A stretch of 64,000 nt of DNA, from positions 20,072-84,071 of the forward strand of contig JBMOOQ010000008.1 in the NCBI GenBank assembly GCA_049324435.1. The letters run 5' to 3'. Positions 1 through 64,000 of this stretch are shown piece after piece. The position numbers and the translations under genes were made by a program. Each line of letters opens with the position of its first letter. Positions within the stretch are counted from its first letter, which is position 1. The DNA comes from Pseudomonadota bacterium. Lineage in GTDB: Bacteria; Pseudomonadota; Alphaproteobacteria; Rhizobiales; Xanthobacteraceae. The notes under the pieces are model-generated. The model was not told the origin of the DNA, searched no databases, and was given only the letters and a program-made list of their open reading frames with translations.

Positions 1-462
1 ATCGCCGAACCCGATACGAAACTTACCGTCGCGGAATGGATCAGGCGCGGCTACACGCCCTTGACGCACCGGCCAACGCGGGACGAGCTCGTCGAGGAAG
101 CGTCGCTGTTTCTGCCGGCAGGATTGAACGGTCCCGCCTTCCTGACGCTCAGAAATTTCTATGTCTTCAAGGGTTACAACTTCGCCGACCTCTATGCCCT
201 GTTCGTCGGCAATCTGTCGGACCGGATAGCTGGCGGACGCGGTTTCGCGACGCCCTGGGGCAAGATCGAGCAGGCACGCTCCGACCAGATTGAAGCGATC
301 CAGCGCCATCTGACCGAAGCCGGCTTCTACCGCGACAAGATCGACGGCAAGGCCGGGATGAAGACCCGCGCTGCCCTCGGCGCCTGGCAGAAGGCCAATG
401 GCGTCACGCTGGACTGCTGGCCTTCTGCAGCCTTGGCGCAACGAATGTCAGGCGCGCGGTAG
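1..462 (+). CDS. Lytic murein transglycosylase (MltB-like) C-terminal fragment with peptidoglycan-binding domain; 5' end lies outside the window
   Basis: Frame 1 is open from nt 1 to stop at 460-462; motifs RNFYVFKGYNFADLYALFVGNL and a C-terminal PG-binding repeat (IQRHLTEAGFYRDKIDGKAGMKTRAALGAWQ). Confidence 0.6.
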   Translation: MAEPDTKLTVAEWIRRGYTPLTHRPTRDELVEEASLFLPAGLNGPAFLTLRNFYVFKGYNFADLYALFVGNLSDRIAGGRGFATPWGKIEQARSDQIEAIQRHLTEAGFYRDKIDGKAGMKTRAALGAWQKANGVTLDCWPSAALAQRMSGAR

Positions 463-481
463 CAGCCGAATAAGCCGCCAA

Positions 482-516
482 GAAAAAGCCCGGCGGAAGG
501 CCGCCGGGCTCGTTTC
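482..516. terminator. Bidirectional intrinsic terminator between convergent genes
   Basis: Perfect 9-bp stem GCCCGGCGG/CCGCCGGGC (488-509) with 4-nt loop, A-run upstream (GAAAAA) and TCGTTTC downstream. Confidence 0.5.
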
Positions 517-533
517 AAAACCGGGTATCCGCG

Positions 534-830
534 TCAGCCGCAAACCTGAACGCGGCGGACACGCCAAACGTAGCCGTCCCACCAGCGCTGACGGACCCAG
601 CGGCAAGGCGGGCCGTAATAAACCGGCGCCGGAGCGTAGTAGACCGGCGGCGGCGGCGCGTAATAATACGGCGCAGCGGCACCAGCGATGATTGCGCCGG
701 CCGCAAGACCGCCAAGCACGCCCGCAGCCACGGCGCCGCCGCGCCAATGAGCGTCGGCACTGCCCGGGACCGCAACCACAGACCCCGCGATCGTCGCCGC
801 AGCAACGAGCGCGATAAAGAGCTTTCTCAT
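534..830 (-). CDS. Small secreted Gly/Ala/Tyr/Pro-rich protein; paralog of 1019..1306
   Basis: 98-aa ORF, RBS GGAGA, N-terminal signal peptide (MRKLFIALVAAATIAGSVVA), C-terminal motif C-RWVRQRWWDGYVWRVRRVQVC. Confidence 0.5.
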   Translation of the reverse strand: MRKLFIALVAAATIAGSVVAVPGSADAHWRGGAVAAGVLGGLAAGAIIAGAAAPYYYAPPPPVYYAPAPVYYGPPCRWVRQRWWDGYVWRVRRVQVCG

Positions 831-1018
831 GCATGTCTCCTTCAGGATATCGCTGGCGCCCAGCGCGCTTCGCTACCCGCGCACGCAGACTAGCGACAAA
901 GACTTACGCAGATGTAGTGTTTCCGGCCAATTTGTCGCAATTTTGATGAGCGCGTGAAGACCGCCATGGGACAATCACGGTTAGCGAATAGGAAATGGCC
1001 GAGGTGCCGCCAGTGGCG

Positions 1019-1306
1019 TCAATGGCAAATTCGCAGCTTCCGCCAGCGCCAGCCGTAACCGTCCCACAAGCGCTGCCGCCGGATGACGCAGCCGGGCGGA
1101 GGTCCGTCCAGGGTGGCGTAGTGAGCCGCAACCGGGTCCCCTGCGTAATAGCCATAGCCGTAAGCCGGCGCGCCCATGACCTCGGCAGCGGACATGCCGC
1201 CGATCAGGCCTGTTCGTCTGTAATCCGAAGCGCTCGCCTCGGTCAGTCCGGTCAATGCGGTGGCTAAGGCGACCAGAGCGACAACGGCTGCAACCGATCG
1301 GTTCAT
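1019..1306 (-). CDS. Small secreted Gly/Tyr-rich protein; paralog of 534..830
   Basis: Start placed at internal ATG 1306 (MNRSVAAVVALVALATA signal peptide, RBS AGGAAA); C-terminal motif C-VIRRQRLWDGYGWRWRKLRIC shared with the neighbour. Confidence 0.5.
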   Translation of the reverse strand: MNRSVAAVVALVALATALTGLTEASASDYRRTGLIGGMSAAEVMGAPAYGYGYYAGDPVAAHYATLDGPPPGCVIRRQRLWDGYGWRWRKLRICH

Positions 1307-1364
1307 GACATTTCCTTTCCGGCATGCCGGGACGACGGTCAGTCGGGAGACCAGCGTCGCCACT

Positions 1365-2063
1365 CTACTTGAATCCGGCGTGAACGCCAAAGCCCTGACG
1401 CCGCAACAAGGTCCACAATTTCCGGATGAGCGCCGGAGGCCTGCGGCCGGCAGTCACCGTGACCATCGGCGGGACAAGCGGTCCCTTAGGAAGCCCGGCG
1501 CTCCCGTCCCGCTGCGGCCGCAGTGATTTGATATTTTGTCTGACGGCATTTCCTGGACTAGCCGTTGCACTCTGACGGACCTTTTTCGCAGGCACCGATT
1601 GCCGATGTTTGGGCTGGCGGCGCTTTTCTGAGGAGATGCGGCGCACAGCCTGACGGCCCACCTTTTCCAGAAAATCCTTCTCGCGCTCGTGGGTCAGCTG
1701 TGCGGTCGCCTGGGAGAGGGGCAGCCAGCGCACCGCTCGCACATCGCGCATCAGCTTGGCGACCGGTCGGCTGCTCGCCTGCATGCGCCAGAATCGTACG
1801 GTTTTCGGCCGGCCGGCGGAGACATAAGACAGCGAGCCTAAGAACTCATGGACTTCGACGTCATGACCAGTCTCCTCGATCGCTTCGCGCCTGGCGGCAG
1901 CCAGAGCCGTCTCGCCACGGTTGAGCTTTCCCTTCGGCAGAACCCAGCTTCGCTGCCGGCTTAGCTGGACAACGGCGAAGAGCGGCCGCAGGCGCCCGCG
2001 CATCACGATGCCGCCGGCCGCCTCGATCGACCTGCGCTTCGGTTTGTTCTTTTTCTTCTTCAT
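1365..2063 (-). CDS. NUDIX hydrolase with basic C-terminal tail
   Basis: Nudix box LPKGKLNRGETALAAARREAIEETG present; 232-aa ORF. Confidence 0.75.
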   Translation of the reverse strand: MKKKKNKPKRRSIEAAGGIVMRGRLRPLFAVVQLSRQRSWVLPKGKLNRGETALAAARREAIEETGHDVEVHEFLGSLSYVSAGRPKTVRFWRMQASSRPVAKLMRDVRAVRWLPLSQATAQLTHEREKDFLEKVGRQAVRRISSEKRRQPKHRQSVPAKKVRQSATASPGNAVRQNIKSLRPQRDGSAGLPKGPLVPPMVTVTAGRRPPALIRKLWTLLRRQGFGVHAGFK

Positions 2064-2173
2064 AGCCTATCGTGTCGCCGAATCTTGACGCGCGAACGAC
2101 ATTATAACAGCCGCATAACAGCCGCGGCTGCGATACTCAGGTCATCCGCGGCGAGTTGCGCAGACCGCCTTGG

Positions 2174-2611
2174 CTATGCGGCATCGTCCGGATTCAGGCC
2201 GTAACGCCTGCAGAGCGTGCGAACGACATGGGCATCCGATCCGCCATGAATCGCGCCGACGACAGCGGATTTCACCCGACCATTTTCTGTACCGATGACA
2301 GCGATGTAGAGCTGATTGCCGCTATAGCCCGGAAGTGCGCTCTTGGCGTTCACCGACGCACAATAATTGACGTCGCCGGTGCCCGCATTGGCGGGGAATT
2401 TTGCCCAACGGAATTTGGCGGCAGCCGGCTCCTTGACAACCCGGCCGACCGCGTCGGCGATGATCTTCTTCTCGTCAGGCGCGAGGTCACGGCCGCCGAG
2501 CGCGGACGACGATCCGCTCAATACAGGCGAGGCTCCCTCCGGGGTCACACAACCCGCGACGGTCAGCGCTACAAGGCCAGTCGCGAGCAATCCGGTAAAC
2601 TTTCGGAGCAT
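2174..2611 (-). CDS. Putative lipoprotein
   Basis: Signal peptide with lipobox LTVAGC; 145-aa ORF. Confidence 0.5.
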   Translation of the reverse strand: MLRKFTGLLATGLVALTVAGCVTPEGASPVLSGSSSALGGRDLAPDEKKIIADAVGRVVKEPAAAKFRWAKFPANAGTGDVNYCASVNAKSALPGYSGNQLYIAVIGTENGRVKSAVVGAIHGGSDAHVVRTLCRRYGLNPDDAA

Positions 2612-2629
2612 TCTACCTGCGGCGAACGA

Positions 2630-3598
2630 TTATTGCGGCTTGATGCCCGCTTCCTTGATGATCGGCCACCATTTGTCAATTTCCGCTTTGTGATAGGCCG
2701 CGAGCGCCTCAGGCGTCTGCTGCTCCGGCGGGAAAATCTCCTGCGCGATCTTGGTCAGCCGCTCGCGCGTAACCGGGTCGGCCAGCGCCTTGGTCAAGGC
2801 GTTATTCAGGGTGGTCACGATCTCCTTCGGAGTCCCTTTCGGAACCCAGAAGGCGTGCCAGAATGAAAAGTAAAATCCGGGTAGCCCGGCTTCGTCGGTG
2901 GTCGGGATGTCCGGCGCTACCGGAATGCGGGATTTGGCGGTCACCGCATAGGCCTTGATATTGCCGCTCTGAATGTGCGGCATCGACACGGCGGGCGTAT
3001 CCAGCATGACATCGAGCTGACCGGCAACCAGGTCCTGCATCGACTGGCCGGCACCGCGATACGGGACCATGGTGAATTTGGCTCCGATTGCATTCTGGAA
3101 CATCAGTCCGCCGACATGGCTTGGCGTTCCGACACCTGAATTGCCTTGCGACGCCTTGTCCTGGTTGGCCTTCAGCCAGGCAACCAGATCCTTGAGATTG
3201 TCCGCAGGCATGGTCTTGCGCGAGACAATGAGGAACGGTTGGGTCGAGATCAGGCCAACCGGCTCGAAATCCTTTACGAGATCGAATGTCAGCGGATAAA
3301 TCGCGCCGCTCGCGACATTCGTGCCCCACTGCCCGATGCCGATCGTGTATCCGTCCGGCGCGGAGCGCGCGACGCGGCCGACTCCGATCGTGCCGCCGGC
3401 TCCTGTGGTATTTTCTACGACGATCGTGGTGCCGAGAATATTGCGCATCCCTTCCGCCATGATCCGCGCAATCACATCGGTCGAGCCACCGGGCCCGAGC
3501 GGAACAACAAGCGTGATGGGGCGGGACGGATAATTCTGCGCCGGCGCGCTTGACGCCATCATCGCCACGCCAAGCGCGGCGAATAGAACCTTCTTCAT
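2630..3598 (-). CDS. Bug/TctC-family tripartite tricarboxylate transporter substrate-binding protein
   Basis: Start at ATG 3598 (MKKVLFAALGVAMMASSAPAQ signal peptide, RBS GGGAG); typical Bug-family motifs (YPSRPITLVVPLGPGGSTD). Confidence 0.8.
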   Translation of the reverse strand: MKKVLFAALGVAMMASSAPAQNYPSRPITLVVPLGPGGSTDVIARIMAEGMRNILGTTIVVENTTGAGGTIGVGRVARSAPDGYTIGIGQWGTNVASGAIYPLTFDLVKDFEPVGLISTQPFLIVSRKTMPADNLKDLVAWLKANQDKASQGNSGVGTPSHVGGLMFQNAIGAKFTMVPYRGAGQSMQDLVAGQLDVMLDTPAVSMPHIQSGNIKAYAVTAKSRIPVAPDIPTTDEAGLPGFYFSFWHAFWVPKGTPKEIVTTLNNALTKALADPVTRERLTKIAQEIFPPEQQTPEALAAYHKAEIDKWWPIIKEAGIKPQ

Positions 3599-3711
3599 GG
3601 ACGTTGCTCCCAAACGACTCTTTTCGAAATATTTGTGGGAGCCTAACACGGAAGCGCGTCGTCACGACAAGGCATCGGACAACACAACACGCAATCGACG
3701 CAGGCAATCTT

Positions 3712-3930
3712 TCACGATGCCAAATGTGTCCACCAGAGCGCGAGCAATCCAGCCATCGCTGCGATGATCACCGGGGCCGTCGTGAATGTCCAGTTTCGGC
3801 CCAGCGGATAATGCCGGCCGCAATAATAGCAGCGCTGGAATTTGGCGAGGATCGGCTCGTCCGCGGCAATCGGGGAGCCACAGGACCGGCATTCGGCGCT
3901 GACGCAGGACTCGGTACCGACGCGGGACAT
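3712..3930 (-). CDS. Small zinc-ribbon (CxxC...CxxC) protein with C-terminal transmembrane helix
   Basis: Start at ATG 3930 with RBS AGGAG; two CxxC pairs then hydrophobic segment VIIAAMAGLLALWW. Confidence 0.4.
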   Translation of the reverse strand: MSRVGTESCVSAECRSCGSPIAADEPILAKFQRCYYCGRHYPLGRNWTFTTAPVIIAAMAGLLALWWTHLAS

Positions 3931-3993
3931 AAGATGTCTCCGGCTCCTTGCACGGCAGCGCCGCGCAGACACAAACGCAAGCCGGAAATCAGT

Positions 3994-4761
3994 TTATCGC
4001 CGCGGATTTGACAATCCGTTAACCGACTTGGTCGGATGTGCGTCTTGACCCGGTCGTTCGATCCGGCCGCGGCTCTGCAGCCAGGTCGCGAGCAACCAGC
4101 ACGCCATGGCCCAGGCCGCCCCGGCACACCACCCCGCGAGAATGTCGGTCGGCCAATGGACGCCGAGATAAACACGGCTGGCACCGATCAGCAGCGCCAG
4201 CAGGATTGCGACGGAAATCACATAGGCCTTGAGACGCTTGCGGCCCTGGATTCGTGCCAAGAGCGCACCGAGTGTCAGGAACGTCACCGCGGACAGCATC
4301 GCATGTCCGCTCGGGAAGCTCGCGGTCTGCACCTCGACGAGATGTGCCACCAGTTCAGGGCGCGGCCGTGCAAACAGATGCTTCAGACCCTCGCTGAGAA
4401 CAACACCGCCTGCGATCGCAACCAGAACGAAAGCCGCCGCTGCGCGCTTGCCGTCGATCAGCAAGTAACCGATGGCGATCAGCGTCACAAAAGCCACTAC
4501 CGTGAAGCTGCCGAGGCTGGTGACGTCGCGCATCACGTGTTCGAGCCAGGCTGGTCCGATCGGATCGGCGAGATCGGTGGGATTGCGCAAGGCGCGAAGA
4601 ACGGCCTCGTCGAAGGCATGCGTCTGTCCGTCGGCGACTTCGTCCGCAATCTTGCCGAAGGCCGCGAGCATGGCTGCGATGGCAGCGAGAATCGCGAAAG
4701 GAGCAAGCTCTTGCAGTGACCGCACGCGAAGCGATGTGACAAAATGGGAAATGGTTCGCAA
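3994..4761 (-). CDS. PAP2-family (type 2 phosphatidic acid phosphatase-like) membrane phosphatase
   Basis: PAP2 signature KxxxxRPRP ... PSGH ... SRVYLGVHWPTD. Confidence 0.7.
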   Translation of the reverse strand: MRTISHFVTSLRVRSLQELAPFAILAAIAAMLAAFGKIADEVADGQTHAFDEAVLRALRNPTDLADPIGPAWLEHVMRDVTSLGSFTVVAFVTLIAIGYLLIDGKRAAAAFVLVAIAGGVVLSEGLKHLFARPRPELVAHLVEVQTASFPSGHAMLSAVTFLTLGALLARIQGRKRLKAYVISVAILLALLIGASRVYLGVHWPTDILAGWCAGAAWAMACWLLATWLQSRGRIERPGQDAHPTKSVNGLSNPRR

Positions 4762-4958
4762 GGGATGTCGCTCGCTAATGCGTCAAGACGCGGCTGTGGT
4801 GCGTACAATCGCTCGCAAAAAACCAGCTTCGGCCAGATCGCGCAACACTCTCTTAAGAATTGGGCTCGCGTGAAAATCGTGGACGCGATTCGTTCCCTGC
4901 GAACAGATGCGAACCTTGTATCAGGCTGAAACGGAAAGCGGTGTTCCAAATCCTCGCG

Positions 4959-5495
4959 CTACGCGGAACGCGGTCTTGCCGCCGATTCAGCCGAGCAGCT
5001 CTGGAATGCCACGTCTATCGCGGCAGATGCGCCCTTTACCGGGAATTCAACCGTCGTGGTTCCGGCGACGTGGGACTCAACGCGCACATGCAGCCTGGTC
5101 GATGCGCGCAACTGATCGACAAACTGCGCGACCTCAGTGGGGTCCTCGATCACGGCGATATTGTAGGTCGCAAGGAACCGGGCTTTGGCATCGCGGCCGG
5201 GATGCTCGTCGAAGCGATAACTCAACACCGATGTCCGGTTAGACCCGATGCGGTGGTTGAATTCGAGCCGGATGACAGGCGCGCTTTCGAAACAGGTCAG
5301 TTGCAGCCAGCCGAGCTGAAGCCCCAGATCTCTCACCCGCTCGTTGCGGCTTCGCGCGCTGACATGGGCGACGCCAGCGGGCTTGCCGTGAATACGGTCA
5401 TAGCTGCGTTCGATTTTCCAGCTGCCGGCCTCGGGCGTCGATGCCGTGATGCAGCCACCCAACAGCAGCATTCCGAGGAACGGGATCAAACGCAC
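4959..5495 (-). CDS. Putative lipoprotein
   Basis: Signal peptide with lipobox LLGGC; 178 aa. Confidence 0.45.
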   Translation of the reverse strand: MRLIPFLGMLLLGGCITASTPEAGSWKIERSYDRIHGKPAGVAHVSARSRNERVRDLGLQLGWLQLTCFESAPVIRLEFNHRIGSNRTSVLSYRFDEHPGRDAKARFLATYNIAVIEDPTEVAQFVDQLRASTRLHVRVESHVAGTTTVEFPVKGASAAIDVAFQSCSAESAARPRSA

Positions 5496-5713
5496 AGCAA
5501 CACTCCGCCCAATACCTCCAGTCTGACTCGCCTAAAAGTTGCATGCAACGATTTTGCGAGGGAGCACATGCCTATCAGGCAGCTGCGAATCTCAAATTTT
5601 GAGTACGGCCGCTCCGAAATGGAGAACGGCACGCAGTCGTTTCCCTTGGCGCGAAGCTTGCTTGCTCCCAAGCTGCCGGGGTTGGACCCGAATCAACCAA
5701 GAGAAAAAAAGCC

Positions 5714-6193
5714 ATGTCACACAAGCTGACCAACTGTAACGCGTCACCGACGTTTTCTGATCCGGTGCAAGACAAGCTGCCGGTCGAGGCAGCAAGCACA
5801 AGTCCGCGACGCCGGTTCACTCTCCTCGCCCCAGCGCTGGCGATGATGTCGGCACTCACCATTGTGGGCGTCGCAATCGCCGGAGAGTACCACTCCAACC
5901 CGTGGCTGCTCTCCTGGATACCGGCGACCTGCTGCGTCACCAATGATTGCTGCTGGGAAGTTTCCGAACGCGAGTTGAAGCCTTTGCCGGATGACGAGTG
6001 GGAAATCCGTTCGACCGGACAGATCCGCAAGCGCACGGCCTATTCGCCGGACGGCAAATTCTACCGATGTGCCTGCGACTACGACAATGTCGACAAACAT
6101 TGGGTCAAACATCAGGGCGCCAACACGCGCTGCCTGTTTGTTCCGATGCGCTCGGCGGCGGCGTCGTTCCCGAAGCGCGCGCCGGCGCATTGA
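5714..6193 (+). CDS. Cys-rich exported protein with twin-arginine (Tat)-like signal
   Basis: SPRRRFTLLAPALAMMSALTIVGVAIA resembles S-R-R-x-F-L-K Tat motif; mature part has 8 Cys incl. CC and CxC pairs. Confidence 0.4.
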   Translation: MSHKLTNCNASPTFSDPVQDKLPVEAASTSPRRRFTLLAPALAMMSALTIVGVAIAGEYHSNPWLLSWIPATCCVTNDCCWEVSERELKPLPDDEWEIRSTGQIRKRTAYSPDGKFYRCACDYDNVDKHWVKHQGANTRCLFVPMRSAAASFPKRAPAH

Positions 6194-6288
6194 TGGGTGA
6201 GTGAGGCTGCCGGGACGATCATGTTCCGGCTCTTGAAACAAAATTGCCGTTCGCACCTGCGCGGCGGATCGGGTTAGTGTTGCGCGCG

Positions 6289-7995
6289 CTACGGGCAAAA
6301 GATACGCGGCGCTCCGCGGCCGTCCGGCGTCACCTCGCAGCACCAGCGTCCGCCCGAGTTAAACGGCGAAGAGCCAGCAGGGCACGCCGCGCGGCTTGCT
6401 GTTGGCCGGCGGCTGACGTTGTCCTGTCGCGCATTGGCGCGTGCCCGTTCGCGGGCCTTTTCGGCCCGCTCCCGGGCGATCTCGCGAGCTCGCTCGCGTG
6501 GACTGGGGTCCGGACGAACCGCCTCTTTCTTGAGCTGCGGCTTGGCGGGAATTGCGACACACCGTCCGGCCCGCTCCTCCTGACCTGCGCTGCAGGTCAG
6601 CGGGCAAATTCTGCCGCGCTGGACTTTCACACCGTCTAGAGCTGCGATGGTGGCGGCTGCAGTGTCGAAGTTTGTTCCCGCATGCTGGTTGAAGAGGGCG
6701 AGTGCCTCCCGGGACTTCTCCGACCAAGTGCCGTCGACCGTGCCCGGATCGCAGCCGACGCGGCGCAACTCGCTTTGCAGATTGCGGGTAATCGCACGTA
6801 CCTCGCCTGAGGGCGCGGGACGAATTTCGATTTCTCGCTTTGCCTGATCGGGCGCTGGCAAGACCGCCACGACCGACTTGGATTCAGCTGGAGCTTTGCT
6901 TGCGTCAACAGCAGGCGGGGTGACCGCCTCTACGGCAGCAGGGGCGCTCGCTTGAGGAACGGCCGACGGTTGCGCGGCAGCAACCGGCGCCTTCACATCC
7001 GGAGCCGGTGGCACCTGTGGCACTTGCGGGATCACCGGTGATTCGGCACGTGCAACCTTCTCGCGCTGCGAGCGCGCCAGTTCCGCGTAGAACCCGGATT
7101 TGTGCACTGACAGGAACGAATCCCAAGCCTCCTTGGTGCCGACGCGTTCGGCAAATTCGTAATCGCGCCGCGGATCGGGACCGGCCGCCGGCTGGGTGGC
7201 CGGAGCTGGTACGGCGACTTTACGTTCAGGCACAAGCGCCACTGTTGCCCCGCCCAGCGAGCCATAGACGAAAGGTTCCTGCTTGTTGCCGGTCGCTCGC
7301 ACCACTTCGTCGCGCACATATCCGAGCGCGATGCGGATGTCGCGGCCCGGTACGGCGAGGTTCTTCACCAGCGCCGCAGTGAACGGCGAATTCGCCCCGC
7401 GGCCATCCTCCGCCGTCGATCCAGCCTTGGCGGCGAATGCGATCAGCGTATCGCTGGTGGTCGGCTCGACCTTGGCAAGCCCGGACGTCACCTGCCGCGA
7501 TGCGATCCCCCGCTGCATAGTGCGTACGAACGGATTGTCGCGGCAAGCATCGAGAATGATCAGGCGCAGCCGCTTGGCAGGCTCCAGCGCTCGCACCAGA
7601 CGGTCCAGCGACAGCGCCTCGTCCTCGACGTCGAAATCGGTGGCGAGCTTGGCATCAACCGGCAGAAGATAATTGGTGCCGTTCACCTCGATGCCATGGC
7701 CGGCGAAATACATCACTGCGATATCTGCATCGCGCGCGGTGGCGGTGAACTCGCGCGCCACGCGTTTGAATTCCAGATTTCCAAGATCGGTCTTGGCCTC
7801 AACCACCTCGAACCCGGCCTTGCGGAACAGGTCCGCCATGGCCCTGGCATCATTGACCGGATTGGCCAGACGCGACGCATTCTGGTAGGCGCTGTTACCG
7901 ATGACGAGGGCAACGCGCTTTTCTGCGGCGGCAGGAACGGCAGACAGGACAAGGGCGGCCCACAGACCGCACAATATCGTGGTCAGACGCGTCAT
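6289..7995 (-). CDS. Caspase-family (peptidase C14) protein with C-terminal peptidoglycan-binding-like domain and Cys-rich tail
   Basis: Start at ATG 7995 (signal peptide MTRLTTILCGLWAALVLSAVPAAA); caspase His/Cys dyad context YFAGHG ... LIILDACRDNPF; later LRRVGCDPGTVDGTWSEKSREALALFNQ PG_binding_1-like. Confidence 0.7.
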   Translation of the reverse strand: MTRLTTILCGLWAALVLSAVPAAAEKRVALVIGNSAYQNASRLANPVNDARAMADLFRKAGFEVVEAKTDLGNLEFKRVAREFTATARDADIAVMYFAGHGIEVNGTNYLLPVDAKLATDFDVEDEALSLDRLVRALEPAKRLRLIILDACRDNPFVRTMQRGIASRQVTSGLAKVEPTTSDTLIAFAAKAGSTAEDGRGANSPFTAALVKNLAVPGRDIRIALGYVRDEVVRATGNKQEPFVYGSLGGATVALVPERKVAVPAPATQPAAGPDPRRDYEFAERVGTKEAWDSFLSVHKSGFYAELARSQREKVARAESPVIPQVPQVPPAPDVKAPVAAAQPSAVPQASAPAAVEAVTPPAVDASKAPAESKSVVAVLPAPDQAKREIEIRPAPSGEVRAITRNLQSELRRVGCDPGTVDGTWSEKSREALALFNQHAGTNFDTAAATIAALDGVKVQRGRICPLTCSAGQEERAGRCVAIPAKPQLKKEAVRPDPSPRERAREIARERAEKARERARANARQDNVSRRPTASRAACPAGSSPFNSGGRWCCEVTPDGRGAPRIFCP

Positions 7996-8201
7996 CGCGC
8001 AAGCTCCGAAATCCGTCTCCGCACCCGTCTCCGTGCGCCTGCCGAGGTGGCCGACAGGCACACTATCAGCGGACCATGGCCGGTCCAAGCTAGTCGCGCC
8101 GGACAGACGAAAGGTTCAACCGCTCGTGATCACGCGGGTTGCGCCGGAGCACCGGTCCGGTATGTGTTGCTGCGCTCAAGTTCCAATCCGGGGGCCTATC
8201 A

Positions 8202-9158
8202 ATGCGTTACCGCTGTGCCGTGCTCGATGACTATCAGAATGTGGCCCTCCAAATGGCCGACTGGTCGGCGGTGACCGGTGATGTCGACGTGACCGCATTT
8301 AACGAGCGGCTGGGTGACGAGGCGGCCGTTGCCGCTGCGCTGCAGGGCTTCGGCATCGTCTGTGTCATGCGGGAGCGTACGCCGTTTCCGCGCAGCCTGA
8401 TCGAGAAGTTGCCGGACCTGAAGCTTCTGGTCACTACCGGACAGAGAAATGCCTCGATCGATGTCGCCGCCGCGAAGGAGCGCGGTATCACCGTCTGCGG
8501 TACCGATGGTGCGAAGCACCCGACCGCCGAGCTCGCGATTGGTCTCATGATCGACCTTGCGCGCAACATCAGCGTGGAGAATGCCCGGATGAAAGCGGGC
8601 GAAGCGTGGCAGACGACAGTGGGCGCCGACCTGTTCGGTCATACGCTCGGCATCCTCGGGCTTGGCAATCTGGGGCAGCGGGTCGCCAGGGTCGGCCAGG
8701 CCTTCGGCATGAAGGTGATCGCCTGGAGCCAGAATCTCACCCCGGAACGCTGCGCCGAACACGGCGTCACCTACGCGACCAAGGCGGACCTGTTCCAGCA
8801 ATCGGATTTCATTTCGATCCACATGGTGCTATCCGACCGCACGCGCGGCCTGGTCGGCAAGACCGATCTCGCGATGATGAAGCCCACCGCGTATATCATC
8901 AACACTTCGCGCGGGCCGATTATCGACGAGGCGGCGCTCGCCGCGGCACTGCAAACCAAGTCGATTGCCGGCGCGGCGCTCGATGTGTTCGGCACCGAAC
9001 CGCTGCCGCGCGACCACGTGTTTCGTACCCTGCCCAATGTCGTGCTGACCCCGCATCTCGGCTATGTGACGCAGGACGGCTACCGGATGTTCTATGGCGG
9101 CACGGTCGAGGCAATCCGCGCGTGGCTCGACGGCAAGCCGATCCGCGTCATCGGCTGA
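8202..9158 (+). CDS. D-isomer-specific 2-hydroxyacid dehydrogenase, NAD-binding
   Basis: Rossmann GILGLGNLGQRVARVGQAFGMKV, catalytic region; start at ATG 8202 (MRYRCAVLDDYQN). Confidence 0.8.
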   Translation: MRYRCAVLDDYQNVALQMADWSAVTGDVDVTAFNERLGDEAAVAAALQGFGIVCVMRERTPFPRSLIEKLPDLKLLVTTGQRNASIDVAAAKERGITVCGTDGAKHPTAELAIGLMIDLARNISVENARMKAGEAWQTTVGADLFGHTLGILGLGNLGQRVARVGQAFGMKVIAWSQNLTPERCAEHGVTYATKADLFQQSDFISIHMVLSDRTRGLVGKTDLAMMKPTAYIINTSRGPIIDEAALAAALQTKSIAGAALDVFGTEPLPRDHVFRTLPNVVLTPHLGYVTQDGYRMFYGGTVEAIRAWLDGKPIRVIG

Positions 9159-9201
9159 TTGCGTCAGCACAGAACAGCAGAAAATCAGGGAGCAATAAAC
9201 C

Positions 9202-10077
9202 ATGCAGCCGCGCGAACGCGTCGCGTTTTCACCGATCGAAACCCGCCCGAAGCTAACCTTCCCGGACGGCGTGCGGATGGTGATCTGGCCGGTGCTGGCG
9301 CTTGAGGATTGGGACATCTCGCGGGCGATGGCACGCATGGTGATCGTGCCGCCGCAATTGCAGCCGCTTCTGCCCGACCACCCGAACTGGAGCTGGCACG
9401 AATACGGCATGCGGGTCGGTTTCTGGCGCCTGAAGAAGATGCTGGAGCGCGTCGGCGCGACGCCCACCGTGACGCTGAACGCCAAGGTCTGCGAAAGCTA
9501 TCCACAGGTGGTCGAAGCATGCCTCAAGGCCGGCTGGGAGCTGAATGCGCATGGCTACGAGCAGATTCCGATGCACAAGCTGGACGATCAGCGCGCGACC
9601 ATCGCGAAAGCGATGGACGTTATCGAGAAATTCGCGGGCTACCGGCCGCGCGGCTGGTTCGGTCCCGGCCTGACCCAGACCTTCGACACGCTAGACTATC
9701 TGAGCGAGGCGGGCATCGAATATATCGGCGACTGGGTGCTGGACGACGAGCCGGTCACGCTGAAGACCACGCACAAGCCGGTGGTTGCTTTGCCGTATAA
9801 CTTCGAGATCCACGATATCGTGCTGTGGACCGCGCAATATCATCCGTCATCGATGTTTTACGATCGGGCGATGGATCAGTTCGACATCCTGTACGAAGAA
9901 GCCGCGGAGCGGCCGAAGATCATGGCGATGGCCTGCCATCCCTATCTGTCCGGCGTTCCGCACCGGATCGGCCATATCGAGCGCGCATTCTCCGAGATCC
10001 TATCCAGGCGCGGCGTCGTGTCCTGGACCGGTGCACAGATTCTCGACTGGTATCTCGCCCAGCAGAAAGGATTGTAA
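9202..10077 (+). CDS. Polysaccharide deacetylase family protein (PuuE-like)
   Basis: 291 aa; HGYEQIPMHKLDD and other NodB/PuuE-like motifs. Confidence 0.7.
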   Translation: MQPRERVAFSPIETRPKLTFPDGVRMVIWPVLALEDWDISRAMARMVIVPPQLQPLLPDHPNWSWHEYGMRVGFWRLKKMLERVGATPTVTLNAKVCESYPQVVEACLKAGWELNAHGYEQIPMHKLDDQRATIAKAMDVIEKFAGYRPRGWFGPGLTQTFDTLDYLSEAGIEYIGDWVLDDEPVTLKTTHKPVVALPYNFEIHDIVLWTAQYHPSSMFYDRAMDQFDILYEEAAERPKIMAMACHPYLSGVPHRIGHIERAFSEILSRRGVVSWTGAQILDWYLAQQKGL

Positions 10078-11270
10078 TGCCCGCCCGCATCCGCTCGGCC
10101 TTTGTACCGCATGACCTGAAAGCACCGGTTATGGGCGCTGCCACAGGACCGCTCGCAGGCTTCTCGGTCGCCATCAAGGACATGTTCGACATCGCGGGCG
10201 AGCGCACCGGCGGCGGCAATCCCGATTGGCTCGCGGCGCAACAGCCTGCGACGAAAAGCGCCGCCGTCGTGCAGAAGCTCCTCGATGCCGGCGCCACGAT
10301 CACCGGCAAGACCGTGTGCGACGAGTTCTTCTACTCGATTGCCGGCGTCAACGCTCATTACGGCACGCCGGTCAATCCGCGCGCGCCGGGGCGCCTGCCC
10401 GGCGGCTCATCGAGCGGCTCGGCCTCGGCCGCGGCGTCCGGCGCCTGCGACATTGCGATTGGCAGCGACACCAGCGGATCGGTGCGCATTCCAGCGTCGT
10501 TCTGCGGACTGTATGGCATCCGCACCACCCATGGCCGCGTCGATCTCGCCGGCGCGATGGGCATGGCGGAGTCCTTTGATGCGGCCGGATGGTTCTCGAA
10601 CGCGCCCGGCGTATTCCGCAAAGTCGGTCCCGTGCTCCTTGGCGGCACATCGACCGCGGCCGAGATCGCAAAGCTTGTCGTGCTCGACGATGCCCTCGCA
10701 GAGACCGATCCGGAGGTCGCCGACCTGATGAAGGACGCGCTGGCCGCAATGGCCACCGACCTCCCGACGCCAACGCATCAGCGCATCGCACCGGACAGCC
10801 TCGATGTCTGGCGCGAAGCCTTCCGGATCATCCAGTCGCGCGAAATATGGTCGGTCTACGGCGACTTCGTTACCCGCGTGAAGCCGCAATTCGGCCCGGG
10901 CGTCGCCGAACGCTTCGCCGCGGCTGCGACCGTGACCGAGGAGATGGCGGCGCAGGCGCGGGTGATGCAGGAGCGCGCCCGCGACCGCATCCGCGGCGTC
11001 GCGCAGCCGGGGACCTTGCTGGTGCTGCCGACATCGCCTGCGGTTGCGCCGCTCGCCGACGCACCCAACGAGGTGCACGAATCCTTCCGCTTGCGCGCGA
11101 TGCGCATGACCTGCATCGCGGGGCTGTCCGGTCTGCCGCAAGTGTCGATCCCAATCGGCACGATCGGCGGATGCCCGGTTGGCCTGTCCTTCATCGGCTG
11201 GGCTGGCGGCGATGAAGCCCTGCTCGACCTTGCATTGCGGCTCTCGCGCTATTGCGGCATGACGGCGTAG
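10077..11270 (+). CDS. Amidase (amidase-signature family)
   Basis: AS signature GGSSSGSASAAASGACDIAIGSDTSGSVRIPASFCGLYGIRTT; ATG 10077 overlaps upstream TAA (TAATG); the in-frame upstream extension 9825..10076 is rejected. Confidence 0.85.
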   Translation: MPARIRSAFVPHDLKAPVMGAATGPLAGFSVAIKDMFDIAGERTGGGNPDWLAAQQPATKSAAVVQKLLDAGATITGKTVCDEFFYSIAGVNAHYGTPVNPRAPGRLPGGSSSGSASAAASGACDIAIGSDTSGSVRIPASFCGLYGIRTTHGRVDLAGAMGMAESFDAAGWFSNAPGVFRKVGPVLLGGTSTAAEIAKLVVLDDALAETDPEVADLMKDALAAMATDLPTPTHQRIAPDSLDVWREAFRIIQSREIWSVYGDFVTRVKPQFGPGVAERFAAAATVTEEMAAQARVMQERARDRIRGVAQPGTLLVLPTSPAVAPLADAPNEVHESFRLRAMRMTCIAGLSGLPQVSIPIGTIGGCPVGLSFIGWAGGDEALLDLALRLSRYCGMTA

Positions 11271-11347
11271 CAGCGCCGTAGCGCGTCCACGGGAACCGGA
11301 CGCCCGACTTTGCGTTCTGGACAGGTTGCACGGGACTAGAGGCAATC

Positions 11348-11560
11348 ATGTTCAAGTGGGCTGTCATTTTCCTGATCATTTCGCTGATCGCGGGCGGCAT
11401 CGGGCTGACCGGCATATCGACATTCGCCAAGCGCGTCGCGATGGTGCTGTTCGCGCTGTTCTTCCTCGGATTCCTGGCGCTGCTCGGATTTGCCTTCCTT
11501 CTCGGTAGCGCGTTTGAGGCTGGCCGCACTGTGCAGCTTATGCTGATCCTGCTCGCGTAG
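11348..11560 (+). CDS. DUF1328/UPF0391-family small membrane protein
   Basis: 70 aa, MFKWAVIFLIISLIAGGIGLTGIS pattern typical of UPF0391. Confidence 0.6.
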   Translation: MFKWAVIFLIISLIAGGIGLTGISTFAKRVAMVLFALFFLGFLALLGFAFLLGSAFEAGRTVQLMLILLA

Positions 11561-11748
11561 TGGAGAATCGATTTACCGCTTCGCGATCAATGCGACAGGC
11601 GCCCTCCGTGAGGGTCCCGATGCTCAGCCCATACGATCTACAAACAGATGCTTGACTGTGGCATCGGCCAAATTCGCCGAACAGCTCACGCAATCGTTGC
11701 TTGCGCTGCGCGGTAAAACTTTGAAGGCAAGAGCGCAGAGCAGGTTGC

Positions 11749-12912
11749 CTATTCAGCCAATTCGCGCATCACCTTGATGAGATCGGATTTCCCCTCAAAA
11801 CCGATACCGGGCAGTTCGGGCATAATGATATGTCCGTCCTCCACGCGCACGCTGTCCGGGAATCCTCCGTAAGGCTGAAACAGATCTGGATAGCTCTCGT
11901 TGCCGCCAAGACCGAGCCCAGCTGCAATGTTGAGCGACATCTGGTGACCGCCATGAGGCATGCACCGCGACGGCGACCAGCCGAATTGATGCAGCACATC
12001 GAGCGTCCGCAGATATTCGACGAGTCCGTAGGACAATGCGCAGTCGAATTGCAGCCAGTCCCGGTCCGGACGCATGCCCCCGTAGCGAAGGAGATTGCGG
12101 GCATCCTGGTGCGAGAACAGGTTCTCTCCGGTCGCCATCGGGCCCGGATAAAATTCCGACAACGCCGCCTGCATGGCATAGTCCAGCGGATCGCCGGCCT
12201 CTTCGTACCAGAACAGCGGATACTGGCGCAGCATCTTGGCGTAGGCGATGCCGGCTTCGAGATCGAGCCTTCCGTTTGCATCAACCGCAAGGCTCGCCTG
12301 AGAGCCGATTTCGGTCAGAACCGCTTCGATTCGGCGACGGTCTTCGTCGATCGGCGCGCCGCCGATCTTCATCTTCACGACATTGTAGCCGCGATCGAGA
12401 TAGCCGCGCATTTCCGCGCGCAAGGCGCTGTCGTTCTTGCCGGGATAGTAGTAGCCGCCCGCGGCGTAAACGAACACCCGTGGATTCGGCTCGCGGCCCT
12501 TCTGTTCGGCGAGCATCCGGAACAGCGGCTTGCCGGCGATCTTGGCGGTGGCGTCCCAGACCGCCATGTCGAGCGTTCCTACCGCCACCGAGCGTTCGCC
12601 GTGCCCGCCCGGCTTCTCGTTCGTCATCATCGCGGCCCAAATCCTGTGCGGATCGAGGTTGTCGCCGGCGTCGTTCAGCAAGTGTCGGGGGTCGGCCGCC
12701 AGAATCCGATCGCGAAACCGCTCGCGGATCAGGCCGCCCTGGCCGTAGCGGCCATTCGAGTTAAAGCCGTAACCCACCACGCGGCGGCCGTCGCGCACGA
12801 CGTCAGTGACGACCGCAACGAGGCTCGCGGTCATTTTAGAGAAATCGATATAGGCATTGCGGATCGGAGACGAGATCGGCTTGGTGACTTCGCAAATATC
12901 TACGATGCGCAT
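11749..12912 (-). CDS. Enolase-superfamily enzyme (mandelate racemase/muconate lactonizing enzyme-like dehydratase)
   Basis: Start at ATG 12912 (MRIVDICEV, RBS GGGAG); MR/MLE motifs KMKIGG, AVDANG, metal-ligand region. Confidence 0.8.
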   Translation of the reverse strand: MRIVDICEVTKPISSPIRNAYIDFSKMTASLVAVVTDVVRDGRRVVGYGFNSNGRYGQGGLIRERFRDRILAADPRHLLNDAGDNLDPHRIWAAMMTNEKPGGHGERSVAVGTLDMAVWDATAKIAGKPLFRMLAEQKGREPNPRVFVYAAGGYYYPGKNDSALRAEMRGYLDRGYNVVKMKIGGAPIDEDRRRIEAVLTEIGSQASLAVDANGRLDLEAGIAYAKMLRQYPLFWYEEAGDPLDYAMQAALSEFYPGPMATGENLFSHQDARNLLRYGGMRPDRDWLQFDCALSYGLVEYLRTLDVLHQFGWSPSRCMPHGGHQMSLNIAAGLGLGGNESYPDLFQPYGGFPDSVRVEDGHIIMPELPGIGFEGKSDLIKVMRELAE

Positions 12913-13045
12913 GGCATACTCCCTGCAAGCGGCGGCCCGCAAACTCGCAGTCGCCTTCCTCGCTCCGTTACGCGACAATTACCTCTGGACCCTGCGATTT
13001 GGCCAATGCGATGATCGGTTCGCGTTATGCGCAAACAGCATTGGC

Positions 13046-13945
13046 ATGGATCTGGACTGGCTGAAGGACTTCCTCGCGCTGGCGGAGCAGAAGAATTTCT
13101 CGCGTGCGGCGGATATGCGGAACGTGTCGCAGCCGGCCTTCAGCCGGCGCATCCGCGCGCTCGAGGATTGGGTCGGCACGCCGCTATTCGTGCGCGGTGC
13201 GCAGGGCGCGCAGCTGACACCGGCCGGCGACAATCTGAGGCCGCAGGCCATCGATCTGATCGGACATCTGGAACGCGCGCGGCGCAGCGCGCTCGCCGCC
13301 GGCGGGCGCAAGGAATTGAGCGTCTCGATCGCAGCCACACACGCCTTGTCGTTCACGTTCTTCCCAGGCTGGGTGCGTCATCATCTGCGCCTTGACGCCA
13401 TCGGAATGCTCAACCTCGTGTCCGACAATATGGATGCGTGCGAGGAGATTATGGTCGCGGGAGAGGTTCATTTCCTATTGTGCCATTTTCACCGGAACGC
13501 CCCCACCCGGCTCGATGCCAGTCTGTTCCCGAGCATTGCGGTTGGTGACGACCAGCTGACCCCAGTGTGCGCGCCGGACCAAGACGGTCGACCGCTTTGG
13601 CCGCTGCCAGGGACATCGGATCGGCCGGCACGATGCCTCACCTACAGCCAGGCCTCCGGCCTCGGCCGCATCCTGTCGGCCCATCCCGCCGTTGAGAGCG
13701 CAATCAGCACGATGGAACCGAGCTTTACCTCCCACCACGCTGCGGCATTGCTGACTATGGCCGTGGAAGGTCACGGTGTGGCCTGGCTTCCTCGGACTCT
13801 GATAGAAGGCGATCTGGAACGCGGCCGCCTCGTTCGGGCGGGACCCGAGCGGTTCGATATCCCGATCGAAATTCGCCTGTTCCGGTCGCTGCATTGCCGG
13901 AACAGCGCCGCAGACGCCTTGTGGAACCGATTGGAGAATTCTTGA
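13046..13945 (+). CDS. LysR-family transcriptional regulator, divergent from the enolase-superfamily gene
   Basis: N-terminal wHTH MDLDWLKDFLALAEQKNFSRAADMRNVSQPAFSRRIRALE; start chosen at ATG 13046. Confidence 0.8.
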   Translation: MDLDWLKDFLALAEQKNFSRAADMRNVSQPAFSRRIRALEDWVGTPLFVRGAQGAQLTPAGDNLRPQAIDLIGHLERARRSALAAGGRKELSVSIAATHALSFTFFPGWVRHHLRLDAIGMLNLVSDNMDACEEIMVAGEVHFLLCHFHRNAPTRLDASLFPSIAVGDDQLTPVCAPDQDGRPLWPLPGTSDRPARCLTYSQASGLGRILSAHPAVESAISTMEPSFTSHHAAALLTMAVEGHGVAWLPRTLIEGDLERGRLVRAGPERFDIPIEIRLFRSLHCRNSAADALWNRLENS

Positions 13946-15144
13946 ATATCGCGCGCGCCGTACGATTGCCTCGTCTGCTTATCGTTGGCTTCCTCCTGTT
14001 GCCCACGCCGGCTCTGGCGGACGCGAAGGAGACGATTAGGGCGATGGCGCCGCGTGCGCTCGTGCTGGTCACCGATGCAAACGGCAACGAATTGGTCGCG
14101 CAGAACGCCGACGAACCCTTCGTCCCGGCCTCGGTCGCCAAAATCGTCACAGCATGGCTGGCGATGCAGGTGCTCGGCGGCGACTACCGATTCGAGACCC
14201 GCTTCTATCTCGACGACCGACGAGTGCTTTATGTCCGCGGCGGCGGCGATCCATTCCTGATCTCGGAGGAAGTCGCTGAACTTGCCAAAATGCTGGTCGC
14301 GGCCATCGGACCGAAGCCAATCGCCGGCATCGTGCTCGATGCAAGCTATTATCCTGCCGACCTCCGCGTCCCCGGCATCGAGGACACCAACGAATCCTAC
14401 GATGCGCTGAATTCTGCGCTGGCAGTGAATTTCAACACCATCAACGCCGTGCGCAAAGGCAACAGCGTCCGCTCCGCGGAGAAGCAGACGCCAATCACGC
14501 CGCTCGCCATCAGCGAGTTCAAGGCGCGCGGCCCGAACGGGCGCGGGCGCATCAGCCTGAGCCAGGACCCCAAGGTGAGCCTGCTTTATGCCGGCGAACT
14601 GATCGCAGCCTTCATCGACAGGGCCGGCGGCAGCGTGAAGGGCGATATTTCGATCGGGGCTGTCCCCGCGGGCTTGAAGCCGGTCTATGTCCACCGGCAA
14701 TCGCGGCCGCTCTCGGCAATCCTCGCCGATCTGCTGAAGGCCTCGAACAATTACATCGCTAACCAGGTTTTTCTGGAGATCGGCGCGAGGCGCCTGGGCG
14801 CGCCGGTCGGTCTGGAAAAGTCGCTGCACGTGCTGAACGAAGCGCTTGCCGCGCATAATCTTGCGTCGGATATCCGGCTTAAGGAGGGCTCCGGCATCAG
14901 CCGCGACAACCAGTTCACGGCACGCGGCCTCACGCGGCTGCTTGCGCTCTTTGCGCCGCACGCCGCCTTGCTGCGCGGCCCGGACGGCAGTCTGACCAAG
15001 TCCGGCACTCTCGACGGCGTGCGCACGCTCGCGGGCTATGTTGACACCAAGGCGCACGGGCGCGTCCGCGTCGTGATCGCGCTGAAAAGCAATGACGGCG
15101 CGATGCGCTACCGGTTGCTCAAGGCGATCGCAGCGGGGCTGTAG
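13942..15144 (+). CDS. D-alanyl-D-alanine carboxypeptidase/endopeptidase (PBP4, DacB family)
   Basis: SxxK motif (PASVAK), signal peptide; start uncertain: TTG 13942 (RBS GGAGA, TTGA overlap with LysR stop) or ATG 13894. Confidence 0.75.
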   Translation: MNIARAVRLPRLLIVGFLLLPTPALADAKETIRAMAPRALVLVTDANGNELVAQNADEPFVPASVAKIVTAWLAMQVLGGDYRFETRFYLDDRRVLYVRGGGDPFLISEEVAELAKMLVAAIGPKPIAGIVLDASYYPADLRVPGIEDTNESYDALNSALAVNFNTINAVRKGNSVRSAEKQTPITPLAISEFKARGPNGRGRISLSQDPKVSLLYAGELIAAFIDRAGGSVKGDISIGAVPAGLKPVYVHRQSRPLSAILADLLKASNNYIANQVFLEIGARRLGAPVGLEKSLHVLNEALAAHNLASDIRLKEGSGISRDNQFTARGLTRLLALFAPHAALLRGPDGSLTKSGTLDGVRTLAGYVDTKAHGRVRVVIALKSNDGAMRYRLLKAIAAGL

Positions 15145-15192
15145 ACCAAATGCCGGCGCTGCGGTGACGCCATGCGATTGAACGGAGAACCG

Positions 15193-15378
15193 ATGAAGCC
15201 ACTTTTGATTATCGCCGGAGTCGTTTTGCTTGGCCTCGGATTTCTGTTTGCAGGCCAAGGGTCGGGGTTCATTCCCTGGCCTGCGCATAGCTTCATGATC
15301 CGCCAGACCGAATGGGTCTACTATGGCGGAGCAATCGCGTTGGCTGGACTGGCGCTGGTCATCTTCGCACGGCGATGA
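15193..15378 (+). CDS. Small two-helix membrane protein, unknown function
   Basis: RBS GGAGAA-4nt-ATG; hydrophobic MKPLLIIAGVVLLGLGFLFAG ... GGAIALAGLALVIFA. Confidence 0.3.
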   Translation: MKPLLIIAGVVLLGLGFLFAGQGSGFIPWPAHSFMIRQTEWVYYGGAIALAGLALVIFARR

Positions 15379-15560
15379 ACTATCGGTTCAGTCCGAGCGC
15401 GGCGCGGTTCACATTGCGCACGCCGTCGAGGCGATGCGGCACAGCGGCCGCGTTGCACTATCGCGGAAGCTATGCTGGGCGCCGGGCGCCAGCCTCTTCA
15501 ATGCGGCGGCTTACGCGAAGCTGCTCGAACCGGTGCAACCGCGGCGCTGGCGCGAACACA

Positions 15561-16415
15561 TCAGAATCCATCCGGCAGCCCTGACCAGGCATCTGCTTCG
15601 GTCATCGGCCGCGGCAGCATGCTCTGTGCGGAGATATACTTGAGCGCGAGCGCGACACTCGGCTCGATTGCGCGCCGGCCAAGCGGGAGATTTGCGCCGG
15701 AAGGAGTATCCTTCCAGGCTGACTTCACCGCTTCCCAAAACGCCATCAGCGCGTCTCGCTGGTGATCGACTACCGTCTGCTTAGCGACGATGATGTGATT
15801 CACTGGCACGAAGCCGTGTTTGCGCACGAATTCGCGGCCCGCCGCTTCCGCATCGGGATAGACATCGGCAAGATCGGGATCGCCCGGCTTATCGTTGCCG
15901 ACGATGACCGCATCGAGCTCGCCTGACCGCAACATCTCGATCAGCACGCTGCCCGGCTTTGCCCGCGTGGCGAAGGGCGGATCGGAATATTCCGCGACAT
16001 GCGGATCCTCGAAACTGGTCCAGTGAATCTGTTCCGGCGCAATGCCGAAATTTTCCGACAAAATTCCACGCACCCAGGCTCCCGTGGTCTGGCTATAGGC
16101 ACGAACGCCAACCCGCTTGCCCTTCAGATCCGCAGGGCCCTTGATGGCGTCGTTCTTCGCCAGCTTGATCAGGCTGATTTCCTGCGCGCGTGCAGCGACC
16201 GCAGCCGGAATCAGCACCAGCGGCTTGCCAAAGGCCTTGGCCTGCAGAAAAGTGACCAGCGCCATTTCCGAGATGTCGTAGCTGCCCTGACGCACCATCT
16301 GCGCGAACGCTTTGGTAATCGGCGAGACCTCGACGAAAGTGAAATCTGGCAAGGTCGCCAGCCGTTCTTTCAGCAGGCGCGTATGCGGATAGTTTCCAAT
16401 CGCCACACTCAACAC
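15561..16415 (-). CDS. NMT1/THI5-like periplasmic-binding-fold protein without signal peptide
   Basis: 284 aa; resemblance to SsuA/THI5/4,5-dihydroxyphthalate decarboxylase-type fold from sequence pattern only. Confidence 0.4.
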   Translation of the reverse strand: MLSVAIGNYPHTRLLKERLATLPDFTFVEVSPITKAFAQMVRQGSYDISEMALVTFLQAKAFGKPLVLIPAAVAARAQEISLIKLAKNDAIKGPADLKGKRVGVRAYSQTTGAWVRGILSENFGIAPEQIHWTSFEDPHVAEYSDPPFATRAKPGSVLIEMLRSGELDAVIVGNDKPGDPDLADVYPDAEAAGREFVRKHGFVPVNHIIVAKQTVVDHQRDALMAFWEAVKSAWKDTPSGANLPLGRRAIEPSVALALKYISAQSMLPRPMTEADAWSGLPDGF

Positions 16416-16462
16416 AAACGCTCTCCCAGACCCATATCAGCCTGACGCATCATTCAAAAACC

Positions 16463-17920
16463 TCAGAACATCGGCGGGAACGGCCTGCCGCCGCGGTCCA
16501 GCGTGATCCAGCGCGTCTCGGTGAAGGTTTCGAGCGACCAACGGCCGCCATGCTTGCCGACGCCCGACGCCTTGAACCCGCCGAAGGGCACGTGGGGCTC
16601 GTCATTCACCGATGAGCAGTTGATGTGGCAATTGCCGGTGTCGAGCTTGTTGACGATAGCGAGCCCCCTGCCCTCATCGCGAGTCATCACGCCGGCCGAC
16701 AGGCCGTATTCGGTATCGTTGGCGATCTGGATGGCCTCCTCGTCGGTGCGGAACGGGATCACCGGTACAACAGGACCGAATGTCTCGTCCTGATAAAGCT
16801 TCATGTCTGGGGTAACGCCTGTGAGAATGGTCGGCTCCACAAAACGGCCCTCGATCTTGCCGCCGAGTACCACCTTGGCACCCTTTGCGATCGCGTCCTC
16901 AAGCTGCTCGCGCACCTTGGCGACCTGCTTGTCATTGATGAGCGGACCGATGATGTGCTCTTTGCTCTTGGTCGGATCGCCAACCTTGAGAAGCTTGGCA
17001 CGCTCGACAAAGCGCTTGAGGAAATGGTCGAAAATCTTCTCGTGCACCAGCACCTTCTCGACCGACATGCAGATCTGTCCCTGATGCATGAACGAGCCGA
17101 AATTTGCGGCCTGCGTGGCGCGTTCCATGTCGGCGTCCTCGCACACGATCAGCGAGTCCTTGCCGCCGAGTTCGACACAACACTTCTTCAAGTGCGCACC
17201 GGCCTTAGCCGCGACCTGTCGTCCGACTGCGGTCGAACCGGTAAAAGAAATACCTTTTACGTAAGGATGCTCGATAAGTTCGTCGCCAACCTCCTGCACG
17301 TTGTCGCGCGAACAGGTCACGACATTGAATACGCCCTTAGGGAGACCTGCCTCCTCGAACACTTCGGCGAACAGAAGCCCGCCGCAATACGGCGTCTCTT
17401 CCGAGGGCTTGAGCACAATGGTGTTGCCAGCAGCGAGCGGAAAGGCAAAGCCGCGCGACGACAAAATGCATGGGAAATTCCACGGGCTGATGATCGACAC
17501 GACGCCCATCGGCCGGCGCACCGCCATGGAAATCTTGCCGTACTCCGACGGCAACACCTCGCCGGTCGATTGCCAGACAGAAGCGGCCGCCGCGCGAAAC
17601 ACCTCCGCCGTGTAGCCGGTCTCGAACATGCCCTTGCCGAACCAGCCGCCGCCTTCGGCTTGCAGCGCGTCGACGATCTCCATACGGCGCTTCTCGAAAA
17701 TCTCGGCGGCCTTTTCGAGATATTGCGCGCGCTTGGTGAAAGGCAGCGCCGACCATTCGGCAAATGCGGCATGTGCCGCCTCGATCGCGGCAGCGGTTTC
17801 AGCGCGACCGCAATCCGGCACTTCCGCCCAGACCGAACCATCGGCGGGATTGTAGTCCTTGAACATACGGCGACTGGACGAGCGTCCGCCGATAAACTGG
17901 CCTTCGAATACGCGTGCCAT
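16463..17920 (-). CDS. NAD(P)-dependent aldehyde dehydrogenase
   Basis: ALDH motifs FTGSTAVG, ELGGKD, catalytic Cys region GQICMS. Confidence 0.9.
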   Translation of the reverse strand: MARVFEGQFIGGRSSSRRMFKDYNPADGSVWAEVPDCGRAETAAAIEAAHAAFAEWSALPFTKRAQYLEKAAEIFEKRRMEIVDALQAEGGGWFGKGMFETGYTAEVFRAAAASVWQSTGEVLPSEYGKISMAVRRPMGVVSIISPWNFPCILSSRGFAFPLAAGNTIVLKPSEETPYCGGLLFAEVFEEAGLPKGVFNVVTCSRDNVQEVGDELIEHPYVKGISFTGSTAVGRQVAAKAGAHLKKCCVELGGKDSLIVCEDADMERATQAANFGSFMHQGQICMSVEKVLVHEKIFDHFLKRFVERAKLLKVGDPTKSKEHIIGPLINDKQVAKVREQLEDAIAKGAKVVLGGKIEGRFVEPTILTGVTPDMKLYQDETFGPVVPVIPFRTDEEAIQIANDTEYGLSAGVMTRDEGRGLAIVNKLDTGNCHINCSSVNDEPHVPFGGFKASGVGKHGGRWSLETFTETRWITLDRGGRPFPPMF

Positions 17921-17982
17921 GCCAAATCTCCCTGAAGCCTTTCGCTTGGGGCCGTTGAGCCCAATCCTACGCCTCGCCGCGA

Positions 17983-19473
17983 CTATTTGGTATCCGGTCC
18001 AAAATCGTCCGGCTTGACCTTGACCATGGTAAGACGCTTGCGCCGTGCCGCGACATGCTGCGCCTGAACTTGCGCCGCGCGCGCGACCAGCGCGTCGATA
18101 TTGATTGCCCCGCCCGGTTGCCGTGGCGCGACTTGCTGCGGCTCTTCCGCATCGATATCGACGCCCCGGCTATTGTGGCCGAGCAGCGGATCGGGCTCAA
18201 TCTTGCTCTGTCTGGACGTCGGCTTTTCAGCATTGAGTGCGAACGCACTCGGGACCGGTGCCGCGAGACGCCGCTGTCGGATATGGTCCGCCATCCGGAC
18301 CGAGGCAGCACGTGCAAGCCCCACAGGATCGAGCGCATCAGCTTCAATCAGCGCAGTTGCGGGATCGTAAACTCCGACGAAAGCGGACGGGTTCTCTCGG
18401 CGGGCCCGCAGCGCGCGGATATGCCGGGCATGGCGGAGCGATGCCGCCTTTGCAAGTTCGGCCGCATGGTCAGCGAGCCGCTTGCCGTCGGGCGCAATAC
18501 TCGCGCCGGGTGATCCCACACGCGACGTGGCACTGGCGATGTCCCGAGGAATGTCCCACGGATCGCCGGCCTTCCTCGGATCGTAACGCCCGGCAAACGC
18601 ACTCGGCAAAGGCGAGGCCTGACGCAGAGCCTGCACGAAGGCGGTCCGGATCGCACCTGCGCGCAGTGCCAGGGCGCCAACGAAGCGCCCGACCGACGCA
18701 AGATCGAGCGGCAGCGGAAATGGCGCCGGAAGACGGATCGTTGTCGCCTTGGCCTTGGCGCCCCGGGCGCCGCCAAGATAGGCATTCACCACCGCCGGGT
18801 CGGTCATCAGGCTTTGCGCCCTACCCTCACCGGTGATCCGGCCGACCTCGATGAGATAGCCGCGCTCGGCGATCTTCAGACTTTGCCGCGCATTCTGTTC
18901 GACCAGCAGAATACCGACCCCGGTCTGGGCAATCTTCGCCAGCGAACGGAACAGTTCCTTGGTTAGAACCGGCGACAAGCCTAGCGACGGCTCGTCAAGC
19001 ATCAGAATTTCCGGCTGCGACATCAATGCGCGGCCGATCGCAACCATTTGCTGCTCACCACCGGACATTGTACGCGCAATTTGCGACTTGCGTTCGGCGA
19101 GCCGCGGAAACAGCTTGTAGATCTGTTCGAGCGTCTCCTTCTCGCGCGCCCGCGCGCGATTAGGGAACGAGCCGAGTTCGAGATTTTCCGCGACCGTCAG
19201 TTCACCAAAAATGCCGCGGCCTTCGGGGACAAGCGCGACGCCTTCCTCGACAATCAGATGCGCCTTCATCCCGGTGATCGCCTTTCCATTCATGACGATT
19301 TCAGAGCCCGGCTCGACACGAACGGTGCCTGCGATTGCCTTCAGAAGACTGGACTTTCCAGCGCCATTAGCGCCCAGGATTACGCAGATCTCACCCTTGT
19401 CGACCTTTACGGAGACATGGTCGAGCGCCTGGTGACGGCCGTAACGGACACTGAGATTGCGGATCTCAAGCAT
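17983..19473 (-). CDS. LivF-like ABC transporter ATP-binding protein with ~260-aa repeat-containing C-terminal extension
   Basis: Walker A GANGAGKSS, signature LSGGEQQ, Walker B ILMLDEPS in first 235 aa, then a continuous in-frame tail with three PSAF-containing repeats. Confidence 0.8.
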   Translation of the reverse strand: MLEIRNLSVRYGRHQALDHVSVKVDKGEICVILGANGAGKSSLLKAIAGTVRVEPGSEIVMNGKAITGMKAHLIVEEGVALVPEGRGIFGELTVAENLELGSFPNRARAREKETLEQIYKLFPRLAERKSQIARTMSGGEQQMVAIGRALMSQPEILMLDEPSLGLSPVLTKELFRSLAKIAQTGVGILLVEQNARQSLKIAERGYLIEVGRITGEGRAQSLMTDPAVVNAYLGGARGAKAKATTIRLPAPFPLPLDLASVGRFVGALALRAGAIRTAFVQALRQASPLPSAFAGRYDPRKAGDPWDIPRDIASATSRVGSPGASIAPDGKRLADHAAELAKAASLRHARHIRALRARRENPSAFVGVYDPATALIEADALDPVGLARAASVRMADHIRQRRLAAPVPSAFALNAEKPTSRQSKIEPDPLLGHNSRGVDIDAEEPQQVAPRQPGGAINIDALVARAAQVQAQHVAARRKRLTMVKVKPDDFGPDTK

Positions 19474-20200
19474 CGTCGTCGTCCCCGAGATAGGCCTCGA
19501 TCACCTCGGGATCGGCCAACACTTCCTCAACTTCGCCCTCCTTGATCTTGCGTCCGGAATTCATCACAACGCAACGGCCGCAGAGCGAACGGATCGCATC
19601 CATGACATGTTCGACCATGATGATGGTGCGGCCTTGGTGAGACAGCTTTTCGATCAGCGCGATGCCGATGTTGAGTTCGCTCGGGTTGAGTCCCGCCAGC
19701 CACTCGTCCAGCAACAGCACCCTCGGATTGGAGGCGAGCGCACGGGCAAGTTCGACACGTTTCTGGTCGATATAAGTCATCGCAGAAACCGGAACATGCT
19801 CGCGTCCTCGCAGCCCGACCAGCGCCAGCAACTCGTGCGCGGCTTCGCGGGCCTGCTCACCCCAGAGACGCTGATGGCCAAATGCCGCGCCCGCGATCAC
19901 ATTGTGCTCCGCATCCATCGCCGGAAGCATACGCACGAGCTGGAAGGTGCGCGCCACCCCTTGCCGGGCGATCTTGTGCGCCGGCAATCCGGAAATCCGC
20001 GTACCCAATAGCGTGATCTCACCGGCATCCGGCCTTAGCGCACCCGAGATCAGATTGAGCATTGTAGTCTTGCCGGAGCCGTTTGGCCCGATCAGGCCGA
20101 ACAATTCGCCCTCGCGCACCTCAAAACTCACGTCGTTCACCGCGACAAGGCCGCCGAACGCCTTGCGGGCGCCGTTGACACTGAGGGCTGCCGCTGTCAT
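19466..20200 (-). CDS. LivG-like ABC transporter ATP-binding protein
   Basis: Walker A GPNGSGKTT, Walker B LLLDE; 8-bp overlap with the downstream gene. Confidence 0.85.
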   Translation of the reverse strand: MTAAALSVNGARKAFGGLVAVNDVSFEVREGELFGLIGPNGSGKTTMLNLISGALRPDAGEITLLGTRISGLPAHKIARQGVARTFQLVRMLPAMDAEHNVIAGAAFGHQRLWGEQAREAAHELLALVGLRGREHVPVSAMTYIDQKRVELARALASNPRVLLLDEWLAGLNPSELNIGIALIEKLSHQGRTIIMVEHVMDAIRSLCGRCVVMNSGRKIKEGEVEEVLADPEVIEAYLGDDDDA

Positions 20201-21168
20201 GCGCGCTCTTCCGCAGGAAGGGGTCGCGGTTCAGTCCGCATTCTCTTCAGATGCGCCCACAATTGCTCCAGCCGCCCGATGATGCCGTCAGGCAGGAGAT
20301 AGACGATCACCAAGAAGGCAATCCCCATCACGATCGACGTATCGTTGGGGAAGCGCACCGTCACGAAATCCATCAGAAGCATGAATGGGATCACGCCGAT
20401 CAGCGGTCCCCAAAGCCTCCGCGTGCCGCCGAGCAGTGCCATAATGACAACCAGGAACGAGGTCATCGGCGTGAAGGCTGCGGGCGGCTCGACATAGGGG
20501 TAACGCGGCGCGAGGATCGCGCCCGCCATGCCGATGAACGCGCCCGAGATCATGAATAGAATGATCTTGAGCCGCGCGGTATCGATGCCGGAATGTTTGG
20601 CCACGGTCTCGTCGTTGCCGATGATCTGCATCGCAAATCCGAGGCGCGAGCGATTGATCAGCCAGCCGGTCAGGAAAACCGCCGCGGTAAGAGCCAGAAG
20701 CATCCAGTAAATGTGTTTTTCGGTAAAGTCGGTGAAGACGTAGAGCCCCATCTTCCCCGTGAGCTTGATCTGCGCATAGGACACGATCTGACGGATCAGC
20801 TCGGCGAGACCGAAGGTGAAGATCACGAAATAAACGCCGGAAATGCGAAGCGTCGCGGCACCGACCAGTCCGGCGAGGATCGCCGCCACCACACCGCCGG
20901 TCAGCACGAGAAGCGGAAACGGCATATGGTCGAGACCGAGCCCGACCGTGTAGGTGCCGATTCCGAAGAATGCGGCGGTTGCAAGCGAGACGTAGTGCGT
21001 CGGCCCGGAGAACAGCGTCCAGGCCGTGCAGAGCGCCGCGTACATCACCATGTTCAGGCTCAACGACAGGTAATAGCCCTGATCGAACAGCGGCAGCGTT
21101 GCGGCAGCGGTCAATACGACCGCGGCCGCGATTGCGGTTAGGATTTCTCGTTGCGTCAGCCGCGTCAT
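20197..21168 (-). CDS. LivM-like branched-chain amino acid ABC permease
   Basis: Polytopic membrane protein, HAAT-family permease pattern; ATGA-type overlap. Confidence 0.8.
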   Translation of the reverse strand: MTRLTQREILTAIAAAVVLTAAATLPLFDQGYYLSLSLNMVMYAALCTAWTLFSGPTHYVSLATAAFFGIGTYTVGLGLDHMPFPLLVLTGGVVAAILAGLVGAATLRISGVYFVIFTFGLAELIRQIVSYAQIKLTGKMGLYVFTDFTEKHIYWMLLALTAAVFLTGWLINRSRLGFAMQIIGNDETVAKHSGIDTARLKIILFMISGAFIGMAGAILAPRYPYVEPPAAFTPMTSFLVVIMALLGGTRRLWGPLIGVIPFMLLMDFVTVRFPNDTSIVMGIAFLVIVYLLPDGIIGRLEQLWAHLKRMRTEPRPLPAEERA

Positions 21169-22031
21169 GCCTGCTGCCTGCCGAAAATGCCCTGCGGCCG
21201 GAACAAAAGCACCAGCACGAACAGCGCGTAGGTCGCAGCCAGTGTCAGGCCCGGATCGATCAGCCGCGCGACCGCGGTCTCGGCGACGCCGAGGATCAGC
21301 GCCGCGATCACTGCACCACGCACATCGCCCACACCGCCCATGATCACGATGATAAGCGCCTTCATCGTGAACACCACACCCATGGATGCATTGAAACTAT
21401 AGAAGGTCGAGAGCAGCGTGCCGCCGCAGGCAGTCAAGGCGCCGCCGAGCGCGAATGACAAGGCGGCCGCCTTGGCCACGTCGATGCCAACGAGCTTCGC
21501 CGAATTCGGATTGACCGCGACTGCTCGCACCGCCGTACCGTAGCGCGTCTTGTACAGGAACAGATAGAGGGCCGCCGCAATCAGGCAGGCCGCGCCGAAC
21601 GCGACGACACGGTTCAATCCGTAGAAAGTGCCGAAAATGTCGAAGCGATCGGCCAGGAATTGATAGGACGTATAGGCGCCGCCGAAGCCGCGCAGCATCA
21701 GCCCCTGAAACAGAAACAGAAGACCGAATGTCGCGAGGATCGAATCGACCTCAAGCATGCCCTGGTTTTTGGCGCGATCGACCAGCGGCCGCAGCAGCAC
21801 ACTGTAGATAAGCCAGTTCACCAAGAACGCTGCCGGCGCAATGATCAGGATGCCCCAGAGCGGGTTCACGGCGTAGGACGTAAAGAGCCAGAATGCGATG
21901 AAGCAGGCGGCAACAAATGTCTCGCCATTGGCGAGGTTCATGATGCGTGCAACGCCATATTGCAGCGTCAGCCCGATCGAGATGAGTGCATAGGTGCCGC
22001 CGAGCAGAACGCCGGTAACGATGGTCTCCAT
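21165..22031 (-). CDS. LivH-like branched-chain amino acid ABC permease
   Basis: Polytopic membrane protein, HAAT-family permease. Confidence 0.8.
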   Translation of the reverse strand: METIVTGVLLGGTYALISIGLTLQYGVARIMNLANGETFVAACFIAFWLFTSYAVNPLWGILIIAPAAFLVNWLIYSVLLRPLVDRAKNQGMLEVDSILATFGLLFLFQGLMLRGFGGAYTSYQFLADRFDIFGTFYGLNRVVAFGAACLIAAALYLFLYKTRYGTAVRAVAVNPNSAKLVGIDVAKAAALSFALGGALTACGGTLLSTFYSFNASMGVVFTMKALIIVIMGGVGDVRGAVIAALILGVAETAVARLIDPGLTLAATYALFVLVLLFRPQGIFGRQQA

Positions 22032-22103
22032 TCAAGGTCCCGCCCGCACGCAACCATCCGGCGCGGCGCCGATGCCGCGCCGGATGTCGTCTCTTTAGAA
22101 AAG

Positions 22104-23303
22104 TTACTTCCAGGGCTCTTTCTTCACCGGCGCCTTCGCTCCGGGGATGCCATCGGACGCAACGCCAACAAAGACGCCATTCTGCCACTGGCCGACGGTC
22201 CAGACCTTGTGGTTGATACCGTCCTTGAGATCGACCTCGCCAATGATGGTCTTGAACGGCGCCTTGCGAAGCTCTGCCACTACCTTCGCCTTGTCGGTCG
22301 TGCCGGCGCGCTCGATTGCCTGACCGAGAATTTCCAGGCCGGCATAGGTCACGGGACTTGCCCAGGAATCGGCGTCGACCCCGGTCACTTCCTTATGCCG
22401 CTTGCGGTAGTCCGCGACAGCCTTCGAACTCGGGTCAAAGCCGCCAACTCCCATAACGCCGTTGGCTGCGTCCTTGAAGCGCCCGATATAGCTCGGGAAG
22501 GCCGTACCAACGCCGACATAGAATGCACCGACGTCAAACTTCTGGATGCGGGCCTGATCTGTCAGTGCGAAGGTATCCGGCGGGTAGGAGAATGCCACGA
22601 AGGCGTCAGGATTCGCGGCCTTGGCAGCGGAGATGATCGGGGCCACATCCTGCGTACCAAGCGGATATGACGTCTCGTAGACGATCTCGAATCCAGCCTT
22701 TTGCAGAGCGGGCTTGCCGGCATTCAGAAGTTCGAGCCCGAAAGCATCGGCAACGTTAACGACCGCCACCCGCTTGCCGATCGCACCAGAGTCTCGCAGC
22801 TTCTTAAGCGCATCGGCTACGCCTTCGGCGAGTTGCTTGGAAGTACCCAGCATCCAGGCCGAATTGTTCCAGCGCTTGGCAAACTCTTCCACGCTGTTGG
22901 ATGCCGCCGTGGTGGCGATGTGCGGATAGCCGAACCGGTTGATCAGCGGCGCGGTCGCAGCGTTGATGCCGGTTGAATACGGACTCACCAGGAAGTCGAC
23001 CTTGTCAACGGTCGCAAGCCGCGTAATGTTCTTGATCGCCTCGTCGGCGCTAGTCTTGTCATCGAGTTCGATGACTTCGAGCTTCATCTGTTTGCCGCCG
23101 ACCTTCAGGCCGCCGCGCGCGTTCACCTCTTCCACCCACAGCTTGATGTTCGGCCAATGCGTCACCGCCGCGGGCGCTCCGAGCGGCCCCGTCTTTGGTG
23201 CACTTGCACCGATCTTCAGCGTGTCCTGGGCGGCAGCAATTCCGGCCGCCATGACGATAGCAGCAGCCGAGGCTGCTACCGTCATCGTCATTCTTTTGAA
23301 CAT
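22104..23303 (-). CDS. LivK-like periplasmic substrate-binding protein (HAAT family)
   Basis: Signal peptide MFKRMTMTVAASAAAIVMAAGIAAAQ; type I PBP pattern. Confidence 0.8.
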   Translation of the reverse strand: MFKRMTMTVAASAAAIVMAAGIAAAQDTLKIGASAPKTGPLGAPAAVTHWPNIKLWVEEVNARGGLKVGGKQMKLEVIELDDKTSADEAIKNITRLATVDKVDFLVSPYSTGINAATAPLINRFGYPHIATTAASNSVEEFAKRWNNSAWMLGTSKQLAEGVADALKKLRDSGAIGKRVAVVNVADAFGLELLNAGKPALQKAGFEIVYETSYPLGTQDVAPIISAAKAANPDAFVAFSYPPDTFALTDQARIQKFDVGAFYVGVGTAFPSYIGRFKDAANGVMGVGGFDPSSKAVADYRKRHKEVTGVDADSWASPVTYAGLEILGQAIERAGTTDKAKVVAELRKAPFKTIIGEVDLKDGINHKVWTVGQWQNGVFVGVASDGIPGAKAPVKKEPWK

Positions 23304-23559
23304 GAACTCCTCCTCTACGATATAGGGTGCGGGCCTTGGGCACCTTGCTTTTTTTTTCGGACCGGCACTTTATCCGCTGGCGCGTGCCATGGTCCAGCAT
23401 GCTTCATCGTTAACGTCAATCGCAGACCATGCTCCGTTTGCGTAAAAGCAGCGCGGCCGTCGAGTCGCCATGCGTCCTTGTGTCACCCGAGTTCAGCAGG
23501 CTGAACCAGACCGCAAGCCCGGCTGCAGCTGCCACCAGACCGGAAATCATCCCATCCGA

Positions 23560-25023
23560 TCACGCAAAATGGATGGTCTTGGTCTCTAGATAATTGTCGA
23601 GCCCTTCCGGCCCTCCCTCACGTCCGATTCCCGATTGCTTGAAGCCGCCGAACGGATGTTTCGGATCGACGATCATTCCATTGACCGTGACGCTGCCGGT
23701 CCGCATCCGGCGCGCCATCTGGTAGCCGCGCTCCGGATTGGCCGTGTAAACCGCGCCGCTCAGACCATAGACAGAATTGTTGGCTTTCCGGATCGCATCG
23801 TCTTCGTCCGTATAGGTGATGACCGAGACGACTGGGCCAAAGATCTCCTCCTGTGCGATCTTCATGTACGGATGCACGTCGGTAAATACGGTCGGCTCGA
23901 TGTAGTAGCCCTTGTCGAGCCCTTTCGGCCGCCCGCCGCCGCAGGCTAATGTCGCACCTTTCGCCCGGCCTGCAGCAATGTAGTCCTGCACGCGCGCCAG
24001 CTGCCTTGCCATGGTCAACGGTCCCATCTGGGTGTCTGGACTGAAGGGGTCGCCGACCTTGATGCGCGACACCGCCCCGAGAAACATGTCGAGGAATTCC
24101 TGCTTGCGCCGCTCCGGCACCAGGATGCGCGTCAGCGAAAAGCAGACCTGACCGGTGATCGGCATCGAATAGACCATCAGACTTGGCAGCGCCGCCGCGA
24201 AATCGGCATCGTCGAGCAGAATTGCGGCCGACTTGCCGCCAAGCTCGAGGCTGACACGTGCGAGGCGTTGCGCACAAACCGCGGCAATGTGCTTGCCTGC
24301 TGCGGTCGAACCGGTGAAGGCGACCTTGTCGATATCCTTATGACGCACAAGATAATCGCCGCCCTCGCGGCCGGCCGGCACCAGATTGAATACACCGGCC
24401 GGCAGACCGGCCTTCTCGATGCATTCGGCCAGGATGTAGGCCTCCAGCGGCGTTTCCGGCGACGGCTTCGACACAATCGTGCATCCGGCCGCAAGTCCCG
24501 CGGCCACCTTGTAGCTCAACAAGACGAGCGGCGCGTTCCACGGCGTGATGGCAGCGCAGACGCCGACAGGCTCCTTCGCCACCTTCACCTTCCCGCCATC
24601 GTCGCGCTTGCGGTCATCGACGAACGGATAGGTTTCGATCAGATCGGCGTAGTAGTTGAACAGTGTCGGATTTTGTCCGACGAGCTTCTTGGTCAGCATG
24701 ATCGGCGCACCGACCTGCAGAGTCCAGGCATTGGCAATATCGTCCAGCCGTTGCGACAGCAATTCCGCGATCTTGCGCAGATAACGCGCGCGTTCGACCG
24801 GCGTCACGCGGGGCCACGGTCCGTTTTCGAAGGCATCGCGGGCCTCGGCGACGGCGCGGTCGATATCGGCGCGTCCTGCTTCGGGATAGCTGAGGATTAG
24901 CTCTTCGGTGACCGGGGAAATAACATCAAGCTTTTGGTTCGAGATCGGCTCGACCCATTGTCCGCCAATGAACAGGCGCTGTGGCGCGACAGGCGCCGGC
25001 TTGATCTTCGACATCACATTCAT
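23560..25023 (-). CDS. NAD(P)-dependent aldehyde dehydrogenase
   Basis: Start at ATG 25023 (MNVMSKIKPAP, RBS GGAGGAG-7nt); ALDH motifs FTGSTAAG, ELGGKS, catalytic Cys region; the 103-aa in-frame upstream extension is rejected. Confidence 0.9.
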   Translation of the reverse strand: MNVMSKIKPAPVAPQRLFIGGQWVEPISNQKLDVISPVTEELILSYPEAGRADIDRAVAEARDAFENGPWPRVTPVERARYLRKIAELLSQRLDDIANAWTLQVGAPIMLTKKLVGQNPTLFNYYADLIETYPFVDDRKRDDGGKVKVAKEPVGVCAAITPWNAPLVLLSYKVAAGLAAGCTIVSKPSPETPLEAYILAECIEKAGLPAGVFNLVPAGREGGDYLVRHKDIDKVAFTGSTAAGKHIAAVCAQRLARVSLELGGKSAAILLDDADFAAALPSLMVYSMPITGQVCFSLTRILVPERRKQEFLDMFLGAVSRIKVGDPFSPDTQMGPLTMARQLARVQDYIAAGRAKGATLACGGGRPKGLDKGYYIEPTVFTDVHPYMKIAQEEIFGPVVSVITYTDEDDAIRKANNSVYGLSGAVYTANPERGYQMARRMRTGSVTVNGMIVDPKHPFGGFKQSGIGREGGPEGLDNYLETKTIHFA

Positions 25024-25291
25024 GGCAGCGCTCCTCCCCAGAGCCGTACACAACCGCATGTGCTTATGATGCGGCTGGCCGTACTGGCAAGCGAGAGGGA
25101 AAGAGATCGCCAGCGCCGCAGTGACGCACTGCGCGCCTAGAATCGCCACGTCTGGGTTGAGAAAGATCAGTGGGCAATCCGGGAGGCGGCATAAGGCCAT
25201 CCAGCAGACAAATTTTGAGGATGGCAGTGGCAAGTACGCTGGGACGTCCGCAACCCGCCTTTTATGGATAGTCTTTAAAGAATAACGTCGC

Positions 25292-25933
25292 TCAATGTTG
25301 ACCGATCGTCTCGGTCTCAAAACGCTCGACAAAATACAGGCCGATCCGGCGCGTCAGACTGGCCGCCACGACAGAGGAAACTGCAATCCCAACTGCCCCC
25401 GCGATTGGGGCCGCGAACGATAGCGTTGTCGCCGTCGCTGCCGCCAAGCCGGTCGGAGTCGCACCGCCCATCAGACCGATCACGATCGAACGCATCTTGT
25501 CGCGCTCGAACGGGATGCCGTAGAGATCGCTGAGGCCCTTGACCATTCGAAGAATGACCGCGGTGACACTGACGACGTTCACGGTCGGCATGGGCACGAG
25601 ACCGCCGAGCCCAGCATACATCTTGTGCCGGTCGACGATCCTGAATGCGAGTTGAAGACGCCGCTCCGCCTCTTCTTGGGTCATCGGGGGAAAAATTTCG
25701 AATTTGAGTGTCGCGTCGTCTGCATGAGAGTCACCGGCACTCATATCGTTGGCATTTGCAGGCGGCGGCGTGGGTGGCCACACCTCTGCTTCGACCTGGA
25801 CCGGCTCCTTTGGAGTGGTCGGCTTCGCCGTCACCGATTGCGGCATTGGCGCCTCGGTCCCTGCCTCACCAGGAACGAACCGCAGGCCGGACCCGGCAGG
25901 CTTGATCGCCTTCGGAAGCTGTTTGCGTGTCAT
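25292..25933 (-). CDS. DUF697-like membrane-associated protein (paralog of 34745..35326)
   Basis: Conserved core GLGGLVPMPTVNVVSVTAVILRMVKGLSDLYGIPF aligns with GVGGLIPVPIIDVATVAGIQLQMLRRLSQIYNVPF of the second copy; ATGA overlap with upstream ParA-like gene. Confidence 0.5.
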   Translation of the reverse strand: MTRKQLPKAIKPAGSGLRFVPGEAGTEAPMPQSVTAKPTTPKEPVQVEAEVWPPTPPPANANDMSAGDSHADDATLKFEIFPPMTQEEAERRLQLAFRIVDRHKMYAGLGGLVPMPTVNVVSVTAVILRMVKGLSDLYGIPFERDKMRSIVIGLMGGATPTGLAAATATTLSFAAPIAGAVGIAVSSVVAASLTRRIGLYFVERFETETIGQH

Positions 25934-26574
25934 GCTGCGGCCTGCTGTTGTCCGAGCACCATGTCGAGTTCATCGGCGATCGCAGCAATCTCGCGCGCCG
26001 CGGGCCCCTTCCAGCTGATCAGACTCGGCGTCGCGCCCCACAACGACGCCTCCGGATAGGCCACCCGGTTTTGCATCTCGTTCTGAAGCACCGGAATGCC
26101 AGCCTCGGTGAGCTCGGTCCGGATGTGCCGCGCGATGATCGAATCGCGGGTGGTCTGCGTCAGGAGGCAACGATAGAGCGGCCGCCGTCCGTCGGATCGC
26201 TCGGTGAGGAAACTGATGGTGTCCAGGGTCCGGTCCACGTCGAACGGCGACGGCTTGACCGGGACCAGGAGAAAATCCGACACCGCAAGGCATTCCAGCG
26301 TAGTCTTTGAGCGGAATCCCGGGGTGTCAATGATAACAAGTCCTCCGGCACCGGAGATGCGCCGGGCGGTCTTGGTGGCCTCCTCAGTGGCGTCTTCGAT
26401 GACGGCAACGCCCCCAAGGCTGCGCTCGCGAGCGGCCAACCCCATGATCGAACGCTGCGGATCGGCATCGATGATCGTCGGACGCCGGCCGCGGAGATGC
26501 CAGTAAACCGCGAGACAACTGGCGACCGTACTCTTGCCGCTACCACCCTTCATCGTGGCGATCGTAACGATCAT
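25930..26574 (-). CDS. ParA/MinD-family P-loop ATPase
   Basis: Start at ATG 26574 (MIVTIATMKGGSGKST deviant Walker A, RBS AAGGAGG); 214 aa. Confidence 0.75.
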   Translation of the reverse strand: MIVTIATMKGGSGKSTVASCLAVYWHLRGRRPTIIDADPQRSIMGLAARERSLGGVAVIEDATEEATKTARRISGAGGLVIIDTPGFRSKTTLECLAVSDFLLVPVKPSPFDVDRTLDTISFLTERSDGRRPLYRCLLTQTTRDSIIARHIRTELTEAGIPVLQNEMQNRVAYPEASLWGATPSLISWKGPAAREIAAIADELDMVLGQQQAAA

Positions 26575-26808
26575 CTCACGGCCTCCTTGCCAAAGACCCG
26601 CGCAGTGATTCGTTTGTATGGTAGCCAATTTTGGAAAGGCGCGCCTTAGATTGGAGGCGAGATCAGCGTAGATTTGTGTGCGCTTCCAAGCGCAGCGGAC
26701 CCCATTCTAGCCGCGTGGTCTTAGACGCTGATGAAATGTGTGATTGACTGGCCACCCAAATCGCACCGGCTTCTTTCGTAGAGCCAGCCCGTTGTGCCAA
26801 CCATGCTC

Positions 26809-26850
26809 AAAAAAATATGACGCTGTTTCCGAATGTCTTCGGAAACAGCG
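26809..26850 (-). terminator. Intrinsic terminator of the lanA precursor gene
   Basis: 13-bp perfect inverted repeat CGCTGTTTCCGAA-tgtc-TTCGGAAACAGCG (26821-26850) followed on the minus strand by TCATATTTTTTT (plus-strand A7 at 26809-26815). Confidence 0.6.
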
Positions 26851-26882
26851 TCAAATAGCCTGAAAAGCAAATTGTCCGGAGA

Positions 26883-27032
26883 TTACCAGGCCGGGCAAAC
26901 CGACAGGCCGGTGCAAGAGCCCAGCGTGTAGTTCGCGGAGGTCTCGGTTCCTGCGGCACTTTCCAGCACTTCGTCGGAAACGTCGAAGCTCAGGATCTCT
27001 TCTTCTTTTTGATTGAAGGTGGTGAGGGTCAT
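26883..27032 (-). CDS. lanA: Class II lanthipeptide precursor peptide (LanA), 49 aa
   Basis: Not in the ORF track (<60 aa). ATG 27032, RBS AAAGGAA, stop TAA 26883-26885; MTLTTFNQKEEEILSFDVSDEVLESAAGTETSANYTLGSCTGLSVCPAW; divergent from LanM; own terminator. Confidence 0.6.
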   Translation of the reverse strand: MTLTTFNQKEEEILSFDVSDEVLESAAGTETSANYTLGSCTGLSVCPAW

Positions 27033-27379
27033 GGCGTAATTCCTTTCATCCGCCAGATGCATAGAAAGTTACGAGGAAACTTGATGAATTTCCCCCTGCT
27101 GGCGGACGCAAGGATTGGCTAAATGCGGCGAAAAGTCAATCATTGCTGCCTTTGTCATCACAACGATCCGTTACTCAAAATCCTCATCCCGTGATCATGT
27201 CATTAACGCTTCGTGGCCTGCATTTATAGGCAGTGAATTTGCGGCGGCTGCACCGATTTAGGTTTATAGTCTTAAACTGACACTGAGAGCCCGGAAACGC
27301 GGTGCAAAATGGAAGCTGCCGGGTAACGATCCCGATTTCGTGCGGGAAAAACGTCGTCGGGCCCGCTAGGACTGCGTCA

Positions 27380-30300
27380 ATGGATACTCCTTTAGACCGC
27401 ATAGTGGCTCGCGCTGCGACCATCGACGAGCTTCTGGCCAAACCCGGCTCTGCAATGGGCTGCGATGCTGGCATTGCCGAACGGCGGCTGGCGGCGTGGT
27501 GCCGCTCGGCGGCCAATGGCGATTCGCAGCTATTCGCCAGGCGGCTCGCCCGTGACGGTTTGTCCCTTGAGAAGGCCCGCAACCGGCTGGCGGCTGCCTT
27601 CCCGAGTGCAGGTGGCCGCATGACCGGCTGGTCCGCAGACGCCGCCTGGGTCGAAGCGGGATTATACGGTGATTTCACAGAGCAAAGCTTTCCGGCGCTC
27701 AGCGCCGAACCCCGGCCCTTCCAGCACTTGCTTGGCCCGCTCGTCGCGGCGGCTGAGGCCAGACTCTGGCATGCAGCCGGTGAGGACTTGCGCAAGAACT
27801 TCACGGACCCTGGGCTCGAAAGCTTGCGCTTGATGCTGCTCGACCAGCTATCCGACCTATGCGCCCCGCCGCTGTATGAACGTTTTGCCGCGATGCGCGA
27901 GCGTGGCGAGGATTCACAGACTAGCGCCGCAGACCGGGCGCCTGGTACCGCCGCCTACAGCCGGTTCGTCGCGGACATGCGGTCGGGCGGTTTCCGCATA
28001 CTGTTCGATGAGAAGCCGGTACTGCTGCGTCTGATCGCAATCCTCGCACGGCAATGGATCGATTCGGTCTGCGAATTTGCAATTCGCCTGGACAAAGACC
28101 TCGCGGCCGTCCGTCGCGATCTTGCGGGATGCGATCGGTTGGAGCGCATTCTCAAGGTCGATGGCGGCCTGTCCGACCGTCATAACAATGGCCGGTCCGT
28201 CTTCATCGTTACGTTCGAGGACGGTGTCCGCGCGGTCTACAAGCCGAAGGATCTGCGTCTCGACGTGGCCTGGAACAAGCTGATCGCGCGCTTGAACGGA
28301 TCGAGTCCGCCGCTGGCCTTGCGGGCTGCCCGAACGATCGCTCGTGATCACTACGGATGGACCGAGTTCATCGACCACACCGGATGTGCCGACGAAAGCG
28401 GCTGCGACTTGTACTTCCGCAGAGCCGGAGCCTGGCTCGCGCTGTTTCACTGTTTTGCAGCGACCGACATGCACCAGGAGAATGTCATCGCCGCCGGCGA
28501 CCATCCGGTGCCGATCGATCTTGAGACCATTCTCCAGCCGACCCCGGCGCCGCCGAAGAATCAGGAACCGGAGAGCGAAGCCTTCGATGCCGCAACGCGC
28601 ATGATCGCGGATTCCGTCATGGCGGTCGGCGTGCTGCCGGCTTACGGCAGGGCTCCGGACACCTCGATTTTCGCCATGGGCGCCCTGACGGCCGACTGGA
28701 ATGCCAGAATCAGGCTTGAATGGCTCGACATCAACACCGACGGAATGCGTCCGACACGCGCCAAGGTGGTCGAAAATGCAAACCCGAATTTGCCGCATGC
28801 CGGCGGCCGCTACGCCCGCTTCGGCGAGCACGTAGACGCCTTTCTCGCCGGATTTGAAGACTACGCCCGGTTTCTGTCGCAGCTGTCGCGAGGAGACGGC
28901 CTGGGCGGATTGTTCGACGGATTTTCTGGCGTCACGGTCCGGAAGGTGGTCCGGCCGACGCGCTTTTACGCAATGCTGCTGCAGCGCCTGAAGACCCACC
29001 GCAGCATGGATGATGGCGCGGCGTGGTCGGCCCAGGCGGATTTTATCGCGCGCCTGTCGGACTGGGAGGCGCCGTCCGACCCCACCTGGGGGTTTCACCG
29101 GGCAGAGCGGTCCGCTCTCCTCGCCCTAAACGTTCCGCATTTCGTGGTCCCGAGCGATGGTCACGGGGTCCGAGATTGTGAAGGCCCGGTGGCCACACTG
29201 ACAGGGCTATCGGGGCTAGAGCGCGCGCGCGAGCGGGTCCGCCAATTCGATAAGGCCGAGATCGAATGGCAGCTCGCCGTCATCAAGGCCAACACGGCGG
29301 GAGCGCCGCCGAAAAGTTCAGCGGATGTCGCTCGATTGCTCCTGAGAACGGACGTCCCGATTGCAACGGACAGTTTCGCGTCTGAGGCTGACCGGATCGC
29401 GGCGGAAATATCCGAGCATGCCATCCGTCGCGGCCGGTCGGCGGCATGGATCGGTCTCGACTGGATGGGCGACGCCGAGGCGTTCCAGCTCGCGCCCTTG
29501 GGGCCCGATCTGTACAATGGCTTATCTGGGATTGCGGTTTTCCTGTCCGCGCATGCGTCGGTCACCGGGCACGGCGCCTCAGCGGAGCTTGCGCTCGCAG
29601 CGCTGACCCATTTGCGCAAAAAGCTGAAAGATCGAAACTCCGCACGCTTCGTCCGCTCGCTCGGGATTGGCGGCGCGACCGGGCTCGGATCGCTCATCTA
29701 TGCCCTTGCCGTGATCGCAAAGAATCTTGGGCAAGCTGACATCCTTTCCGATGCGCATGCGGCTTCGGCACTGATGATCGACGAGTTGATTGCGGCCGAC
29801 AAACGGCTCGACGCACTCGGCGGCAGCGCCGGCGCAATTCTGGCATTGCTGCGTCTCTACAGAGATACGCAGTCATCTGATGTGCTGGCCCGCGCGGTCG
29901 CTTGCGGCGAACATCTGCTCCGTCAGGAGAGGACCGGTATCGAGGGCATGCGCAGCTGGGTCGGTATTGGTCTTGGCGAAAAGCCCCTCAATGGCATGTC
30001 ACATGGCGCTGCCGGATTTGCCTATGCTCTTGCCTCGCTGGCGGAAGCGACCGGCCGCAACGACTTTCACCGCGCTGCTTCCGAGTGTCTTGCATTCGAG
30101 AATGCGACTTACAATGCCGATCGGCACAACTGGCCCGACTTGCGTCATAAAGGCGAGCCGGGCTGGGCCTGCCGCTGGTGCCATGGTGCGCCGGGAATCG
30201 GCCTCGCACGTGCCGCCCTGCTGAAACGGAGTGGCATCAATGCAGCGACGCTACAGTCGGACATCCGGAACGCGCTGGTTGGGGTCGAAGAGAACTGGCC

Positions 30301-30571
30301 GACGGAGATCGATACGCTATGTTGCGGCACGCTCGGCAGCGTCGAATTCATGTGCGAGGCCGGCGACGCACTCGGCCGACCGGACGTAAGGCGGATCGCA
30401 GCGCAACGGCTTGCGGCTGTGGTCGAGGCCGCACGCATCAACGGCGACTATCGCTGGAACAGCGGAAGGCGACGTTTCAATCTTGGACTATTCCGCGGAC
30501 TTGCGGGTGTGGGCTACACGCTGTTGCGGCAACGCGATAATGCATTGCCGAATGTGCTGATCTGGGAATAG
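27380..30571 (+). CDS. lanM: Class II lanthipeptide synthetase LanM (ProcM-like, CCG zinc-ligand type)
   Basis: 1063 aa from ATG 27380. C-terminal LanC-like motifs GMSHGAAGFAYALASL, WACRWCHGAPGIGLARAALL, LCCGTLGSVEFM. N-terminal ~600 aa of LanM-dehydratase size. GTG 27302 is an alternative start. Confidence 0.8.
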   Translation: MDTPLDRIVARAATIDELLAKPGSAMGCDAGIAERRLAAWCRSAANGDSQLFARRLARDGLSLEKARNRLAAAFPSAGGRMTGWSADAAWVEAGLYGDFTEQSFPALSAEPRPFQHLLGPLVAAAEARLWHAAGEDLRKNFTDPGLESLRLMLLDQLSDLCAPPLYERFAAMRERGEDSQTSAADRAPGTAAYSRFVADMRSGGFRILFDEKPVLLRLIAILARQWIDSVCEFAIRLDKDLAAVRRDLAGCDRLERILKVDGGLSDRHNNGRSVFIVTFEDGVRAVYKPKDLRLDVAWNKLIARLNGSSPPLALRAARTIARDHYGWTEFIDHTGCADESGCDLYFRRAGAWLALFHCFAATDMHQENVIAAGDHPVPIDLETILQPTPAPPKNQEPESEAFDAATRMIADSVMAVGVLPAYGRAPDTSIFAMGALTADWNARIRLEWLDINTDGMRPTRAKVVENANPNLPHAGGRYARFGEHVDAFLAGFEDYARFLSQLSRGDGLGGLFDGFSGVTVRKVVRPTRFYAMLLQRLKTHRSMDDGAAWSAQADFIARLSDWEAPSDPTWGFHRAERSALLALNVPHFVVPSDGHGVRDCEGPVATLTGLSGLERARERVRQFDKAEIEWQLAVIKANTAGAPPKSSADVARLLLRTDVPIATDSFASEADRIAAEISEHAIRRGRSAAWIGLDWMGDAEAFQLAPLGPDLYNGLSGIAVFLSAHASVTGHGASAELALAALTHLRKKLKDRNSARFVRSLGIGGATGLGSLIYALAVIAKNLGQADILSDAHAASALMIDELIAADKRLDALGGSAGAILALLRLYRDTQSSDVLARAVACGEHLLRQERTGIEGMRSWVGIGLGEKPLNGMSHGAAGFAYALASLAEATGRNDFHRAASECLAFENATYNADRHNWPDLRHKGEPGWACRWCHGAPGIGLARAALLKRSGINAATLQSDIRNALVGVEENWPTEIDTLCCGTLGSVEFMCEAGDALGRPDVRRIAAQRLAAVVEAARINGDYRWNSGRRRFNLGLFRGLAGVGYTLLRQRDNALPNVLIWE

Positions 30572-30588
30572 CGGCATAGGTGCCGACG

Positions 30589-31161
30589 CTATTTTCCGTC
30601 GGACGCGCAAGTGGCGTGGATCACCACCTTGAACATATCGAAGGACTGCACCGTGACCTGACAGAGCCGTGAGTCGCCAAGATCGACTTTGACAACGTCG
30701 CCGGCGTTCAGCAGATGCGGTTTACCTTCGATGTTGAGGGTCACACCGTGGATAGTCGGAACCCCTGTCAGCCCAACGTGAACGCGGCCGCCGGCGACAA
30801 TAAACGACTGGTTGGGCCTCATCACATAGATATTCTCGGACGGCACAATTTCGTCGAGCACGGCCTGGACGTGATTGAGCCGGGTTTGAAGCGTGAGGAT
30901 ACGATCCGCGCGCTGGTTAAGCTCAGCGCTGACCTGCTGGCGCTCCTCACGAAGTTGCTGGATCGTCGCATCGCGCTGCGCCAGTTGGCGTCTCGCCAAC
31001 TCGCGTCCTGTGATGTGACCGATCAATGCCACACCAAGGATCAACAAGGTCTCAATCAGAAGAATGTAAATCCGCCGGCGGCGCGTCAACAGGCGCCACG
31101 CGGCCCGCGAACTCAGGTCCGGCTCTGCGGTGCGACGACCGGATCGCAATTTGTCGGCCAC
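30589..31161 (-). CDS. Membrane-anchored coiled-coil protein with C-terminal beta-rich domain (possible SPFH partner / NfeD-like)
   Basis: One TM helix (IYILLIETLLILGVALIG), heptad-rich segment, beta-rich C-terminus VHVGLTGVPTIHGVTLNIEGKPHLLNAGDVVKVDLG; last gene of the ABC-SPFH operon. Confidence 0.4.
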   Translation of the reverse strand: MADKLRSGRRTAEPDLSSRAAWRLLTRRRRIYILLIETLLILGVALIGHITGRELARRQLAQRDATIQQLREERQQVSAELNQRADRILTLQTRLNHVQAVLDEIVPSENIYVMRPNQSFIVAGGRVHVGLTGVPTIHGVTLNIEGKPHLLNAGDVVKVDLGDSRLCQVTVQSFDMFKVVIHATCASDGK

Positions 31162-31270
31162 GTTAGCGGTCCTCCCACCCCTGCTTTTGCGCCACCGGGG
31201 CGTGCCTCGCAGTCATGCACAAAAGCCTTAGACAATGTCGGGTCATGGCGACGAGCATCCTGACTACTCG

Positions 31271-32731
31271 CTATCGTGTCCCTGGCGGCGGATTCACCTG
31301 GATCTCGGCCGGTTTCATCATCACTTCGGTCGGCTTTCCTGGCCCCTCTGTACCATTCGAGGAGCCGGTTGTTCGTGATCCGCCCGTCAGCCGCGACAGA
31401 ACCGCCTCGTAACTCGATAAATCGAACGGGTTGAAGATCGCGGGCTTTTCCGCAGTCTTATCGTTCTTGGCGGCGGCCTCAGGCGCCGACGATCGCTTGT
31501 CGGGGGCAGGCGGCGTCTGGTTCTGCTGCGGTTGGGCCGCCGCGGGCGGGTTGACCTGCACGGCGGCTCCGGGCTGCACCACCACAGTGGTCGGCGACGA
31601 CACCGTTGGGGCCGCCTGGGGAGCAAAAGCGCGCGGGACCGGCTGGGCCGGAGCATAGGCCCCCGGCACGGTTTCGTTCGGCGGCGGCGGAGGCGCAGCC
31701 GCATCTTTGCGCGGCGGAGTTGCGGCCCCGGCAGGCTGGTCGACGTTGCCCAGAATGATTGGCAGACCGTCCTTGCCGCTGCCAATCACCACGACCTTGG
31801 AATTCGGCGATTGCGACAATGCCAAGGTCGCCTCAATGCCGCGCCAGCGAAGATACGAATCCGTAATACCCTGGCCGACAGTCTGCTGGAACGCCGCGAT
31901 ACCGTTGGCCTCGATCTGCTTGCGTCGCGACTCCTGCGCTTCGCGTTCGACGCGATAGCGATACTCCTGAATCAGGTAGAATTGTTCGGTCTGGCGGTTG
32001 ATCGCGGCAACGATCGCAGGTGGCAGCTCGATACTGAGCACAAGCGTATCGATGATCTGGATCGAGTATTGCAATGCGTCGTTATAGTTTCTGGGATCCG
32101 GCTGCTCCATCGCCTCGGGCTGGACCAGCTTGTTGAGATTGGCGCCGAGACCCTTGCGTGCATTGTCGCGCACTTTTTCCTGGATCGCCTCGCGCGAGGT
32201 ATAGACCTCCTGCGCGGTGTATTGCGAAATAACCTGGCGGGTTTGGCTTCCGATTTCGGGACTGACGACGGATTCGAAATATTGCGGACCGATGAACTTG
32301 TGGAGCACCGCTACTGCATTGTGGAGCAGCTGGTAGCGGATGTTCATCTGGATCGTCACGTTGACACCATCGCGCGAGATCGCGTTGTAGGTCTGAGCCG
32401 TCGATTGCAGACGGAGATTGTAGATAAAAAGATGGTCCCACGGCCAAACCAGGTGAAGCCCCTCACCGCGCAGCTGTTGCGGATTGAGCATGGTGCCACG
32501 GCCAGCGAAGCACCAGCAGTAATAATCGAATGTGTTGAAGCGCTTCCACAGAACGCCGACATGGCCGCTTGGCACCGTGATCACCACAAAGCGCCACAGC
32601 ACCGTGACCGCAAGGAAAAGCACGAGCAGCATGAACGCGAAGCTCGGCAACCGGCGTGTCAGGAAATGCCATGTCCCTCGCCGCCGCACCGGCGGAGGGT
32701 TACCATCGAGTGACTCGGGATACGTTGCCAT
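31271..32731 (-). CDS. SPFH/Band-7 (stomatin/prohibitin/HflKC-like) domain membrane protein with Pro/Ala-rich C-terminal tail
   Basis: N-terminal TM then SPFH core (PSGHVGVLWKRF ... NVTIQMNIRYQ ...); ~150-aa low-complexity P/A/Q tail. Confidence 0.75.
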   Translation of the reverse strand: MATYPESLDGNPPPVRRRGTWHFLTRRLPSFAFMLLVLFLAVTVLWRFVVITVPSGHVGVLWKRFNTFDYYCWCFAGRGTMLNPQQLRGEGLHLVWPWDHLFIYNLRLQSTAQTYNAISRDGVNVTIQMNIRYQLLHNAVAVLHKFIGPQYFESVVSPEIGSQTRQVISQYTAQEVYTSREAIQEKVRDNARKGLGANLNKLVQPEAMEQPDPRNYNDALQYSIQIIDTLVLSIELPPAIVAAINRQTEQFYLIQEYRYRVEREAQESRRKQIEANGIAAFQQTVGQGITDSYLRWRGIEATLALSQSPNSKVVVIGSGKDGLPIILGNVDQPAGAATPPRKDAAAPPPPPNETVPGAYAPAQPVPRAFAPQAAPTVSSPTTVVVQPGAAVQVNPPAAAQPQQNQTPPAPDKRSSAPEAAAKNDKTAEKPAIFNPFDLSSYEAVLSRLTGGSRTTGSSNGTEGPGKPTEVMMKPAEIQVNPPPGTR

Positions 32732-32754
32732 CAGTCGTTCCTCATCGAACGCCT

Positions 32755-34398
32755 TCAGCCGCCCACAGTACGTTCGTCAACGATGCGCCCTTCTTCAAAA
32801 TGAACACGACGCCCCCGCAACTTGGTTTCGTCGAGGTACCGGTCGTCATGGGTGATGACGACCAGCGTCTTGCCGGCGCGCATCAGTTCGGGGAGCAATT
32901 CATCATAGAACTTGCGCCGGTATTCCGGATCCTGCTCCGCCGTCCATTCGTCTAGCAGCATGATGGGTCTGTTTTCCAGCATGCTGACGATCAGCGCGAG
33001 CCGCCTGCGCTGGCCGCCCGAAAGGTCGAGGGTACGGAACTCGCCGTTGGTCAGGCCCGTCTTGTCCTCCAGCCGGAATTTGGCCAGCAGATTTGCCAGC
33101 TCGCCCGGATCGACGTCCGGAATGCCGTAGAGCCGCCGGAACAGATGATAGTCATAGAAAATAGCCGAAAATAGTTCGCGATACTCGTCGCGGGTCGCCT
33201 TGTTGACCCGCTTTCCGTTCAGCAGAACCTCGCCCTCCTGGGGGTGATAAAGACCCGCAAGCACGCGCAGAAAGGTCGATTTGCCGGAGCCATTGCCGCC
33301 GGTGATGAACACGAGCTCGCCGGAACGCAGAGTGAAGTCGATTGGGCCGATATGGAACGCCACGTCGGAATGGCGGTCGACATAGCTGAAAACGATCTGG
33401 CGCATTTCGATCGATTCGAAGCTCTTCGGCGTTGCGACCTCGTCTGTCTCCGACGACACGGACTCGCGCAGCTTCGTTTCGAGGATTTGAATCCGGTCCG
33501 CAGCCGCATTGGCGTTCATCAGAATGGGAATCGACTGCACGAGTGCGAAGCATGCACCGATGACGTAGAGCAGTGCCGCGGTGATCTTGGCGATTGACGC
33601 GCCGCCAAGGCTTTCACTGAATTGCGGAGCAACGAACACCACCGTGCCGAGCAGGATATACATATAGCCTTGCGAATAGGCGATTTGCTTGAAGGTTTCC
33701 GACTGGCTTCTGATTTTGATGTTGGCCGCGGTGCGCGACACATCGACGGCATCGTCAAACAAGGCATCGCTGCGGCTCCGGTTGAGCCTGACCTCTTTGA
33801 AGCCATCGAGAAAATCGGTGATGCGATCGAACAGACGGCGCTCGTGCTCGGCGGCCCGCATTCGCTCCTCAACCAGCTTGCGGCTCCGGAAGTGAAAGAT
33901 CAGACCCGCCATGCTGACGATGAGAACGCTCAGCAGAAAGGCCGCGAGCGACAAATAGGCCACGTAGATCGCCACGAACCCGATCAGGACCGGTCCCTGA
34001 ATCGAGAAGCTGAGCATGTTGCTCGCCTGCGTCAAGATCGCGGCATCGCTCGAAATCGCGGCGATGATGCGCGCGCGGCCGACCTCTTCGATCGACAAAA
34101 GCTCCGAGCGGCGGACATAGTCCATCATTCGCACGCGAAGCTTGTGAATGATGGCCTCGATTTCCGACGTAATCGTCGTCGAGACGTAAACCTGGGTCTT
34201 GAAAAACAGGAACAGCGACACCACGAACAGGGTGGCCGACCAAAGCGCAGCGCCGCGTTCGTCCGAATCCGCCGCGGCCGCGCCGGTGTTGATCGCCGTA
34301 AGAATAAGGGCGTTGCTGATCCCCCCCAGAGCAGACATGAACACCAGCTTCCGCACCGAAGCGTGCATCTCGCGGTGAACAAGCTGGAGGAAGGACAT
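32755..34398 (-). CDS. Fused permease-ATPase ABC exporter of the cyclic-peptide/YojI-McjD type
   Basis: 547 aa; 6-TM N-terminal half, C-terminal NBD with Walker A GGNGSGKST, signature LSGGQRRRL, Walker B MLLDEWTAEQD; no N-terminal C39 peptidase domain. Confidence 0.8.
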   Translation of the reverse strand: MSFLQLVHREMHASVRKLVFMSALGGISNALILTAINTGAAAADSDERGAALWSATLFVVSLFLFFKTQVYVSTTITSEIEAIIHKLRVRMMDYVRRSELLSIEEVGRARIIAAISSDAAILTQASNMLSFSIQGPVLIGFVAIYVAYLSLAAFLLSVLIVSMAGLIFHFRSRKLVEERMRAAEHERRLFDRITDFLDGFKEVRLNRSRSDALFDDAVDVSRTAANIKIRSQSETFKQIAYSQGYMYILLGTVVFVAPQFSESLGGASIAKITAALLYVIGACFALVQSIPILMNANAAADRIQILETKLRESVSSETDEVATPKSFESIEMRQIVFSYVDRHSDVAFHIGPIDFTLRSGELVFITGGNGSGKSTFLRVLAGLYHPQEGEVLLNGKRVNKATRDEYRELFSAIFYDYHLFRRLYGIPDVDPGELANLLAKFRLEDKTGLTNGEFRTLDLSGGQRRRLALIVSMLENRPIMLLDEWTAEQDPEYRRKFYDELLPELMRAGKTLVVITHDDRYLDETKLRGRRVHFEEGRIVDERTVGG

Positions 34399-34495
34399 TG
34401 GAACGCTGCTGCCGGCTACTGTTGCAAGGGGCGCTGCCGTCCCCCAAAGAAAGGCATGGGCCGGTCTCGATACTCAACGATCAGGACCGGCAGGA

Positions 34496-34696
34496 TCAGG
34501 ACCGGCGACGCCATTCCACGTTTCGCGACGGGCCAGTGATAAGCAGCAAGGGCAGCACCACCAGAGGTGTTGTCAACAGCGCAAGCCCGAAGGTTCCGAG
34601 GAATCCCATACGGCGCCCGATGCCGCACAAACCGGTCAACGCGCAAAAGACGATGTATAGCCCTGCCTCGATCATCGGTTTCACTGGAGCAGCCAT
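34496..34696 (-). CDS. Possible small hydrophobic membrane peptide
   Basis: 66-aa ORF between the ABC exporter and DUF697 genes, weak RBS AAAGG, two hydrophobic stretches; may be spurious. Confidence 0.2.
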   Translation of the reverse strand: MAAPVKPMIEAGLYIVFCALTGLCGIGRRMGFLGTFGLALLTTPLVVLPLLLITGPSRNVEWRRRS

Positions 34697-34744
34697 CGAC
34701 CTTTCGATCGTGACTGCCCTCCGGATTGCTACTGACCGTGAAGG

Positions 34745-35326
34745 TCAAGAGTTGGTGCGCGGAGCGGTGGTGGCGTCCGGCGCAGACACCTTGGCGCGCG
34801 AACGATTGTCCCACTTTTCCTTCTGCGCCTTTATGAACTCGCGATAGTCGGGCGGGTTGAAGTCGAGCAAAGTGCCGCCCGATTCGAAGTGCTGGATGAA
34901 CGCCTTACCAATCGCAAAGGTTGCACCCGCTGCGAGCGCAGGCATCACGAAGCCCGAAGCAATCGTCCCGAGCACAGGCACCGACTTCAGCATGCTGGCC
35001 GCGCCGATGCCGCTGGTCGCAGGGATCATCGTCCCGGCCAGGGCTGCGATCAGCGCCTTGCCGCTGTTTTCGGAGAACGGCACGTTATAAATTTGCGACA
35101 GGCGGCGCAGCATCTGGAGCTGAATACCGGCAACGGTGGCGACGTCGATGATCGGGACCGGGATGAGCCCGCCGACGCCGCTCCACAATGCGAAACGATC
35201 AACCAGCTTGTTGGCCATCTCGAGCCGCGCGGCTGGGGTCAATTCCTGAGTTTCGGGCGTCTCGGACTTGGTCTCCGCCTCTGATGTCGTCTTTTGTGCC
35301 ATCCTGGAACCCTTCTCGGCATGCAT
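34745..35326 (-). CDS. DUF697-like membrane-associated protein (second paralog)
   Basis: See 25292..25933; shared GxGGLxPxPxxDVxxVxxxQLxMxxxLSxxYxxPF core. Confidence 0.5.
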   Translation of the reverse strand: MHAEKGSRMAQKTTSEAETKSETPETQELTPAARLEMANKLVDRFALWSGVGGLIPVPIIDVATVAGIQLQMLRRLSQIYNVPFSENSGKALIAALAGTMIPATSGIGAASMLKSVPVLGTIASGFVMPALAAGATFAIGKAFIQHFESGGTLLDFNPPDYREFIKAQKEKWDNRSRAKVSAPDATTAPRTNS

Positions 35327-35535
35327 GGATCGACCGCCATCTGATCGAGCGATCTAGATGTCTGTTCGCCGCAATCAAATCTGGTTTGAAAACGCTATCA
35401 TGATGGGTTGCGACTGCCAAGCGTCCGCAAGCGCCGTTATATGCTTGCAATATAAGGACTTATCATTCCGGCTTGGCGATCTTGCCTCGGTCGGACCGAT
35501 AGCCATAATGGCATGGCGGGCACGCGGAGACAGGT

Positions 35536-35754
35536 ATGGGGTCGAGACTTCAGAAGGACGTCCCGGTTAGAGCGCGCCGCGCATGGGAGGCGCCTGCCAT
35601 TTCAGAAGTCTCTATCGCAGGCGCGACGAAAGCCGCGGCTCTGGAAGAGCGTCCCGGCGAGGACCGAAATCCCCCGCCGCCCGCGACTCCGGGGGCCAAG
35701 CTCGGTTTCTCGTTCGAAATGTCGTTCCCGTTATCGGTCCGCACCGATAGCTGA
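35536..35754 (+). CDS. Lasso peptide precursor (A); predicted core GAKLGFSFEMSFPLSVRTDS
   Basis: RBS GGAGA-5nt-ATG; leader ends ...PPPATP (Thr at -2), core Gly1 and Glu9; directly upstream of B1-B2-C on the same strand. Confidence 0.6.
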   Translation: MGSRLQKDVPVRARRAWEAPAISEVSIAGATKAAALEERPGEDRNPPPPATPGAKLGFSFEMSFPLSVRTDS

Positions 35755-35837
35755 CCCGGCGCCTCGGTCTCTCGGCCATCCGCCGATGGCGAAGGATACC
35801 CTGATCCGCTAGGCTCGCTTCGCCTTTCCGGACACGC

Positions 35838-36152
35838 GTGCGGGACCCATCAATCGTGAGTGTGACAATCGACAGCGTGCTGGTTCGCGATCAGTACCTT
35901 GCCGCGACCGATCTGGGCGGTCAGATCGTCGTCCTCAATGTCCACACCGATACCTATGTCAGCCTCAACGCCGTGGCGAGCGACATCTGGACCATGCTTT
36001 CCGAACCGCGCCGCGTGGGCGATATTCTCGAGTTCCTATTGCAAAGGCATGATGTCGATGGCGAAACTCTGTCGCGCGACGTGCTGCCCTTCCTGCAAAC
36101 TATGATCGAGCGGCGGCTGGTGCGGCAGGTGGAAGGAGCTTGCGGGCGATGA
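35838..36152 (+). CDS. PqqD-family RiPP recognition element protein (lasso B1)
   Basis: ~100 aa; PqqD-like pattern LNAVASDIWTML...GDILEFLLQRHDVDGETLSRDVLPFLQTMIERRLV; start codon uncertain (GTG 35838 or internal GTG 35856/35862). Confidence 0.7.
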   Translation: MRDPSIVSVTIDSVLVRDQYLAATDLGGQIVVLNVHTDTYVSLNAVASDIWTMLSEPRRVGDILEFLLQRHDVDGETLSRDVLPFLQTMIERRLVRQVEGACGR

Positions 36153-36556
36153 CGCCTCGGACGAGGCGACGGATATATCTGCGGGAAGCCGCGATCGTGC
36201 TCATGCTGGCACGTCTTGCCGTGCGCATATTGCCGTCAGCGCGCTTGTTGCGCTGGGCCGATCGCCCGATGAAAAAGCTCTGCCGCTTCCCTGGAGATGA
36301 CGTGGCCTGGACCGCCTGGGCGATCGAACATGCGGCGAAACGCCAGGGCGCGGCACTGCAATGTCTGCCGCGCGCCCTTGCTGCGCATGTCATGCTTCGC
36401 CGGCGCGGTATCGCAAGCAGGATTTGCCTGGGCGTTGCGCGACATCGCGACCATCTGATCGCGCATGCATGGATTGAAGTTGGCTCACGAAAGCTGGTCG
36501 GCGGAGACGATTCCGAACGCTTCACGCCTTTGGCCGCCTTTGGCGGCGCCAAATGA
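36149..36556 (+). CDS. Lasso peptide leader protease (B2, transglutaminase-like Cys protease)
   Basis: ATG 36149 overlaps B1 stop (ATGA), RBS GGAAGGAG; Cys/His/Asp context QCLPRALAAHVMLRRRGIASRICLGVARHRDHLIAHAWIEVG. Confidence 0.7.
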   Translation: MTPRTRRRIYLREAAIVLMLARLAVRILPSARLLRWADRPMKKLCRFPGDDVAWTAWAIEHAAKRQGAALQCLPRALAAHVMLRRRGIASRICLGVARHRDHLIAHAWIEVGSRKLVGGDDSERFTPLAAFGGAK

Positions 36557-36574
36557 TTCGAATCAAAAGACCTC

Positions 36575-38512
36575 ATGAGCGCCATCGCCGGCATCCTGCG
36601 TTTCGATGACCAGCCGGTCAGCCGGCGCGAACTGGAACGCGCCGCCGCCGCGCTGCGCGCCTTCGGGCCGGATCGATCGGATGTCGCCGTAAGCGGTCCT
36701 GCGGGATTTGCTCACGCGCTGATGCGCATGACGCCGGAGGACCGTGACGACCGCCAGCCCTTCCATGGCGCTGGCGGATCGATGATCACCGCCGACCTTC
36801 GCCTCGATAATCGCGACGACATCATTGCCTGCCTTGGCCTCTCGGCCAGGGACACATCGTCCTTGCCGGACTCCCGGGTGGTACTCAAGGCCTGGGAAAC
36901 ATTCGGCGACCGCCTGTGGCCGATGCTGCGGGGCCCGTTTGCAATTGCGATCTGGGACGCGAACCGCCGCACGCTGACCCTGGCGCGCGATCAACTGGGC
37001 CTGAATGTCATCATGTGGCACCGGAGCCGGCGCTTCTTCGCGTTTGCAACCATGCCCAACGGATTGTTCGCGCTGAATGAGGTGCCCCGCCGATTGAGCG
37101 AGGAAAAGTTTGCGGACTTTCTCGTGCTCAATCATGCCGAGCACGCGACCACTATCTACAAGGACACTTTCCGCGTGCCGCCGGCGCATGTGATGAAAGT
37201 CGATGCGCATGGCAATATCACGCAGTCCCGTTACTGGTCCCCCCAGGACACGCCGCGCGTCAGATTACGGACAGATCAGGATTATGCCGACGGATTGCGC
37301 GAGCGCCTCAATCGCGCCGTCAGACGCCAGATGCGCAGTGCTTATCCGATCGGATGTCTGCTCAGCGGCGGTCTCGACTCCTCGTCGGTCGCCGCCCTCG
37401 CAGCGAGCGCGCTCGCCGAGACCGGTCAGCGTCTCGCGGCTTTCACCGGTGTACCAGGGCCGGACTTCGATGGCGCTGTTCCAGAGGGACACTATGCCGA
37501 CGAAACACCCTATGTCGATGCTATCGCAAGAACGATCGGCAATATCGACGTCACCTATGTCCATAACGATACAACCGACGATCTCGCGCAACTCGACCGG
37601 TTTTTTGTTGCGCTCGAAGGCCCGGTGCGCAATCCGACCAACCTCGGCTGGGTTCTGGCGATCCTGCGTCGCGCGCATGGCGCGAATAGACGCGTCCTGC
37701 TCGGCGGATTGCGCGGCAATTATACGATAAGCTGGACCGGCTGGTCTCAGGCCTTCGATCACCTGATGCACGGCCGCTGCATCACTGCGTTCCGTCAGTG
37801 GCATCTGTATTATCGCCGTACCCCGTATTCACGCTGGAATGCGGTGCACAAACTGTTCATCGAGCCGGCCCTCTCCCGATGGCGCTGCTCGTGGGCGGAT
37901 CGCCGTCACCATCCGCAACGCGTCGCTCCATGGCAGATGCATTCACCGATCCGGCCTGACTTTGCGGCAGCCATGGAAGTGGAGGTGCGCGCGCGGCAAT
38001 CTGGGCACGATTTTCATTATCGCGCGCACCGCGACGAACGCATCCAGGGGCTCCTTCAGGCCGACTATGCCGGCGACTGGCATGCTGCCGAAAAGGCGGT
38101 AACCGGAGTCGAGATTCGCGACCCCACGGCCGACATCGACGTCGTCTCCTATTGTCTCGGGATACCCCCCGAACAGTTTCTTGCCGAAGGCACTGACCGC
38201 TCGCTGATCCGGCGAGCGATGTGGGGTATCCTGCCTGAATGCGTGGTGACGAACCGCCTCCACGGCCTGCAGGATGCGGAATGGTATCGACGGATTGAAG
38301 GCCGCCGCGACGAGATTGCCCGTGAGATCAAGGCCCTAGCGCAGTCTCCGTTGGCACAGCGAGCGATCGATATTCCCCGGCTCGAGCGCGCCCTGTCGCA
38401 TTGGCCAAGCGATGGCTGGAATCGCGCCGAGACATTTACAGAGTACAATCTGATGCTGATGCGCGGCTTAGCTGGCGGCCGCTTCCTGCGATGGTTCGAA
38501 TCGGTGAACTGA
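36575..38512 (+). CDS. Lasso peptide cyclase (C, asparagine synthetase B homolog)
   Basis: 645 aa; N-terminal Ntn-like domain without Cys2 (MSAIAGIL), PP-loop LSGGLDSSSVAA, AsnB-like C-terminal domain. Confidence 0.8.
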   Translation: MSAIAGILRFDDQPVSRRELERAAAALRAFGPDRSDVAVSGPAGFAHALMRMTPEDRDDRQPFHGAGGSMITADLRLDNRDDIIACLGLSARDTSSLPDSRVVLKAWETFGDRLWPMLRGPFAIAIWDANRRTLTLARDQLGLNVIMWHRSRRFFAFATMPNGLFALNEVPRRLSEEKFADFLVLNHAEHATTIYKDTFRVPPAHVMKVDAHGNITQSRYWSPQDTPRVRLRTDQDYADGLRERLNRAVRRQMRSAYPIGCLLSGGLDSSSVAALAASALAETGQRLAAFTGVPGPDFDGAVPEGHYADETPYVDAIARTIGNIDVTYVHNDTTDDLAQLDRFFVALEGPVRNPTNLGWVLAILRRAHGANRRVLLGGLRGNYTISWTGWSQAFDHLMHGRCITAFRQWHLYYRRTPYSRWNAVHKLFIEPALSRWRCSWADRRHHPQRVAPWQMHSPIRPDFAAAMEVEVRARQSGHDFHYRAHRDERIQGLLQADYAGDWHAAEKAVTGVEIRDPTADIDVVSYCLGIPPEQFLAEGTDRSLIRRAMWGILPECVVTNRLHGLQDAEWYRRIEGRRDEIAREIKALAQSPLAQRAIDIPRLERALSHWPSDGWNRAETFTEYNLMLMRGLAGGRFLRWFESVN

Positions 38513-38592
38513 GAGCACATTACCATCGTAATGCATCGGTGCCGGAGTCCGAGACAGCGGTCGGTCGCGAAATGGCCTAGCAGGATGCGCCC

Positions 38593-39763
38593 GTGAAGAT
38601 CGAGCCCGATACCGAAAACTTCTACGACCGGGTACCTGTCTTCCGCGGCTTCCCGAGCGTTGTGGACGAGACACTGTATCATCCGCTGCCGCAGGATTGG
38701 GTCATTGGAGCCACAGATGTCGTGGGCTCGACACGAGCAATCCTTGAGAACCGCTACAAGGCGGTGAACATGGCCGGTGCCGCGGGCATTGCCGCCGTGG
38801 CTAATGTGCTGGGCCGCGAATTTCCGTTCGTATTCGGCGGCGACGGCGCGAGCTTCGCGGTCCCACCGTCAGGCATAGATCTGGCGCGCGACGCAATAGC
38901 GGCAACGCTGCGCTGGACGGCGGAAGAATTGGCTCTGGAGCTGCGCGGCGCCATGGTGCCGGTGCGGGAGATCAGGGCCCATGGCCTGGATGTCCGGGTC
39001 GCGCGCTTCGCGCCGTCGGACGATGTGACCTACGCGATGTTCTCCGGCGGCGGACTCGCATGGGCCGAAACCGCAATGAAACAGGGGCATTTCGCGGTAT
39101 CTCCAGCGCCGCCCGGCGCACGTCCCGATCTGACCGGCCTCTCGTGCCGCTTCGAGGAAATGCCTTCGCTGCACGGGCTCGTTCTGGCGATCTTGGTCGT
39201 CCCAGGCGATCGCGCCGATCCGCGCGCATTCCGCCGGGAAGTGCAGGAACTCGTGCTGCTTGCCGAGCGGAAAGGCCATGCCCCTGTCCCAGCAAATGGC
39301 CCGGACTTCCGCTGGCCGCCTCAGGGCATCGATCTCGAGGCGCGCGCGTCCTCCCGCGGCGACGTGCCGCTGCTGCTTCGGCGCGGCGCTGTTCAGGACA
39401 GCGCTCTATTATCTCATTTTCCGGTTCCGCGTGCGCGTCGGACCGTTTATCCCCGCAGTCTATCTGAAGCAGGTCGTGGCGAATTCCGACCACCGCAAAT
39501 TCGATGACGCATTGCGCATGATCATTGACTGCAACTCTGACCTGGCGGAGGAGATTGAACAAAAGCTCAAAGCAGCTGCACGGAAAGGAATTTTGCGCTT
39601 TGGCCTTCATCGTGAACGGGCCGCAATGATGACTTGCTTCACGCCATTTCCGGCGCATTCAGATCACATGCATTTCATCGATGGCGCGGCCGGCGGATAT
39701 GCGCTTGCCGCAGCCGCGCTGAAAACCGGCGCAGCGGGCACATCCAAGACAGGCACGACCTGA
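38593..39763 (+). pseudogene. DUF3095-like protein (tentative family call) with apparent +/-1 frameshift near 39385-39400
   Basis: Frame 1 reads YKAVNMAGAAGIAAVANVLGREFPFVFGGDGASFAVPP to 39507 with a junk-like tail. Frame 2 continues protein-like from ~39390 (YLKQVVANSDHRKFDDALRMIIDCNSDLAEEIEQKLKAAARKGILRFGLHRE...HMHFIDGAAGGY) to stop 39761-39763. Combined ~390 aa. Confidence 0.4.
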
Positions 39764-41019
39764 TGGCAGGCAACCTTCCGATCGACAGCAAAAGGCTGTG
39801 GGACGATCTCATGCAGCTTGCCGAGATCACCGATCCCGGCAAGCCCTACACCCGCCGCTCATTCTCGCCGCTATTCGACAAGGGGCGGGCTTGGCTGCAG
39901 CGGCGCTTCGAAGATGCAGGTTTGACGATCCGTACCGATGCCGCCGGCAACCTGATCGGCCGCCGCGAGGGCACCGAGTCTAATGCCGGAACGATCCTGA
40001 TCGGCTCGCATTCCGATACGGTGCCGTCCGGCGGACGCTTTGATGGGCCGGCCGGCGTGCTCGCGGCGCTCGAAATCGTCCGTTCACTAGGCGAATCCGG
40101 TATCGCATTGCGCCACAACGTCGAGGTCATCGATTTTCTCGCCGAGGAACCAAGTGAATTCGGCCTGTCCTGCATCGGCAGCCGCGGCATGGCCGGCGTG
40201 CTGGACGAACGGATGCTGGCCTATACCGAACCGTCCGGCGAAGCGCTGTCACACGCGATCGATCGTGTCGGCGGCAATGTCGCCGCGCTCGCAGGCGCCA
40301 AACGTAACGACATCGCCGCGTTTTTCGAGCTGCATATCGAACAAGGCCTTGTGCTGCAGGAAGGCAAGATCGATGTCGGCATCGTTACCGCCATCGTCGG
40401 CATCACGCGCATCGAGGTCATCTTCAAGGGTTCGGCCGATCATGCCGGCACCACGCCGATGCATCTTCGCCGCGACGCCTTCACGCCCGCGGCAAAGACT
40501 GCAGTCTTTGTCGATCGCATTGCCCGTGAACTCGTTGCGCGCAACGACGGATTGTTCGTCGCGACAATCGGCATCGTAACGGTAGCACCGGGCGCGTCCA
40601 ATGTCGTGCCGCAGGAGGCTCGCATTGTGATCGACGCACGCTCCGAAAACCGCACATTGATGGACGAATTTCTCGCGCGCCTCGATGCGGAGACCGCCAT
40701 ATTTGCCGACCAAAGCCGCACACAACGCGCGTCATTCATACGCCTCTCCGATACCGATCCGACCGCCTGCGATCCAGGCCTGCGGAGTTTGCTTGCAGAC
40801 AGCGCCAACGCGCTTGGTTTCAGCCATATCGATATTGCGTCGGGTGCGGGGCATGACGCCGCCTTCGTCGCCCGCATCGCGCCTTCGGCCATGCTGTTCA
40901 TCCCGTGTCGTGACGGCAAGAGTCACGCGCCGGAGGAATGGGCCGAGCCGGATGCGATCGCAGCCGGCGCAGCCGTCATCGCCGAAGCCGTGCTGCGCTT
41001 CGACCGCAGTAGACCGTAA
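39763..41019 (+). CDS. M20-family Zn amidohydrolase (allantoate amidohydrolase / N-carbamoyl-amino-acid hydrolase-like)
   Basis: ATG 39763 overlaps upstream TGA (TGATG); M20 motifs GSHSDTVPSGGRFDG, dimerisation-domain pattern. Confidence 0.75.
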   Translation: MAGNLPIDSKRLWDDLMQLAEITDPGKPYTRRSFSPLFDKGRAWLQRRFEDAGLTIRTDAAGNLIGRREGTESNAGTILIGSHSDTVPSGGRFDGPAGVLAALEIVRSLGESGIALRHNVEVIDFLAEEPSEFGLSCIGSRGMAGVLDERMLAYTEPSGEALSHAIDRVGGNVAALAGAKRNDIAAFFELHIEQGLVLQEGKIDVGIVTAIVGITRIEVIFKGSADHAGTTPMHLRRDAFTPAAKTAVFVDRIARELVARNDGLFVATIGIVTVAPGASNVVPQEARIVIDARSENRTLMDEFLARLDAETAIFADQSRTQRASFIRLSDTDPTACDPGLRSLLADSANALGFSHIDIASGAGHDAAFVARIAPSAMLFIPCRDGKSHAPEEWAEPDAIAAGAAVIAEAVLRFDRSRP

Positions 41020-41031
41020 CGTCCAGCAGCT

Positions 41032-42363
41032 TTACAGAGTTACGACGTTCCGACGCTCATCCCGGCTATAGACCAGCCGGCCTGCGACATAGGTCGCCTG
41101 GATGGCTCGGTCGTCGCCAAGCATCATCTGTATGAACAATGCCTCGTCGAAATCCTTGGCGAACTGCATGCGATAGTCGATCAGGGGTGTCGATTTCATA
41201 TCGAGGACGACGATATCTGCTTCCATCCCGGGAGCGATGCTCCCGATCCTGTCGTCGAGATACATGGCGTGGGCGGTGCCGCGGGTCGCGAGATAATACG
41301 CATGTCTTGCCGACAATGCATGGCCGTTCAACTGCGCGGCCTTGTAGGCCTCGTTCAATGTTGCGAGGATCGAAAACGATGTACCTGCGCCGATGTCGGT
41401 TCCAATTCCGACGCGGACCGGACGATCCTGCCGCATCGTCCGGGAGATGTCGAAGAAGCCGCTGCCGAGAAAGAAGTTTGAGGTCGGGCAATGCGCGATG
41501 GCCGAGCCGGTTCTGTGCATCACCTGCAGCTCGGCTTCGGTCAAATACACGCCATGTCCGAAAACTGAACGCGGCCGGCATAAAGCGTAATGATCATATA
41601 CATCCAGGTAGCCCTCGCGTTCGGGGAACAATTCTCTGACCCAGGCTACTTCACGTTTGTTCTCGGACACGTGTGTCTGCATGAAGCAATCGGGATGTTC
41701 GCGGCATAGGGCGCCGGTCATCGCCAACTGCTCACGCGAACTGGTCGCGGCGAAGCGCGGCGTAATGGCATACATGAGCCGGCCGCGATCATGCCATTTC
41801 GCGATCAGCGCCTTGGACTCGTCGTATCCCCGCTGCGGCGTATCGCGCAGATAATCGGGCGCGTTGCGATCCATCATGACCTTGCCGGCCGCAAGCCGCA
41901 TGCCGAGCGCTTCGGCCTCCTCGAACAGAGCGTCGACCGATTGCGGATAGACGGTGCAGTAGACGCAGGCTGTAGTGACCCCGTTTCTCAACAACTCGCG
42001 CAGGAACACTTTGGCGACGCTGCGGGCAAACTCCTTGTCGGAGTACTGACGCTCCACCGGAAAAGTGTAAGTATTCAGCCAGTCGAGCAATTGTTCTCCG
42101 AAAGCGGCCATCATCGGAGTCTGCGGATAATGCACATGACTGTCGATGAAGCCTGCGGAAATAAGGGAATCCTTTCCGTAATTCTTAATGGCGGTTCCGG
42201 GCGGCAGCAGCGGCTCGATCGCACCGGCCGGGCCGAAATGCGTCACGACTCCGCCTTCCATCGCAACGATGGCGTCGGGCTCATAAGTCATAGTGCTGTC
42301 AAGGCCATGCCTGAACGGATCGCCCGAATAGGTGAGCACGGGCCCGCGAATCGCTATGAGCAT
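41032..42363 (-). CDS. Guanine deaminase-like amidohydrolase
   Basis: Amidohydrolase metal site GFIDSHVHYPQ, HxH/His/Asp pattern typical of guanine deaminase. Confidence 0.75.
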   Translation of the reverse strand: MLIAIRGPVLTYSGDPFRHGLDSTMTYEPDAIVAMEGGVVTHFGPAGAIEPLLPPGTAIKNYGKDSLISAGFIDSHVHYPQTPMMAAFGEQLLDWLNTYTFPVERQYSDKEFARSVAKVFLRELLRNGVTTACVYCTVYPQSVDALFEEAEALGMRLAAGKVMMDRNAPDYLRDTPQRGYDESKALIAKWHDRGRLMYAITPRFAATSSREQLAMTGALCREHPDCFMQTHVSENKREVAWVRELFPEREGYLDVYDHYALCRPRSVFGHGVYLTEAELQVMHRTGSAIAHCPTSNFFLGSGFFDISRTMRQDRPVRVGIGTDIGAGTSFSILATLNEAYKAAQLNGHALSARHAYYLATRGTAHAMYLDDRIGSIAPGMEADIVVLDMKSTPLIDYRMQFAKDFDEALFIQMMLGDDRAIQATYVAGRLVYSRDERRNVVTL

Positions 42364-42457
42364 TCAGTCCCTCCGGGGCAGCAGCCTTCACCCTACCACC
42401 CCGCGGGTCAATAACGCCTGACACGGGCAGTGCCGCGCCTGCAGCCGCTACCACCGC

Positions 42458-42976
42458 CTATTTTGACAGTGTCTGTGCCAGGCGCCTAAACGACTGCAAC
42501 TGATCCGGTTTCAATTCCCGGTTTGCGTCGCGACCGACGAAGATCTTGAACATAATCGTCCCGTCACGATTGAAAAACAGAATGGACGCCGAATGGCGTC
42601 CCATGAATGGGCGCTCGACGAAGGCGATCTCGGCGCAGCGCTCATGGCGGATGTGGCCGTGGAAGCCGGTCGTACCGGGTATGTTATAATAGCCGCGCGA
42701 GACCTGGCCGGCCGGGATCGGACCGCCAAATTCCATGATTCCGTCATCGGTATGCACGATGAGAGTCACGTCGCCCCACCGGGCGACTTCGTTCATCACC
42801 TCGACAAAATGCGCTCCACCGGCGAAGGTCCGGAAGGCCGCAGGCAGAGCATGAACCACCTCCCTGGGGGTGACGCCGGCTTCCTGAGCGAAGTGCTCGA
42901 CAATCACATCCGGATGCTTGGCGAGATGATCGGCAAGCATCGTCACAGATGGGGCGCTCATGTTCCGGCTAGCCAT
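42458..42976 (-). CDS. ChuX/HutX-like haem utilisation protein
   Basis: ~170 aa, haem-carrier ChuX-like pattern; start uncertain (ATG 42976, 42961 or 42997); the most upstream start would overlap hmuQ. Confidence 0.65.
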   Translation of the reverse strand: MASRNMSAPSVTMLADHLAKHPDVIVEHFAQEAGVTPREVVHALPAAFRTFAGGAHFVEVMNEVARWGDVTLIVHTDDGIMEFGGPIPAGQVSRGYYNIPGTTGFHGHIRHERCAEIAFVERPFMGRHSASILFFNRDGTIMFKIFVGRDANRELKPDQLQSFRRLAQTLSK

Positions 42977-42981
42977 CCATC

Positions 42982-43317
42982 TCAAGCCGCGTCGCACGAC
43001 CGGGTGACCGTTTGCCGAACCTCGAATCCTTCAAATTTTGGGTGCTCCAGGTACAGCGACGATGTCGTCGAGTCCCCGGCGCGCGAGTGAGCTTTTCTGA
43101 ACTCTTCCGACCTGGTCCAGGCCTCGAACGTCTCGCGGCTTTGCCAGACAGTGTGCGACGAATAGAGTGTATGGTCGTCCGCTTCCGGCCCCTTCAGAAG
43201 ATGGAACTCGACGAATCCCGGCATTCGGTCGAGATAGGAATCACGCGAGGTCCAGACGCGCTCAAACTCCGCTTCCGATCCCTTTTTCACCTTGAACCGG
43301 TTCATGGCGATGAACAT
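42982..43317 (-). CDS. hmuQ: IsdG/ABM-family haem-degrading monooxygenase (HmuQ-like)
   Basis: Start at ATG 43317 (MFIAMNRFKVKKGSEAEFERVW, RBS AAAGGAGAGG); ABM-domain fold pattern; located between hmuR and chuX-like gene. Confidence 0.65.
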   Translation of the reverse strand: MFIAMNRFKVKKGSEAEFERVWTSRDSYLDRMPGFVEFHLLKGPEADDHTLYSSHTVWQSRETFEAWTRSEEFRKAHSRAGDSTTSSLYLEHPKFEGFEVRQTVTRSCDAA

Positions 43318-43384
43318 CGTTTCCTCTCCTTTGTGGCAACCAAGGATCCGCCGCGGGACGCGGCGGTCCCCGTCCGTCGCGTCG

Positions 43385-45721
43385 TTACAGGGCACTGAAC
43401 CGAACGCGCATGGAGCCCTTGTAGACGATACCCGGAGGCGGCGCAGCCCACAGCACGTCGTTCTGCGTCGAACCGTCCGAGGCCCCTTTCGGGATGGCAT
43501 AAGGACGATAATAGGAGTTCAGGACGTTATCGACGGTGAAGCCAAAGGTGAGGTCCTTGACCGGCTCGTAGGTCAAAAACAGATTCACCAGATCGTATGA
43601 CGTGCTGGGCAAGTAGTTCGCCGGCACGTGGGTGTTCGCAGCCGCCGACGTCCAATTGCCTCCGATCGTCAATTTCTTGTCGAGCAGACGCACGCCGGCC
43701 GTGGTCACGATCTTGTTCGGTTGAATGGTCGCAAGACCTTCGCCGGTGACATCGTTGTAGCCCCGCTGGATCTGACCGGAAACGCCAAGGAACCACCCTC
43801 CCGCATCGTACATCGTCTCGGCTTCGAAGCCCTGGATATGTGCTCTGTTGATGTTTTGATACTGATAGAACTGGCTGCCAGTTATCGGCACAAATATAAA
43901 AGGAGGTGGATTCGGATTCACCTGCACCATCACGGTAACCGGCGGCGAGGCGACAAGTTCGATGTAATCCTCGAGATTGTTGCGGAAGGCACTGAATTTG
44001 CCGCGGAACGAGTCGCCGGTCGTGAAGATATTATCGAATTTCAGATTGAGGCCGACCTCGCTGTTCTTGCCGACCTCTGGCCGGAGATTGGGATTCGGCA
44101 GGAAACAGAACAATCCCCCGCCGCCGCCCGGACAATTGAAAATGACCGGGCCGCCACCGGTGGCGTGCGCGCCCGCAATAAGCGTCTCGGTAATCGAGGG
44201 AGCACGATAGCCCTCGGCGTAGCTGACATAGGGCGTGATGCCCTTGACCGGCGTGACACCGACCGTAACTTTCGGAGACAGCCTGCTTCCTGATGCCGAA
44301 TTGTTATTGCTCTCCAAGCTGTAATTATCATAGCGCGCAGCGCTCACCACTTCGAGCCAGCTCGAATAATTGGCCTTCCACTGCACGAACGCGCCGGACA
44401 CAGTACGGATGCCGCCGGGCGTGGTAACATTGGAATTGCCCGACGCGTCGGACGTTGTGACATCGTCCTGAAACATGTCGCCGCCAAACGTCACCGCGTT
44501 CCGCCACTCACCGAAATTAAAGCGCGTTGTGTTGTTGGCATCGAACCCGAGCGTCTCCAGCACATAGGAACGCTTGTCGCCCACGCAGCCGGAAACATTG
44601 TTACCCGGCGTGGTGCAGACGCCGGCCTGAGCGGTGTTGCTCAAATGTGCGATCTTGGTCTGATCGCTGCTGGTCCTGTTGGAATATGCGCTCACGTCCC
44701 AGTTGAAGATGTTGTCGTCCGGCCGGTAGTATTTCCACCGGATCGTCGCCGTCGTGTTGTGCAAGTCGGTGGCATACACTGACGAACCTTGATTCAGCGC
44801 GCGTTGTGCCGCCGTTGTGGTCGGTCCGCGGTTGTACTGACCGATATTGAAGAGATTCTCCTGAAGGATCATGCCGAGCTTGATCTCGTGACCGTCGGCC
44901 GGACGGAAAGTGCCCTTCGCCATACCGGTCGAGACGTGATTGCCGGTATTGGAGATAACGTTATCGTCGCCATCCTTGTAATTGCTTTGCATCCGGTGCG
45001 TGGCGCCGAAAATGAAGTCGACGTTGGGATTGCCGCGCACGGCGGTGAAGGCGGACGCCATGCCGCGTCCGGAATTTGAGCCGAGCATCCCGCCAAAGGC
45101 GGTCGCAATACGCTCGTTTGGCTTGAGGATGTCTTCGACGTCCTTGGTACGGAACGATACAACACCACCAATGGCGCCCGACCCGTAGATGTTCGCAGTC
45201 GGCCCTCTAATTACCTCGACGCCGCCGATCAGCTCAGGATCGAGGTAGAAGCCGCCATTCGCATTGTGGCCGGTGCGCTGATAGTTCTGGCGCGCGCCGT
45301 CCACATTAACCGCAACCCGGCCAAAATCCTGCAGACCGCGAATGTTGATCGAGGTTTCCGGGGTATCGCCGCGCTCCTGGAAGGACACGCCGGGCACATT
45401 GTAGAAGATGTCGGACAGGCGTTTCGGATCGATGCGGTTTATGTTTTCCAGCGTGATCACGCTGATTGGCGCAAGCACATCGATCGCGGCCTGCTGGGTT
45501 TGCACGTTTTCCAGTAATACCGGATCCTGCTGCTGTCCCGACGGAGCTGCACTCTGGGTTGAAACCGCCCGCGGCTTGCGCCCCATGCTGGTGACGGTAA
45601 TCGTCTCGAGCACTTGCTGTGCGACCGCAGTGAAGGACCAAACAGATGCAAGACCCAGTATGGATACACCGAGCAGCAACCGCTGACGGTTGACGCGACG
45701 TTGCGACATTACAGCCCCCAA
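43385..45721 (-). CDS. hmuR: TonB-dependent haem/haemoglobin outer-membrane receptor
   Basis: Signal peptide, TonB box region, plug + 22-strand barrel length; haem-receptor motifs YRAPSITE (FRAP-like) and NPNLRPE (NPNL). Confidence 0.85.
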   Translation of the reverse strand: MGAVMSQRRVNRQRLLLGVSILGLASVWSFTAVAQQVLETITVTSMGRKPRAVSTQSAAPSGQQQDPVLLENVQTQQAAIDVLAPISVITLENINRIDPKRLSDIFYNVPGVSFQERGDTPETSINIRGLQDFGRVAVNVDGARQNYQRTGHNANGGFYLDPELIGGVEVIRGPTANIYGSGAIGGVVSFRTKDVEDILKPNERIATAFGGMLGSNSGRGMASAFTAVRGNPNVDFIFGATHRMQSNYKDGDDNVISNTGNHVSTGMAKGTFRPADGHEIKLGMILQENLFNIGQYNRGPTTTAAQRALNQGSSVYATDLHNTTATIRWKYYRPDDNIFNWDVSAYSNRTSSDQTKIAHLSNTAQAGVCTTPGNNVSGCVGDKRSYVLETLGFDANNTTRFNFGEWRNAVTFGGDMFQDDVTTSDASGNSNVTTPGGIRTVSGAFVQWKANYSSWLEVVSAARYDNYSLESNNNSASGSRLSPKVTVGVTPVKGITPYVSYAEGYRAPSITETLIAGAHATGGGPVIFNCPGGGGGLFCFLPNPNLRPEVGKNSEVGLNLKFDNIFTTGDSFRGKFSAFRNNLEDYIELVASPPVTVMVQVNPNPPPFIFVPITGSQFYQYQNINRAHIQGFEAETMYDAGGWFLGVSGQIQRGYNDVTGEGLATIQPNKIVTTAGVRLLDKKLTIGGNWTSAAANTHVPANYLPSTSYDLVNLFLTYEPVKDLTFGFTVDNVLNSYYRPYAIPKGASDGSTQNDVLWAAPPPGIVYKGSMRVRFSAL

Positions 45722-45803
45722 AGTTATCTCTTAGTGTTCTGGGCTGGCTGGCACTTGCGTCGACAGAAGTGCTTGCTGGCTTATCGGACTCGACCGACGT
45801 TCA

Positions 45804-45825
45804 AATTTCGTATTCTAGCGAAATT
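45804..45825. promoter_or_regulatory. Perfect inverted repeat AATTTCG-N8-CGAAATT in the hmuR/hmuP divergent promoter; candidate iron-regulator (Irr/ICE-like) operator
   Basis: AT-rich palindrome in the 188-bp divergent intergenic region of the haem-uptake locus. Confidence 0.35.
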
Positions 45826-45936
45826 TCTGGGTCAACCGAGCAAGACCGCTATCTTTTAAACTGCTTCTAAGAAGGATGGCATCCCTGTACGAATTCCAAA
45901 TCATATGCGGTGACAGCGCTTCTCATATCTTCGAAA

Positions 45937-46158
45937 ATGTCAGCGACCATGCGACAGCAGATCAATAATGCAATGAAAATGGAAGACGGACGCGCCGCTG
46001 CCGTATCGATCTCGGTCGAGCGCGCGATCACGATGGCAGATAACAGTATCGATTCGCGCGATATCTTTGTGGGCACACGGGAAGTGACAATCACCCACGG
46101 CGGCGAGCGCTATCGTCTCAGATTGACCGCTCAGAACAAGTTGATCCTGACAAAATGA
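45937..46158 (+). CDS. hmuP: HemP/HmuP haemin-uptake small protein
   Basis: C-terminal HemP signature GGERYRLRLTAQNKLILTK; start uncertain (ATG 45937 or GTG 45910). Confidence 0.7.
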   Translation: MSATMRQQINNAMKMEDGRAAAVSISVERAITMADNSIDSRDIFVGTREVTITHGGERYRLRLTAQNKLILTK

Positions 46159-47120
46159 GGTTGGCCTCGCGCATTGTTGAACTGATCGCGGCCGCGATTG
46201 CGCTGCTGCCGGTCACGAGCGGCATATCGAACGCGGCCTCGGTACAGGATGCCCTTGGCCGCGAGGTCCAGATTCGCGACAGTTCTCGCATTGTGTCGAT
46301 CGGCGGCGCCGTCACCGAAATCCTGTACGCGCTCGGGCGCGCCGACCTGATCGTCGGTGTCGATTCCACGAGCACGCATCCCGTGGAGGCACTCAAAACC
46401 AAGCCAAATGTCGGCTATTTTCGGCAATTGTCGCCGGAGGGCGTGCTTAGCCTCGGACCATCGCTGATCCTAGCGGCGGAAGGCAGCGGACCGAAAGAGA
46501 CGGTTTCTGTGCTCGAGGCGGCCTCAATCCCGTTCGTGCGGATTCCAGACACCTATGATGGCAAGGGAATCGTCGAGAAGATCAAAATCGTCGCGGCGGC
46601 GACCGAAAGCACCGATCGCGGAGAATGCCTGGCCAGACGCGTTGAGAACGAACTCTCGTCACTCGCCGCGATCCGGCAAGAAATCAAGTCGCCCGCCCGG
46701 GTGATGTTCGTCATGTCTTTTGCAGGGGACAAGCCTATGGTAGCTGGCCGGGGCACGGCGGCCGACGGCCTTATCAAGCTCGCGGGCGGAGTGAATGTCT
46801 TCGACGGTTTCGAGGGCTACAAGATCGTAAACGAGGAAGCCGTCATCGGCGCGGCGCCGGATTGGGTTCTCGGCATGCAGCGGCCGGGCCTGGACATGAC
46901 CGCGGCAGACGTTTTTTCAAAGGCCGCCTTCAGTGCGACGCCAGCAGCACGCCGCAAGCAATTTCTCTCGATGGATGGCCTGTACATGCTGGGATTTGGG
47001 CCGCGCACCGCTCGTGCAGCCGGTGAACTCAGCCGCGCACTCTATCCGAACCTGAATCCGAACCTGACGGCGGGCATTCTGCCCTCCCAGGAAGACGCCG
47101 CGACCGCGTGCAAGAAATGA
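46155..47120 (+). CDS. hmuT: Haemin ABC transporter periplasmic binding protein
   Basis: Signal peptide, class III PBP pattern; ATGA overlap with hmuP stop. Confidence 0.8.
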   Translation: MRLASRIVELIAAAIALLPVTSGISNAASVQDALGREVQIRDSSRIVSIGGAVTEILYALGRADLIVGVDSTSTHPVEALKTKPNVGYFRQLSPEGVLSLGPSLILAAEGSGPKETVSVLEAASIPFVRIPDTYDGKGIVEKIKIVAAATESTDRGECLARRVENELSSLAAIRQEIKSPARVMFVMSFAGDKPMVAGRGTAADGLIKLAGGVNVFDGFEGYKIVNEEAVIGAAPDWVLGMQRPGLDMTAADVFSKAAFSATPAARRKQFLSMDGLYMLGFGPRTARAAGELSRALYPNLNPNLTAGILPSQEDAATACKK

Positions 47121-48184
47121 GTTTCGCGTCTGCCGCGGCACCGGCCGCAGCCCGGCGGCCTCCGGCCTGGCTTGTCATTCCTGTCTTGTTGTTCCTGCTT
47201 GTCGCTGCCGTCGTAGTGGCTGCCCTGACGGGAGCCGCGGGAATACCAGCCGACCGCCTCATCAAAGCGATCTTTGTTCTGTCATCCGGTAGCGAATTCG
47301 AGCGGGATCGTCTGATTCTGTGGTCGATCCGTTTACCCCGGATCGTGATGGCGATGATGGTCGGCGGGATGCTGGCGGCGGCGGGGGCGATCATGCAGGG
47401 GCTGTTCCGCAACCCGCTCGCCGATCCAAGTCTTGTGGGCGTTTCGAGCGGTGCAGGCCTCGCCGCCGCGGCCACGATTGTCATTAGCGATCGCTTCTCG
47501 GGCTTCGTCGGCCAGATGTCTGTCGAAGCTCTGCCTTTTGCCGCGTTTATCGGTGCGCTGGTTGCGACCTATGCGCTTTATCGGCTGGCCACCCGCGACC
47601 GGCGCACCTCCATCGCCATTTTCCTGCTTGGTGGCATCGCGATCGCCGCACTCGCCAATTCCGGGATAGGACTTCTCGTCTTTGCCGCGGACGACCGCCA
47701 GTTGCGCGACGTGACGTTCTGGCTGCTCGGTTCGCTGGCCGGCGCGACCTGGTCGAAAGCCGCCGCGATAGCGCCCGCACTCCTGATCGCTGCGGCCGCG
47801 ATCGGCTTTCTCGCGCGAGGCCTCGACCTGCTCGTCCTGGGCGAGGCCGAAGCCTTTCACGCCGGCGTCTCGGTTCAACGGCTCAAAGTCGGCGCAATCA
47901 TCGTGGTCGCCGCGGCGACCGGGGCCGCGGTCTCGGTCTCCGGCATCATCGGGTTTGTCGGGATCGTGGTCCCGCATCTGTTGCGCCTGATGATCGGGCC
48001 GGGTCATCGGCTTTTGCTGCCCGCCTCGATCCTGCTCGGCGCGGCGCTCCTGTTGTTTGCGGATACCGCCGCCCGCACCATTGCAGCACCGGCCGAGATT
48101 CCGATCGGGATCATTACGGCGGCAATCGGGGCGCCCTTCTTTCTTGTCATGCTGCTGCGACAGCGTTCCCTCGCGACGCTATGA
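47117..48184 (+). CDS. hmuU: Haemin ABC transporter permease (FecCD family)
   Basis: FecCD permease pattern; ATG 47117 overlaps hmuT stop (ATGA). Confidence 0.85.
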   Translation: MSFASAAAPAAARRPPAWLVIPVLLFLLVAAVVVAALTGAAGIPADRLIKAIFVLSSGSEFERDRLILWSIRLPRIVMAMMVGGMLAAAGAIMQGLFRNPLADPSLVGVSSGAGLAAAATIVISDRFSGFVGQMSVEALPFAAFIGALVATYALYRLATRDRRTSIAIFLLGGIAIAALANSGIGLLVFAADDRQLRDVTFWLLGSLAGATWSKAAAIAPALLIAAAAIGFLARGLDLLVLGEAEAFHAGVSVQRLKVGAIIVVAAATGAAVSVSGIIGFVGIVVPHLLRLMIGPGHRLLLPASILLGAALLLFADTAARTIAAPAEIPIGIITAAIGAPFFLVMLLRQRSLATL

Positions 48185-48978
48185 CCTGTTTGATCGAAGC
48201 CCGTGACATTGTCATCGAAATCAACGGCAAGACGATCGTTGATCGCGTAACATTATCAGTGGCGGCAGGCGAAATCATCGCCCTGGTCGGACCGAACGGC
48301 GCCGGAAAGTCGACGCTGCTACGCACGCTGTCCGGCGAGATCCGTCCGAGCGGCGGAACGGTCACGATCAAAGGCCGCCGGATCCAAGACCTGGATTCAT
48401 CGGAACTCGCTCAATGCAGAGCGATGCTGTCTCAGCACACCACCGTGACCTTTCCCTTCACGGTGTCCGAAATCGTCTTGATGGGCGCAAATCCCAACAG
48501 GGGACGCAGCAACCTCGCCGATCTCGTTGACAAGGTGATGGCGGCTGGCGACATCGCGCATCTTGCCTCACAGGTGATTACGCGGCTTTCGGGCGGCGAG
48601 CAGCAGCGCGTCCACTTCGCTCGCACATTGCTACAGCTGGAAACTGCCGACGAAACCTTCCGTCCAGGTCTTCTCCTGCTCGACGAACCGACCTCCAGCC
48701 TCGACCTGAAGCATCAGCTCTTGCTGCTCGCCACCATTCGTGATGTGGCAGCCGCCGGGAACGCCGTCATTGTGGTCATCCACGATCTCAATCTCGCCGC
48801 GATGATCGCAACGCGATTGCTGATGCTGCGGAGTGGAGCCGTCTTCGCATCAGGCTCACCGAAAGACGTGATCGACGATACGACGTTACGGCAGGTCTTC
48901 GGTGTTGCGAATGCCGCGGGAGTGATTCCGCACAATGACTTACCGTTTGTTCTCCCGCATTCCGGACGAATGGTCTGA
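48181..48978 (+). CDS. hmuV: Haemin ABC transporter ATP-binding protein
   Basis: Walker A GPNGAGKST, signature LSGGEQQRV, Walker B LLLDEPTS; ATGA overlap. Confidence 0.85.
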   Translation: MTCLIEARDIVIEINGKTIVDRVTLSVAAGEIIALVGPNGAGKSTLLRTLSGEIRPSGGTVTIKGRRIQDLDSSELAQCRAMLSQHTTVTFPFTVSEIVLMGANPNRGRSNLADLVDKVMAAGDIAHLASQVITRLSGGEQQRVHFARTLLQLETADETFRPGLLLLDEPTSSLDLKHQLLLLATIRDVAAAGNAVIVVIHDLNLAAMIATRLLMLRSGAVFASGSPKDVIDDTTLRQVFGVANAAGVIPHNDLPFVLPHSGRMV

Positions 48979-49010
48979 GCCCGCATCAACATGGTGCGCC
49001 GGCGCGGACA

Positions 49011-50459
49011 TCAAGCCGCGTTCGCGGTGCCGGCGGATACTGCCTGGCGATCGCGGTCGATGAAGGCAACCAGCTCCTTCGTCCGGTCCGCAAATAGCTG
49101 AAGTTTTCCGGTATCCAGCGGCTCGGTCAGAAGCTGCAGCAAGAACACGTCAGAGCCGTCTGCAAATGCCGGCCCCAGACCACAAAAGAAGAAGCCGAGC
49201 CCACGCGCCGCAACAGTAAGGGCCGGAAGTCCTGGATCCTCGATCGGGGCCGCGAGCTGGATCGAGCGCGCTCCGAGAGCACGGACATCCCGGAGCGCTT
49301 GTTCGAGCTCGATGGCGGCATTCGGACCGATACGCTCGAACTGAATCACGCCGTAACCCCGATCGTTCAGCTTGATCGCCGTGTGCGAGTCCGGGGAAAC
49401 CGCACCCGACGCAGCCGCCAGCATCACCGTGACACCGAGGCTTTGATAGATTTCAAACAACACCTCCTTGTAAGGTGCAGGCGCTTGTACCGTGCGTGGC
49501 GCCGGCGGCCGTACGAAACGGAATGTCCGCAGATAGCTTTGACGCTGACCGGCTGTTGGGCAAGCGATGTCCTTCGGACGGAAGCTTTCCGGATTGGCGC
49601 CGAGCAAAACCGCGCATACCGGCATTCCTGCGCGTTCGTCGTTGCGCTGCGAAAAGGTGTGAATGGTTAGCGGTTCGGCATAAATGCCGTGCAGACCTCG
49701 TTTCGGCGCTTCGGCGGACAGAAGGTCCGTCATGCGTTCGAGAAGGTGATGTCCCCTGTAGGCGGGCAAGACGACGGCCTCGCCCCGTTCCGCAACAACA
49801 GCCCCGCCTTCCCGTTCCAGCGCCACATGGCCGATGACGTCACCCTTGCTGCTCCGTGCGACCACCGGGATGAGTTCGCCATTCTCAACTCTGGCCCAGT
49901 AGCGGTGGGGTGCGAAAACGTCGGCGTGGACATAGTGATGTCCGTAGACCTCAAGAAAGCACCGGGCGATCGCCGGCGCATCACCTTTGCCGGGCAACTC
50001 GATGCGAAAGTCCTGCTGGGCCGCTGCCGGTGCGGCCGGCACCGATGAAGACTCGGGTGGCATTCGGTGCACTTCAGCGGCCTGACTCAGGCTGCGGTGA
50101 AGGCTCACTTCCCAGTTGTCAATTCCGCTTTCGCGACAAGAGATCCCGGCATCCGGCCGCAGGCGCGCACCTAACGACGCAACGATGCCGGAAAAGCGCG
50201 AATATCCGCGCAGCAGAATTCTTGCTTTCACTTCGCGGCTGGACATCGTCACGGCAATATGGGCCCGTTCGTCGCCTGACACGTCGGCGGACAGCGCCAG
50301 CCACGCATCGGCGCAATCGTCCGCGATCCGGCTTGCACAGGAAGCGGGTGCATCCTCGGCAAGCGCCGCCTCGCGGACAAAGGCGCGCACCAGTTCGCTG
50401 CGCACGTTACCGAGCGGCAACTGCAATTCGCAGCGCCCTGGATGTATGGGTGATGTCAT
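49011..50459 (-). CDS. Hypothetical protein with GNAT acetyltransferase-like central region
   Basis: GNAT-like stretch VIGHVALEREGGAVVAERGEAVVLPAYRGHHLLERM; start codon uncertain (ORF open to 50567). Confidence 0.35.
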   Translation of the reverse strand: MTSPIHPGRCELQLPLGNVRSELVRAFVREAALAEDAPASCASRIADDCADAWLALSADVSGDERAHIAVTMSSREVKARILLRGYSRFSGIVASLGARLRPDAGISCRESGIDNWEVSLHRSLSQAAEVHRMPPESSSVPAAPAAAQQDFRIELPGKGDAPAIARCFLEVYGHHYVHADVFAPHRYWARVENGELIPVVARSSKGDVIGHVALEREGGAVVAERGEAVVLPAYRGHHLLERMTDLLSAEAPKRGLHGIYAEPLTIHTFSQRNDERAGMPVCAVLLGANPESFRPKDIACPTAGQRQSYLRTFRFVRPPAPRTVQAPAPYKEVLFEIYQSLGVTVMLAAASGAVSPDSHTAIKLNDRGYGVIQFERIGPNAAIELEQALRDVRALGARSIQLAAPIEDPGLPALTVAARGLGFFFCGLGPAFADGSDVFLLQLLTEPLDTGKLQLFADRTKELVAFIDRDRQAVSAGTANAA

Positions 50460-50805
50460 GCCGTCGAATGTCCCCAATCTTGCCAGCGGCCGCTGCTGCC
50501 TCTCACCCGGCCGACATTTCCACAAAATTGTAAACTCCAGATATCCGGGGCGGATTTTTCCCAACACTTTTTGGTCGGCCTCAGGTTCGAGCTGACCTCA
50601 TATGAAAGGCTCCCATTCAATGTCGCGGGGCTGCCCCTGCGATAATAGCGCCCCCCGATATGACCCGCCCGGACCTGCGATGCGTAAGGCATGTCAGCTT
50701 GTGCTTATCGGCCATGAAACGAAATGCCGGTTCGTGAGTTAGCCAGGTCAGCAGAGTGCAGCGTCCAATTTAGAGCGGACATTACACTGCAATCCGGAGA
50801 CACAA

Positions 50806-51102
50806 ATGAAAGTAGCGCTCGCATTATCGACCCTGCTTTTTGCGACGGCACTGGCAGCAGCCCAGCAGAATGAGCGTGGCGATGCTTCGAAAGATATGAC
50901 GAATTGTCCGCCCAGCGCGGCACGGAATGCAACGACCGGCGCGGCCTCGTCAGAGGCACAGGCCGTCGAGAAGAGCGCCATCCTGCCGTCGGCAGGGGGG
51001 CATGAAAATTCGGCCGCCCCCACGGTTCAAAGACATGGCGAGTCGGTGGAGGTGCATCCGAACTGTCCGCAAGATGCAAATCAGCCCAACCCGAAAAACT
51101 AG
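50806..51102 (+). CDS. Small exported low-complexity protein
   Basis: Signal peptide MKVALALSTLLFATALAAAQ; 98 aa. Confidence 0.35.
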   Translation: MKVALALSTLLFATALAAAQQNERGDASKDMTNCPPSAARNATTGAASSEAQAVEKSAILPSAGGHENSAAPTVQRHGESVEVHPNCPQDANQPNPKN

Positions 51103-51325
51103 CGGCAGCAACCACGTCCTGACAGCGTCAAGCACCTGAATTGAACGATGACGTTGGGCGTTTTGCGGTCAGCTCCGTAGAGCTCTGACTTTCGCGGATA
51201 GCGCCGATTGTATTGCGGCGCGACATCCAGGCGCACGAGCACAGGACCTGCAGGCGCTTTGCAAGCAATCGCGATTATTTTAGTCTACCACGACCCTCAA
51301 CAACGGGGTAACGGGAGGACTATCG

Positions 51326-51448
51326 ATGCGCGCTTTCATTGCCGCATGCGTCGCGATTGTCGTGATTGCGGGCGCAGGTTTCTACGCAACCAACATGATG
51401 CAGGTGACGAGCACCGCCGCATACACCTCGACTGGCGCCCGAATCTAG
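51326..51448 (+). CDS. 40-aa single-helix membrane peptide
   Basis: Not in ORF track. RBS GGGAGG-6nt-ATG; MRAFIAACVAIVVIAGAGFYATNMMQVTSTAAYTSTGARI; followed by a strong palindrome. Confidence 0.3.
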   Translation: MRAFIAACVAIVVIAGAGFYATNMMQVTSTAAYTSTGARI

Positions 51449-51470
51449 GCAACAAGCAGGCTGCGACACG

Positions 51471-51512
51471 CAAAGAAAAGCGCCCGGGGAAGCTTCGCCG
51501 GGCGCTTTCGAT
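51471..51512. terminator. Bidirectional terminator / 31-nt near-perfect palindrome
   Basis: AAAGCGCCCGGggaagcttcgCCGGGCGCTTT (51477-51507), A-rich before and T-containing after; between convergent small ORF and fdnI-like gene. Confidence 0.45.
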
Positions 51513-51526
51513 TATCCGTTCGACGC

Positions 51527-52543
51527 CTATTCTGCGGGAGTCGCGTGCGGTGTTGCGCCGCCGGTTACGCGCCGGTTCTCTTCCTCGAGCCACAAGGCGT
51601 GATGTTGCTTTGCCCAGTTGACGTCGACCTCGCCGCTGCCCATTGCTTCGAACGCCCCCTCCATACCGATCGTGCCGATATAGATGTGGGCGAGCATCGC
51701 CGCGATGAAGAGAACACCAATGATGCTGTGCACGATCTGGGCGGTCTGCATGCCCGAAATCGTCAGCCCGCCATAGAACGGGAACATGAGGATATAGCCG
51801 GAGATGGCCACCGCCGCACCGCCGAGAACGACGATCCAATAGATCATCTTCTGTCCGGCATTGAAGCGGTATGCAGGCGGGTGATCGTCGCCGATGATGC
51901 CGCCGCCTCTCTTGAGCCATTCGATATCGACCCGGTTCGGGATGTTGCCGCCGATCCAGATCAGGAAGATCAACACCACGCCGATCGTAAAGGGGAAGCT
52001 CAGGTAATTATGAGCGTACTTGCCCCATTGCGACCAGCCCGCGAAGGCAGCTTCGCCCATGATAGGCAAAAGCAATGCCTTTCCGAAGGTGATGTTCAAC
52101 CCTGACACCGCAAGCACGATAAAGCAGGCCGCTGTCATCCAATGGACGAAGCGCTCGAACGCATTGAAGCGGACAACGGTGCGGCCGGACCGGCCGTTCT
52201 GGATCTTGATCATGCCGCGGGCCAGATAGAAAGCTACGAGAAGCGCCAGCATGCCGACAATGGCGATGGCACCGATCCAGTACAGCGTCACCTGATGGAA
52301 TTCGCGCCATTCGCGGCCCGCCGGCTGAATCAACAGGCCTTCCTTCTGATCCGGGATCGTGACCCGTCCCTGGATCCGGTTCAATTCCTGGAGAAGTTGC
52401 TGCTCGCTGACCGCGCTGGCAGTCGGATTGACCGAGCCGTCGGGGTTTCTGCTTTGCGCGCCTGCGGGCGTCAGCAAGGCAACAGCGCATAGCACCAGAA
52501 ATGCACCAATCACCGTCCGCAAGGGGTTCTTAAGGCTGTTCAT
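51527..52543 (-). CDS. Formate dehydrogenase cytochrome b556 (gamma) subunit with N-terminal periplasmic extension
   Basis: Start ATG 52543 (MNSLKNPL, RBS GGAGAG); signal peptide + ~110-aa extension, then 4-TM FdnI/FdoI-like dihaem cytochrome b. Confidence 0.75.
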   Translation of the reverse strand: MNSLKNPLRTVIGAFLVLCAVALLTPAGAQSRNPDGSVNPTASAVSEQQLLQELNRIQGRVTIPDQKEGLLIQPAGREWREFHQVTLYWIGAIAIVGMLALLVAFYLARGMIKIQNGRSGRTVVRFNAFERFVHWMTAACFIVLAVSGLNITFGKALLLPIMGEAAFAGWSQWGKYAHNYLSFPFTIGVVLIFLIWIGGNIPNRVDIEWLKRGGGIIGDDHPPAYRFNAGQKMIYWIVVLGGAAVAISGYILMFPFYGGLTISGMQTAQIVHSIIGVLFIAAMLAHIYIGTIGMEGAFEAMGSGEVDVNWAKQHHALWLEEENRRVTGGATPHATPAE

Positions 52544-52621
52544 CCCCGTCTCTCCGCTTTTTCTATTGCTGCCATGTAGCCGCGGGGCCGGGATCATCGC
52601 CGGCCCCGCGCCTCCCGGACG

Positions 52622-53218
52622 TCAGGACGCGATCGTTTCCTTGTAAGCCGTCTTCCAACCCCAGGCGCCGGAGCCGTAGCCGCGTTTCACAACCCGCTCC
52701 TTGTAGATCTGAGCAATGATCTCGCCGTCACCGGCCAGCAGCGACTTGGTCGAGCACATCTCCGCGCAGAGCGGCAGCTTGCCTTCGGCCAGACGGTTGG
52801 CGCCGTACTTGGCGTACTCGGCCTGCGAGCCATCAGCCTCGGGCCCGCCGGCGCAGAAGGTGCACTTGTCCATCTTGCCGCGCGAACCGAAATTGCCGAC
52901 CCGCGGATATTGAGGGGCGCCGAACGGACAGGCGTAGAAGCAATAGCCGCAGCCGATGCAGAGATCCTTTGAGTGCAGGACCACGGCGTCGGCCGTCGTA
53001 TAGAAGCAGCTGACCGGGCAAACCGCCGCGCATGGCGCGTCGGTGCAATGCATGCAGGCCATCGACACCGAACGCTCGCCAGGCTTGCCGTCGTTGATGG
53101 TGACGACACGCCGCCGGTTGATGCCCCAAGGCACTTCGTTTTCGTTCTTGCAGGCGGTGACGCAAGCGTTGCATTCGATGCAACGATCGGCGTCGCAAAG
53201 GAATTTCATACGAGCCAT
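52622..53218 (-). CDS. Formate dehydrogenase iron-sulfur (beta) subunit, 4x[4Fe-4S]
   Basis: Four Cys clusters (CIECNACVTAC, CMHCTDAPCAAVCP, CIGCGYCFYACP, CTFCAG...C). Confidence 0.8.
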   Translation of the reverse strand: MARMKFLCDADRCIECNACVTACKNENEVPWGINRRRVVTINDGKPGERSVSMACMHCTDAPCAAVCPVSCFYTTADAVVLHSKDLCIGCGYCFYACPFGAPQYPRVGNFGSRGKMDKCTFCAGGPEADGSQAEYAKYGANRLAEGKLPLCAEMCSTKSLLAGDGEIIAQIYKERVVKRGYGSGAWGWKTAYKETIAS

Positions 53219-53230
53219 GGTTGCGTCTCC

Positions 53231-56203
53231 TTACGCCGCGCGGATCTGACAGAGCGTGGCTTTTGGTTCTTGCATGCCTGTCACCGGATCGTAGCCATAG
53301 GTTGTGAGCGTATTGACGCTTTCGCCCAGCACGATCGGATCGGCACCGGTCGGATATTTGCTGCGCTGATCGACGCCCTGGAACCAACCGGCGAAGTGGA
53401 ACGGACACCAGGCCACTCCCTTGCCGACACGCTCGGTCACGAGCGCCTTCATGCGAGCCTTGGACGCGTTCTCCGGGCCGGTTACCCAGACCCAGCCACC
53501 GTCCTTGATGCCGCGTTCGGCGGCGTCGGACGGGTTGATTTCTATGAACATGTCCTGCTGAAGTTCGGCGAGCCACTTATTGGACCGCGTTTCTTCGCCG
53601 CCGCCTTCGTATTCGACCAGACGGCCCGAGGTGAGGACGATCGGGAATTGCTTCGCAATTCCCTTATCGACCGCGGCCTTCTGCACATCGAAGCCGACAT
53701 TGGGCAGCCGGAACTGCCGCGCATTCGGCAGCGTCGGATACTTCGCCACGAGATCGGGACGCGGCGTATAAATCGGCTCGCGGTGCACCGGAATAGCATC
53801 CGGCAGCCCGAACGCATTCGCGCGCGCCTTGCCATTGCCGTACGGGATACAGCCGTGCTCGATCGCAACACGCTGAATACCGCCGGACAGATCGATCGAC
53901 CAGGACACGGCATCCGGATTGGCGGAATTGATCTTCTGGATCACCGCCAGCTCGGCTTCCGTGAGGTCCTTGTCCCAGCCGAGCTTCTTCAGCACGCCGA
54001 GTGTGAATTCGGGATAGCCGTCCTTGATTTCCGAGTCCTTTGAGTAGGAGCCCTCGGAGAGCAGATTGATCCGCTGCTCGCGCTCGACCTCCTGCCCGTT
54101 CTCGATCACCTTGGTCTTGACGATCCGTTCGACGCCGAAGCGCGCGCGGAATGTGCCGCCGCCGTCCTTCACCGCAAGGCTGGTGTTGTACAGCGTGTGC
54201 GTTCCGGGGTGCTTGAATTCCGGTTTGCCCCAGCACGGCCAAGGCAATCCGTAGTAATCGCCCTTGGCGGGACCGTCCTTGGCCCGCAGGGAAACAAGGT
54301 CGAAGTCCTTCTGGTTCTGCATGTGAACCTTGAGACGTTCCGGCGACTGGCCGCAATAACCGGTCGACCACCCGCCGCGATTGATCTCGCGAAGGATGTC
54401 CTCCGGAACCGGCCGGTTGCCCTCCACCTTGATGTTCTTGAACATCAGGTCGGCGAAGCCGAGCTTCTTGGCCAACAGGTACATGACCTCGTAGTCGTCC
54501 TTCGACTCGAAGATCGGCTTGACGACCTGTTCGCCCCACTGAATCGAGCGGTTGGACGCGGTGCGGGAACCCGAGGTCTCGAACTGCGTGCAGATCGGCA
54601 GCAAATAGGTGCCATTCTTGCGTTCCGACAGCGCGGCCCAGGTCGTGGGATGCGGGTCGGCGACGACGAGGAGATCGAGCTTCTCGATTCCCTTGGCGGC
54701 GTCTGGCATGCGGGTGACGGTATTGCCGCCGTGCCCGAACACCATCATCGCCTTGACGTTGTCCTTCTGCGACACCTGCTCTTTCGGCAGCATCGCCGCG
54801 TCGAACCATCGGGTCGACGGGATGCCGGGCGTATTCATCATCTTGACCGGCTTTCCGTCGGCCCCGGTGATGGTATCGAACCGCCCCTCGAACCACGAAT
54901 AATCCACGTCCCAGACACGCGCCCAGTGCCGCCAAGCGCCTTCGACGAGGCCGTAGTAAAGCGGCAGCGTTGCGATATCGAGGCCGAGATCGGTTGCGCC
55001 CTGCACATTGCAGTGGCCCCGGAAAATGTTGGCGCCATTACCGAAGCCGCCGACATTGCCGGTCGCAAGCAGCGCAATGCAGAAAGCGCGCACATTGGCG
55101 GTGCCGACCGTGTGCTGGGTGGAGCCCATGCACCAGATCAGGGTCGACGGCTTTTCAGTCGCGAACATCTTGGCGACGCGCTCGAGTTGCTTGCCCGGCA
55201 CGCCGCTCACGCGCTCGACCTCGTCCGGAGTCCATTTCTCGATTTCCTTGCGGACGTCGTCCATGCCGTAGACGCGCTGCTGGATGAACTGCTTGTCCTC
55301 CCAGCCGTTCTTGAAAATGTGCCAGAGCATTCCGTAAACCACCGGAATGTCGGTACCGGGACGAAGGCGCACATATTCGGTCGCATGCGCCGCGGTGCGG
55401 GTCATGCGCGGGTCCATCACGATCATGTTCGCGCGCTGCAGTTCCTTGCCTTCCAGAACATGCTGCAGCGATACCGGATGCGCTTCGGCCGCGTTGCTGC
55501 CGATGAACAGAATCGTCTTTGCGTTCCGGATGTCGTTGTAGCTGTTGGTCTGCGCGCCGTAACCCCAGGTATTGGCAACGCCCGCCACCGTAGTCGAATG
55601 GCAGATACGCGCCTGATGGTCGACGTTATTGGTGCCCCAGAACGCCGCAAGCTTGCGGTTCAGATAAGCGCCCTCGTTAGAGAACTTCGCCGAGCCCAGC
55701 CAATAGACCGAATCCGGTCCCGACTTGGCCCGGATCTCCATCAGCTTGTCGCCGATCTCGTTGATCGCGACGTCCCACGAAATCCGCTGCCACTGGCCGT
55801 TCACCAGCTTCATCGGATATTTCAGCCGCCGGTCCCCATGCACCAGCTCGCGCACGGAGGCACCCTTCGCACAGTGCGATCCCCGGTTGATCGGAGACTC
55901 CCAGCCGGGCTCCTGTCCGACCCACACGCCGTTCTGGACTTCGGCGATCACGGTACAGCCGACCGAACAATGCGTGCAGATATTCTTGCGGATCGTAATC
56001 CCCGCGCCTGTCGGCATGGTGCCTGCGGCCTCCGCCTTGCGCATGCCGGCAAGCGGCAACGCGCCAACCATGGCGAGGCCGCCCGCAGCCAGTCCGGAGC
56101 GGCGAAGGAATGTGCGGCGATCGAGACCGCCGACCGATTGATTGCCGAGCGAGGCGGCGAGCCGGCCACGTCGCTTGTCGCGTTCCGTTCTCTTGATCAG
56201 CAC
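53231..56203 (-). CDS. Formate dehydrogenase catalytic (alpha) subunit, molybdopterin oxidoreductase, Tat-exported, Cys-type (no selenocysteine)
   Basis: Tat signal RRTFLRRSGLAAGGLA; N-terminal Fe-S CTHCSVGC; uninterrupted 990-aa ORF with TGC Cys codon (55601-55603) in RICHSTTV where FdnG has Sec-His. Confidence 0.9.
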   Translation of the reverse strand: MLIKRTERDKRRGRLAASLGNQSVGGLDRRTFLRRSGLAAGGLAMVGALPLAGMRKAEAAGTMPTGAGITIRKNICTHCSVGCTVIAEVQNGVWVGQEPGWESPINRGSHCAKGASVRELVHGDRRLKYPMKLVNGQWQRISWDVAINEIGDKLMEIRAKSGPDSVYWLGSAKFSNEGAYLNRKLAAFWGTNNVDHQARICHSTTVAGVANTWGYGAQTNSYNDIRNAKTILFIGSNAAEAHPVSLQHVLEGKELQRANMIVMDPRMTRTAAHATEYVRLRPGTDIPVVYGMLWHIFKNGWEDKQFIQQRVYGMDDVRKEIEKWTPDEVERVSGVPGKQLERVAKMFATEKPSTLIWCMGSTQHTVGTANVRAFCIALLATGNVGGFGNGANIFRGHCNVQGATDLGLDIATLPLYYGLVEGAWRHWARVWDVDYSWFEGRFDTITGADGKPVKMMNTPGIPSTRWFDAAMLPKEQVSQKDNVKAMMVFGHGGNTVTRMPDAAKGIEKLDLLVVADPHPTTWAALSERKNGTYLLPICTQFETSGSRTASNRSIQWGEQVVKPIFESKDDYEVMYLLAKKLGFADLMFKNIKVEGNRPVPEDILREINRGGWSTGYCGQSPERLKVHMQNQKDFDLVSLRAKDGPAKGDYYGLPWPCWGKPEFKHPGTHTLYNTSLAVKDGGGTFRARFGVERIVKTKVIENGQEVEREQRINLLSEGSYSKDSEIKDGYPEFTLGVLKKLGWDKDLTEAELAVIQKINSANPDAVSWSIDLSGGIQRVAIEHGCIPYGNGKARANAFGLPDAIPVHREPIYTPRPDLVAKYPTLPNARQFRLPNVGFDVQKAAVDKGIAKQFPIVLTSGRLVEYEGGGEETRSNKWLAELQQDMFIEINPSDAAERGIKDGGWVWVTGPENASKARMKALVTERVGKGVAWCPFHFAGWFQGVDQRSKYPTGADPIVLGESVNTLTTYGYDPVTGMQEPKATLCQIRAA

Positions 56204-56215
56204 GGCGATGCCTCC

Positions 56216-56425
56216 TCAGCTGGGATACCGGTTGACCCGGTAATAGGTCTGGACTTCTTTGGAATTGGCCTGATAGCGGGCCTTCCGCTTCTCATCGCCG
56301 GTCTCGCTATCGGCTTTCGCAGCCGTTGCGAGCGGCGCCGCGGCCGTTACGGCAACACCTGCGCCCGCGCCAAGCGCGCGCAAGACATCGCGGCGTCCGA
56401 TCGCCGTCTTGCTGTCGTGTTTCAT
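56216..56425 (-). CDS. Small Tat-signal protein of the formate dehydrogenase region
   Basis: Start ATG 56425 (RBS GGAGGAG); MKHDSKTAIGRRDVLRALGAGAGVAVTAAAPLATAA twin-arginine signal; 69 aa. Confidence 0.55.
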   Translation of the reverse strand: MKHDSKTAIGRRDVLRALGAGAGVAVTAAAPLATAAKADSETGDEKRKARYQANSKEVQTYYRVNRYPS

Positions 56426-56457
56426 CGCCGTCTCCTCCGTTGTGGAAGTCCGCGCCG

Positions 56458-57270
56458 TCACGCTGGCAGCGCGAAAGATTCGATTTCGATTTCTATGAAG
56501 ACACGCCCGATCGTTCCGACCGGGCGGTAGAACTCCGCACTTTCCGCACTTTCAAGATCGCCGAAGAAGCGCCCCATCCAGGGCACCACGTGGCTGTCGA
56601 AAAATTGCCGCTGGGTTTGTTCGCTCGCCGAGAGAGAACCGTCAGCAAGACGAGACATGACTTCGCAGACCAGCGCCGCGTGATCCTCCGGCTCACAATT
56701 ACCCTCTCGTCGCTCGACGCCGATCCTTGCGAGATCGTCGCGCAAACGCGCAAGCGGTCGCTCGTGCAGGAACCCGGTCAGATAATAAGAGCCGTAGGGA
56801 AGAAGCTCGCCACGCCCCAAGCCGATAAAGAGATCGAAAAACTCGCGCTCGACACGCTCCTCGGTCGCGCGCGACGCGGCCTCGGCAAGCGCCGCATGGG
56901 CGACACCTAACGGCGTCGCATCACCACGAAGTTGCGAAATCTTGCCGAGGAGCGCGGCGCTCGGCGCACGAGACAGTAACGTCGCCAGAAGAGCGTATTC
57001 TTGAGCGCGAGCCATATCGACGTCGTCGACATCGGAACGCGCATAGAGATCAGGCCGGAGAATCTCCCGGCGCACCTTGGTCGCCGCCTCGACGGCAATC
57101 ACGCGCTCGGCCGGGACACGATCCCAGCTTGAAACAGAGGGTTGTGAAATACCGATGCGCCGCGCGAGCTCGCTGATGCCGCCTGCTGCCTTGATCGCTT
57201 CGTCAAGTCCAACGTCGCGCATGATCATGCCGAAAAAAGATGCATCCGCTTCCAGATAAGAAGCAGTCAA
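56458..57270 (-). CDS. TorD-family redox-enzyme maturation chaperone with N-terminal Cro/YdaS-like HTH domain
   Basis: C-terminal TorD/DmsD-like pattern (FFDLFIGLGRGELLPYGSYYLTG...EPEDHAALVCEVMSRLA); N-terminal 85 aa resemble a Cro-like HTH (ELARRIGISQPSVSSW). Confidence 0.6.
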   Translation of the reverse strand: MTASYLEADASFFGMIMRDVGLDEAIKAAGGISELARRIGISQPSVSSWDRVPAERVIAVEAATKVRREILRPDLYARSDVDDVDMARAQEYALLATLLSRAPSAALLGKISQLRGDATPLGVAHAALAEAASRATEERVEREFFDLFIGLGRGELLPYGSYYLTGFLHERPLARLRDDLARIGVERREGNCEPEDHAALVCEVMSRLADGSLSASEQTQRQFFDSHVVPWMGRFFGDLESAESAEFYRPVGTIGRVFIEIEIESFALPA

Positions 57271-57346
57271 AACAATAGGCGTCGAGTTTGGAATTGGTCA
57301 ATAGTCCGAGGCTATGGGGCGGAAATTTGCCACAGCACTCAAATGG

Positions 57347-58033
57347 CTAGCCCGGCAGCGCACCGCCGTGGCGACGTTTCGAACCGGCCGCTGCAGGAAC
57401 CTTCGTCTGCTCGGTTTGACGCGGAGCGGAATTATCTTTTGTGCAATGCACTAACGATTCCGGATGGGACGCCAGATCGCGTTCTAATTGAACGGAACCA
57501 CCGTCCATCTCAGGCTCTTGCGACGCTTGTCGGGGCTCTTCGGTATCAGCGCCCGCTTGTTGCAGTGCGGTCGCCTCCGCACTGGATGCGCCCGGTGTCT
57601 CGTCTTTCAAAACCTGGGCCAGTAACGTTTTGACGTCATCGACCGGCAACAAAGGACCAAAGCCGTTGATCGCATCGGGGCTGGTGAAGTCCCAGGAATT
57701 CTCCGAAAGGCCAATAAAATCGCGTATCGATGGATCGGCGGACCATGCGCGACGAAGCGCCGCATGGGCCAGGCTCTGCGGGACACCAGGCTGCATGAAG
57801 ATGCTGACATCGGTATCGGGGCCGATCGAATCCAGAGACGGCAACTTGCTCAGATCAAAGACGGGTTCCTGTGGAACCGCGTCAGCCTTCGGAGGCACAT
57901 CAGGTCCTGCAGCCGCAACTTCGGCCTGCGGAGCGGCCGTTTCCGGTTCATTTGCCGGCAGCGACGCTTCTTTCGCCGCCTGACGTTTGCGGCGCGACCA
58001 GCGGGAAAGAAAGTCCTCGGGCGGTCGGGTCAT
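57347..58033 (-). CDS. DUF3306-like protein (formate dehydrogenase cluster-associated)
   Basis: N-terminus MTRPPEDFLSRWSRRKRQA then acidic/Pro-rich; family call from memory of this pattern. Confidence 0.45.
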   Translation of the reverse strand: MTRPPEDFLSRWSRRKRQAAKEASLPANEPETAAPQAEVAAAGPDVPPKADAVPQEPVFDLSKLPSLDSIGPDTDVSIFMQPGVPQSLAHAALRRAWSADPSIRDFIGLSENSWDFTSPDAINGFGPLLPVDDVKTLLAQVLKDETPGASSAEATALQQAGADTEEPRQASQEPEMDGGSVQLERDLASHPESLVHCTKDNSAPRQTEQTKVPAAAGSKRRHGGALPG

Positions 58034-58587
58034 GATTTGGGTTCGCGACTACGGATCGGTCGTTCGGTTCGCCCTGCCTTCGTTTGCGGTGCAGCCTGCG
58101 GCGTCACGTGATGAGCCAGCGCCTCAGGGTTCGCGCGCGTTCGCTTCCGCTTGAAAAACGGGCGCTCGACATGATGTTCCGCGACGAAGTCCTGGACAAG
58201 CTCGCGCAGCGCATCCGGCATCGGAAGCATTTCTATAATGTTGTCTCCGGCGCCGGCATAGGCTTCCGCTTCAGTCGGATCGGCGGTGACCCTGGCAAGC
58301 TCGTAAGGAACATCCCCGGACGAAGGCCGCAGTATAACCCACAGCGCGTTATCGCCAGCGAGATTGTCGCGATAGTTCCCGGTTTCGCTGCGGTAAAGTT
58401 CCAGCACGGCGTTGCCGGCATAAAACGTGACAACATCTCCGTCGTCGGACAATTTTGACCAGGGCTGCGCCTCCGCCTGGCCGATCAGAATGGCCGCGGG
58501 CTGCCATATGTAATCGATCCATGGGCTTGCAGCCTTGCGGCGCGACACCACAACGCCAAGCGGAACCTGTACCAATGCAGCGCTCAT
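58030..58587 (-). CDS. DUF3305-like protein
   Basis: Start ATG 58587 (MSAALVQVPLGVVVSRRK); ATGA overlap with downstream gene. Confidence 0.4.
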   Translation of the reverse strand: MSAALVQVPLGVVVSRRKAASPWIDYIWQPAAILIGQAEAQPWSKLSDDGDVVTFYAGNAVLELYRSETGNYRDNLAGDNALWVILRPSSGDVPYELARVTADPTEAEAYAGAGDNIIEMLPMPDALRELVQDFVAEHHVERPFFKRKRTRANPEALAHHVTPQAAPQTKAGRTERPIRSREPKS

Positions 58588-59591
58588 GACACGGCATCGC
58601 GTTGGTGAATTGGGAGACCCGCGATCAAATTCTGCGGCTTCATTCGAATCAGCTTGTGCTGCGACATGGCCAGGATCAGATAGACCGGCTCGGTGCCAAC
58701 CTTCTCCAGAACGATACGTGGGTCGCGAAACGTCAGGCGGAAGAGGCCAACCACCTGGGACGCTCTCGCATCGCCCAGTTCTTCGCCGGTCCAGAGCGCA
58801 TTTCCGATTCGGGTCGCATCCGCGTCGAGCCCGACATACCACCGCAGATCGACGTCGCGCATTTCGGTAAGCGGCTCGACCGTGACCTCGATTCCCATGA
58901 GATGGAGGATCCATCGCTCGATCACCCGCGCGAGCGCCGCAAGGCCGGCCCTCCCCGCGGTCAGGTCGATCGCAGTGTGGAACAAGTCGCTATGCTCCCA
59001 ATACAGATGCGCGTTATCGTCGTTCAGCACATCGATCTCGGCCTGCGCCGGAATGCCGAGCATGGATACAAGCGGGGACGCCGGCATGGCGCCGCCTCCG
59101 CTGATCGCTTCTTCATCGGCTGCGATCAGAGAACCTTCATGCAGTGTCAGCCGTTGTGTGCGGAAGAAGATTTCAGCGGCGCGCAGCACCATAGGCTCGT
59201 CGCATCCGTCCAGCGCATTGCGCAGGATCACATGAACGAGTTGATTGAGGAAGAGCGGTGGCGTGGAGCCGGTGCCGTGCCGGACGAGATCGACATAGGC
59301 AGCTTCAAGCGTTCTGTGCCGCAGAAGGTGATCGCGGAAGGCGATCATGAGAGTCCAGTTCTCGCGTGCATCGGCGTCGGCGATGGCCGCGATATCGTCT
59401 TTGGCAACGGCACGGCGAGGCTCGGCCATCAGGGCGGCATGCAGCGTCTTTTCGACCACGCAGGCCTCGGGCGGCGGCGCGAGTTCAGGCCTGGCCAAAT
59501 AGACCTTCAGAAACTCGTCGGTAACGACGAGGCCGCCGCCTTCCTCACGGTCCAGCAGATGATGCCCGCACGCCAGCCAGAAATCTCTCAC
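58584..59591 (-). CDS. Conserved hypothetical protein (fdh-cluster associated)
   Basis: 335-aa ORF, overlapping stop/start with neighbours. Confidence 0.4.
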   Translation of the reverse strand: MRDFWLACGHHLLDREEGGGLVVTDEFLKVYLARPELAPPPEACVVEKTLHAALMAEPRRAVAKDDIAAIADADARENWTLMIAFRDHLLRHRTLEAAYVDLVRHGTGSTPPLFLNQLVHVILRNALDGCDEPMVLRAAEIFFRTQRLTLHEGSLIAADEEAISGGGAMPASPLVSMLGIPAQAEIDVLNDDNAHLYWEHSDLFHTAIDLTAGRAGLAALARVIERWILHLMGIEVTVEPLTEMRDVDLRWYVGLDADATRIGNALWTGEELGDARASQVVGLFRLTFRDPRIVLEKVGTEPVYLILAMSQHKLIRMKPQNLIAGLPIHQRDAVS

Positions 59592-60127
59592 TTGCGAATC
59601 TCCTGGGCGAACGTCAGCAGGTCGACACGCTCTTCCTGATCGCCATCCTCATCTTCGGCCTCAAGGAACGCAAAGGCCCGCAGCGGCTTCGGCCCCTCCC
59701 GCCGATGCAGAGCGCGGAAGGTTTCTCGCAATTCGCCATTCTCGAAGGTGCGGTGAACCGCAATCAAAGTATCGACGGGCTGCGTGCAAAGCGATTCCGC
59801 AAAGCTCACCTCCTCATCAGCAGCAGCCCGCGCAACCGAAAGGTCCGGTGCGCCAAAATTCTGCGTGAGGCGCTGCGCCAGAACCTCGACAAGTGCAGCG
59901 CGATCAATCTCGGTTGCTTCCACGATCTGTACCAGAGTGGACCAACCGAGCGAATTGACCCCAAGAAACCCGGCGCGGAATGCCGTGCGCGCCTTGCCCT
60001 GCAGCCGATCAGGATCTGCATCGGAAAAGACGAACCCGCCGGAAATCGCCCACTCGCCCGGCTCGGCCGCACGCTCAAACACAAAGGTGTCCGATGGATC
60101 GAGGCGGATGGTGCGCAGCAACTTCAC
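59588..60127 (-). CDS. Conserved hypothetical protein (fdh-cluster associated)
   Basis: 179-aa ORF, operon context. Confidence 0.4.
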   Translation of the reverse strand: MKLLRTIRLDPSDTFVFERAAEPGEWAISGGFVFSDADPDRLQGKARTAFRAGFLGVNSLGWSTLVQIVEATEIDRAALVEVLAQRLTQNFGAPDLSVARAAADEEVSFAESLCTQPVDTLIAVHRTFENGELRETFRALHRREGPKPLRAFAFLEAEDEDGDQEERVDLLTFAQEIRK

Positions 60128-60891
60128 TGGCGCGGCCCCCGCGTTTGCGGATCGAACCAGGCCGGATTCTGGAACGCTGGACCGATCTGCCGGCGTTGAA
60201 TATCTGCCTCGCCAACCCGGCGAACCAGAAGATCGCCGTTTTCGGCGATCTGCCTCTCGACGCCTTTTTCACCATCGCTTGCAAGATACGGAAGATAGGT
60301 TCGCGCAACACCGGCGAAGCCCTGCTCCTGCCAGGTATCGATCGCAACCATAAAATGGCGAGCGAATGCTTCGATCAGACGCTCGGCGGCGAGTTCGCCG
60401 AACCCTTCTTCCGCAAGCGCAGACGTGAGCGGACGAAGACCGGCTTCGCCTTCGGCGAGCGACACGAGACGGATCATCGCGCCGAACACCATCCAATCGG
60501 GCGTCTGATTTTCATCGGTACCCGCAGGCCATGCGAGGCGCCCGCCTCCGACCAGACCGAGATTGACCAAGATCGTGTCCGGCCATTCGATCGCAACAGG
60601 CGTTTCGGGCGGCGCCAGCACCGCAATCGCGTCCGCAAGAGCTGCCATGCCCGCATACAATGAGCGGCGTGCCATCCGCAGCGGTTCGTCCGGTTCCAGC
60701 ACGAGCGCGAATTCCGCAAGGTCGAAGCGCCCGACATAAACCAGCGTGCCCGCACCCTCCGACGCCGCGTGCGTTACGGCATATTCAAAGGCATCGCCAA
60801 CCTCCCGCAGCCGCAACGGCCGGAAGGGCGGCGGCAGGTCGAGGGCCAGTTCCGTGGCGTTGGCTCTTTGGATCCGAGCGGCTGGTGGCAT
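60124..60891 (-). CDS. Hypothetical protein, possibly biotin/lipoate-protein-ligase-fold
   Basis: 255-aa ORF, first gene of the minus-strand accessory operon; fold guess only. Confidence 0.3.
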   Translation of the reverse strand: MPPAARIQRANATELALDLPPPFRPLRLREVGDAFEYAVTHAASEGAGTLVYVGRFDLAEFALVLEPDEPLRMARRSLYAGMAALADAIAVLAPPETPVAIEWPDTILVNLGLVGGGRLAWPAGTDENQTPDWMVFGAMIRLVSLAEGEAGLRPLTSALAEEGFGELAAERLIEAFARHFMVAIDTWQEQGFAGVARTYLPYLASDGEKGVERQIAENGDLLVRRVGEADIQRRQIGPAFQNPAWFDPQTRGPRQ

Positions 60892-60942
60892 GAGACCGGA
60901 TACCCATCTTCAGCTTAGTATAATTATAAGCTAAGAAGCGAT

Positions 60943-63009
60943 ATGACCAGCCGATCGCGGCGGTTTGCGACCGCGCAGTTCGGAGACCGAATGACAGAGC
61001 AAAAGCGGCAGATCGTGGTGTGCTCCTGCGAGGATACCATGCCGCTCGATATCGAGACGTTGCGTCGGTCTTGCGGCGGTGCGGAGCTTATATCTGGCCG
61101 TCAATTCTGCCGTTCGGAGCTGGATCGCTTCCGCAAGCTCGCCGCGGGCACCGGTTCCATAACGGTCGCCTGCACGCAGGAGGCTCCGGTCTTCGACGAG
61201 ATCGCCGACGAAACCGGAGCCAGCCTCCATTTTGTCAATATCCGGGAAAATGCCGGCTGGTCGGCGGAGGCGTCACAGGCCGCGCCGAAGATGGCGGCCT
61301 TGCTGGCTGCCGCAACCGAACCTTTGCCTGACATCGCTTCGGTCAGTTTCGACAGCGAAGGCATCATCCTGATCTATGGAACCAACGAATCCGCGATCGA
61401 GGCTGCCGACCTTCTGAAGGATCATCTCGACGTCACCGTGATGATTACGCGGCCGAAAAATCTGTTGCCGCGCCGCACGACCGAATTTCCGGTGGTGCAG
61501 GGATCGATCGTATCCGCCAAAGGCTATCTCGGACAATTCGAGATTGCCGTCGACGATTATGCCTCTCCCATTCCGTCGTCGCGCGCAACGCTGACATTCG
61601 GCACGCCGCGCAACGGAGCAACCTCGCACTGCGACATCATTCTGGACCTGTCCGGCGGCACACCGCTGTTCCCGGCGTCCGATCTGCGCGAAGGCTATTT
61701 GCGCGCCGATCCGAAGGACATTGCATCGGTGTTGCGTGCTGTGTTGAAAGCGCGCGAGCTTGTCGGCACTTTCGATAAACCCCGCTACATCGATTTCAGG
61801 GAGAGCCTGTGCGCGCATTCCCGCTCCCGCCGAGTGGGTTGCACGCGCTGTCTCGATCTGTGCCCCGCCGGCGCGATCTCTCCCGCCGGCGACCATGTTG
61901 CGATCGACCCTCACATCTGCGCCGGCTGCGGACAATGCGCCACAGCGTGTCCGACCGGTGCCGCAGGTTACGCGTTGCCTCCATCCGATGCGTTGCTGCG
62001 CAGATTGCGCATCATGCTGAAGACATACCGGGAGGCCGGCGGCCGCCATCCGGTTCTGCTGTTCCATGACGGAACGCACGGCATCGATATGATCGATGCG
62101 CTGGCGCGCCATGGTGATGGCCTGCCTGCGCATGTGTTGCCCATCGCCGTGAACGAAGTGACGCAGATCGGGCTCGAAGCGATTGCCGCTGCGTTCGCTT
62201 ATGGCGCCACGGCAATCCGTATTCTGCTGCGCGCGCGGCCGCGGCATGACATCACCGGCTTACGCAGAACCCTTGAACTCGCCGAGCCGATATTGTCCGG
62301 CCTCGGTTTTGGCGGCACGGTCGCGACGATCGAAACCGACGATCCCGACATGCTGGGCGAGCAGCTGCGCACGATCGAACCGACGGAACCGGCGCCGCGC
62401 CCGGCCTCCTTCATGCCGGCCGGCGGCAAACGTGAAGTCCTGCGCTTCGCACTGCGCGAACTCCACGCCGCAGCGCCAACGCCCGTGGATATAATTGTGT
62501 TGCCAGCCGGTGCCCCCTTCGGTGCAGTCGAGGTGAAGGTCGAGGGCTGCACATTATGTCTGTCTTGCGTGTCGGCCTGTCCGACGGGTGCATTTTCGGC
62601 AGAAGCCGAGCGGCCGGTCCTGAAATTTACCGAAGACGCCTGCGTGCAATGCGGGCTCTGCGTTGCGACATGCCCGGAACAGGTGATGGCTCTGCGGCCG
62701 CAAATCGATTTCCGCGCAGCAACGGCTTCGGCCCGGACCGTGAAGGAAGAAGCCCCGTTCCATTGCATCCGCTGCGACAAGCCGTTCGGGGTGAAGAGCA
62801 CCATTGACCGGGTCGCCGCCAAGCTGGAAGGCAAGCACTGGATGTTCAAGGGCAACACAAAACGTCTGGACGTCATCAAAATGTGCGAAGATTGCCGCGT
62901 CATCGCCATGACCGAGGACTCTTTCGATCCGTATGGCGCACCGGAGCGCGAGCGGCCCCGCACGACCGACGATTATCTGCGAGAACGGGATGAGAAGCTG
63001 TCAGGCTGA
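60943..63009 (+). CDS. Large 4Fe-4S ferredoxin-domain protein
   Basis: Two ferredoxin-type Cys motifs (CTRCLDLCPAGA...CAGCGQCATACP and CTLCLSCVSACP...CVQCGLCVATCP); 688 aa; start could be ATG 60991. Confidence 0.7.
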   Translation: MTSRSRRFATAQFGDRMTEQKRQIVVCSCEDTMPLDIETLRRSCGGAELISGRQFCRSELDRFRKLAAGTGSITVACTQEAPVFDEIADETGASLHFVNIRENAGWSAEASQAAPKMAALLAAATEPLPDIASVSFDSEGIILIYGTNESAIEAADLLKDHLDVTVMITRPKNLLPRRTTEFPVVQGSIVSAKGYLGQFEIAVDDYASPIPSSRATLTFGTPRNGATSHCDIILDLSGGTPLFPASDLREGYLRADPKDIASVLRAVLKARELVGTFDKPRYIDFRESLCAHSRSRRVGCTRCLDLCPAGAISPAGDHVAIDPHICAGCGQCATACPTGAAGYALPPSDALLRRLRIMLKTYREAGGRHPVLLFHDGTHGIDMIDALARHGDGLPAHVLPIAVNEVTQIGLEAIAAAFAYGATAIRILLRARPRHDITGLRRTLELAEPILSGLGFGGTVATIETDDPDMLGEQLRTIEPTEPAPRPASFMPAGGKREVLRFALRELHAAAPTPVDIIVLPAGAPFGAVEVKVEGCTLCLSCVSACPTGAFSAEAERPVLKFTEDACVQCGLCVATCPEQVMALRPQIDFRAATASARTVKEEAPFHCIRCDKPFGVKSTIDRVAAKLEGKHWMFKGNTKRLDVIKMCEDCRVIAMTEDSFDPYGAPERERPRTTDDYLRERDEKLSG

Positions 63010-63063
63010 CATTCTCCTGCAGCGGGTTTGGCTGCGGGTTGACGTTCGTGCTAATCGAAGCCG

Positions 63064-64000
63064 ATGACGTTCCGGGCGCCACGATCATTCCTGATAGCAT
63101 TTGCCGTATTGTTCGCGGCAGCGCCGGCCGCCGCGCAATTGCGCGGCCACGGCGGACCGGTGCGATCGGTGGCGGTCAGTGCCGACGGACACACAGCCAT
63201 TTCCGGAAGCTTCGATGGGTCGGCGATCCGTTGGTCGCTTGGGCGCAACACGGCACAGCAGGTGTTGCGCTTTCACGAGAGCGCGGTCAATGCCGTCGCG
63301 ATCATCGACTCCGATCACGAGGCAACCGGCGGCGAAGACGGCAAAATCGCGGTCTGGCGACATGGCAATCAGCTGCCTGAACGCATCTTTGAAGGCCATA
63401 CCGCGCCGATTGTTTCGCTGGCCGTGTCACCCGACGGAAAAACTCTGGCATCGGCCTCATGGGATCGCACGGTCCGGCTCTGGCCGCTGTCGGGCGGTGA
63501 CCCGCGTGTCCTCAACGGTCATGAGCAGAATGTGAATGGTGTCGCCTTCACCAGCGACGGCAAATTTCTCATCAGCGCGTCATATGATGCGACGCTTCGC
63601 ATCTGGCCGGCCGGCGGCGGCGACCCGCTTGTCGTAACGCTGCCGACGCCCCTCAACACGGTGGCCGTATCGTCGGACGGCGAAATTGCGACTGGGGGCG
63701 CAGACGGACGCGTCTATTTCCTCGGCCTCGACGGCAAACCGCGAGGCGACATCGACATAGCGAATAGTCCGGTGATTGCGCTTGCAATATCTCCAGACGG
63801 GGCGCTCGTCGCTGCTGCAGGCATTCGCGGCTCGGTCGGCATTGTGGACCGAAAAGATCGGAAGCTTCTGCGCACTCTTGTCGGTCCTGGCCTGCCAGTC
63901 TGGTCGGTTGCATTTCTGGCCGATAACACAACGATGCTGACCGGAGGCACCGACCGTCTGGTGCGCCGCTGGAATGCCGCAACCGGCGAGCATATCGGAG
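63064..64000 (+). CDS. WD40-repeat exported protein, 3' end outside window
   Basis: Open frame from ATG 63064 to window end; signal peptide MTFRAPRSFLIAFAVLFAAAPAAAQ; repeated GH...WD-like units (WSLG, VWRH, LWPL, IWPA, RWNA). Confidence 0.7.
   Translation, partial: MTFRAPRSFLIAFAVLFAAAPAAAQLRGHGGPVRSVAVSADGHTAISGSFDGSAIRWSLGRNTAQQVLRFHESAVNAVAIIDSDHEATGGEDGKIAVWRHGNQLPERIFEGHTAPIVSLAVSPDGKTLASASWDRTVRLWPLSGGDPRVLNGHEQNVNGVAFTSDGKFLISASYDATLRIWPAGGGDPLVVTLPTPLNTVAVSSDGEIATGGADGRVYFLGLDGKPRGDIDIANSPVIALAISPDGALVAAAGIRGSVGIVDRKDRKLLRTLVGPGLPVWSVAFLADNTTMLTGGTDRLVRRWNAATGEHIG

What the first reader, a model, noticed from the sequence alone, without database searches (positions are those of the whole stretch)
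25292..39763. Two different RiPP classes (lanthipeptide and lasso peptide) side by side in a ~14-kb accessory island bracketed by DUF697 paralogs
The lanthipeptide locus (26.8-30.6 kb) and the lasso locus (35.5-38.5 kb) are separated only by an ABC-exporter/SPFH/coiled-coil operon. The block is bracketed by two paralogous DUF697-like genes (25292..25933 and 34745..35326). The surrounding 64 kb is otherwise core-like metabolism. Promoter regions inside the block (26.6-27.4 kb, 35.3-35.5 kb) are AT-richer than the flanks. I saw no integrase, transposase or tRNA at the edges, so the acquisition route is unclear. The single exporter could serve both peptides.
Basis: inference. Interest (0 to 1): 0.6.

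Follow-up and report, generated by a model that had tools for sequence, protein, structure and literature searches.

The report
Conserved lanthipeptide-plus-lasso peptide gene cluster
A soil bacterium carries the genes for two different ring-shaped peptides next to one membrane export machine; related bacteria inherit the package as a unit, so it is not a recently acquired island.

Summary
There is a class II lanthipeptide pair (lanA/lanM), a lasso operon (lasA-B1-B2-C), a minus-strand membrane operon between them, and two DUF697 genes.

The "accessory island" reading fails:
- Composition matches the flanks, and there are no mobility genes, tRNAs or flanking repeats.
- The block sits collinearly between the same neighbours in relatives at about 71-89% nucleotide identity (nearest named relatives: Pseudorhodoplanes).
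- The variable genes are at its edges (aldehyde dehydrogenase, M20 peptidase).

An SPFH-anchored metagenome scan gave these counts:
- 30/30 assessable loci carry LanM plus the coiled-coil gene.
- 29/29 carry DUF697b.
- 18/29 carry the lasso genes.
- One clade keeps a scar of the last ~98 LasC codons, so the lasso operon was lost repeatedly, not added.

The membrane operon also holds an unannotated, conserved 66-aa two-helix protein. The same set (DUF697, micro-protein, "cyclic peptide export" ABC transporter, prohibitin-type SPFH) flanks NRPS genes in Tistrella, Skermanella and Azospirillum. I read it as a shared export/accessory module.

Still open:
- lanA shows almost no synonymous change.
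- LasA has a canonical leader motif 20-30 residues away from its conserved core.
- No LanA leader protease is present.

No products were tested.

The parts
25292..25933 (-). DUF697a: DUF697/YcjF-family membrane protein, translationally coupled to the ParA-like gene (ATGA overlap at 25930-25933).
   Evidence: Pfam PF05128, E 1.9e-11. It lies immediately downstream of ParA wherever ParA was found in the related loci. It is 32% identical to DUF697b.
25930..26574 (-). Orphan ParA/MinD-family ATPase (214 aa, deviant Walker A KGGSGKST). It is one of the best-conserved proteins of the block.
   Evidence: Pfam AAA_31/CbiA. NF041546 scores 140 bits, below its cut-off of 180. It is 90-98% identical in close relatives and 66-85% in distant ones.
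26815..26856 (-). Intrinsic terminator hairpin directly after lanA (16-bp stem plus a T-run).
   Evidence: Inverted repeat I16, 19-nt arms, 95% complementary. Found by the terminator scan. Conserved in relatives.
26883..27032 (-). lanA, class II lanthipeptide precursor (49 aa). Leader: MTLTTFNQKEEEILSFDVSDEVLESAAG. Core: TETSANYTLGSCTGLSVCPAW. Two thioether rings are predicted, Thr36-Cys40 and Thr41(or Ser44)-Cys46.
   Evidence: ORF with a Shine-Dalgarno sequence. Homologues lie next to LanM in about 35 loci. T36, C40 and C46 are invariant. NCBI annotates it as a hypothetical protein.
27033..27157 (-). lanA promoter and 5'UTR block, highly conserved at the nucleotide level.
   Evidence: Column conservation is 0.87-0.98 from about -125 to the ATG, against 0.35-0.6 further out. 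A predicted stem sequesters the SD. There is no covariation support.
27380..30571 (+). lanM, class II lanthipeptide synthetase (1063 aa as called; an alternative GTG start lies at 27302).
   Evidence: DUF4135 E 1.7e-95, LANC_like E 5.3e-55. TIGR03897 scores 739.7 bits. The cyclase motifs SHG, WCHG and CCG are readable in the translation.
30589..31161 (-). Last gene of the membrane operon. It encodes an N-terminal TM helix, a long helix of about 50 residues beyond the membrane, and an 8-strand beta-sandwich with two invariant Cys (C167, C185). The soluble part is probably periplasmic. No Pfam family.
31271..32731 (-). Prohibitin-type SPFH protein: N-terminal TM, SPFH domain, a Pfam-unassigned stretch (about residues 265-330), then a Pro/Ala-rich tail of about 150 aa.
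   Evidence: PF01145, E 1.3e-25. The closest solved relatives are prohibitins. Hydropathy. 3773 database relatives at E <= 1e-20.
32755..34398 (-). ABC exporter (fused TMD-NBD, 547 aa) of the 'cyclic peptide export' family (SyrD/PvdE/YojI type). It has no C39 peptidase domain.
   Evidence: TIGR01194 scores 343.3 bits against a cut-off of 286.2; PRK10522 (YojI) scores 339.8, below its cut-off. Solved ABCB-type exporters are the best PDB matches.
34496..34696 (-). Unannotated gene for a 66-aa two-TM micro-protein between DUF697b and the ABC gene (the start may be at Met8).
   Evidence: ORF. tblastn finds it at the same position in about 50 related loci at 50-94% identity. It also occurs in the NRPS-linked modules of Skermanella, Azospirillum and Tistrella. 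Gene callers call it as 59-62 aa in L167-L171. No Pfam match.
34745..35302 (-). DUF697b: first gene of the five-gene membrane operon, divergent from lasA.
   Evidence: PF05128, E 8.4e-16. Present in 29/29 assessable loci. It is the DUF697 paralog closer to those of the NRPS-linked modules (38-47% identity).
35536..35754 (+). lasA, atypical lasso precursor (72 aa). It has an N-terminal recognition-like motif (W17, P20, I27, T31), a variable Pro-rich spacer, an invariant P52, and a predicted core GAKLGFSFEMSFPLSVRTDS with a Gly53-Glu61 macrolactam.
   Evidence: ORF with an SD. 22-sequence alignment with invariants W17, P20, T31, P46, P52, K55, G57, F58, E61 and P65. The core is conserved with normal synonymous divergence. 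NCBI does not annotate it.
35856..36152 (+). Lasso B1 (PqqD-like RRE).
   Evidence: PF05402, E 1.3e-16. Gene call in L001.
36149..36556 (+). Lasso B2 (transglutaminase-like leader peptidase).
   Evidence: PF13471, E 1.7e-21.
36575..38512 (+). Lasso C (asparagine-synthetase-like macrolactam cyclase).
   Evidence: PF00733, GATase_7. NF033535 lasso cyclase scores 340 bits, below its cut-off of 525.
38593..39763 (+). DUF3095 gene, frameshifted near 39385-39390 in this strain. It is intact (368-392 aa) and follows lasC in close relatives.
   Evidence: Two Pfam halves lie in different frames. Relatives are intact. The indel was located by alignment, and the same sequence is present in an independent Logan assembly.

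Best explanation
Window 25.3-39.8 kb is one conserved, vertically inherited composite peptide-natural-product locus. It is not two chance neighbours on an acquired island.

Its invariant core has two parts:
- lanA plus lanM, encoding a small two-ring class II lanthipeptide.
- A five-gene membrane operon: DUF697b, a 66-aa two-TM micro-protein, a TIGR01194 'cyclic peptide export' ABC transporter, a prohibitin-type SPFH protein, and a TM/coiled-coil/beta-sandwich protein.

A ParA-like ATPase/DUF697a gene pair usually accompanies this core.

The lasso operon (lasA-B1-B2-C, often followed by DUF3095) shares a divergent promoter region with the membrane operon. It is an ancestral part of the locus that several lineages have since deleted.

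Proposed mechanism:
- LanM dehydrates and cyclises LanA. B1, B2 and C mature LasA into a lasso of about 20 residues with a 9-residue ring.
- Both peptides leave the cytoplasm through the single ABC exporter.
- The SPFH protein and the coiled-coil protein are both predicted N-in/C-out. With DUF697b and the micro-protein they form an accessory assembly around the exporter, which scaffolds it and/or protects the producer's membrane.

Shown: gene identities, precursor conservation, co-occurrence, synteny, lasso-loss scars, and reuse of the module next to NRPS genes.

Inferred: the shared exporter, the role and topology of the accessory proteins, the ring positions, and any bioactivity.
For: Gene identities.

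Co-occurrence in loci anchored on the SPFH gene (57-95% identity):
- LanM and the coiled-coil gene in 30/30 assessable loci.
- DUF697b in 29/29.
- Lasso C in 18/29.
- Of 20 loci assessable on both sides, 11 have both RiPPs, 9 have LanM only and none has lasso only.

Loci anchored on LasA show the same full layout. So does a 546-kb contig.

Collinearity: window 21.3-42.4 kb aligns with relatives at 71-89% nucleotide identity, and indels occur only at the edges (AldDH, M20).

Composition is flat, with no tRNA or repeats.

Co-divergence: identity to the window is rank-correlated between LanM and LasC (rho 0.92, n=12), SPFH and LasC (0.73), and ABC and LanM (0.60).

Lasso loss:
- Lasso-less loci fall in three separate clades of the ABC+SPFH tree.
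- One clade keeps only LasC residues 548-645 next to DUF697b. The remnant is intact in some loci and broken by frameshifts in L107 and L126.

Module reuse: DUF697, the micro-protein, the TIGR01194 ABC and the prohibitin gene occur together next to NRPS genes.
- Tistrella has the same gene order as the window. In Skermanella and Azospirillum the order is rearranged.
- An ABC-prohibitin pair beside an NRPS/PKS cluster is reported in Thalassobaculum (PMC12016528).

Precursors are under selection. The LanA core has invariant T36, C40 and C46. The LasA C-terminal 17 residues are conserved with normal synonymous turnover.

Operon structure: the five membrane genes lie on the same strand with gaps of 23-109 bp.
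Against: - There is no experimental evidence for either product, for export, or for any protein-protein contact.
- All relatives were found through genes of the block, so genomes of the same clade that lack it could not be detected. A GTDB scan anchored on the flanking M20 gene gave no syntenic relatives.
- The ABC transporter lacks the C39 peptidase domain that class II lanthipeptide exporters usually carry, and no LanA leader protease is present.
- LasA does not fit the canonical lasso precursor rule. Its invariant Thr31 lies 20-30 residues upstream of the conserved core, and position -2 of my predicted cleavage site varies (T/S/A/E).
- The SPFH and coiled-coil topology rests only on the positive-inside rule and on invariant cysteines.
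Confidence: 0.7

Rival explanations
1. One reading: the segment is a recently acquired accessory island carrying two independent RiPP clusters, delimited by duplicated DUF697 genes.
For: Secondary-metabolite clusters are often horizontally mobile. The family occurs in lineages of varied GC (0.52-0.65) and in at least some different contexts. Flanks beyond the amidohydrolase differ between relatives, with heme uptake genes in some and Mnh antiporter genes in others. My sampling cannot see genomes that lack the block.
Against: The block shows no compositional difference from the flanks. It has no integrase, transposase, tRNA or bounding repeats. It occupies the same position with the same neighbours in every long contig of relatives that I retrieved. 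The DUF697 genes are only 32% identical and each belongs to its own conserved operon. The indel-prone genes are outside the block.
Confidence: 0.1
2. The membrane operon and the ParA/DUF697a pair form a housekeeping membrane-organisation system that has nothing to do with the peptides. The RiPP genes merely sit beside it.
For: SPFH proteins, ParA-like ATPases and DUF697/YcjF proteins occur widely outside biosynthetic clusters. No direct link to the peptides has been shown.
Against: LanM co-occurs with this SPFH subfamily in 30/30 assessable loci. The ABC belongs to the cyclic-peptide export family. More distant versions of the same DUF697/micro-protein/ABC/prohibitin set sit next to NRPS genes in three other genera, and an ABC-prohibitin pair sits beside an NRPS/PKS cluster in a fourth. 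Chance adjacency would not give this pattern.
Confidence: 0.08
3. The accessory proteins are a self-protection or sensing device rather than part of the export route, and the lanthipeptide is a conserved physiological peptide (a signal or surface-active morphogen, as SapB is in Streptomyces) rather than an antibiotic.
For: The LanA core is identical across lineages whose LanM is only 65-83% identical, and even synonymous sites are frozen. Antibiotic RiPP cores usually diversify. SPFH and PspA-type modules are linked to membrane-stress responses in other bacteria (the pspA-ydjGHI preprint listed). Cyclic-nucleotide signalling genes recur next to the locus.
Against: Nothing distinguishes protection from export scaffolding in sequence data. 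The same module beside NRPS clusters of unknown products fits either reading. Conserved cores also occur in narrow-spectrum bacteriocins.
Confidence: 0.3
4. LasA is cut at the canonical site after Thr31-Lys32, giving a core of about 40 residues. The product is then not the 20-residue lasso I predict but a larger or differently linked macrolactam, or needs a second trimming step.
For: W17, P20, I27/G28 and T31 are invariant or nearly so, and their spacing differs by only one or two residues from the known lasso leader motif (Y-17, P-14, L-12, G-8, T-2). Position -2 of the alternative site is not conserved.
Against: After residue 32 there is no conserved acidic residue at positions 7-9. It is absent in the window and in most homologues. 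The spacer varies in length by more than 15 residues. The only invariant acceptor, E61, lies exactly 9 residues after the invariant P52.
Confidence: 0.3

Closest known systems
Microcin J25 system (mcjABCD) and the E. coli YojI exporter
   Same: It has a lasso maturation pair (protease plus Asn-synthetase-like cyclase) and a dedicated half-size ABC exporter that also gives immunity. The window's ABC matches the YojI model over its full length (PRK10522, 339.8 bits).
   Different: B is split into B1 and B2. The precursor has a leader of about 52 residues with a spacer. The exporter is not in the lasso operon; it lies in a five-gene operon with SPFH, DUF697 and two further proteins, and it persists where the lasso genes are lost. 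The YojI score is below that model's cut-off.
Class II lanthipeptide clusters (LanM with a double-Gly-type leader, e.g. the lacticin 481 or prochlorosin types)
   Same: It has a single bifunctional LanM, a short precursor with an acidic leader ending in a small-residue pair (AAG), and a Ser/Thr/Cys core.
   Different: There is no LanT with a C39 peptidase, no LanP and no LanFEG immunity genes. lanA is divergent and monocistronic with its own terminator. The precursor is nearly frozen in sequence. The precursor matches no Pfam or NCBIfam model.
SPFH cages with partner proteins (HflK/C-FtsH, prohibitin-m-AAA protease, QmcA-YbbJ/NfeD)
   Same: It is an N-terminally anchored SPFH protein encoded in an operon with the membrane machine it could enclose, alongside a single-pass partner. 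Prohibitins are the nearest solved relatives.
   Different: The candidate client is an ABC exporter, not a protease. The partner has no NfeD domain or OB fold. The SPFH protein carries a Pro/Ala-rich tail of about 150 residues. No assembly has been shown.
NRPS clusters with TIGR01194 exporters (SyrD, PvdE type)
   Same: They use the same exporter family. In Tistrella, Skermanella and Azospirillum they also have the same DUF697, micro-protein and prohibitin companions, and Thalassobaculum has the ABC-prohibitin pair.
   Different: There the cargo is non-ribosomal. The coiled-coil/beta-sandwich protein and the ParA/DUF697a pair were not found in those loci.
SapB/ram cluster of Streptomyces
   Same: It is a lanthipeptide with a conserved sequence and a physiological rather than antibiotic role, encoded next to ABC transporter genes.
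   Different: SapB is made by a class III-type enzyme (RamC) in Actinobacteria. No similarity was tested here. This is a functional analogy recalled from knowledge, not a result.

Membership tests
Class II lanthipeptide biosynthetic cluster | LanM with an N-terminal dehydratase (DUF4135) and a C-terminal LanC-like cyclase | tested here: met
   PF13575 E 1.7e-95 and PF05147 E 5.3e-55. TIGR03897 scores 739.7 bits against a cut-off of 304.
Class II lanthipeptide biosynthetic cluster | An adjacent precursor with a leader and a Ser/Thr- and Cys-containing core | tested here: met
   The 49-aa lanA is divergent from lanM. Core T36, C40 and C46 are invariant in 20 homologues.
Class II lanthipeptide biosynthetic cluster | A LanT-type exporter with an N-terminal C39 leader peptidase | tested here: not met
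   The only exporter is 547 aa, with TMD and NBD and no peptidase domain. None of the proteins scanned in the block has a C39 or LanP-type domain.
Class II lanthipeptide biosynthetic cluster | A thioether-bridged product | not testable with these tools
   This needs mass spectrometry or NMR of the expressed peptide.
Lasso peptide biosynthetic cluster | An RRE (B1/PqqD), a leader peptidase (B2, transglutaminase-like) and a macrolactam cyclase (C, Asn-synthetase-like) | tested here: met
   PF05402 E 1.3e-16, PF13471 E 1.7e-21, PF00733 E 1.2e-31. NF033535 scores 340 bits, below its cut-off of 525.
Lasso peptide biosynthetic cluster | A precursor with Thr at -2, a small residue at core position 1 and Asp/Glu at position 7-9 | tested here: inconclusive
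   A small residue follows the invariant P52 in 21 of 22 homologues, and E61 lies exactly 9 residues later. But position -2 varies, and the invariant Thr31 of the leader-like motif lies 20-30 residues upstream.
Lasso peptide biosynthetic cluster | A dedicated ABC exporter (D) | tested here: met
   A TIGR01194 exporter is divergently transcribed from lasA. It is not lasso-specific, because it persists in 9 lasso-less loci.
Horizontally acquired genomic island | Composition that differs from the flanks | tested here: not met
   GC is 0.612 against 0.621 and 0.609. Tetranucleotide distances are 9.0-11.9, against a window mean of 10.9 +/- 1.5. GC3 is 0.66-0.77, like the neighbours.
Horizontally acquired genomic island | Integrase, transposase, a tRNA target or direct repeats at the borders | tested here: not met
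   No tRNA. Only short, chance-level repeats. All coding space is assigned.
Horizontally acquired genomic island | Presence/absence polymorphism among close relatives | tested here: inconclusive
   The block is present and collinear in every long contig of relatives that I retrieved. But all of them were found through block genes, and the flank-anchored GTDB scan was uninformative.
SPFH-NfeD operon | An SPFH protein paired with an NfeD-domain (OB-fold) partner | tested here: not met
   The SPFH protein is present (PF01145). The partner has no NfeD or other Pfam hit. Its predicted beta-sandwich has no OB-fold match.
ParABS partition system | A ParA ATPase with a ParB partner and a centromere | tested here: not met
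   The deviant Walker A is present, but NF041546 scores 140 bits, below its cut-off of 180. The downstream partner is a DUF697 membrane protein, not ParB. A parS site was not searched for.
Known anti-phage defence systems (PADLOC) | A match of the accessory proteins to defence-system models | tested here: not met
   Only generic ATPase hits for the ABC, and a weak DUF697-like hit to candidate PDC-S29.

The most novel reading that the evidence does not exclude
The set DUF697, two-TM micro-protein, TIGR01194 ABC and prohibitin-type SPFH is a previously unrecognised peptide export/self-protection machine. Alphaproteobacteria plug it into ribosomal (lanthipeptide, lasso) and non-ribosomal peptide pathways alike, with an SPFH cage on the outer face of the inner membrane enclosing the exporter. 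In the Pseudorhodoplanes-type version it handles two co-evolving RiPPs of different classes that act together. The lanthipeptide gene would also be constrained at the RNA level.
Probability: 0.3. Interest if true: 0.75.

Novelty: new variant of a known kind. Interest (0 to 1): 0.6.

Why it matters
Genome-mining tools usually report a lanthipeptide region and a lasso region side by side as a coincidental "hybrid" region. Here the pairing is conserved across hundreds of environmental sequences, the two enzymes co-diverge, and deletion scars mark where the lasso genes were lost. That argues for a functional partnership, or at least a shared infrastructure.

The locus also gives a first recurring genomic context to three poorly understood components:
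- DUF697/YcjF proteins.
- A new 66-aa membrane micro-protein.
- A Pfam-less coiled-coil/beta-sandwich protein.

It further links a prohibitin-type SPFH scaffold to natural-product export in both RiPP and NRPS pathways. If SPFH cages can organise exporters as they organise AAA proteases, that would widen the known roles of this universal protein family.

Both precursors are atypical (a frozen lanA, and a lasso precursor with a long spacer). Standard precursor-finding rules would miss them or score them poorly.

Tried and rejected
1. Genome-collection scan with the flanking M20 peptidase, meant to find island-free relatives. The best hit was 62% identical with no synteny.
2. My first table suggested the aldehyde dehydrogenase was only 55-67% identical in relatives. 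That was an artefact of an out-of-frame query. blastn shows 82-85% nucleotide identity where the gene is present.
4. A structured RNA element in the lanA 5'UTR. The fold z-score is -4.2, but Rfam finds nothing. The alignment of distant loci supports only a 5-bp hairpin, with no compensatory changes.
5. A shared operator between the lanA-lanM and DUF697b-lasA intergenic regions. Only about 2 near-matches of 11 nt were found, roughly the chance expectation.
6. Anti-phage defence as an alternative identity: no meaningful PADLOC hits.
7. DUF3095 as a nucleotidyl-cyclase relative, a motif resemblance I recalled. There is no PDB sequence match, so this remains untested.
8. Organism names for the 57-62% identity group: the cluster look-up returned none.
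9. Literature searches for this gene combination or for DUF697 function found nothing relevant. The one exception was an incidental mention of an ABC-prohibitin pair beside an NRPS/PKS cluster.

Full report
**What is in the sequence**

Minus strand, left side:
- An aldehyde dehydrogenase.
- DUF697a (25292-25933).
- A ParA/MinD-type ATPase (25930-26574). Its stop overlaps the DUF697a start.
- A 49-aa ORF (26883-27032), followed by a strong hairpin terminator.

Plus strand:
- lanM (27380-30571). TIGR03897 scores 739.7 bits.

Minus strand, convergent with lanM:
- DUF697b (34745-35302).
- An ABC transporter (32755-34398). It passes the curated cut-off of TIGR01194, 'cyclic peptide export ABC transporter'.
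- An SPFH/Band_7 protein (31271-32731).
- A 190-aa coiled-coil protein (30589-31161).

Plus strand, divergent from DUF697b:
- A 72-aa ORF (35536-35754).
- PqqD-like B1, transglutaminase-like B2 and the Asn-synthetase-like cyclase C.
- A DUF3095 gene split over two frames.
- An M20 peptidase.

There is no tRNA in the window. Repeats around the block are short and at chance level. The two DUF697 proteins are only 32% identical.

**Composition and source**

- The block's GC (0.612) equals that of the flanks (0.621 and 0.609).
- Its tetranucleotide profile lies inside the spread of the window.
- Its genes have the same GC3 as their neighbours.

Exact look-ups show that the window comes from an NCBI MAG labelled 'Pseudomonadota bacterium'. 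The nearest named relatives are Pseudorhodoplanes sp., Hyphomicrobiales. One coiled-coil-protein homologue comes from a MAG labelled Xanthobacteraceae. NCBI annotates neither the lasso precursor nor the small membrane protein described below.

**Comparative genomics, the decisive result**

A metagenome scan anchored on the SPFH protein found 369 relatives, and I analysed the best 80 loci.

- Every locus with at least 5 kb beyond the SPFH gene has LanM and the coiled-coil gene (30/30).
- Every locus with at least 5 kb beyond the ABC gene has DUF697b (29/29), and 18 of these 29 have the lasso cyclase.
- Of 20 loci assessable on both sides, 11 have both RiPP systems, 9 have LanM only, and none has lasso only or neither.

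Look-ups anchored on LasA homologues return the same full layout. So does a 546-kb contig.

Whole-locus alignment shows window 21.3-42.4 kb collinear with relatives at 71-89% nucleotide identity. Indels occur only at the edges: the aldehyde dehydrogenase is missing in L085 and L087, and M20 is missing in L083 and L166.

The block is therefore the stable element and its borders are the variable part. That is the opposite of an island.

One caveat applies. All these relatives were found through block genes, so relatives without the block would have been invisible. A flank-anchored scan of the genome collection gave nothing usable.

**The lasso operon is ancestral and repeatedly lost**

On a tree of ABC+SPFH, the lasso-less loci fall in three separate clades. 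In those loci, unrelated genes follow DUF697b: a two-component system, an adenylate cyclase, and a cNMP-binding protein.

One clade (L107, L119, L122, L123, L125, L126, L136) retains only the last ~98 codons of lasC (residues 548-645) next to DUF697b. The remnant is in the original orientation and is broken by frameshifts in L107 and L126. That is a deletion scar.

Identity to the window is rank-correlated across loci between LanM and LasC (rho 0.92, n=12) and between SPFH and LasC (rho 0.73). This fits co-inheritance of the two pathways.

**The membrane operon is a reusable module**

Between DUF697b and the ABC gene lies an unannotated ORF (34496-34696). It encodes a 66-aa protein with two hydrophobic helices. 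It is conserved at that position in about 50 loci at 50-94% identity, and gene callers pick it up in several relatives. It matches no Pfam family.

A tblastn search of plasmid and chromid records with the SPFH protein found more distant versions (31-44% identity). In these records, DUF697, the micro-protein, a TIGR01194 ABC and a prohibitin-family gene occur together beside NRPS genes:
- Tistrella mobilis pTM3 has the same gene order as the window.
- Two Skermanella plasmids and an Azospirillum chromid have the same genes in a rearranged order.

The set is thus tied to peptide natural-product clusters whatever the biosynthetic class. I take this as the strongest argument that it serves export and/or producer protection.

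The coiled-coil protein and the ParA/DUF697a pair were not found in the NRPS-linked versions.

**The accessory proteins**

SPFH protein:
- It has basic residues before a single N-terminal TM segment, then an SPFH domain and a Pro/Ala-rich tail of about 150 residues.
- Its nearest solved relatives are prohibitins.

Coiled-coil protein:
- It has a basic N-terminus, one TM helix, a long helix and an eight-strand beta-sandwich. Two cysteines are invariant.
- AlphaFold2 gives mean pLDDT 86.7.

By the positive-inside rule, both soluble parts face the periplasm. This is inference.

None of the accessory proteins matches a known defence system.

**The precursors**

LanA homologues share the leader motif EEEIL-x-F-x-VSDEALE-x-AAG. 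The core has invariant Thr36, Cys40 and Cys46 and a near-invariant Ser/Thr41. This predicts two thioether rings.

LasA homologues have four parts:
- Invariant W17, P20 and T31, in a motif that resembles the canonical lasso leader.
- A Pro-rich spacer of variable length and sequence.
- Invariant P52.
- A strongly conserved C-terminal segment, x-x-K-L-G-F-S-F-E-M-S-F-P-L-S-A-R-T-E.

After residue 32, most homologues have no acidic residue at positions 7-9. By contrast, E61 is always nine residues after P52. I therefore predict cleavage after P52 and a Gly53-Glu61 ring in a 20-residue lasso (about 60% confident). The canonical site after K32 is the rival.

The core codons of lasA show normal synonymous divergence (27-47% of identical-residue codons), so selection acts on the peptide.

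**An unexplained feature of lanA**

In close relatives, only 4-9% of identical-residue codons in lanA differ synonymously, and 20% do in the more distant L092. In every neighbouring gene of the same genome pairs the figure is 27-57%. Binomial P is 2e-9 to 3e-4.

The conserved nucleotide block extends from about 125 nt upstream of the ATG to the terminator. The transcript is predicted to be unusually stable (z = -4.2). However, Rfam has no match, and distant loci give no compensatory changes.

Either RNA-level constraint or recent recombination of the lanA cassette could explain this.

**Gaps in the model**

- There is no C39 peptidase domain or LanP-type protease for the LanA leader.
- Nothing shows that the two peptides act together.
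- No product was observed.

The literature library returned no description of this gene combination or of DUF697 function.

**Verdict**

The island interpretation is not supported. The exporter-sharing idea is supported by comparative evidence.

The locus is best described as a new, widely conserved variant of RiPP clusters. It couples a lanthipeptide, and ancestrally a lasso peptide, to an SPFH/DUF697/micro-protein/ABC module that NRPS clusters also use.

Noticed in passing
window 38593-39763: The DUF3095 gene after lasC is frameshifted near 39385-39390, by a small indel inside a hairpin-forming stretch. It is intact (368-392 aa) in relatives. The same sequence occurs in an independent Logan assembly, so this is probably a real pseudogene and not an assembly error.
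   Followed up: yes
window 26815-27157 (minus strand): The whole lanA transcription unit (promoter, 5'UTR, CDS and terminator) is 92-98% identical at the nucleotide level between genomes whose neighbouring genes are 67-90% identical. Synonymous change is almost absent.
   Followed up: partly
L125 4098-5966; L101 5076-5978; window 38593-39763: Cyclic-nucleotide-related genes sit next to DUF697b in lasso-less loci: an adenylate/guanylate cyclase in L125 and a cNMP-binding protein in L101. DUF3095, which follows lasC, has a motif that reminded me of nucleotidyl cyclases. There is no PDB sequence match, so that link is untested.
   Followed up: partly
window 42458-48978: A heme-uptake cluster follows the amidohydrolase: ChuX/HutX, an ABM monooxygenase, a TonB-dependent receptor, a periplasmic binding protein, a FecCD permease and an ATPase. 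L083 shares at least its first genes, but L167, L168 and L170 have Mnh antiporter genes there. This segment, not the RiPP block, looks like the variable region.
   Followed up: partly
window 6289-8088 (minus strand): A 599-aa protein with an N-terminal caspase-like Peptidase_C14 domain (E 1.7e-38) and about 320 further residues with no Pfam match.
   Followed up: no
window 13771-15288 (-), 49011-50567 (-), 58602-59639 (+): Three long ORFs (505, 518 and 345 aa) with coding-like GC3 have no Pfam match at E <= 1e-5.
   Followed up: no
window 51527-56203 and 60943-63009: A formate-dehydrogenase-like molybdopterin oxidoreductase (990 aa) with a cytochrome b561 subunit, and a 688-aa protein with multiple 4Fe-4S domains. 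This is ordinary respiratory metabolism.
   Followed up: no
L120 4478-6614: In one lasso-less relative, a PAS histidine kinase and a LuxR-type response regulator lie directly beside DUF697b. They may be a lineage-specific regulator of the cluster.
   Followed up: no

Follow-up and report, generated by a model that had tools for sequence, protein, structure and literature searches.

A predicted minimal class II lanthipeptide locus beside an ABC transporter operon in a Xanthobacteraceae-like soil alphaproteobacterium

Described class II systems and the present locus

In the prochlorosin system of marine cyanobacteria (ProcA/ProcM), a Cys plus Cys-Cys (CCG) set replaces Cys plus Cys-His in the cyclase, precursor and LanM alone make up the unit with the peptidase-transporter not adjacent, and dozens of hypervariable cores follow leaders of the Nif11/NHLP type. 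HalM2 is normally cited as a contrast to ProcM and not as a CCG enzyme. Lichenicidin and haloduracin are two-peptide systems with 4-ring cores, and the LicA2-LicM2 and HalA2-HalM2 clusters encode a C39-ABC LanT, together with a subtilisin LanP in the case of lichenicidin. Lacticin 481, mutacin II and salivaricin A are Firmicutes peptides with three overlapping rings, made by CHG LanMs and processed by LanT(C39). In mersacidin the ring with C-T-x-x-S-E-C spacing binds lipid II and its Glu is essential for activity; the string C-T-L-T-S-E-C of this ring C was confirmed in the literature.

The locus described here lies in a 64-kb window, the whole stretch of DNA that was analysed, and is read with a probability of about 80% as a minimal class II lanthipeptide biosynthetic unit of a Xanthobacteraceae-like soil alphaproteobacterium, with the adjacent ABC operon as exporter. 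The first-pass annotation had proposed a class II locus in which a short LanA is paired with a LanM, and the HMM scores, the aligned motifs, the purifying selection on lanA and the conserved pairing of the two genes bear this out. Its epithet "ProcM-like" is justified by the CCG motif and at the level of motifs only, the leader not being Nif11/NHLP and the window holding a single substrate gene. Like the prochlorosins, the unit consists of precursor and LanM without an adjacent peptidase-transporter, and precursor genes can sit away from the enzyme, as in loci L025-27, where no lanM accompanies some lanA copies over 10 kb to one side and ~3 kb to the other. Unlike the prochlorosins, it has a 28-aa acidic leader of an SDExLE type without NCBIfam match, one precursor per locus with a near-invariant core of two predicted rings, and a soil alphaproteobacterium as host. 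The LanA/LanM cassette is itself an ordinary kind of system; noteworthy is that a large unnamed precursor family sits beside an unusual transporter operon.

The lanA-lanM pair and its peptide family

The features of the pair are as follows.

27111..27139, minus strand: putative sigma-70-type lanA promoter, TTGACT (27134..27139), 17-nt spacer, AATCCT (27111..27116)
27040..27046, minus strand: lanA ribosome-binding site AAAGGAA, 7 nt ahead of the ATG
26883..27032, minus strand: lanA, 49-aa precursor peptide, supported by translation, dN/dS, family alignment and GenBank identity
26949..27032, minus strand: LanA leader (Met1-Gly28), family motif EEIL-x-[FY]-[ED]-V-SDE-x-LE-x-A-A-G
26886..26930, minus strand: LanA conserved core, predicted partners Thr36/Cys40 and Thr41/Cys46
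26809..26853, minus strand: lanA intrinsic terminator, 16-bp perfect stem (26818..26853), 4-nt loop, T-run
27380..30571, plus strand: lanM, class II lanthipeptide synthetase, 1063 aa
28016..29149, plus strand: LanM dehydratase domain, about aa 213-590, DUF4135 (PF13575), 1.6e-95
29495..30544, plus strand: LanM LanC-like cyclase domain, about aa 706-1055, PF05147, 5e-55, with WCHG and CCG

The small ORF translates exactly as first quoted. The earlier description of it as unannotated was mistaken, the product being identical to GenBank MFZ5690147.1, called but named only "hypothetical protein", beside MFZ5690148.1, which is annotated as LanM and 100% identical to the LanM of the window. lanA is a genuine gene and more than a chance ORF, with dN/dS of 0.06-0.46 against 10 orthologues and a dominance of third-position changes; a homologue search with the 49-aa peptide, as had been suggested, returned 37 close homologues. 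Six-frame HMM scanning found a single lanA across the 64 kb and likewise a single one in each related locus. The 347-bp gap between the divergent neighbours, counted up to the LanM ATG at 27380, agrees with the first measurement. lanA and lanM diverge in 9/9 loci from related genomes and likewise in those metagenome loci that were inspected, and each of the 9 genome loci had exactly one lanA at 280-420 bp from lanM.

The predicted ribosome-binding site was present, 7 nt and not 8 nt from the ATG, and its complement TCCTTTC is kept in 12 orthologous intergenic regions. In the alignment of these regions the blocks GTCAAT and A..AT of the putative promoter were conserved, which suggests promoter function for 27111..27139, and a consensus promoter scanner made no call there. 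The intrinsic terminator was likewise present, with a stem of 16 bp rather than the 13 bp first given and beginning 29 nt past the stop codon; TATTTTTTT follows directly after the stem and the fold has a z-score of -5.8. Orthologous loci have a strong hairpin 3' of lanA, mostly with a T-run, despite diverged sequence. The intergenic DNA was rightly described as AT-richer (50% GC), while the ~65% GC given for the flanks compares with 61.4% for the whole window.

The peptide is divided into a leader (residues 1-28/29), a variable spacer (29-34) and a conserved core (35-49, YTLGSCTGLSVCPAW). A family profile search gave 1093 clusters (50% identity) of short peptides with this one leader-spacer-core plan and a core consensus, [YF]TL[GA]xC[TS]GLS[VE]CP, unusually uniform over more than 1000 clusters. 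The precursor family matches no NCBIfam or Pfam model at E <= 0.01 and a literature search by core strings found no paper. The columns of the leader motif, of which the acidic segment is EEILSFDVSDEVLESAAG in this peptide, are invariant or near-invariant in the family alignment, and a Mycobacterium MAG (L009) has two LanA genes with this motif, there with a GG end, next to a CCG LanM of 48% identity. The leader stretch D-V-S-D-E-V-L-E-x-A-A-G presumably resembles the motif E-V-S-[DE]-x-E-L-[DE]-x-x-x-G-G of the lacticin 481 group, from which the locus differs in host, LanM motif, processing and ring number. As in lichenicidin beta and haloduracin beta, a GG-like leader end is followed by a spacer of ~6 residues and then by the ring-forming core, the described beta peptides having a 6-residue spacer after the GG site (PMC10006061). 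The predicted cleavage site is ambiguous between AAG| and AAGT|.

The final 21 residues contain 7 Ser/Thr and 2 Cys, as the first-pass annotation counted, and of these seven Ser/Thr only two, Thr36 and Thr41, recur throughout essentially the whole family. In a set of 173 members Thr36 was conserved in 100%, position 41 was Thr in 86% and Ser in 14%, position 44 (Ser44) was Ser/Thr in 86% and position 39 was Ser in just 32%, and spacer Ser/Thr were missing in 42/173. Essentially all members keep only Thr36, Cys40, Thr/Ser41 and Cys46, and because of this conservation the product is predicted to have two adjacent rings, Thr36-Cys40 and Thr/Ser41-Cys46. The second of these would share with mersacidin ring C the C-T-x-x-S-[E]-C spacing and the Thr-to-Cys i+5 ring right after a ring-closing Cys. 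Glu stands at the mersacidin-equivalent position in 38/173 members; the core in the window reads C-T-G-L-S-V-C, with Val45 in place of the conserved Glu of a mersacidin-type ring. Unlike mersacidin, it has no C-terminal aminovinyl-cysteine and the locus no LanD gene.

LanM identity was confirmed by the HMM search proposed for the translation of 27380..30571, with DUF4135 at 1.6e-95, LANC_like at 5e-55 and TIGR03897 at 739.8 bits (cutoff 304). The LanC motifs first reported were found as GMSHGAAG, WCHGAPGIG and LCCGTLG. Among proteins of solved structure, LicM2 of lichenicidin beta is the closest match by sequence (E = 1.2e-62, aa 195-1061) and has CHG where CCG is found here; this alignment agrees with the Cys-Cys-Cys zinc-ligand set first claimed, so that the zinc site is predicted to have three Cys ligands. 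CCG was found in 119/120 of the closest LanM homologues, all 120 of alphaproteobacterial or soil-metagenome origin. In alignments with CylM and LicM2 the LanM strings YKPK, D-M-H-Q-E-N, I-D-L-E-T and R-K-V-V-R-P-T fell on the CylM motifs YKPK, D-x-H-x-E-N, I-D-x-E-T and R-x-x-x-R-P-T, which we take to be the catalytic (kinase/lyase) motifs of the CylM structure paper.

The transporter operon and the lasso-peptide cluster

Leader removal, export and immunity had at first been left unexplained. HMM scans of the window proteins upheld the absence of C39-LanT, LanP and LanFEG, no C39, S8 (subtilisin) or LanFEG gene being found in the 64-kb window, in which respect the locus is unlike the LicA2-LicM2 and HalA2-HalM2 clusters. 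For export that verdict overlooked a co-conserved ABC/SPFH operon on the minus strand (30589..35326, in the order DUF697, small TM, ABC, SPFH, TM/coiled-coil), whose ABC gene lies 2.2 kb past lanM.

34745..35326, minus strand: DUF697 membrane protein, first operon gene, Pfam DUF697 8.4e-16, co-conserved with lanM
34496..34696, minus strand: small two-TM protein by hydropathy, between the DUF697 and ABC genes
32755..34398, minus strand: ABC half-transporter, candidate exporter, 547 aa, TMD and NBD without peptidase domain
31271..32731, minus strand: SPFH/Band-7 (prohibitin/flotillin-type) membrane protein, Pfam Band_7 1.3e-25, Pro/Ala-rich tail
30589..31161, minus strand: single-pass TM/coiled-coil protein, last operon gene, convergent with lanM and co-conserved with it
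25930..26628, minus strand: ParA-like P-loop ATPase, downstream of lanA, by profile matches
25292..25933, minus strand: second DUF697 protein, downstream of lanA, by profile matches
35838..38512, transcribed divergently from the ABC operon: lasso-peptide cluster B1, B2 and cyclase

The TIGR01194 family includes lasso and cyclic-peptide exporters. The ABC protein scores 343 bits against this cyclic-peptide export model (cutoff 286) and 340 bits against PRK10522 (YojI), short of the 604 bits required for a YojI equivalog, and it shares with YojI/McjD/SyrD-type exporters the half-transporter architecture without peptidase domain. Unlike theirs, its gene shares an operon with genes for SPFH, DUF697 and coiled-coil proteins and is linked more tightly to lanM than to lasso genes. 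The SPFH protein, co-conserved with lanM, matched PDB prohibitin at 3e-8; nisin biosynthetic machinery has been found to co-localise with flotillin (PMC8406302). The TM/coiled-coil protein has a TM segment at aa 29-52, a ~90-residue helix and an 80-residue beta domain in its predicted structure (pLDDT 85) and gave no fold or family match in the searches run, Pfam among them. Related contigs have a 59-aa gene called at the position of the small two-TM protein, and in other genomes the genes of the ParA-like ATPase and the second DUF697 protein are fused into the transporter operon.

Linkage was scored in 80 loci fetched via the ABC gene (ABC identity 67-90%), and it may partly reflect shared ancestry because all 80 are close relatives. 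Wherever coverage reached at least 6 kb downstream, lanM or lanA was found (33/33 of the ABC loci). The linkage of operon and lan genes persists across at least five gene orders and holds for a homologue of the TM/coiled-coil protein (cc190) at 46% identity; one genome (L011) has lanA-lanM without any operon gene within 10 kb.

In the lasso cluster, B2 scored 81.7 bits against NF033537 (cutoff 33), B1 matched PqqD at 1.3e-16 and the cyclase C scored 340 bits against NF033535, under the cutoff of 525. A candidate precursor is conserved, with a cleavage site and a ring residue that are both non-canonical.

Proposed maturation and competing readings

From the genes one would expect lanA to be transcribed from its own conserved promoter into a short mRNA stopping at the strong intrinsic terminator, with lanM transcribed divergently. 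LanM would recognise the acidic leader EEILSFDVSDEVLESAAG, and its N-terminal kinase/lyase domain would phosphorylate and eliminate Thr36, Thr41 and probably Ser44. The C-terminal zinc domain with its three Cys ligands would then join Cys40 and Cys46 to the dehydrated residues, closing two methyllanthionine rings, 36-40 and 41-46, that lie side by side without overlap. Cleavage of the leader near AAG(T) would fall to a protease encoded outside the window, and the variable 6-residue spacer would probably be trimmed after leader removal. Maturation is incomplete on paper because no dedicated protease of any kind was found in the 64 kb. The modified peptide is most likely exported via the co-conserved ABC half-transporter, which may act with the SPFH protein as scaffold, the TM/coiled-coil protein, the two DUF697 proteins and the ParA-like ATPase.

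The operon may serve the lasso cluster too, or instead. Were it the McjD/YojI-type exporter and immunity pump of that cluster, the lanthipeptide would need an exporter elsewhere, for example a distant C39-ABC protein as for the prochlorosins. This assignment, which appears doubtful but deserves some weight, would fit an operon start only 210 bp from the divergent candidate lasso precursor, the YojI and TIGR01194 matches, and the presence of flanking lasso genes in 22/35 of the loci whose upstream coverage reached at least 4.5 kb; it would also fit the absence, from the one ABC exporter nearby and from every scanned window protein, of the Peptidase_C39 domain that would suit a GG-type leader. 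In the other 13/35 of these loci, however, the operon occurs without lasso genes, while none of the 33 with downstream coverage lacks lanM/lanA. Both sides were covered in 18 loci, of which 11 had lan and lasso genes, 7 lan genes only and none lasso genes only, and McjD was not among the best 60 PDB matches of the ABC protein. These counts favour lanthipeptide export by the operon.

It is highly improbable that the small ORF is no LanM substrate but a chance or decayed frame, or that the locus is a silent remnant. The frame is short and bears an uninformative GenBank name, but its dN/dS is well under 1 in every comparison, its ribosome-binding site, promoter and terminator are conserved, and it is paired divergently with an intact LanM in every one of the loci, which span 54-72% LanM identity; the LanM of the window is free of frameshifts and retains its catalytic motifs. 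It is also unlikely, though less remote, that the putative bioactivity is a physiological one, the conserved two-ring peptide being a signal, morphogen or membrane/envelope factor with the SPFH, DUF697 and ParA-like proteins as partners or target. A Gram-negative host, window scans free of LanFEG and LanI immunity genes, and a core uniform over the whole family would fit such a role, the substrates of CCG enzymes having been described in the roseocin paper as hypervariable in their cores (PMC10027976). The conserved gene set, however, includes an ABC exporter whose family exports peptides. About 22% of the family, moreover, carry C-T-x-x-S-E-C, the spacing of the lipid II-binding ring of mersacidin.

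A class II synthetase and its divergent precursor gene

The class II lanthipeptide locus proposed in the first-pass annotation is real and its main claim was correctly read, as borne out by the HMM scores of LanM, the dN/dS of lanA and the divergent pairing of the two genes. The features of this gene pair are as follows.

26818..26853 (-): intrinsic terminator of lanA, perfect 16-bp stem and 4-nt loop, then TATTTTTTT
26883..27032 (-): lanA, 49-aa precursor, MTLTTFNQKEEEILSFDVSDEVLESAAGTETSANYTLGSCTGLSVCPAW
27139..27111 (lanA strand, -): putative lanA promoter, TTGACT, 17 nt, AATCCT
27380..30571 (+): lanM, 1063-aa synthetase

The 1063-aa ORF starting from ATG 27380 contains the motifs described for it, GMSHGAAG, WCHGAPGIG and CCG (in LCCGTLG), and matched Pfam DUF4135 (1.6e-95, aa 213-590) and LANC_like (5e-55, aa 706-1055). 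With the NCBIfam model TIGR03897, 'type 2 lanthipeptide synthetase LanM', the protein scored 739.8 bits (cutoff 304). By sequence the nearest solved structure was LicM2 (E = 1.2e-62), followed by CylM, and the alignments to both showed that YKPK, D-x-H-x-E-N, I-D-x-E-T and R-x-x-x-R-P-T, the catalytic kinase/lyase motifs, are kept. The LanM stretch 'dtlCCGtlg' was aligned opposite 'hslCHGlig' of LicM2, indicating replacement of the His zinc ligand by Cys, and CCG was found in 119 of the 120 closest homologues (58-100% identical). On every sequence criterion tested the enzyme is a class II synthetase. GenBank already holds the identical protein (100%) as MFZ5690148.1, from a Pseudomonadota MAG contig of 100,673 bp, and annotates it there as LanM.

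The 49-aa translation of lanA was quoted correctly, but the gene is not unannotated as claimed, since GenBank entry MFZ5690147.1 holds the exact sequence with the same start codon under the label 'hypothetical protein'. The ribosome binding site AAAGGAA is present, 7 and not 8 nt before the ATG, and the terminator hairpin is stronger than described, having a 16-bp instead of a 13-bp stem and a folding energy z-score of -5.8 relative to shuffles. Comparison with 10 orthologues from genome and metagenome loci gave dN/dS values of 0.06-0.46 (Nei-Gojobori) with substitutions concentrated at third codon positions; lanA is a real gene. In 9/9 related alphaproteobacterial genome loci, with LanM identities of 54-72%, exactly one family member was found upstream of and divergent from lanM at a distance of 280-420 bp. 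No second precursor copy was found in the window by tblastn and a six-frame scan with the family HMM, leaving one lanA only.

The 347-bp gap between the two genes is AT-richer than its surroundings, as first noticed, at 50% GC versus 61.4% for the whole window, while the figure of ~65% given for the flanks holds for parts of them only. Alignment of 12 intergenic regions showed that conservation is confined to the lanA-proximal ~110 nt and consists of the complement of the ribosome binding site, a C-run and a GTCAAT block. From this block TTGACT/AATCCT is a plausible sigma-70 promoter of lanA, which would give a 5' UTR of ~70 nt. A strong hairpin 3' of lanA, mostly followed by a T-run, was present in the orthologues despite sequence divergence. 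An Rfam search of the 347-bp region gave no match of note, and a regulatory RNA there was discarded on that ground.

A large precursor family with a near-invariant core

Word-index searching with the 49-aa peptide found 37 homologues, all nameless; their sources are soil metagenomes and the genera Pseudorhodoplanes and Pseudolabrys. When 1.84 billion representatives were searched with a profile, the family grew to 1093 clusters (E <= 1e-3), of which 197 passed E <= 1e-10; every one is a short peptide, and soil metagenomes supply most of them. No match to the peptide was found in Pfam and NCBIfam, including the Nif11 and NHLP leader families, and literature searches found no paper for the core strings CTGLSVCP, CTGLSECP, TLGACTGL and TLGSCTGL and none on lanthipeptides in Pseudorhodoplanes, Pseudolabrys or Xanthobacteraceae. 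The recently named actinopeptins (DUF6229) differ in their leader motif and were ruled out. This large family is missing from curated family libraries and the searchable literature.

The family leader reads E-E-[IL]-L-x-[FY]-[ED]-V-S-D-E-x-L-E-x-A-A-G and is followed by a variable stretch of 5-8 residues (mode 6) and the C-terminal core [YF]-T-L-[GA]-x-C-[TS]-G-L-S-[VE]-C-P-[GA], ending 2-3 residues beyond the second Cys. Among 173 family members Thr36 is never replaced, position 41 carries Thr (86%) or Ser (14%), the position of Ser44 holds Ser/Thr in 86% and that of Ser39 holds Ser in 32% only, and in 42/173 the spacer is wholly without Ser/Thr. By this conservation two, perhaps three, of the 7 Ser/Thr counted in the C-terminal part by the first-pass annotation are relevant and the remainder are not. 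The two Cys residues of LanA allow two rings at most, and the most economical topology would be two adjacent rings, Dhb36-Cys40 and Dhb41-Cys46. In the second of these the residues are spaced as in mersacidin ring C (C-T-x-x-S-E-C, a string confirmed in the literature), but Val occupies the position of the mersacidin Glu, which is found in only 22% of the family. In mersacidin the ring C Glu is essential. Core variants were also seen, at L109 14205..14375 (+) and L101 13211..13399 (+); they comprise a core with shortened rings, WTMMCSGVSCPG, and, in one locus, a second, divergent leader-bearing ORF with a CC-containing core, …NMVPPNCCLGEPARSPQ.

The leader is presumably similar to those of the lacticin-481 group. 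The description of LanM as ProcM-like is right for the CCG motif, but the locus is not to be classed as a prochlorosin-type combinatorial system, because the LanA leader is short and of another type, each locus has a single precursor and the core hardly varies. In ProcM-type enzymes the CCG motif has been linked to substrate promiscuity and Nif11 leaders (PMC10027976, PMC11667668), and a CCG-type LanM with one conserved substrate runs contrary to this usual link.

After Gly28 the next residue was Thr in 57, Ser in 17 and Ala in 16 of 186 members, and the cut would be either after Gly28 or after that next Thr/Ser/Ala. A Mycobacterium MAG locus (L009) with a 48%-identical CCG LanM at 2765..5965 (+) has two tandem LanA genes at 2216..2530 (-) that share the SDExLE leader (Y-D-I-S-D-E-S-L-E-L-A-G-G) with a GG end, joined to an unrelated core, LTPNA.AGSS.WSTIQVSGCTC... 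This leader type therefore crosses phyla, and its occurrence there with a GG end supports both leader recognition and a cut near AAG in the window peptide. A 624-aa ABC transporter follows in the Mycobacterium locus. The ~6-residue spacer of LanA is reminiscent of the hexapeptide that in lichenicidin/haloduracin beta remains after GG cleavage and is removed by a second protease (PMC10006061).

As stated at first reading, the window lacks LanT, LanP and LanFEG, with no Peptidase_C39, subtilisin or LanFEG-type set found by Pfam in essentially all sizeable ORFs. Its only peptidase-type proteins are an M20 peptidase, an S13 carboxypeptidase, an amidase and a caspase-C14/peptidoglycan-binding protein, none a known lanthipeptide protease, and all were rejected for this role. 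By analogy with prochlorosin systems the leader protease is presumably encoded elsewhere. The caspase-type Peptidase_C14 protein with its peptidoglycan-binding domain lies at 6289..8088 (-), 19 kb from lanA, and in one genome, L011, another protein combining both domains is directly beside lanA, at 6836..9196 (+); this may be coincidence.

Transporter operon, lasso-peptide-type genes and their linkage to lanA-lanM

Export and immunity were called unexplained in the first-pass annotation, rightly as to the absence of LanT and LanFEG, but a minus-strand transporter operon convergent with lanM and immediately beyond it was overlooked. Beyond this operon and divergent from it is a lasso-peptide-type gene set, 35536..38512 (+).

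25292..26628: ParA-like ATPase and second DUF697 protein, downstream of lanA
30589..31161 (-): cc190, TM/coiled-coil/beta-domain protein, operon
31271..32731 (-): SPFH/Band-7 protein, operon
32755..34398 (-): ABC half-transporter without peptidase domain, operon; TIGR01194 'cyclic peptide export' 343 bits, cutoff 286
34496..34696 (-): small two-TM protein, operon
34745..35326 (-): DUF697 protein, operon
35536..35754 (+): 72-aa ORF upstream of B1, candidate lasso precursor, conserved in about 45 loci
35838..36152 (+): PqqD-like B1
36140..36556 (+): B2 protease; NF033537 81.7 bits, cutoff 33
36575..38512 (+): Asn-synthetase-like cyclase; NF033535 340 bits, under the cutoff of 525

The TM/coiled-coil protein gave a confident AF2 model (pLDDT 85) with no recognisable fold relatives. 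McjD was not among the best 60 PDB matches of the ABC protein and was dropped as its identity, and a role of the locus in anti-phage defence was likewise rejected, PADLOC giving generic ABC-ATPase matches only. The candidate lasso precursor matched no NCBIfam model; its N-terminus, RR-x-W-E-x-P-x-[VI]..I-G-x-E-T-K, is compatible with an RRE leader of the YxxPxL type, and a variable Pro-rich spacer separates it from the conserved C-terminus x-K-L-G-F-[SA]-F-E-M-[SA]-F-P-[LM]-S-[AV]-R-T-[ED]. A canonical lasso cleavage site was not upheld, as the window Gly after Thr-Pro ('TPGAKLGF') is not kept in orthologues, which leaves two ring options, Glu8 or Glu9.

Which peptide the operon belongs to was addressed with 80 metagenome loci gathered via the ABC protein alone (67-90% identity) and scored for lanM, lanA (family HMM) and lasso genes. 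Where 6 kb or more lay downstream of the ABC gene, lanM or lanA was present in 33/33 loci, and where that stretch was 4.5 kb or more, in 43/45; of the 35 loci reaching 4.5 kb or more upstream, just 22 had lasso genes. Among the 18 loci covered on both sides, 11 had lan and lasso genes and 7 lan genes only; lasso genes only and neither set were each seen in 0. The lan-operon linkage was kept across at least five gene orders, including lanM convergent right behind the operon, the operon extended by ParA-DUF697 and then lanA/lanM, variants with ParA-DUF697 situated elsewhere, and the Pseudolabrys order with an inverted operon and an SBP gene in between. It was retained at a cc190 homologue of 46% identity, where the lanA core is shortened to WTMMCSGVSCPG. 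All sampled loci are fairly close relatives, and part of this linkage signal may be inherited synteny.

Exceptions were found as well. At L011 lanA-lanM lies between genes for the caspase-type protein and cytochrome bd without the operon within 10 kb, and a 38%-identical cc190 homologue stands alone, without operon, in a transposon-rich region, so that the linkage does not extend indefinitely. L025-L027 carry lanA copies for which no lanM was found in the sequence covered, 10 kb to one side and ~3 kb to the other. These orphan family members (L025 10001..10261, L026 and L027) read …FTLGSCTGLSECPG, with a leader end AAAAA instead of AAG, and in their vicinity are a FecR-like gene and small uncharacterised ORFs. 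We conclude from these gene arrangements that lanA-lanM is the minimal, movable unit, with the ABC/SPFH operon as its usual partner and best candidate for export or self-protection; the operon is possibly common to the lanthipeptide and the lasso peptide. In Pseudolabrys-type loci (L021-L024 5007..6404; L109 3570..5378 and 14462..15670) lanM and the operon are flanked by DUF5939-guanylate cyclase genes and a cNMP-binding protein, which hints at cyclic-nucleotide regulation.

In B. subtilis the nisin NisBTC complex was reported to co-localise with flotillin FloA (PMC8406302), which makes an SPFH protein encoded within the cluster notable. More broadly, the lan genes may be components of a larger conserved apparatus that also includes the DUF697 protein, the small TM protein, the ABC half-transporter, the SPFH/flotillin-type scaffold, the TM-coiled-coil protein, the ParA-like ATPase and the second DUF697 protein. 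This would be an undescribed cluster-encoded membrane-microdomain machine for ribosomal-peptide export or protection in Gram-negatives that might also serve the lasso peptide, its product being a two-ring peptide, widespread and near-invariant in soil Xanthobacteraceae, that has a specific conserved target; we hold this reading tentatively, at a probability of roughly 0.3.

Significance and other features of the window

Characterised lanthipeptides come mostly from Gram-positive bacteria and cyanobacteria, and the precursor family of >1000 clusters is a nameless lanthipeptide family of Alphaproteobacteria. Its compact two-ring core and short leader make it an easy target for heterologous expression. 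The strict linkage to the SPFH/ABC/DUF697 operon provides a genetic handle on how Gram-negative producers without LanT export their peptide, and on a possible role of flotillin-type scaffolds in RiPP biosynthesis, for which the support so far is, to our knowledge, microscopy of the nisin machinery only. Nothing at the locus overturns current understanding; the interest is for specialists and lies in the size and uniformity of the family, the pairing of a CCG LanM with a single conserved substrate, the strict SPFH/ABC/DUF697/ParA-like linkage and the lasso-type neighbour.

Elsewhere in the window, a haem-uptake set unrelated to the lanthipeptide locus (ChuX/HutX, TonB-dependent receptor, periplasmic binding protein, FecCD permease and ABC ATPase) is located at 42458..48978. 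A 270-aa ORF at 56458..57270 (-), adjoining molybdopterin oxidoreductase genes at 53231..56203, combines an N-terminal YdaS/Cro-type HTH match with a nitrate-reductase delta (chaperone) domain and may be an over-extended call or a genuine fusion.

What the first reader, a model, noticed from the sequence alone, without database searches (positions are those of the whole stretch)
35536..38512. Complete lasso peptide gene set A-B1-B2-C with a predicted 20-aa core (Gly1...Glu9) and an unusually long leader
Four co-directional ORFs. (1) 35536..35754 (72 aa, RBS GGAGA-5nt-ATG) ends ...PPPATP-GAKLGFSFEMSFPLSVRTDS: Thr at leader position -2, Gly at core position 1 and Glu at core position 9. This is the constellation lasso cyclases need for a Gly1-Glu9 isopeptide ring, with bulky Phe/Arg residues available as plugs. 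(2) 35838..36152 is a PqqD-like RRE protein (B1). (3) 36149..36556 is a transglutaminase-like Cys protease (B2), and its ATG overlaps the B1 stop. (4) 36575..38512 is an Asn-synthetase homolog with the PP-loop SGGLDSS and no N-terminal catalytic Cys (cyclase C). The predicted 52-aa Pro/Arg/Glu-rich leader is long for a proteobacterial lasso precursor. A 6-bp hairpin (GCCATC-cgcc-GATGGC) sits between A and B1. No isopeptidase or adjacent D exporter is present, but a YojI/McjD-family ABC exporter lies ~1.1 kb upstream on the other strand.
Basis: partly seen in the sequence, partly recalled or inferred. Interest (0 to 1): 0.85.

Follow-up and report, generated by a model that had tools for sequence, protein, structure and literature searches.

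The report
Lasso operon with atypical conserved precursor

Summary
All four ORFs exist as described. Profile HMMs confirm a PqqD-type RRE (B1), a lasso B2 protease and a lasso-type Asn-synthetase cyclase (C). The 72-aa ORF is a real peptide: more than 110 homologues, third-codon-position variation only, and a conserved promoter, RBS and ATG.

Across 90 distinct homologues Gly occupies that "position 1" column in 4 and Thr the "-2" column in 14.

The peptide is modular. Residues 14-32 form a complete canonical lasso leader (W17xxP20xI22...T31-K32). Sister clusters prove this: they encode polyproteins of the same leader followed directly by cores with Asp8 or Asp9. A variable spacer, a PxxPxxP stretch and the invariant K55-L-G-F-S-F-E61-M... 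follow. Glu61 is the only invariant acid, and Lys55 is equally invariant.

The operon is one half of an island conserved in 57 species-level MAGs (Pseudorhodoplanes/Pseudolabrys): SPFH protein, YojI-like ABC exporter, an uncalled small membrane protein and DUF697, plus LanM/LanA nearby. Nine lineages have lost B1, and four of these also the B2 catalytic Cys, yet keep the peptide and C under selection.

Verdict: a genuine lasso-type operon, a new variant; product structure unresolved.

The parts
35482..35509 (+). sigma-70-like promoter (TTGCCT-16-CATAAT) for the precursor/B1B2C operon
   Evidence: Consensus scan. Both hexamers are conserved in an alignment of 11 related loci.
35395..35430 (.). 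conserved ~35-nt non-coding block (GCTATCATG..GGTTGCGACTGCCAAGCG) in the divergent intergenic region; possible operator or promoter of the minus-strand operon
   Evidence: Conserved in 11 related loci. Function not tested.
35526..35530 (+). RBS GGAGA, 5 nt before the ATG
   Evidence: Sequence. GGAG is conserved in relatives.
35536..35754 (+). precursor peptide A (72 aa), KLGF family
   Evidence: 51 metagenomic and 57 genomic homologues. Codon-position entropy 0.40/0.05/1.27 across the core.
35575..35631 (+). residues 14-32: canonical lasso leader module RRAW17EAP20AI22SEVSIAGAT31K32; Thr31 is the likely true Thr(-2)
   Evidence: T31 is invariant in all B1-containing loci. The module is homologous, in register, to leaders of polyprotein units that are followed by Asp8/Asp9 cores.
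35632..35667 (+). residues 33-44: variable spacer. It occupies the place of the lasso core in canonical sister units.
   Evidence: Indels and low conservation. No enrichment of Asp/Glu at +7..+9. Aligns with the cores of canonical units.
35668..35691 (+). residues 45-52: proline-rich block NPPPPATP (family pattern [E/N]-P-x-x-P-x-x-P)
   Evidence: Pro 87/90 and 89/90 at -6 and -3 relative to Lys55. Aligns with the RPDPEPQPRPP follower of the polyproteins.
35692..35697 (+). residues 53-54 (Gly-Ala): variable junction.
   Evidence: Column 53: A42 S18 T16 G4 E4 L3 V2 H1. Column 54: T60 S22 A5 M L N.
35698..35742 (+). residues 55-69: near-invariant module KLGFSFEMSFPLSVR. Lys55 and Glu61 (35716-35718) are invariant in all >110 sequences.
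   Evidence: Hydrophobic residues at every second position (L56 F58 F60 M62 F64 L66 V68) can be read directly from the sequence.
35838..36152 (+). B1, PqqD-like RRE (start 35838 or 35856)
   Evidence: PF05402 1e-16; NF033536 best hit; closest solved relative is TbiB1 (5V1U), E = 2e-10.
36149..36556 (+). B2, transglutaminase-like Cys protease (Cys72, His106 present)
   Evidence: NF033537 81.8 bits, above cutoff 33. Cys72 52/57 and His106 54/57 in relatives.
36575..38512 (+). C, lasso-type Asn-synthetase-like cyclase (PP-loop SGGLDSS at residues 264-270, no Cys2)
   Evidence: NF033535 best hit at 340 bits; PF00733, PF13537. More than 1100 homologues.
34745..35326 (-). DUF697 membrane protein, divergent from A (gene callers start it at 35302)
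   Evidence: PF05128 58.6 bits. Adjacent to A in essentially all related loci.
34496..34696 (-). uncalled small two-helix membrane protein (~59-66 aa; likely start Met8)
   Evidence: tblastn 57-92% identity in 56 loci, always between ABC and DUF697. No Pfam/NCBIfam family. Called as a 62-aa gene in L061/L062.
32755..34398 (-). D: YojI-like cyclic-peptide ABC exporter
   Evidence: TIGR01194 343 bits, above cutoff 286; PRK10522 340 bits. Syntenic in all loci.
31271..32731 (-). SPFH/Band 7 protein with a Pro/Ala-rich C-terminus
   Evidence: PF01145 90.9 bits. Syntenic in all loci.
30589..31161 (-). p190: membrane anchor, coiled coil and beta-rich domain; follows the SPFH gene
   Evidence: No family hit. 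Present next to Band7 in nearly all type I loci.
27380..30571 (+). LanM class II lanthipeptide synthetase (island neighbour)
   Evidence: TIGR03897 740 bits, above cutoff 304. Found within 10 kb of the lasso genes in most loci.
26883..27062 (-). candidate LanA precursor ...EEEILSFDVSDEVLESAAG|TETSANYTLGSCTGLSVCPAW
   Evidence: Conserved in about 48 related loci.

Best explanation
The window carries an intact, expressed-looking split-B lasso-type RiPP operon (A-B1-B2-C). It is transcribed divergently from a conserved membrane operon (DUF697, small membrane protein, YojI-like ABC exporter, SPFH protein, p190). The only substrate encoded locally is the 72-aa KLGF peptide.

Shown by the data:
- The enzymes belong to the lasso B1, B2 and C families.
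- Residues 14-32 of the peptide are a canonical lasso leader with Thr31 in the Thr(-2) position.
- Glu61 is the only invariant acidic residue, and Lys55 is equally invariant.

Inferred mechanism: B1 binds the leader module. B2 (Cys72/His106) removes leader sequence. C adenylates the Glu61 side chain and closes a macrolactam. The ABC transporter exports the product, and the SPFH, DUF697 and small-membrane proteins assist export or self-protection.

My committed reading is that the ring is a small (7-9 residue) macrolactam onto Glu61, made from an alpha-amine freed at residue 53, 54 or 55. In this window that means Gly53-Glu61, Ala54-Glu61 or Lys55-Glu61, about 0.45 in total. Ala54 or Gly53 is favoured because the sister-cluster cyclase (64% identical) makes 8- and 9-residue rings. 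This reading needs a cleavage at a non-canonical, Pro-flanked junction in addition to, or instead of, the canonical Thr31-Lys32|Ala33 site. That step is the weakest one.
For: - Enzyme families.
- Real peptide under purifying selection in this frame.
- Conserved promoter, RBS and ATG.
- The eight-gene block is conserved in 57 species-level genomes while the outer flanks vary or are rearranged.
- Leader module homologous, in register, with canonical units that carry Asp8/Asp9.
- No other canonical precursor in the 64-kb window or within 10 kb in any type I locus.
- Orphan canonical precursors are rare (5 clusters), so C in type I clusters most probably acts on the KLGF peptide.
- Lys55, Gly57 and Glu61 stay invariant even in the most divergent relatives.
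Against: - No viable 7-9-residue register has a conserved Thr at -2. The registers would put invariant Pro at P1 (9-ring) or P2 (8-ring), or Lys at ring position 1 (7-ring), all unprecedented (PMC10368454, PMC12670498).
- By homology B2 should cut after Thr31-Lys32, which leaves the spacer attached.
- B1 has been lost on at least four branches. The B2 catalytic Cys is replaced in 4 of the 9 B1-less loci. Yet the core and C remain under selection. This is hard to reconcile with obligatory B1/B2-dependent maturation, unless these functions are supplied in trans.
- C scores below the NCBIfam trusted cutoff for lasso cyclases (340 vs 525 bits).
Confidence: 0.55

Rival explanations
1. One reading: leader = residues 1-52 with Thr51 as the recognition Thr(-2). 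B2 cuts Pro52|Gly53, and C joins Gly53 to Glu61 to give a 20-residue lasso peptide with a 9-residue ring.
For: In this window the triad Thr51/Gly53/Glu61 fits the canonical spacing. Gly53 recurs in the closest relative shown (P0003). The column is small (A/S/T/G) in 80 of 90 sequences. The sister cyclase makes 8- and 9-residue rings.
Against: Across the family Thr is found at that -2 column in 14/90 and Gly at +1 in 4/90. Glu, Leu, Val and His also occur at +1. P1 would be an invariant Pro (89/90), unusual for a papain-like Cys protease (my general knowledge). The invariant Thr is Thr31, 20 residues upstream.
Confidence: 0.15
2. Side-chain lasso-like product: B2 cuts at the canonical Thr31-Lys32|Ala33 site (or not at all), and C joins the Lys55 epsilon-amine to the adenylated Glu61 side chain. 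By my count this gives a 27-atom ring, compared with 25 and 28 for the Asp8 and Asp9 rings of the sister units. The ring would sit in a 40-residue or full-length peptide.
For: Lys55 and Glu61 are invariant at fixed i/i+6 spacing in more than 110 sequences, including very divergent ones. The canonical leader predicts cleavage at 32|33. The spacer is free to vary. B1 loss and B2 active-site decay are tolerated while A and C stay under selection. None of the alpha-amine registers is canonical.
Against: To my knowledge, no lasso cyclase is known to use a lysine side chain; Lys-Glu macrolactams in RiPPs are made by ATP-grasp enzymes. B1 and B2 are retained with intact active sites in 47 of 56 informative loci, including this window. 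Invariance of Lys55 is equally explained if it is ring residue 1, 2 or 3.
Confidence: 0.15
3. The KLGF peptide is not cyclised by C. It is a leader-bearing accessory peptide (for example an export, immunity or regulatory partner of the ABC/SPFH/DUF697 module). B1/B2/C act on canonical precursors encoded elsewhere in the genome.
For: In type II sister clusters the KLGF gene sits in the membrane-protein operon, while canonical polyprecursors sit next to B1B2C. Orphan canonical precursors with an almost identical leader (RRAWEAPA...) exist. The C-terminal module has a strict alternating hydrophobic pattern, unlike known lasso cores.
Against: In all 57 type I loci the KLGF gene occupies the canonical A position directly before B1, and no other precursor lies within 10 kb. 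Orphan canonical precursors are rare (5 clusters) while the KLGF-associated cyclase family has more than 1100 members. KLGF never occurs without C in the loci examined.
Confidence: 0.15
4. The cluster is a decaying or silent remnant with no product.
For: Some relatives show B1 deletion, B2 Cys loss or frameshifts (L005, L054, L057). The neighbouring DUF3095 gene in this window is frameshifted.
Against: All four genes are intact here. There is strong purifying selection on the peptide and conservation of C, the promoter and the RBS across 57 species.
Confidence: 0.03

Closest known systems
Split-B (B1/B2) lasso peptide clusters with an RRE, e.g. the Thermobaculum terrenum Tbi system (TbiB1, PDB 5V1U/5V1V)
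   Same: The same four-gene logic, A-B1-B2-C. B1 is a PqqD-like RRE (E = 2e-10 to TbiB1). B2 is a transglutaminase-like Cys protease and C an Asn-synthetase-like cyclase. The leader has a YxxPxL-like motif (WxxPxI) and a Thr two residues before the leader end.
   Different: Here the canonical leader is not followed by a core with Asp/Glu at 7-9. A variable spacer, a Pro-rich block and an invariant C-terminal module follow instead. The motif-to-Thr spacing is one residue shorter than the canonical -17..-12/-2 (PMC10368454).
Microcin J25 system McjABCD (and E. coli YojI)
   Same: A lasso cluster with a dedicated half-size ABC exporter of the cyclic-peptide/YojI family (TIGR01194 above cutoff). 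As I recall it, the MccJ25 leader also ends in Thr-Lys.
   Different: McjB is a fused B protein. The MccJ25 core follows its leader directly (Gly1-Glu8). That system has no SPFH, DUF697 or small membrane protein partners. The exporter here is divergently transcribed, with three or four extra membrane proteins.
Uncharacterised 'type II' sister clusters found here (L061, L062/L065)
   Same: The same island (LanM, SPFH, ABC, small protein, DUF697, B1, B2, C; C 64%, B2 50%, B1 43% identical) and a KLGF-type peptide with the same leader, Pro-rich block and K..G...E module.
   Different: The KLGF gene sits at the end of the membrane operon. Next to C lie polyproteins of 3-6 tandem canonical units (leader ...AT-A|, Asp8/Asp9 cores, Pro-rich follower). 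The window has no such polyprotein.
Lasso precursors with non-canonical junctions: BsfA (Ile at -2; PMC10368454) and metanodin (Asn at position 1; PMC12670498)
   Same: They show that Thr(-2) and Gly/Ala/Ser/Cys at position 1 are not absolute, and that uncultured soil bacteria hold unusual lasso precursors.
   Different: Both keep the leader directly abutting a core with Asp at 8 or 9, and both are experimentally verified. Here even the position of the junction is unclear.
Xanthomonins (7-residue Glu-closed rings; from memory) and graspetides/microviridins (Lys-Glu side-chain macrolactams made by ATP-grasp ligases; from memory)
   Same: Precedents for, respectively, a 7-residue ring that needs Glu, and a Lys-to-Glu isopeptide at short spacing.
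   Different: Xanthomonins start with Gly and have a canonical leader junction. Graspetide rings are made by a different enzyme family that is absent here.

Membership tests
Lasso peptide biosynthetic gene cluster | Asn-synthetase-like, ATP-dependent macrolactam synthetase (C) lacking the N-terminal catalytic Cys | tested here: met
   NF033535 is the best NCBIfam hit (340 bits, though below its 525 cutoff). PF00733 111 bits. PP-loop SGGLDSS present. Starts MSAIAG.
Lasso peptide biosynthetic gene cluster | Transglutaminase-like Cys protease (B or B2) with catalytic Cys and His | tested here: met
   NF033537 lasso_biosyn_B2 81.8 bits, above cutoff 33; PF13471. Cys72 and His106 are present and conserved in 52/57 and 54/57 relatives.
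Lasso peptide biosynthetic gene cluster | PqqD-like RiPP recognition element (B1 or N-terminal domain of B) | tested here: met
   PF05402 61 bits, above cutoff 23.4. NF033536 best hit (51 bits, below its cutoff of 80). TbiB1 E = 2e-10.
Lasso peptide biosynthetic gene cluster | Precursor leader with a YxxPxL-type motif about 12-17 residues before the cleavage site and Thr at -2 | tested here: inconclusive
W17xxP20xI22 ... T31-K32 fits, with one residue less spacing, and is homologous to leaders of canonical units.
Lasso peptide biosynthetic gene cluster | Core peptide directly after the leader, with a small residue at position 1 and Asp/Glu at position 7, 8 or 9 | tested here: not met
After Thr31-Lys32 the window has Glu at +5, +6 and +10 and Asp at +11. 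Family-wide only about a quarter have an acid at +7..+9, and some have none before Glu61.
Lasso peptide biosynthetic gene cluster | Product is a threaded lariat (isopeptide ring with the tail through it) | not testable with these tools
   Needs expression, MS/MS, and carboxypeptidase/heat stability tests or NMR.
McjD/YojI-type cyclic-peptide ABC exporter (lasso 'D') | Half-transporter with a TMD-NBD fusion that matches the cyclic-peptide exporter subfamily and is genetically linked to the cluster | tested here: met
   TIGR01194 343 bits, above cutoff 286; 547 aa. Adjacent and divergent in all related loci with enough flank. Substrate not testable.
Class II lanthipeptide cluster (neighbour, considered as part of the island) | LanM (DUF4135 dehydratase plus LanC-like cyclase) with a Ser/Thr/Cys-containing LanA next to it | tested here: met
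   TIGR03897 740 bits, above cutoff 304. The 59-aa ORF with leader ...FDVSDEVLESAAG and core TETSANYTLGSCTGLSVCPAW is conserved in about 48 loci.

The most novel reading that the evidence does not exclude
The lasso-type cyclase does not use a freed N-terminal amine. It ties the invariant Lys55 side chain to the invariant Glu61 side chain, giving a 27-atom ring by my count. The product would be a new lasso-like topology in a 40-residue or longer peptide that needs no leader removal. This would explain three things: why no canonical junction exists, why the spacer is free to vary, and why B1 and the B2 active site can be lost while the peptide and C stay under selection. The peptide would then be a conserved physiological effector working with the SPFH/DUF697/ABC membrane module, not a variable antibiotic. 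In addition, the sister clusters would hold the first multi-core (polyprotein) lasso precursors.
Probability: 0.12. Interest if true: 0.9.

Novelty: new variant of a known kind. Interest (0 to 1): 0.62.

Why it matters
Lasso peptide mining tools and the field's working rules assume that a leader with YxxPxL and Thr(-2) directly abuts a variable core with Asp/Glu at 7-9. This family breaks that rule in a systematic way. It is abundant: more than 1100 cyclase homologues and 57 species-level genomes, all from uncultured soil Xanthobacteraceae relatives.

An invariant RiPP core across dozens of species points to a conserved cellular role rather than an arms-race antibiotic. The constant partnership with an SPFH protein, DUF697 proteins, a small membrane protein and a LanM/LanA pair gives these poorly understood membrane proteins a testable context. 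Natural B1-less and B2-Cys-less variants are ready-made experiments on whether lasso cyclases can act without leader proteolysis. The sister clusters with tandem canonical units suggest that lasso peptides, like cyanobactins, can be made from multi-core polyproteins.

Tried and rejected
- Hairpin between A and B1: z = 0.23 versus shuffles, not in the MFE structure, not conserved. Rejected as a feature.
- A canonical ring starting at residue 33 or 34: no conserved acid at +7..+9. Rejected family-wide.
- A 6-residue ring Leu56-Glu61, by analogy with a second 'Thr-Lys|' site: it gives the best match to Thr(-2), with T/S in 82/90. But a 20-atom ring (my count) is too small to thread, and the window has Ala54. 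Kept only as an unlikely branched-cyclic option.
- Literature searches for Pseudolabrys plus lasso, for the core sequence, for DUF697/SPFH plus lasso, and for multi-core lasso precursors found nothing relevant.
- The cyclase search for outgroups was saturated by the same family.
- PDB sequence searches gave no solved homologue for B2 and only generic AsnB-type hits for C.
- PADLOC gave no defence-system assignment for the membrane genes.
- A metagenome DNA-pattern scan for P0237-like cores returned nothing.
- The attempt to name the organism of the orphan-precursor contig through RecA cluster members gave no taxon.
- The rest of the window was scanned for an isopeptidase or a second RRE; none was found.

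Full report
OBSERVATION. The four co-directional ORFs are present exactly as described. GGAGA lies 5 nt before ATG 35536, and the B1 stop and B2 start overlap as ATGA. Profile searches confirm the enzyme assignments:
- The 104-aa ORF is a PqqD-family protein (PF05402, 61 bits). The lasso RRE model NF033536 is its best NCBIfam hit.
- The 135-aa ORF passes the lasso B2 equivalog-domain model (NF033537, 81.8 bits, cutoff 33).
- The 645-aa ORF has the lasso cyclase model NF033535 as its best hit (340 bits, below the 525 cutoff), plus Asn_synthase and inactive GATase domains.
- The minus-strand ABC gene 32755-34398 passes the cyclic-peptide exporter model TIGR01194 (343 bits, cutoff 286).

The closest solved relative of B1 is the lasso RRE TbiB1 (E = 2e-10). 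The B1 start is uncertain: gene callers on two identical public contigs use GTG 35856. The inverted repeat between A and B1 exists, but the spacer folds no better than shuffled sequence (z = 0.23) and no hairpin is conserved in relatives. I discard it.

THE PEPTIDE IS REAL. The 72-aa ORF has 50 homologues in metagenomes, covering nearly its whole length. A scan of one genome per species found it in 57 genomes, all MAGs labelled Pseudorhodoplanes, Pseudolabrys, Xanthobacteraceae or unclassified Alphaproteobacteria. Across 58 sequences the 15 core codons vary almost only at third positions (entropy 0.40/0.05/1.27), and the other two frames are not conserved. A TTGCC-N-CATAAT promoter, a GGAG RBS and the ATG are conserved in the closer relatives. 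The long N-terminal part is therefore translated.

Over 90 distinct sequences, numbering Lys55 as +1:
- The 'Thr(-2)' column is A37 S21 T14 Q5 P5 and others.
- The residue before the proposed cut is Pro in 89/90.
- From Lys55 onward the sequence is almost frozen: K-L-G-F-[S/A]-F-E-M-[S/A]-[F/L]-P-[L/M]-[S/A]-x-R.
- Glu61 is the only invariant acid. The C-terminal Asp/Glu is often absent.

Very divergent relatives from a profile search keep Lys, Gly and Glu at the same spacing, e.g. KPGLSIEW and KIGFAFEW.

WHAT THE LONG LEADER IS. The N-terminal part has its own conserved motif, R-R-A-W17-E-A-P20-A-I22-...-I-G-x-x-T31-K32-[S/A]. Thr31 is invariant in the 51 metagenomic sequences and in all B1-containing loci. 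Canonical lasso leaders carry YxxPxL at -17 to -12 and Thr at -2 (PMC10368454). Counted from a cut after Lys32, the motif here sits at -16/-13/-11 with Thr at -2.

The profile search also returned polyproteins (P0234, P0242, P0237). Two of them lie directly downstream of the cyclase in sister clusters that share the whole island (L061, L062; C 64%, B2 50%, B1 43% identical to the window's). I parsed 19 units from these proteins. Every one is this same leader module ending in Thr-Ala (once Thr-Thr). It is followed at once by a segment with Asp at position 8 (16 units) or 9 (3 units), then about 9 residues, then RP[D/N]PEPQPRPP. These are textbook lasso leader/core pairs in tandem.

An HMM of the units aligns the KLGF leaders in register with Thr31 = Thr(-2). 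A direct alignment shows that the variable spacer of the KLGF peptides corresponds to the canonical core, and that their PxxPxxP block corresponds to the polyprotein follower. So the 'unusually long leader' is a normal leader, plus a degenerate ex-core used as a spacer, plus a proline-rich block.

No canonical ring can start at residue 33. The window has acids at +5, +6, +10 and +11. Only about a quarter of homologues have one at +7..+9, and the distance to the invariant Glu ranges over roughly 25-41 residues (a rough parse).

CONTEXT. In every related locus with enough flank the plus-strand A-B1-B2-C set faces a minus-strand operon: DUF697, a small membrane protein, the ABC exporter and an SPFH/Band 7 protein.
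- The small gene (window 34496-34696, minus strand) was not called on the identical contig L001. It is 57-92% identical in 56 loci.
- A 190-aa membrane/coiled-coil protein follows the SPFH gene.
- A LanM (TIGR03897, 740 bits), a conserved LanA-like peptide, and a ParA-like ATPase with a second DUF697 paralogue recur within 10 kb, but in different orders and orientations. This argues for functional linkage rather than frozen synteny.
- Genes downstream of C (DUF3095, M20 peptidase) are not constant.
- The rest of the window is housekeeping, with no isopeptidase and no second RRE.
- No further leader-module ORF exists in the 64 kb or in any type I locus.
- Orphan canonical precursors with an almost identical leader exist but are rare (5 clusters).

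NATURAL VARIANTS. Nine of 56 informative loci have no B1 within 10 kb, on at least four branches of the cyclase tree, with no RRE fused to B2. Four of these nine have also replaced the B2 catalytic Cys72 (Ser, Ser, Glu, Gly) and one also His106. Cys72 is otherwise conserved (52/57) and is present in the window. Thr31 is lost only in two of these lineages. Yet C is intact there (0-3 changes at 61 conserved columns). The KLGF core still shows 1-7 synonymous against 0-1 conservative non-synonymous codon differences within the B1-less clades.

MECHANISM. Shown: enzyme families, leader homology, the invariant Lys55/Glu61 pair, linkage to the exporter. Inferred: B1 binds residues about 14-32, B2 cleaves, C activates Glu61, and the ABC transporter exports.

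The amine partner is unresolved. The alpha-amine options are:
- Ala54 (8-ring; P2 = invariant Pro; the column is T/S/A/G in nearly all sequences).
- Lys55 (7-ring; Lys at position 1 is unprecedented).

Experimentally observed first residues are Gly, Cys, Ser and Ala, and Asn only since 2025 (PMC12670498).

By homology B2 should cut after Lys32, which none of these options explains. A Lys55-Glu61 side-chain link would explain it, and would explain the B1/B2 losses, but has no precedent for this enzyme family. By my atom count that ring has 27 atoms, against 25 and 28 for the Asp8 and Asp9 rings of the sister units and 23, 26 and 29 for Glu7, Glu8 and Glu9.

COMPARISON AND NOVELTY. The gene set is a member of the lasso family by its enzymes. 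The precursor fails the defining 'leader abuts a core with Asp/Glu at 7-9' test. No paper in the searchable library mentions this core, these taxa with lasso peptides, SPFH/DUF697-linked lasso clusters or multi-core lasso precursors. Co-localisation of lasso clusters with another RiPP class has a recent precedent in Bacillota (PMC13381572, abstract seen). I rate this a new variant of a known kind. It is of moderate to high interest because the family is abundant, strictly conserved and experimentally tractable, with predicted masses given.

Noticed in passing
window 34496-34696 (-): Small two-helix membrane protein gene between the ABC exporter and DUF697. Not called on the identical public contig L001, no family in Pfam or NCBIfam, but conserved (57-92% identity) at the same place in 56 related loci.
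   Followed up: yes
window 26883-27062 (-) and 27380-30571 (+): Candidate class II lanthipeptide precursor (leader ...EEEILSFDVSDEVLESAAG, core TETSANYTLGSCTGLSVCPAW), divergent from a LanM synthetase. Both recur near the lasso genes in most related loci, sometimes with two LanA copies. No C39-peptidase exporter was seen.
   Followed up: partly
window 25292-25933 (-) and 25930-26628 (-): A second DUF697 paralogue, translationally coupled to a ParA-like ATPase. The pair recurs in related loci but at three different positions in the island (upstream of LanA, between LanM and p190, or 4-5 kb downstream of C).
   Followed up: partly
window 38593-39763 (+): The DUF3095 gene just downstream of the cyclase is split by a frameshift near 39.3-39.4 kb. 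Pfam profile positions 1-255 are in one frame and 264-378 in another. It is either a pseudogene or an assembly error, and the identical Logan contig shares it.
   Followed up: yes
L061 8001-9251 (+) and 10338-11264 (-); L062 10001-11212 (+) and 5352-6802 (+): Sister clusters encode polyproteins of 3-6 tandem canonical lasso units (leader ...W.PP..T.LPI.AT-A|, core with Asp8/Asp9, Pro-rich follower), next to B1-B2-C. In L061 they flank a phage-type integrase. These may be the first multi-core lasso precursors. Position-1 residues include Asn, Leu, Ile, Met and Val.
   Followed up: partly
L009, L020, L022, L025, L038, L049, L052, L055, L059: Natural A-B2-C clusters without any B1 within 10 kb, on at least four branches. 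L020, L022, L055 and L059 also lack the B2 catalytic Cys, and L055 also the His. The peptide core and C remain under purifying selection.
   Followed up: yes
L060 8001-8447; proteins P0237, P0264-P0267: Orphan canonical lasso precursors (core ALSGGGSD-NYARYDIIHRPG) in a RecA/AlaS neighbourhood with no lasso enzymes nearby. All end with a C-terminal half copy of the leader motif (…SWQAPVVTTLSI-stop).
   Followed up: partly
window 35395-35430: A ~35-nt block (GCTATCATG..GGTTGCGACTGCCAAGCG) in the divergent DUF697/A intergenic region is conserved in 11 related loci. It may be an operator or the minus-strand promoter. No regulator gene is evident in the island.
   Followed up: no
window 30589-31161 (-): A 190-aa protein with an N-terminal membrane helix, a coiled coil and a beta-rich C-terminal domain follows the SPFH gene in nearly all type I loci. 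In type II loci its place is taken by the KLGF peptide gene. It may be an NfeD-like partner of the SPFH protein. No family hit.
   Followed up: partly
L062 11269-11481 and 11926-12948 (+): Downstream of the type II polyprotein lie a second LanA-like ORF (…EEILNFTISDEALEAAAG SEQKLQTNTGSPSVLCYPDYCC) and a 340-aa protein with trypsin-like His and Ser motifs (LTAGHC, GASGG). The latter could trim leaders or followers.
   Followed up: no
L005, L054, L057: Individual relatives carry frameshifts: in B2 (L005, L054) or in the precursor leader (L057). These are decay or MAG assembly errors.
   Followed up: no
window 43385-48978: A TonB-dependent receptor plus a periplasmic binding protein, FecCD permease and ATPase uptake system lies about 5 kb downstream of the cluster. 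Linkage to the lasso genes was not tested in the relatives.
   Followed up: no
protein P0243 (no locus): A 620-aa protein made of eleven ~55-aa repeats, each containing ERGWEAPTLAHVPL, matched the leader profile weakly. It is probably an unrelated tandem-repeat translation.
   Followed up: no
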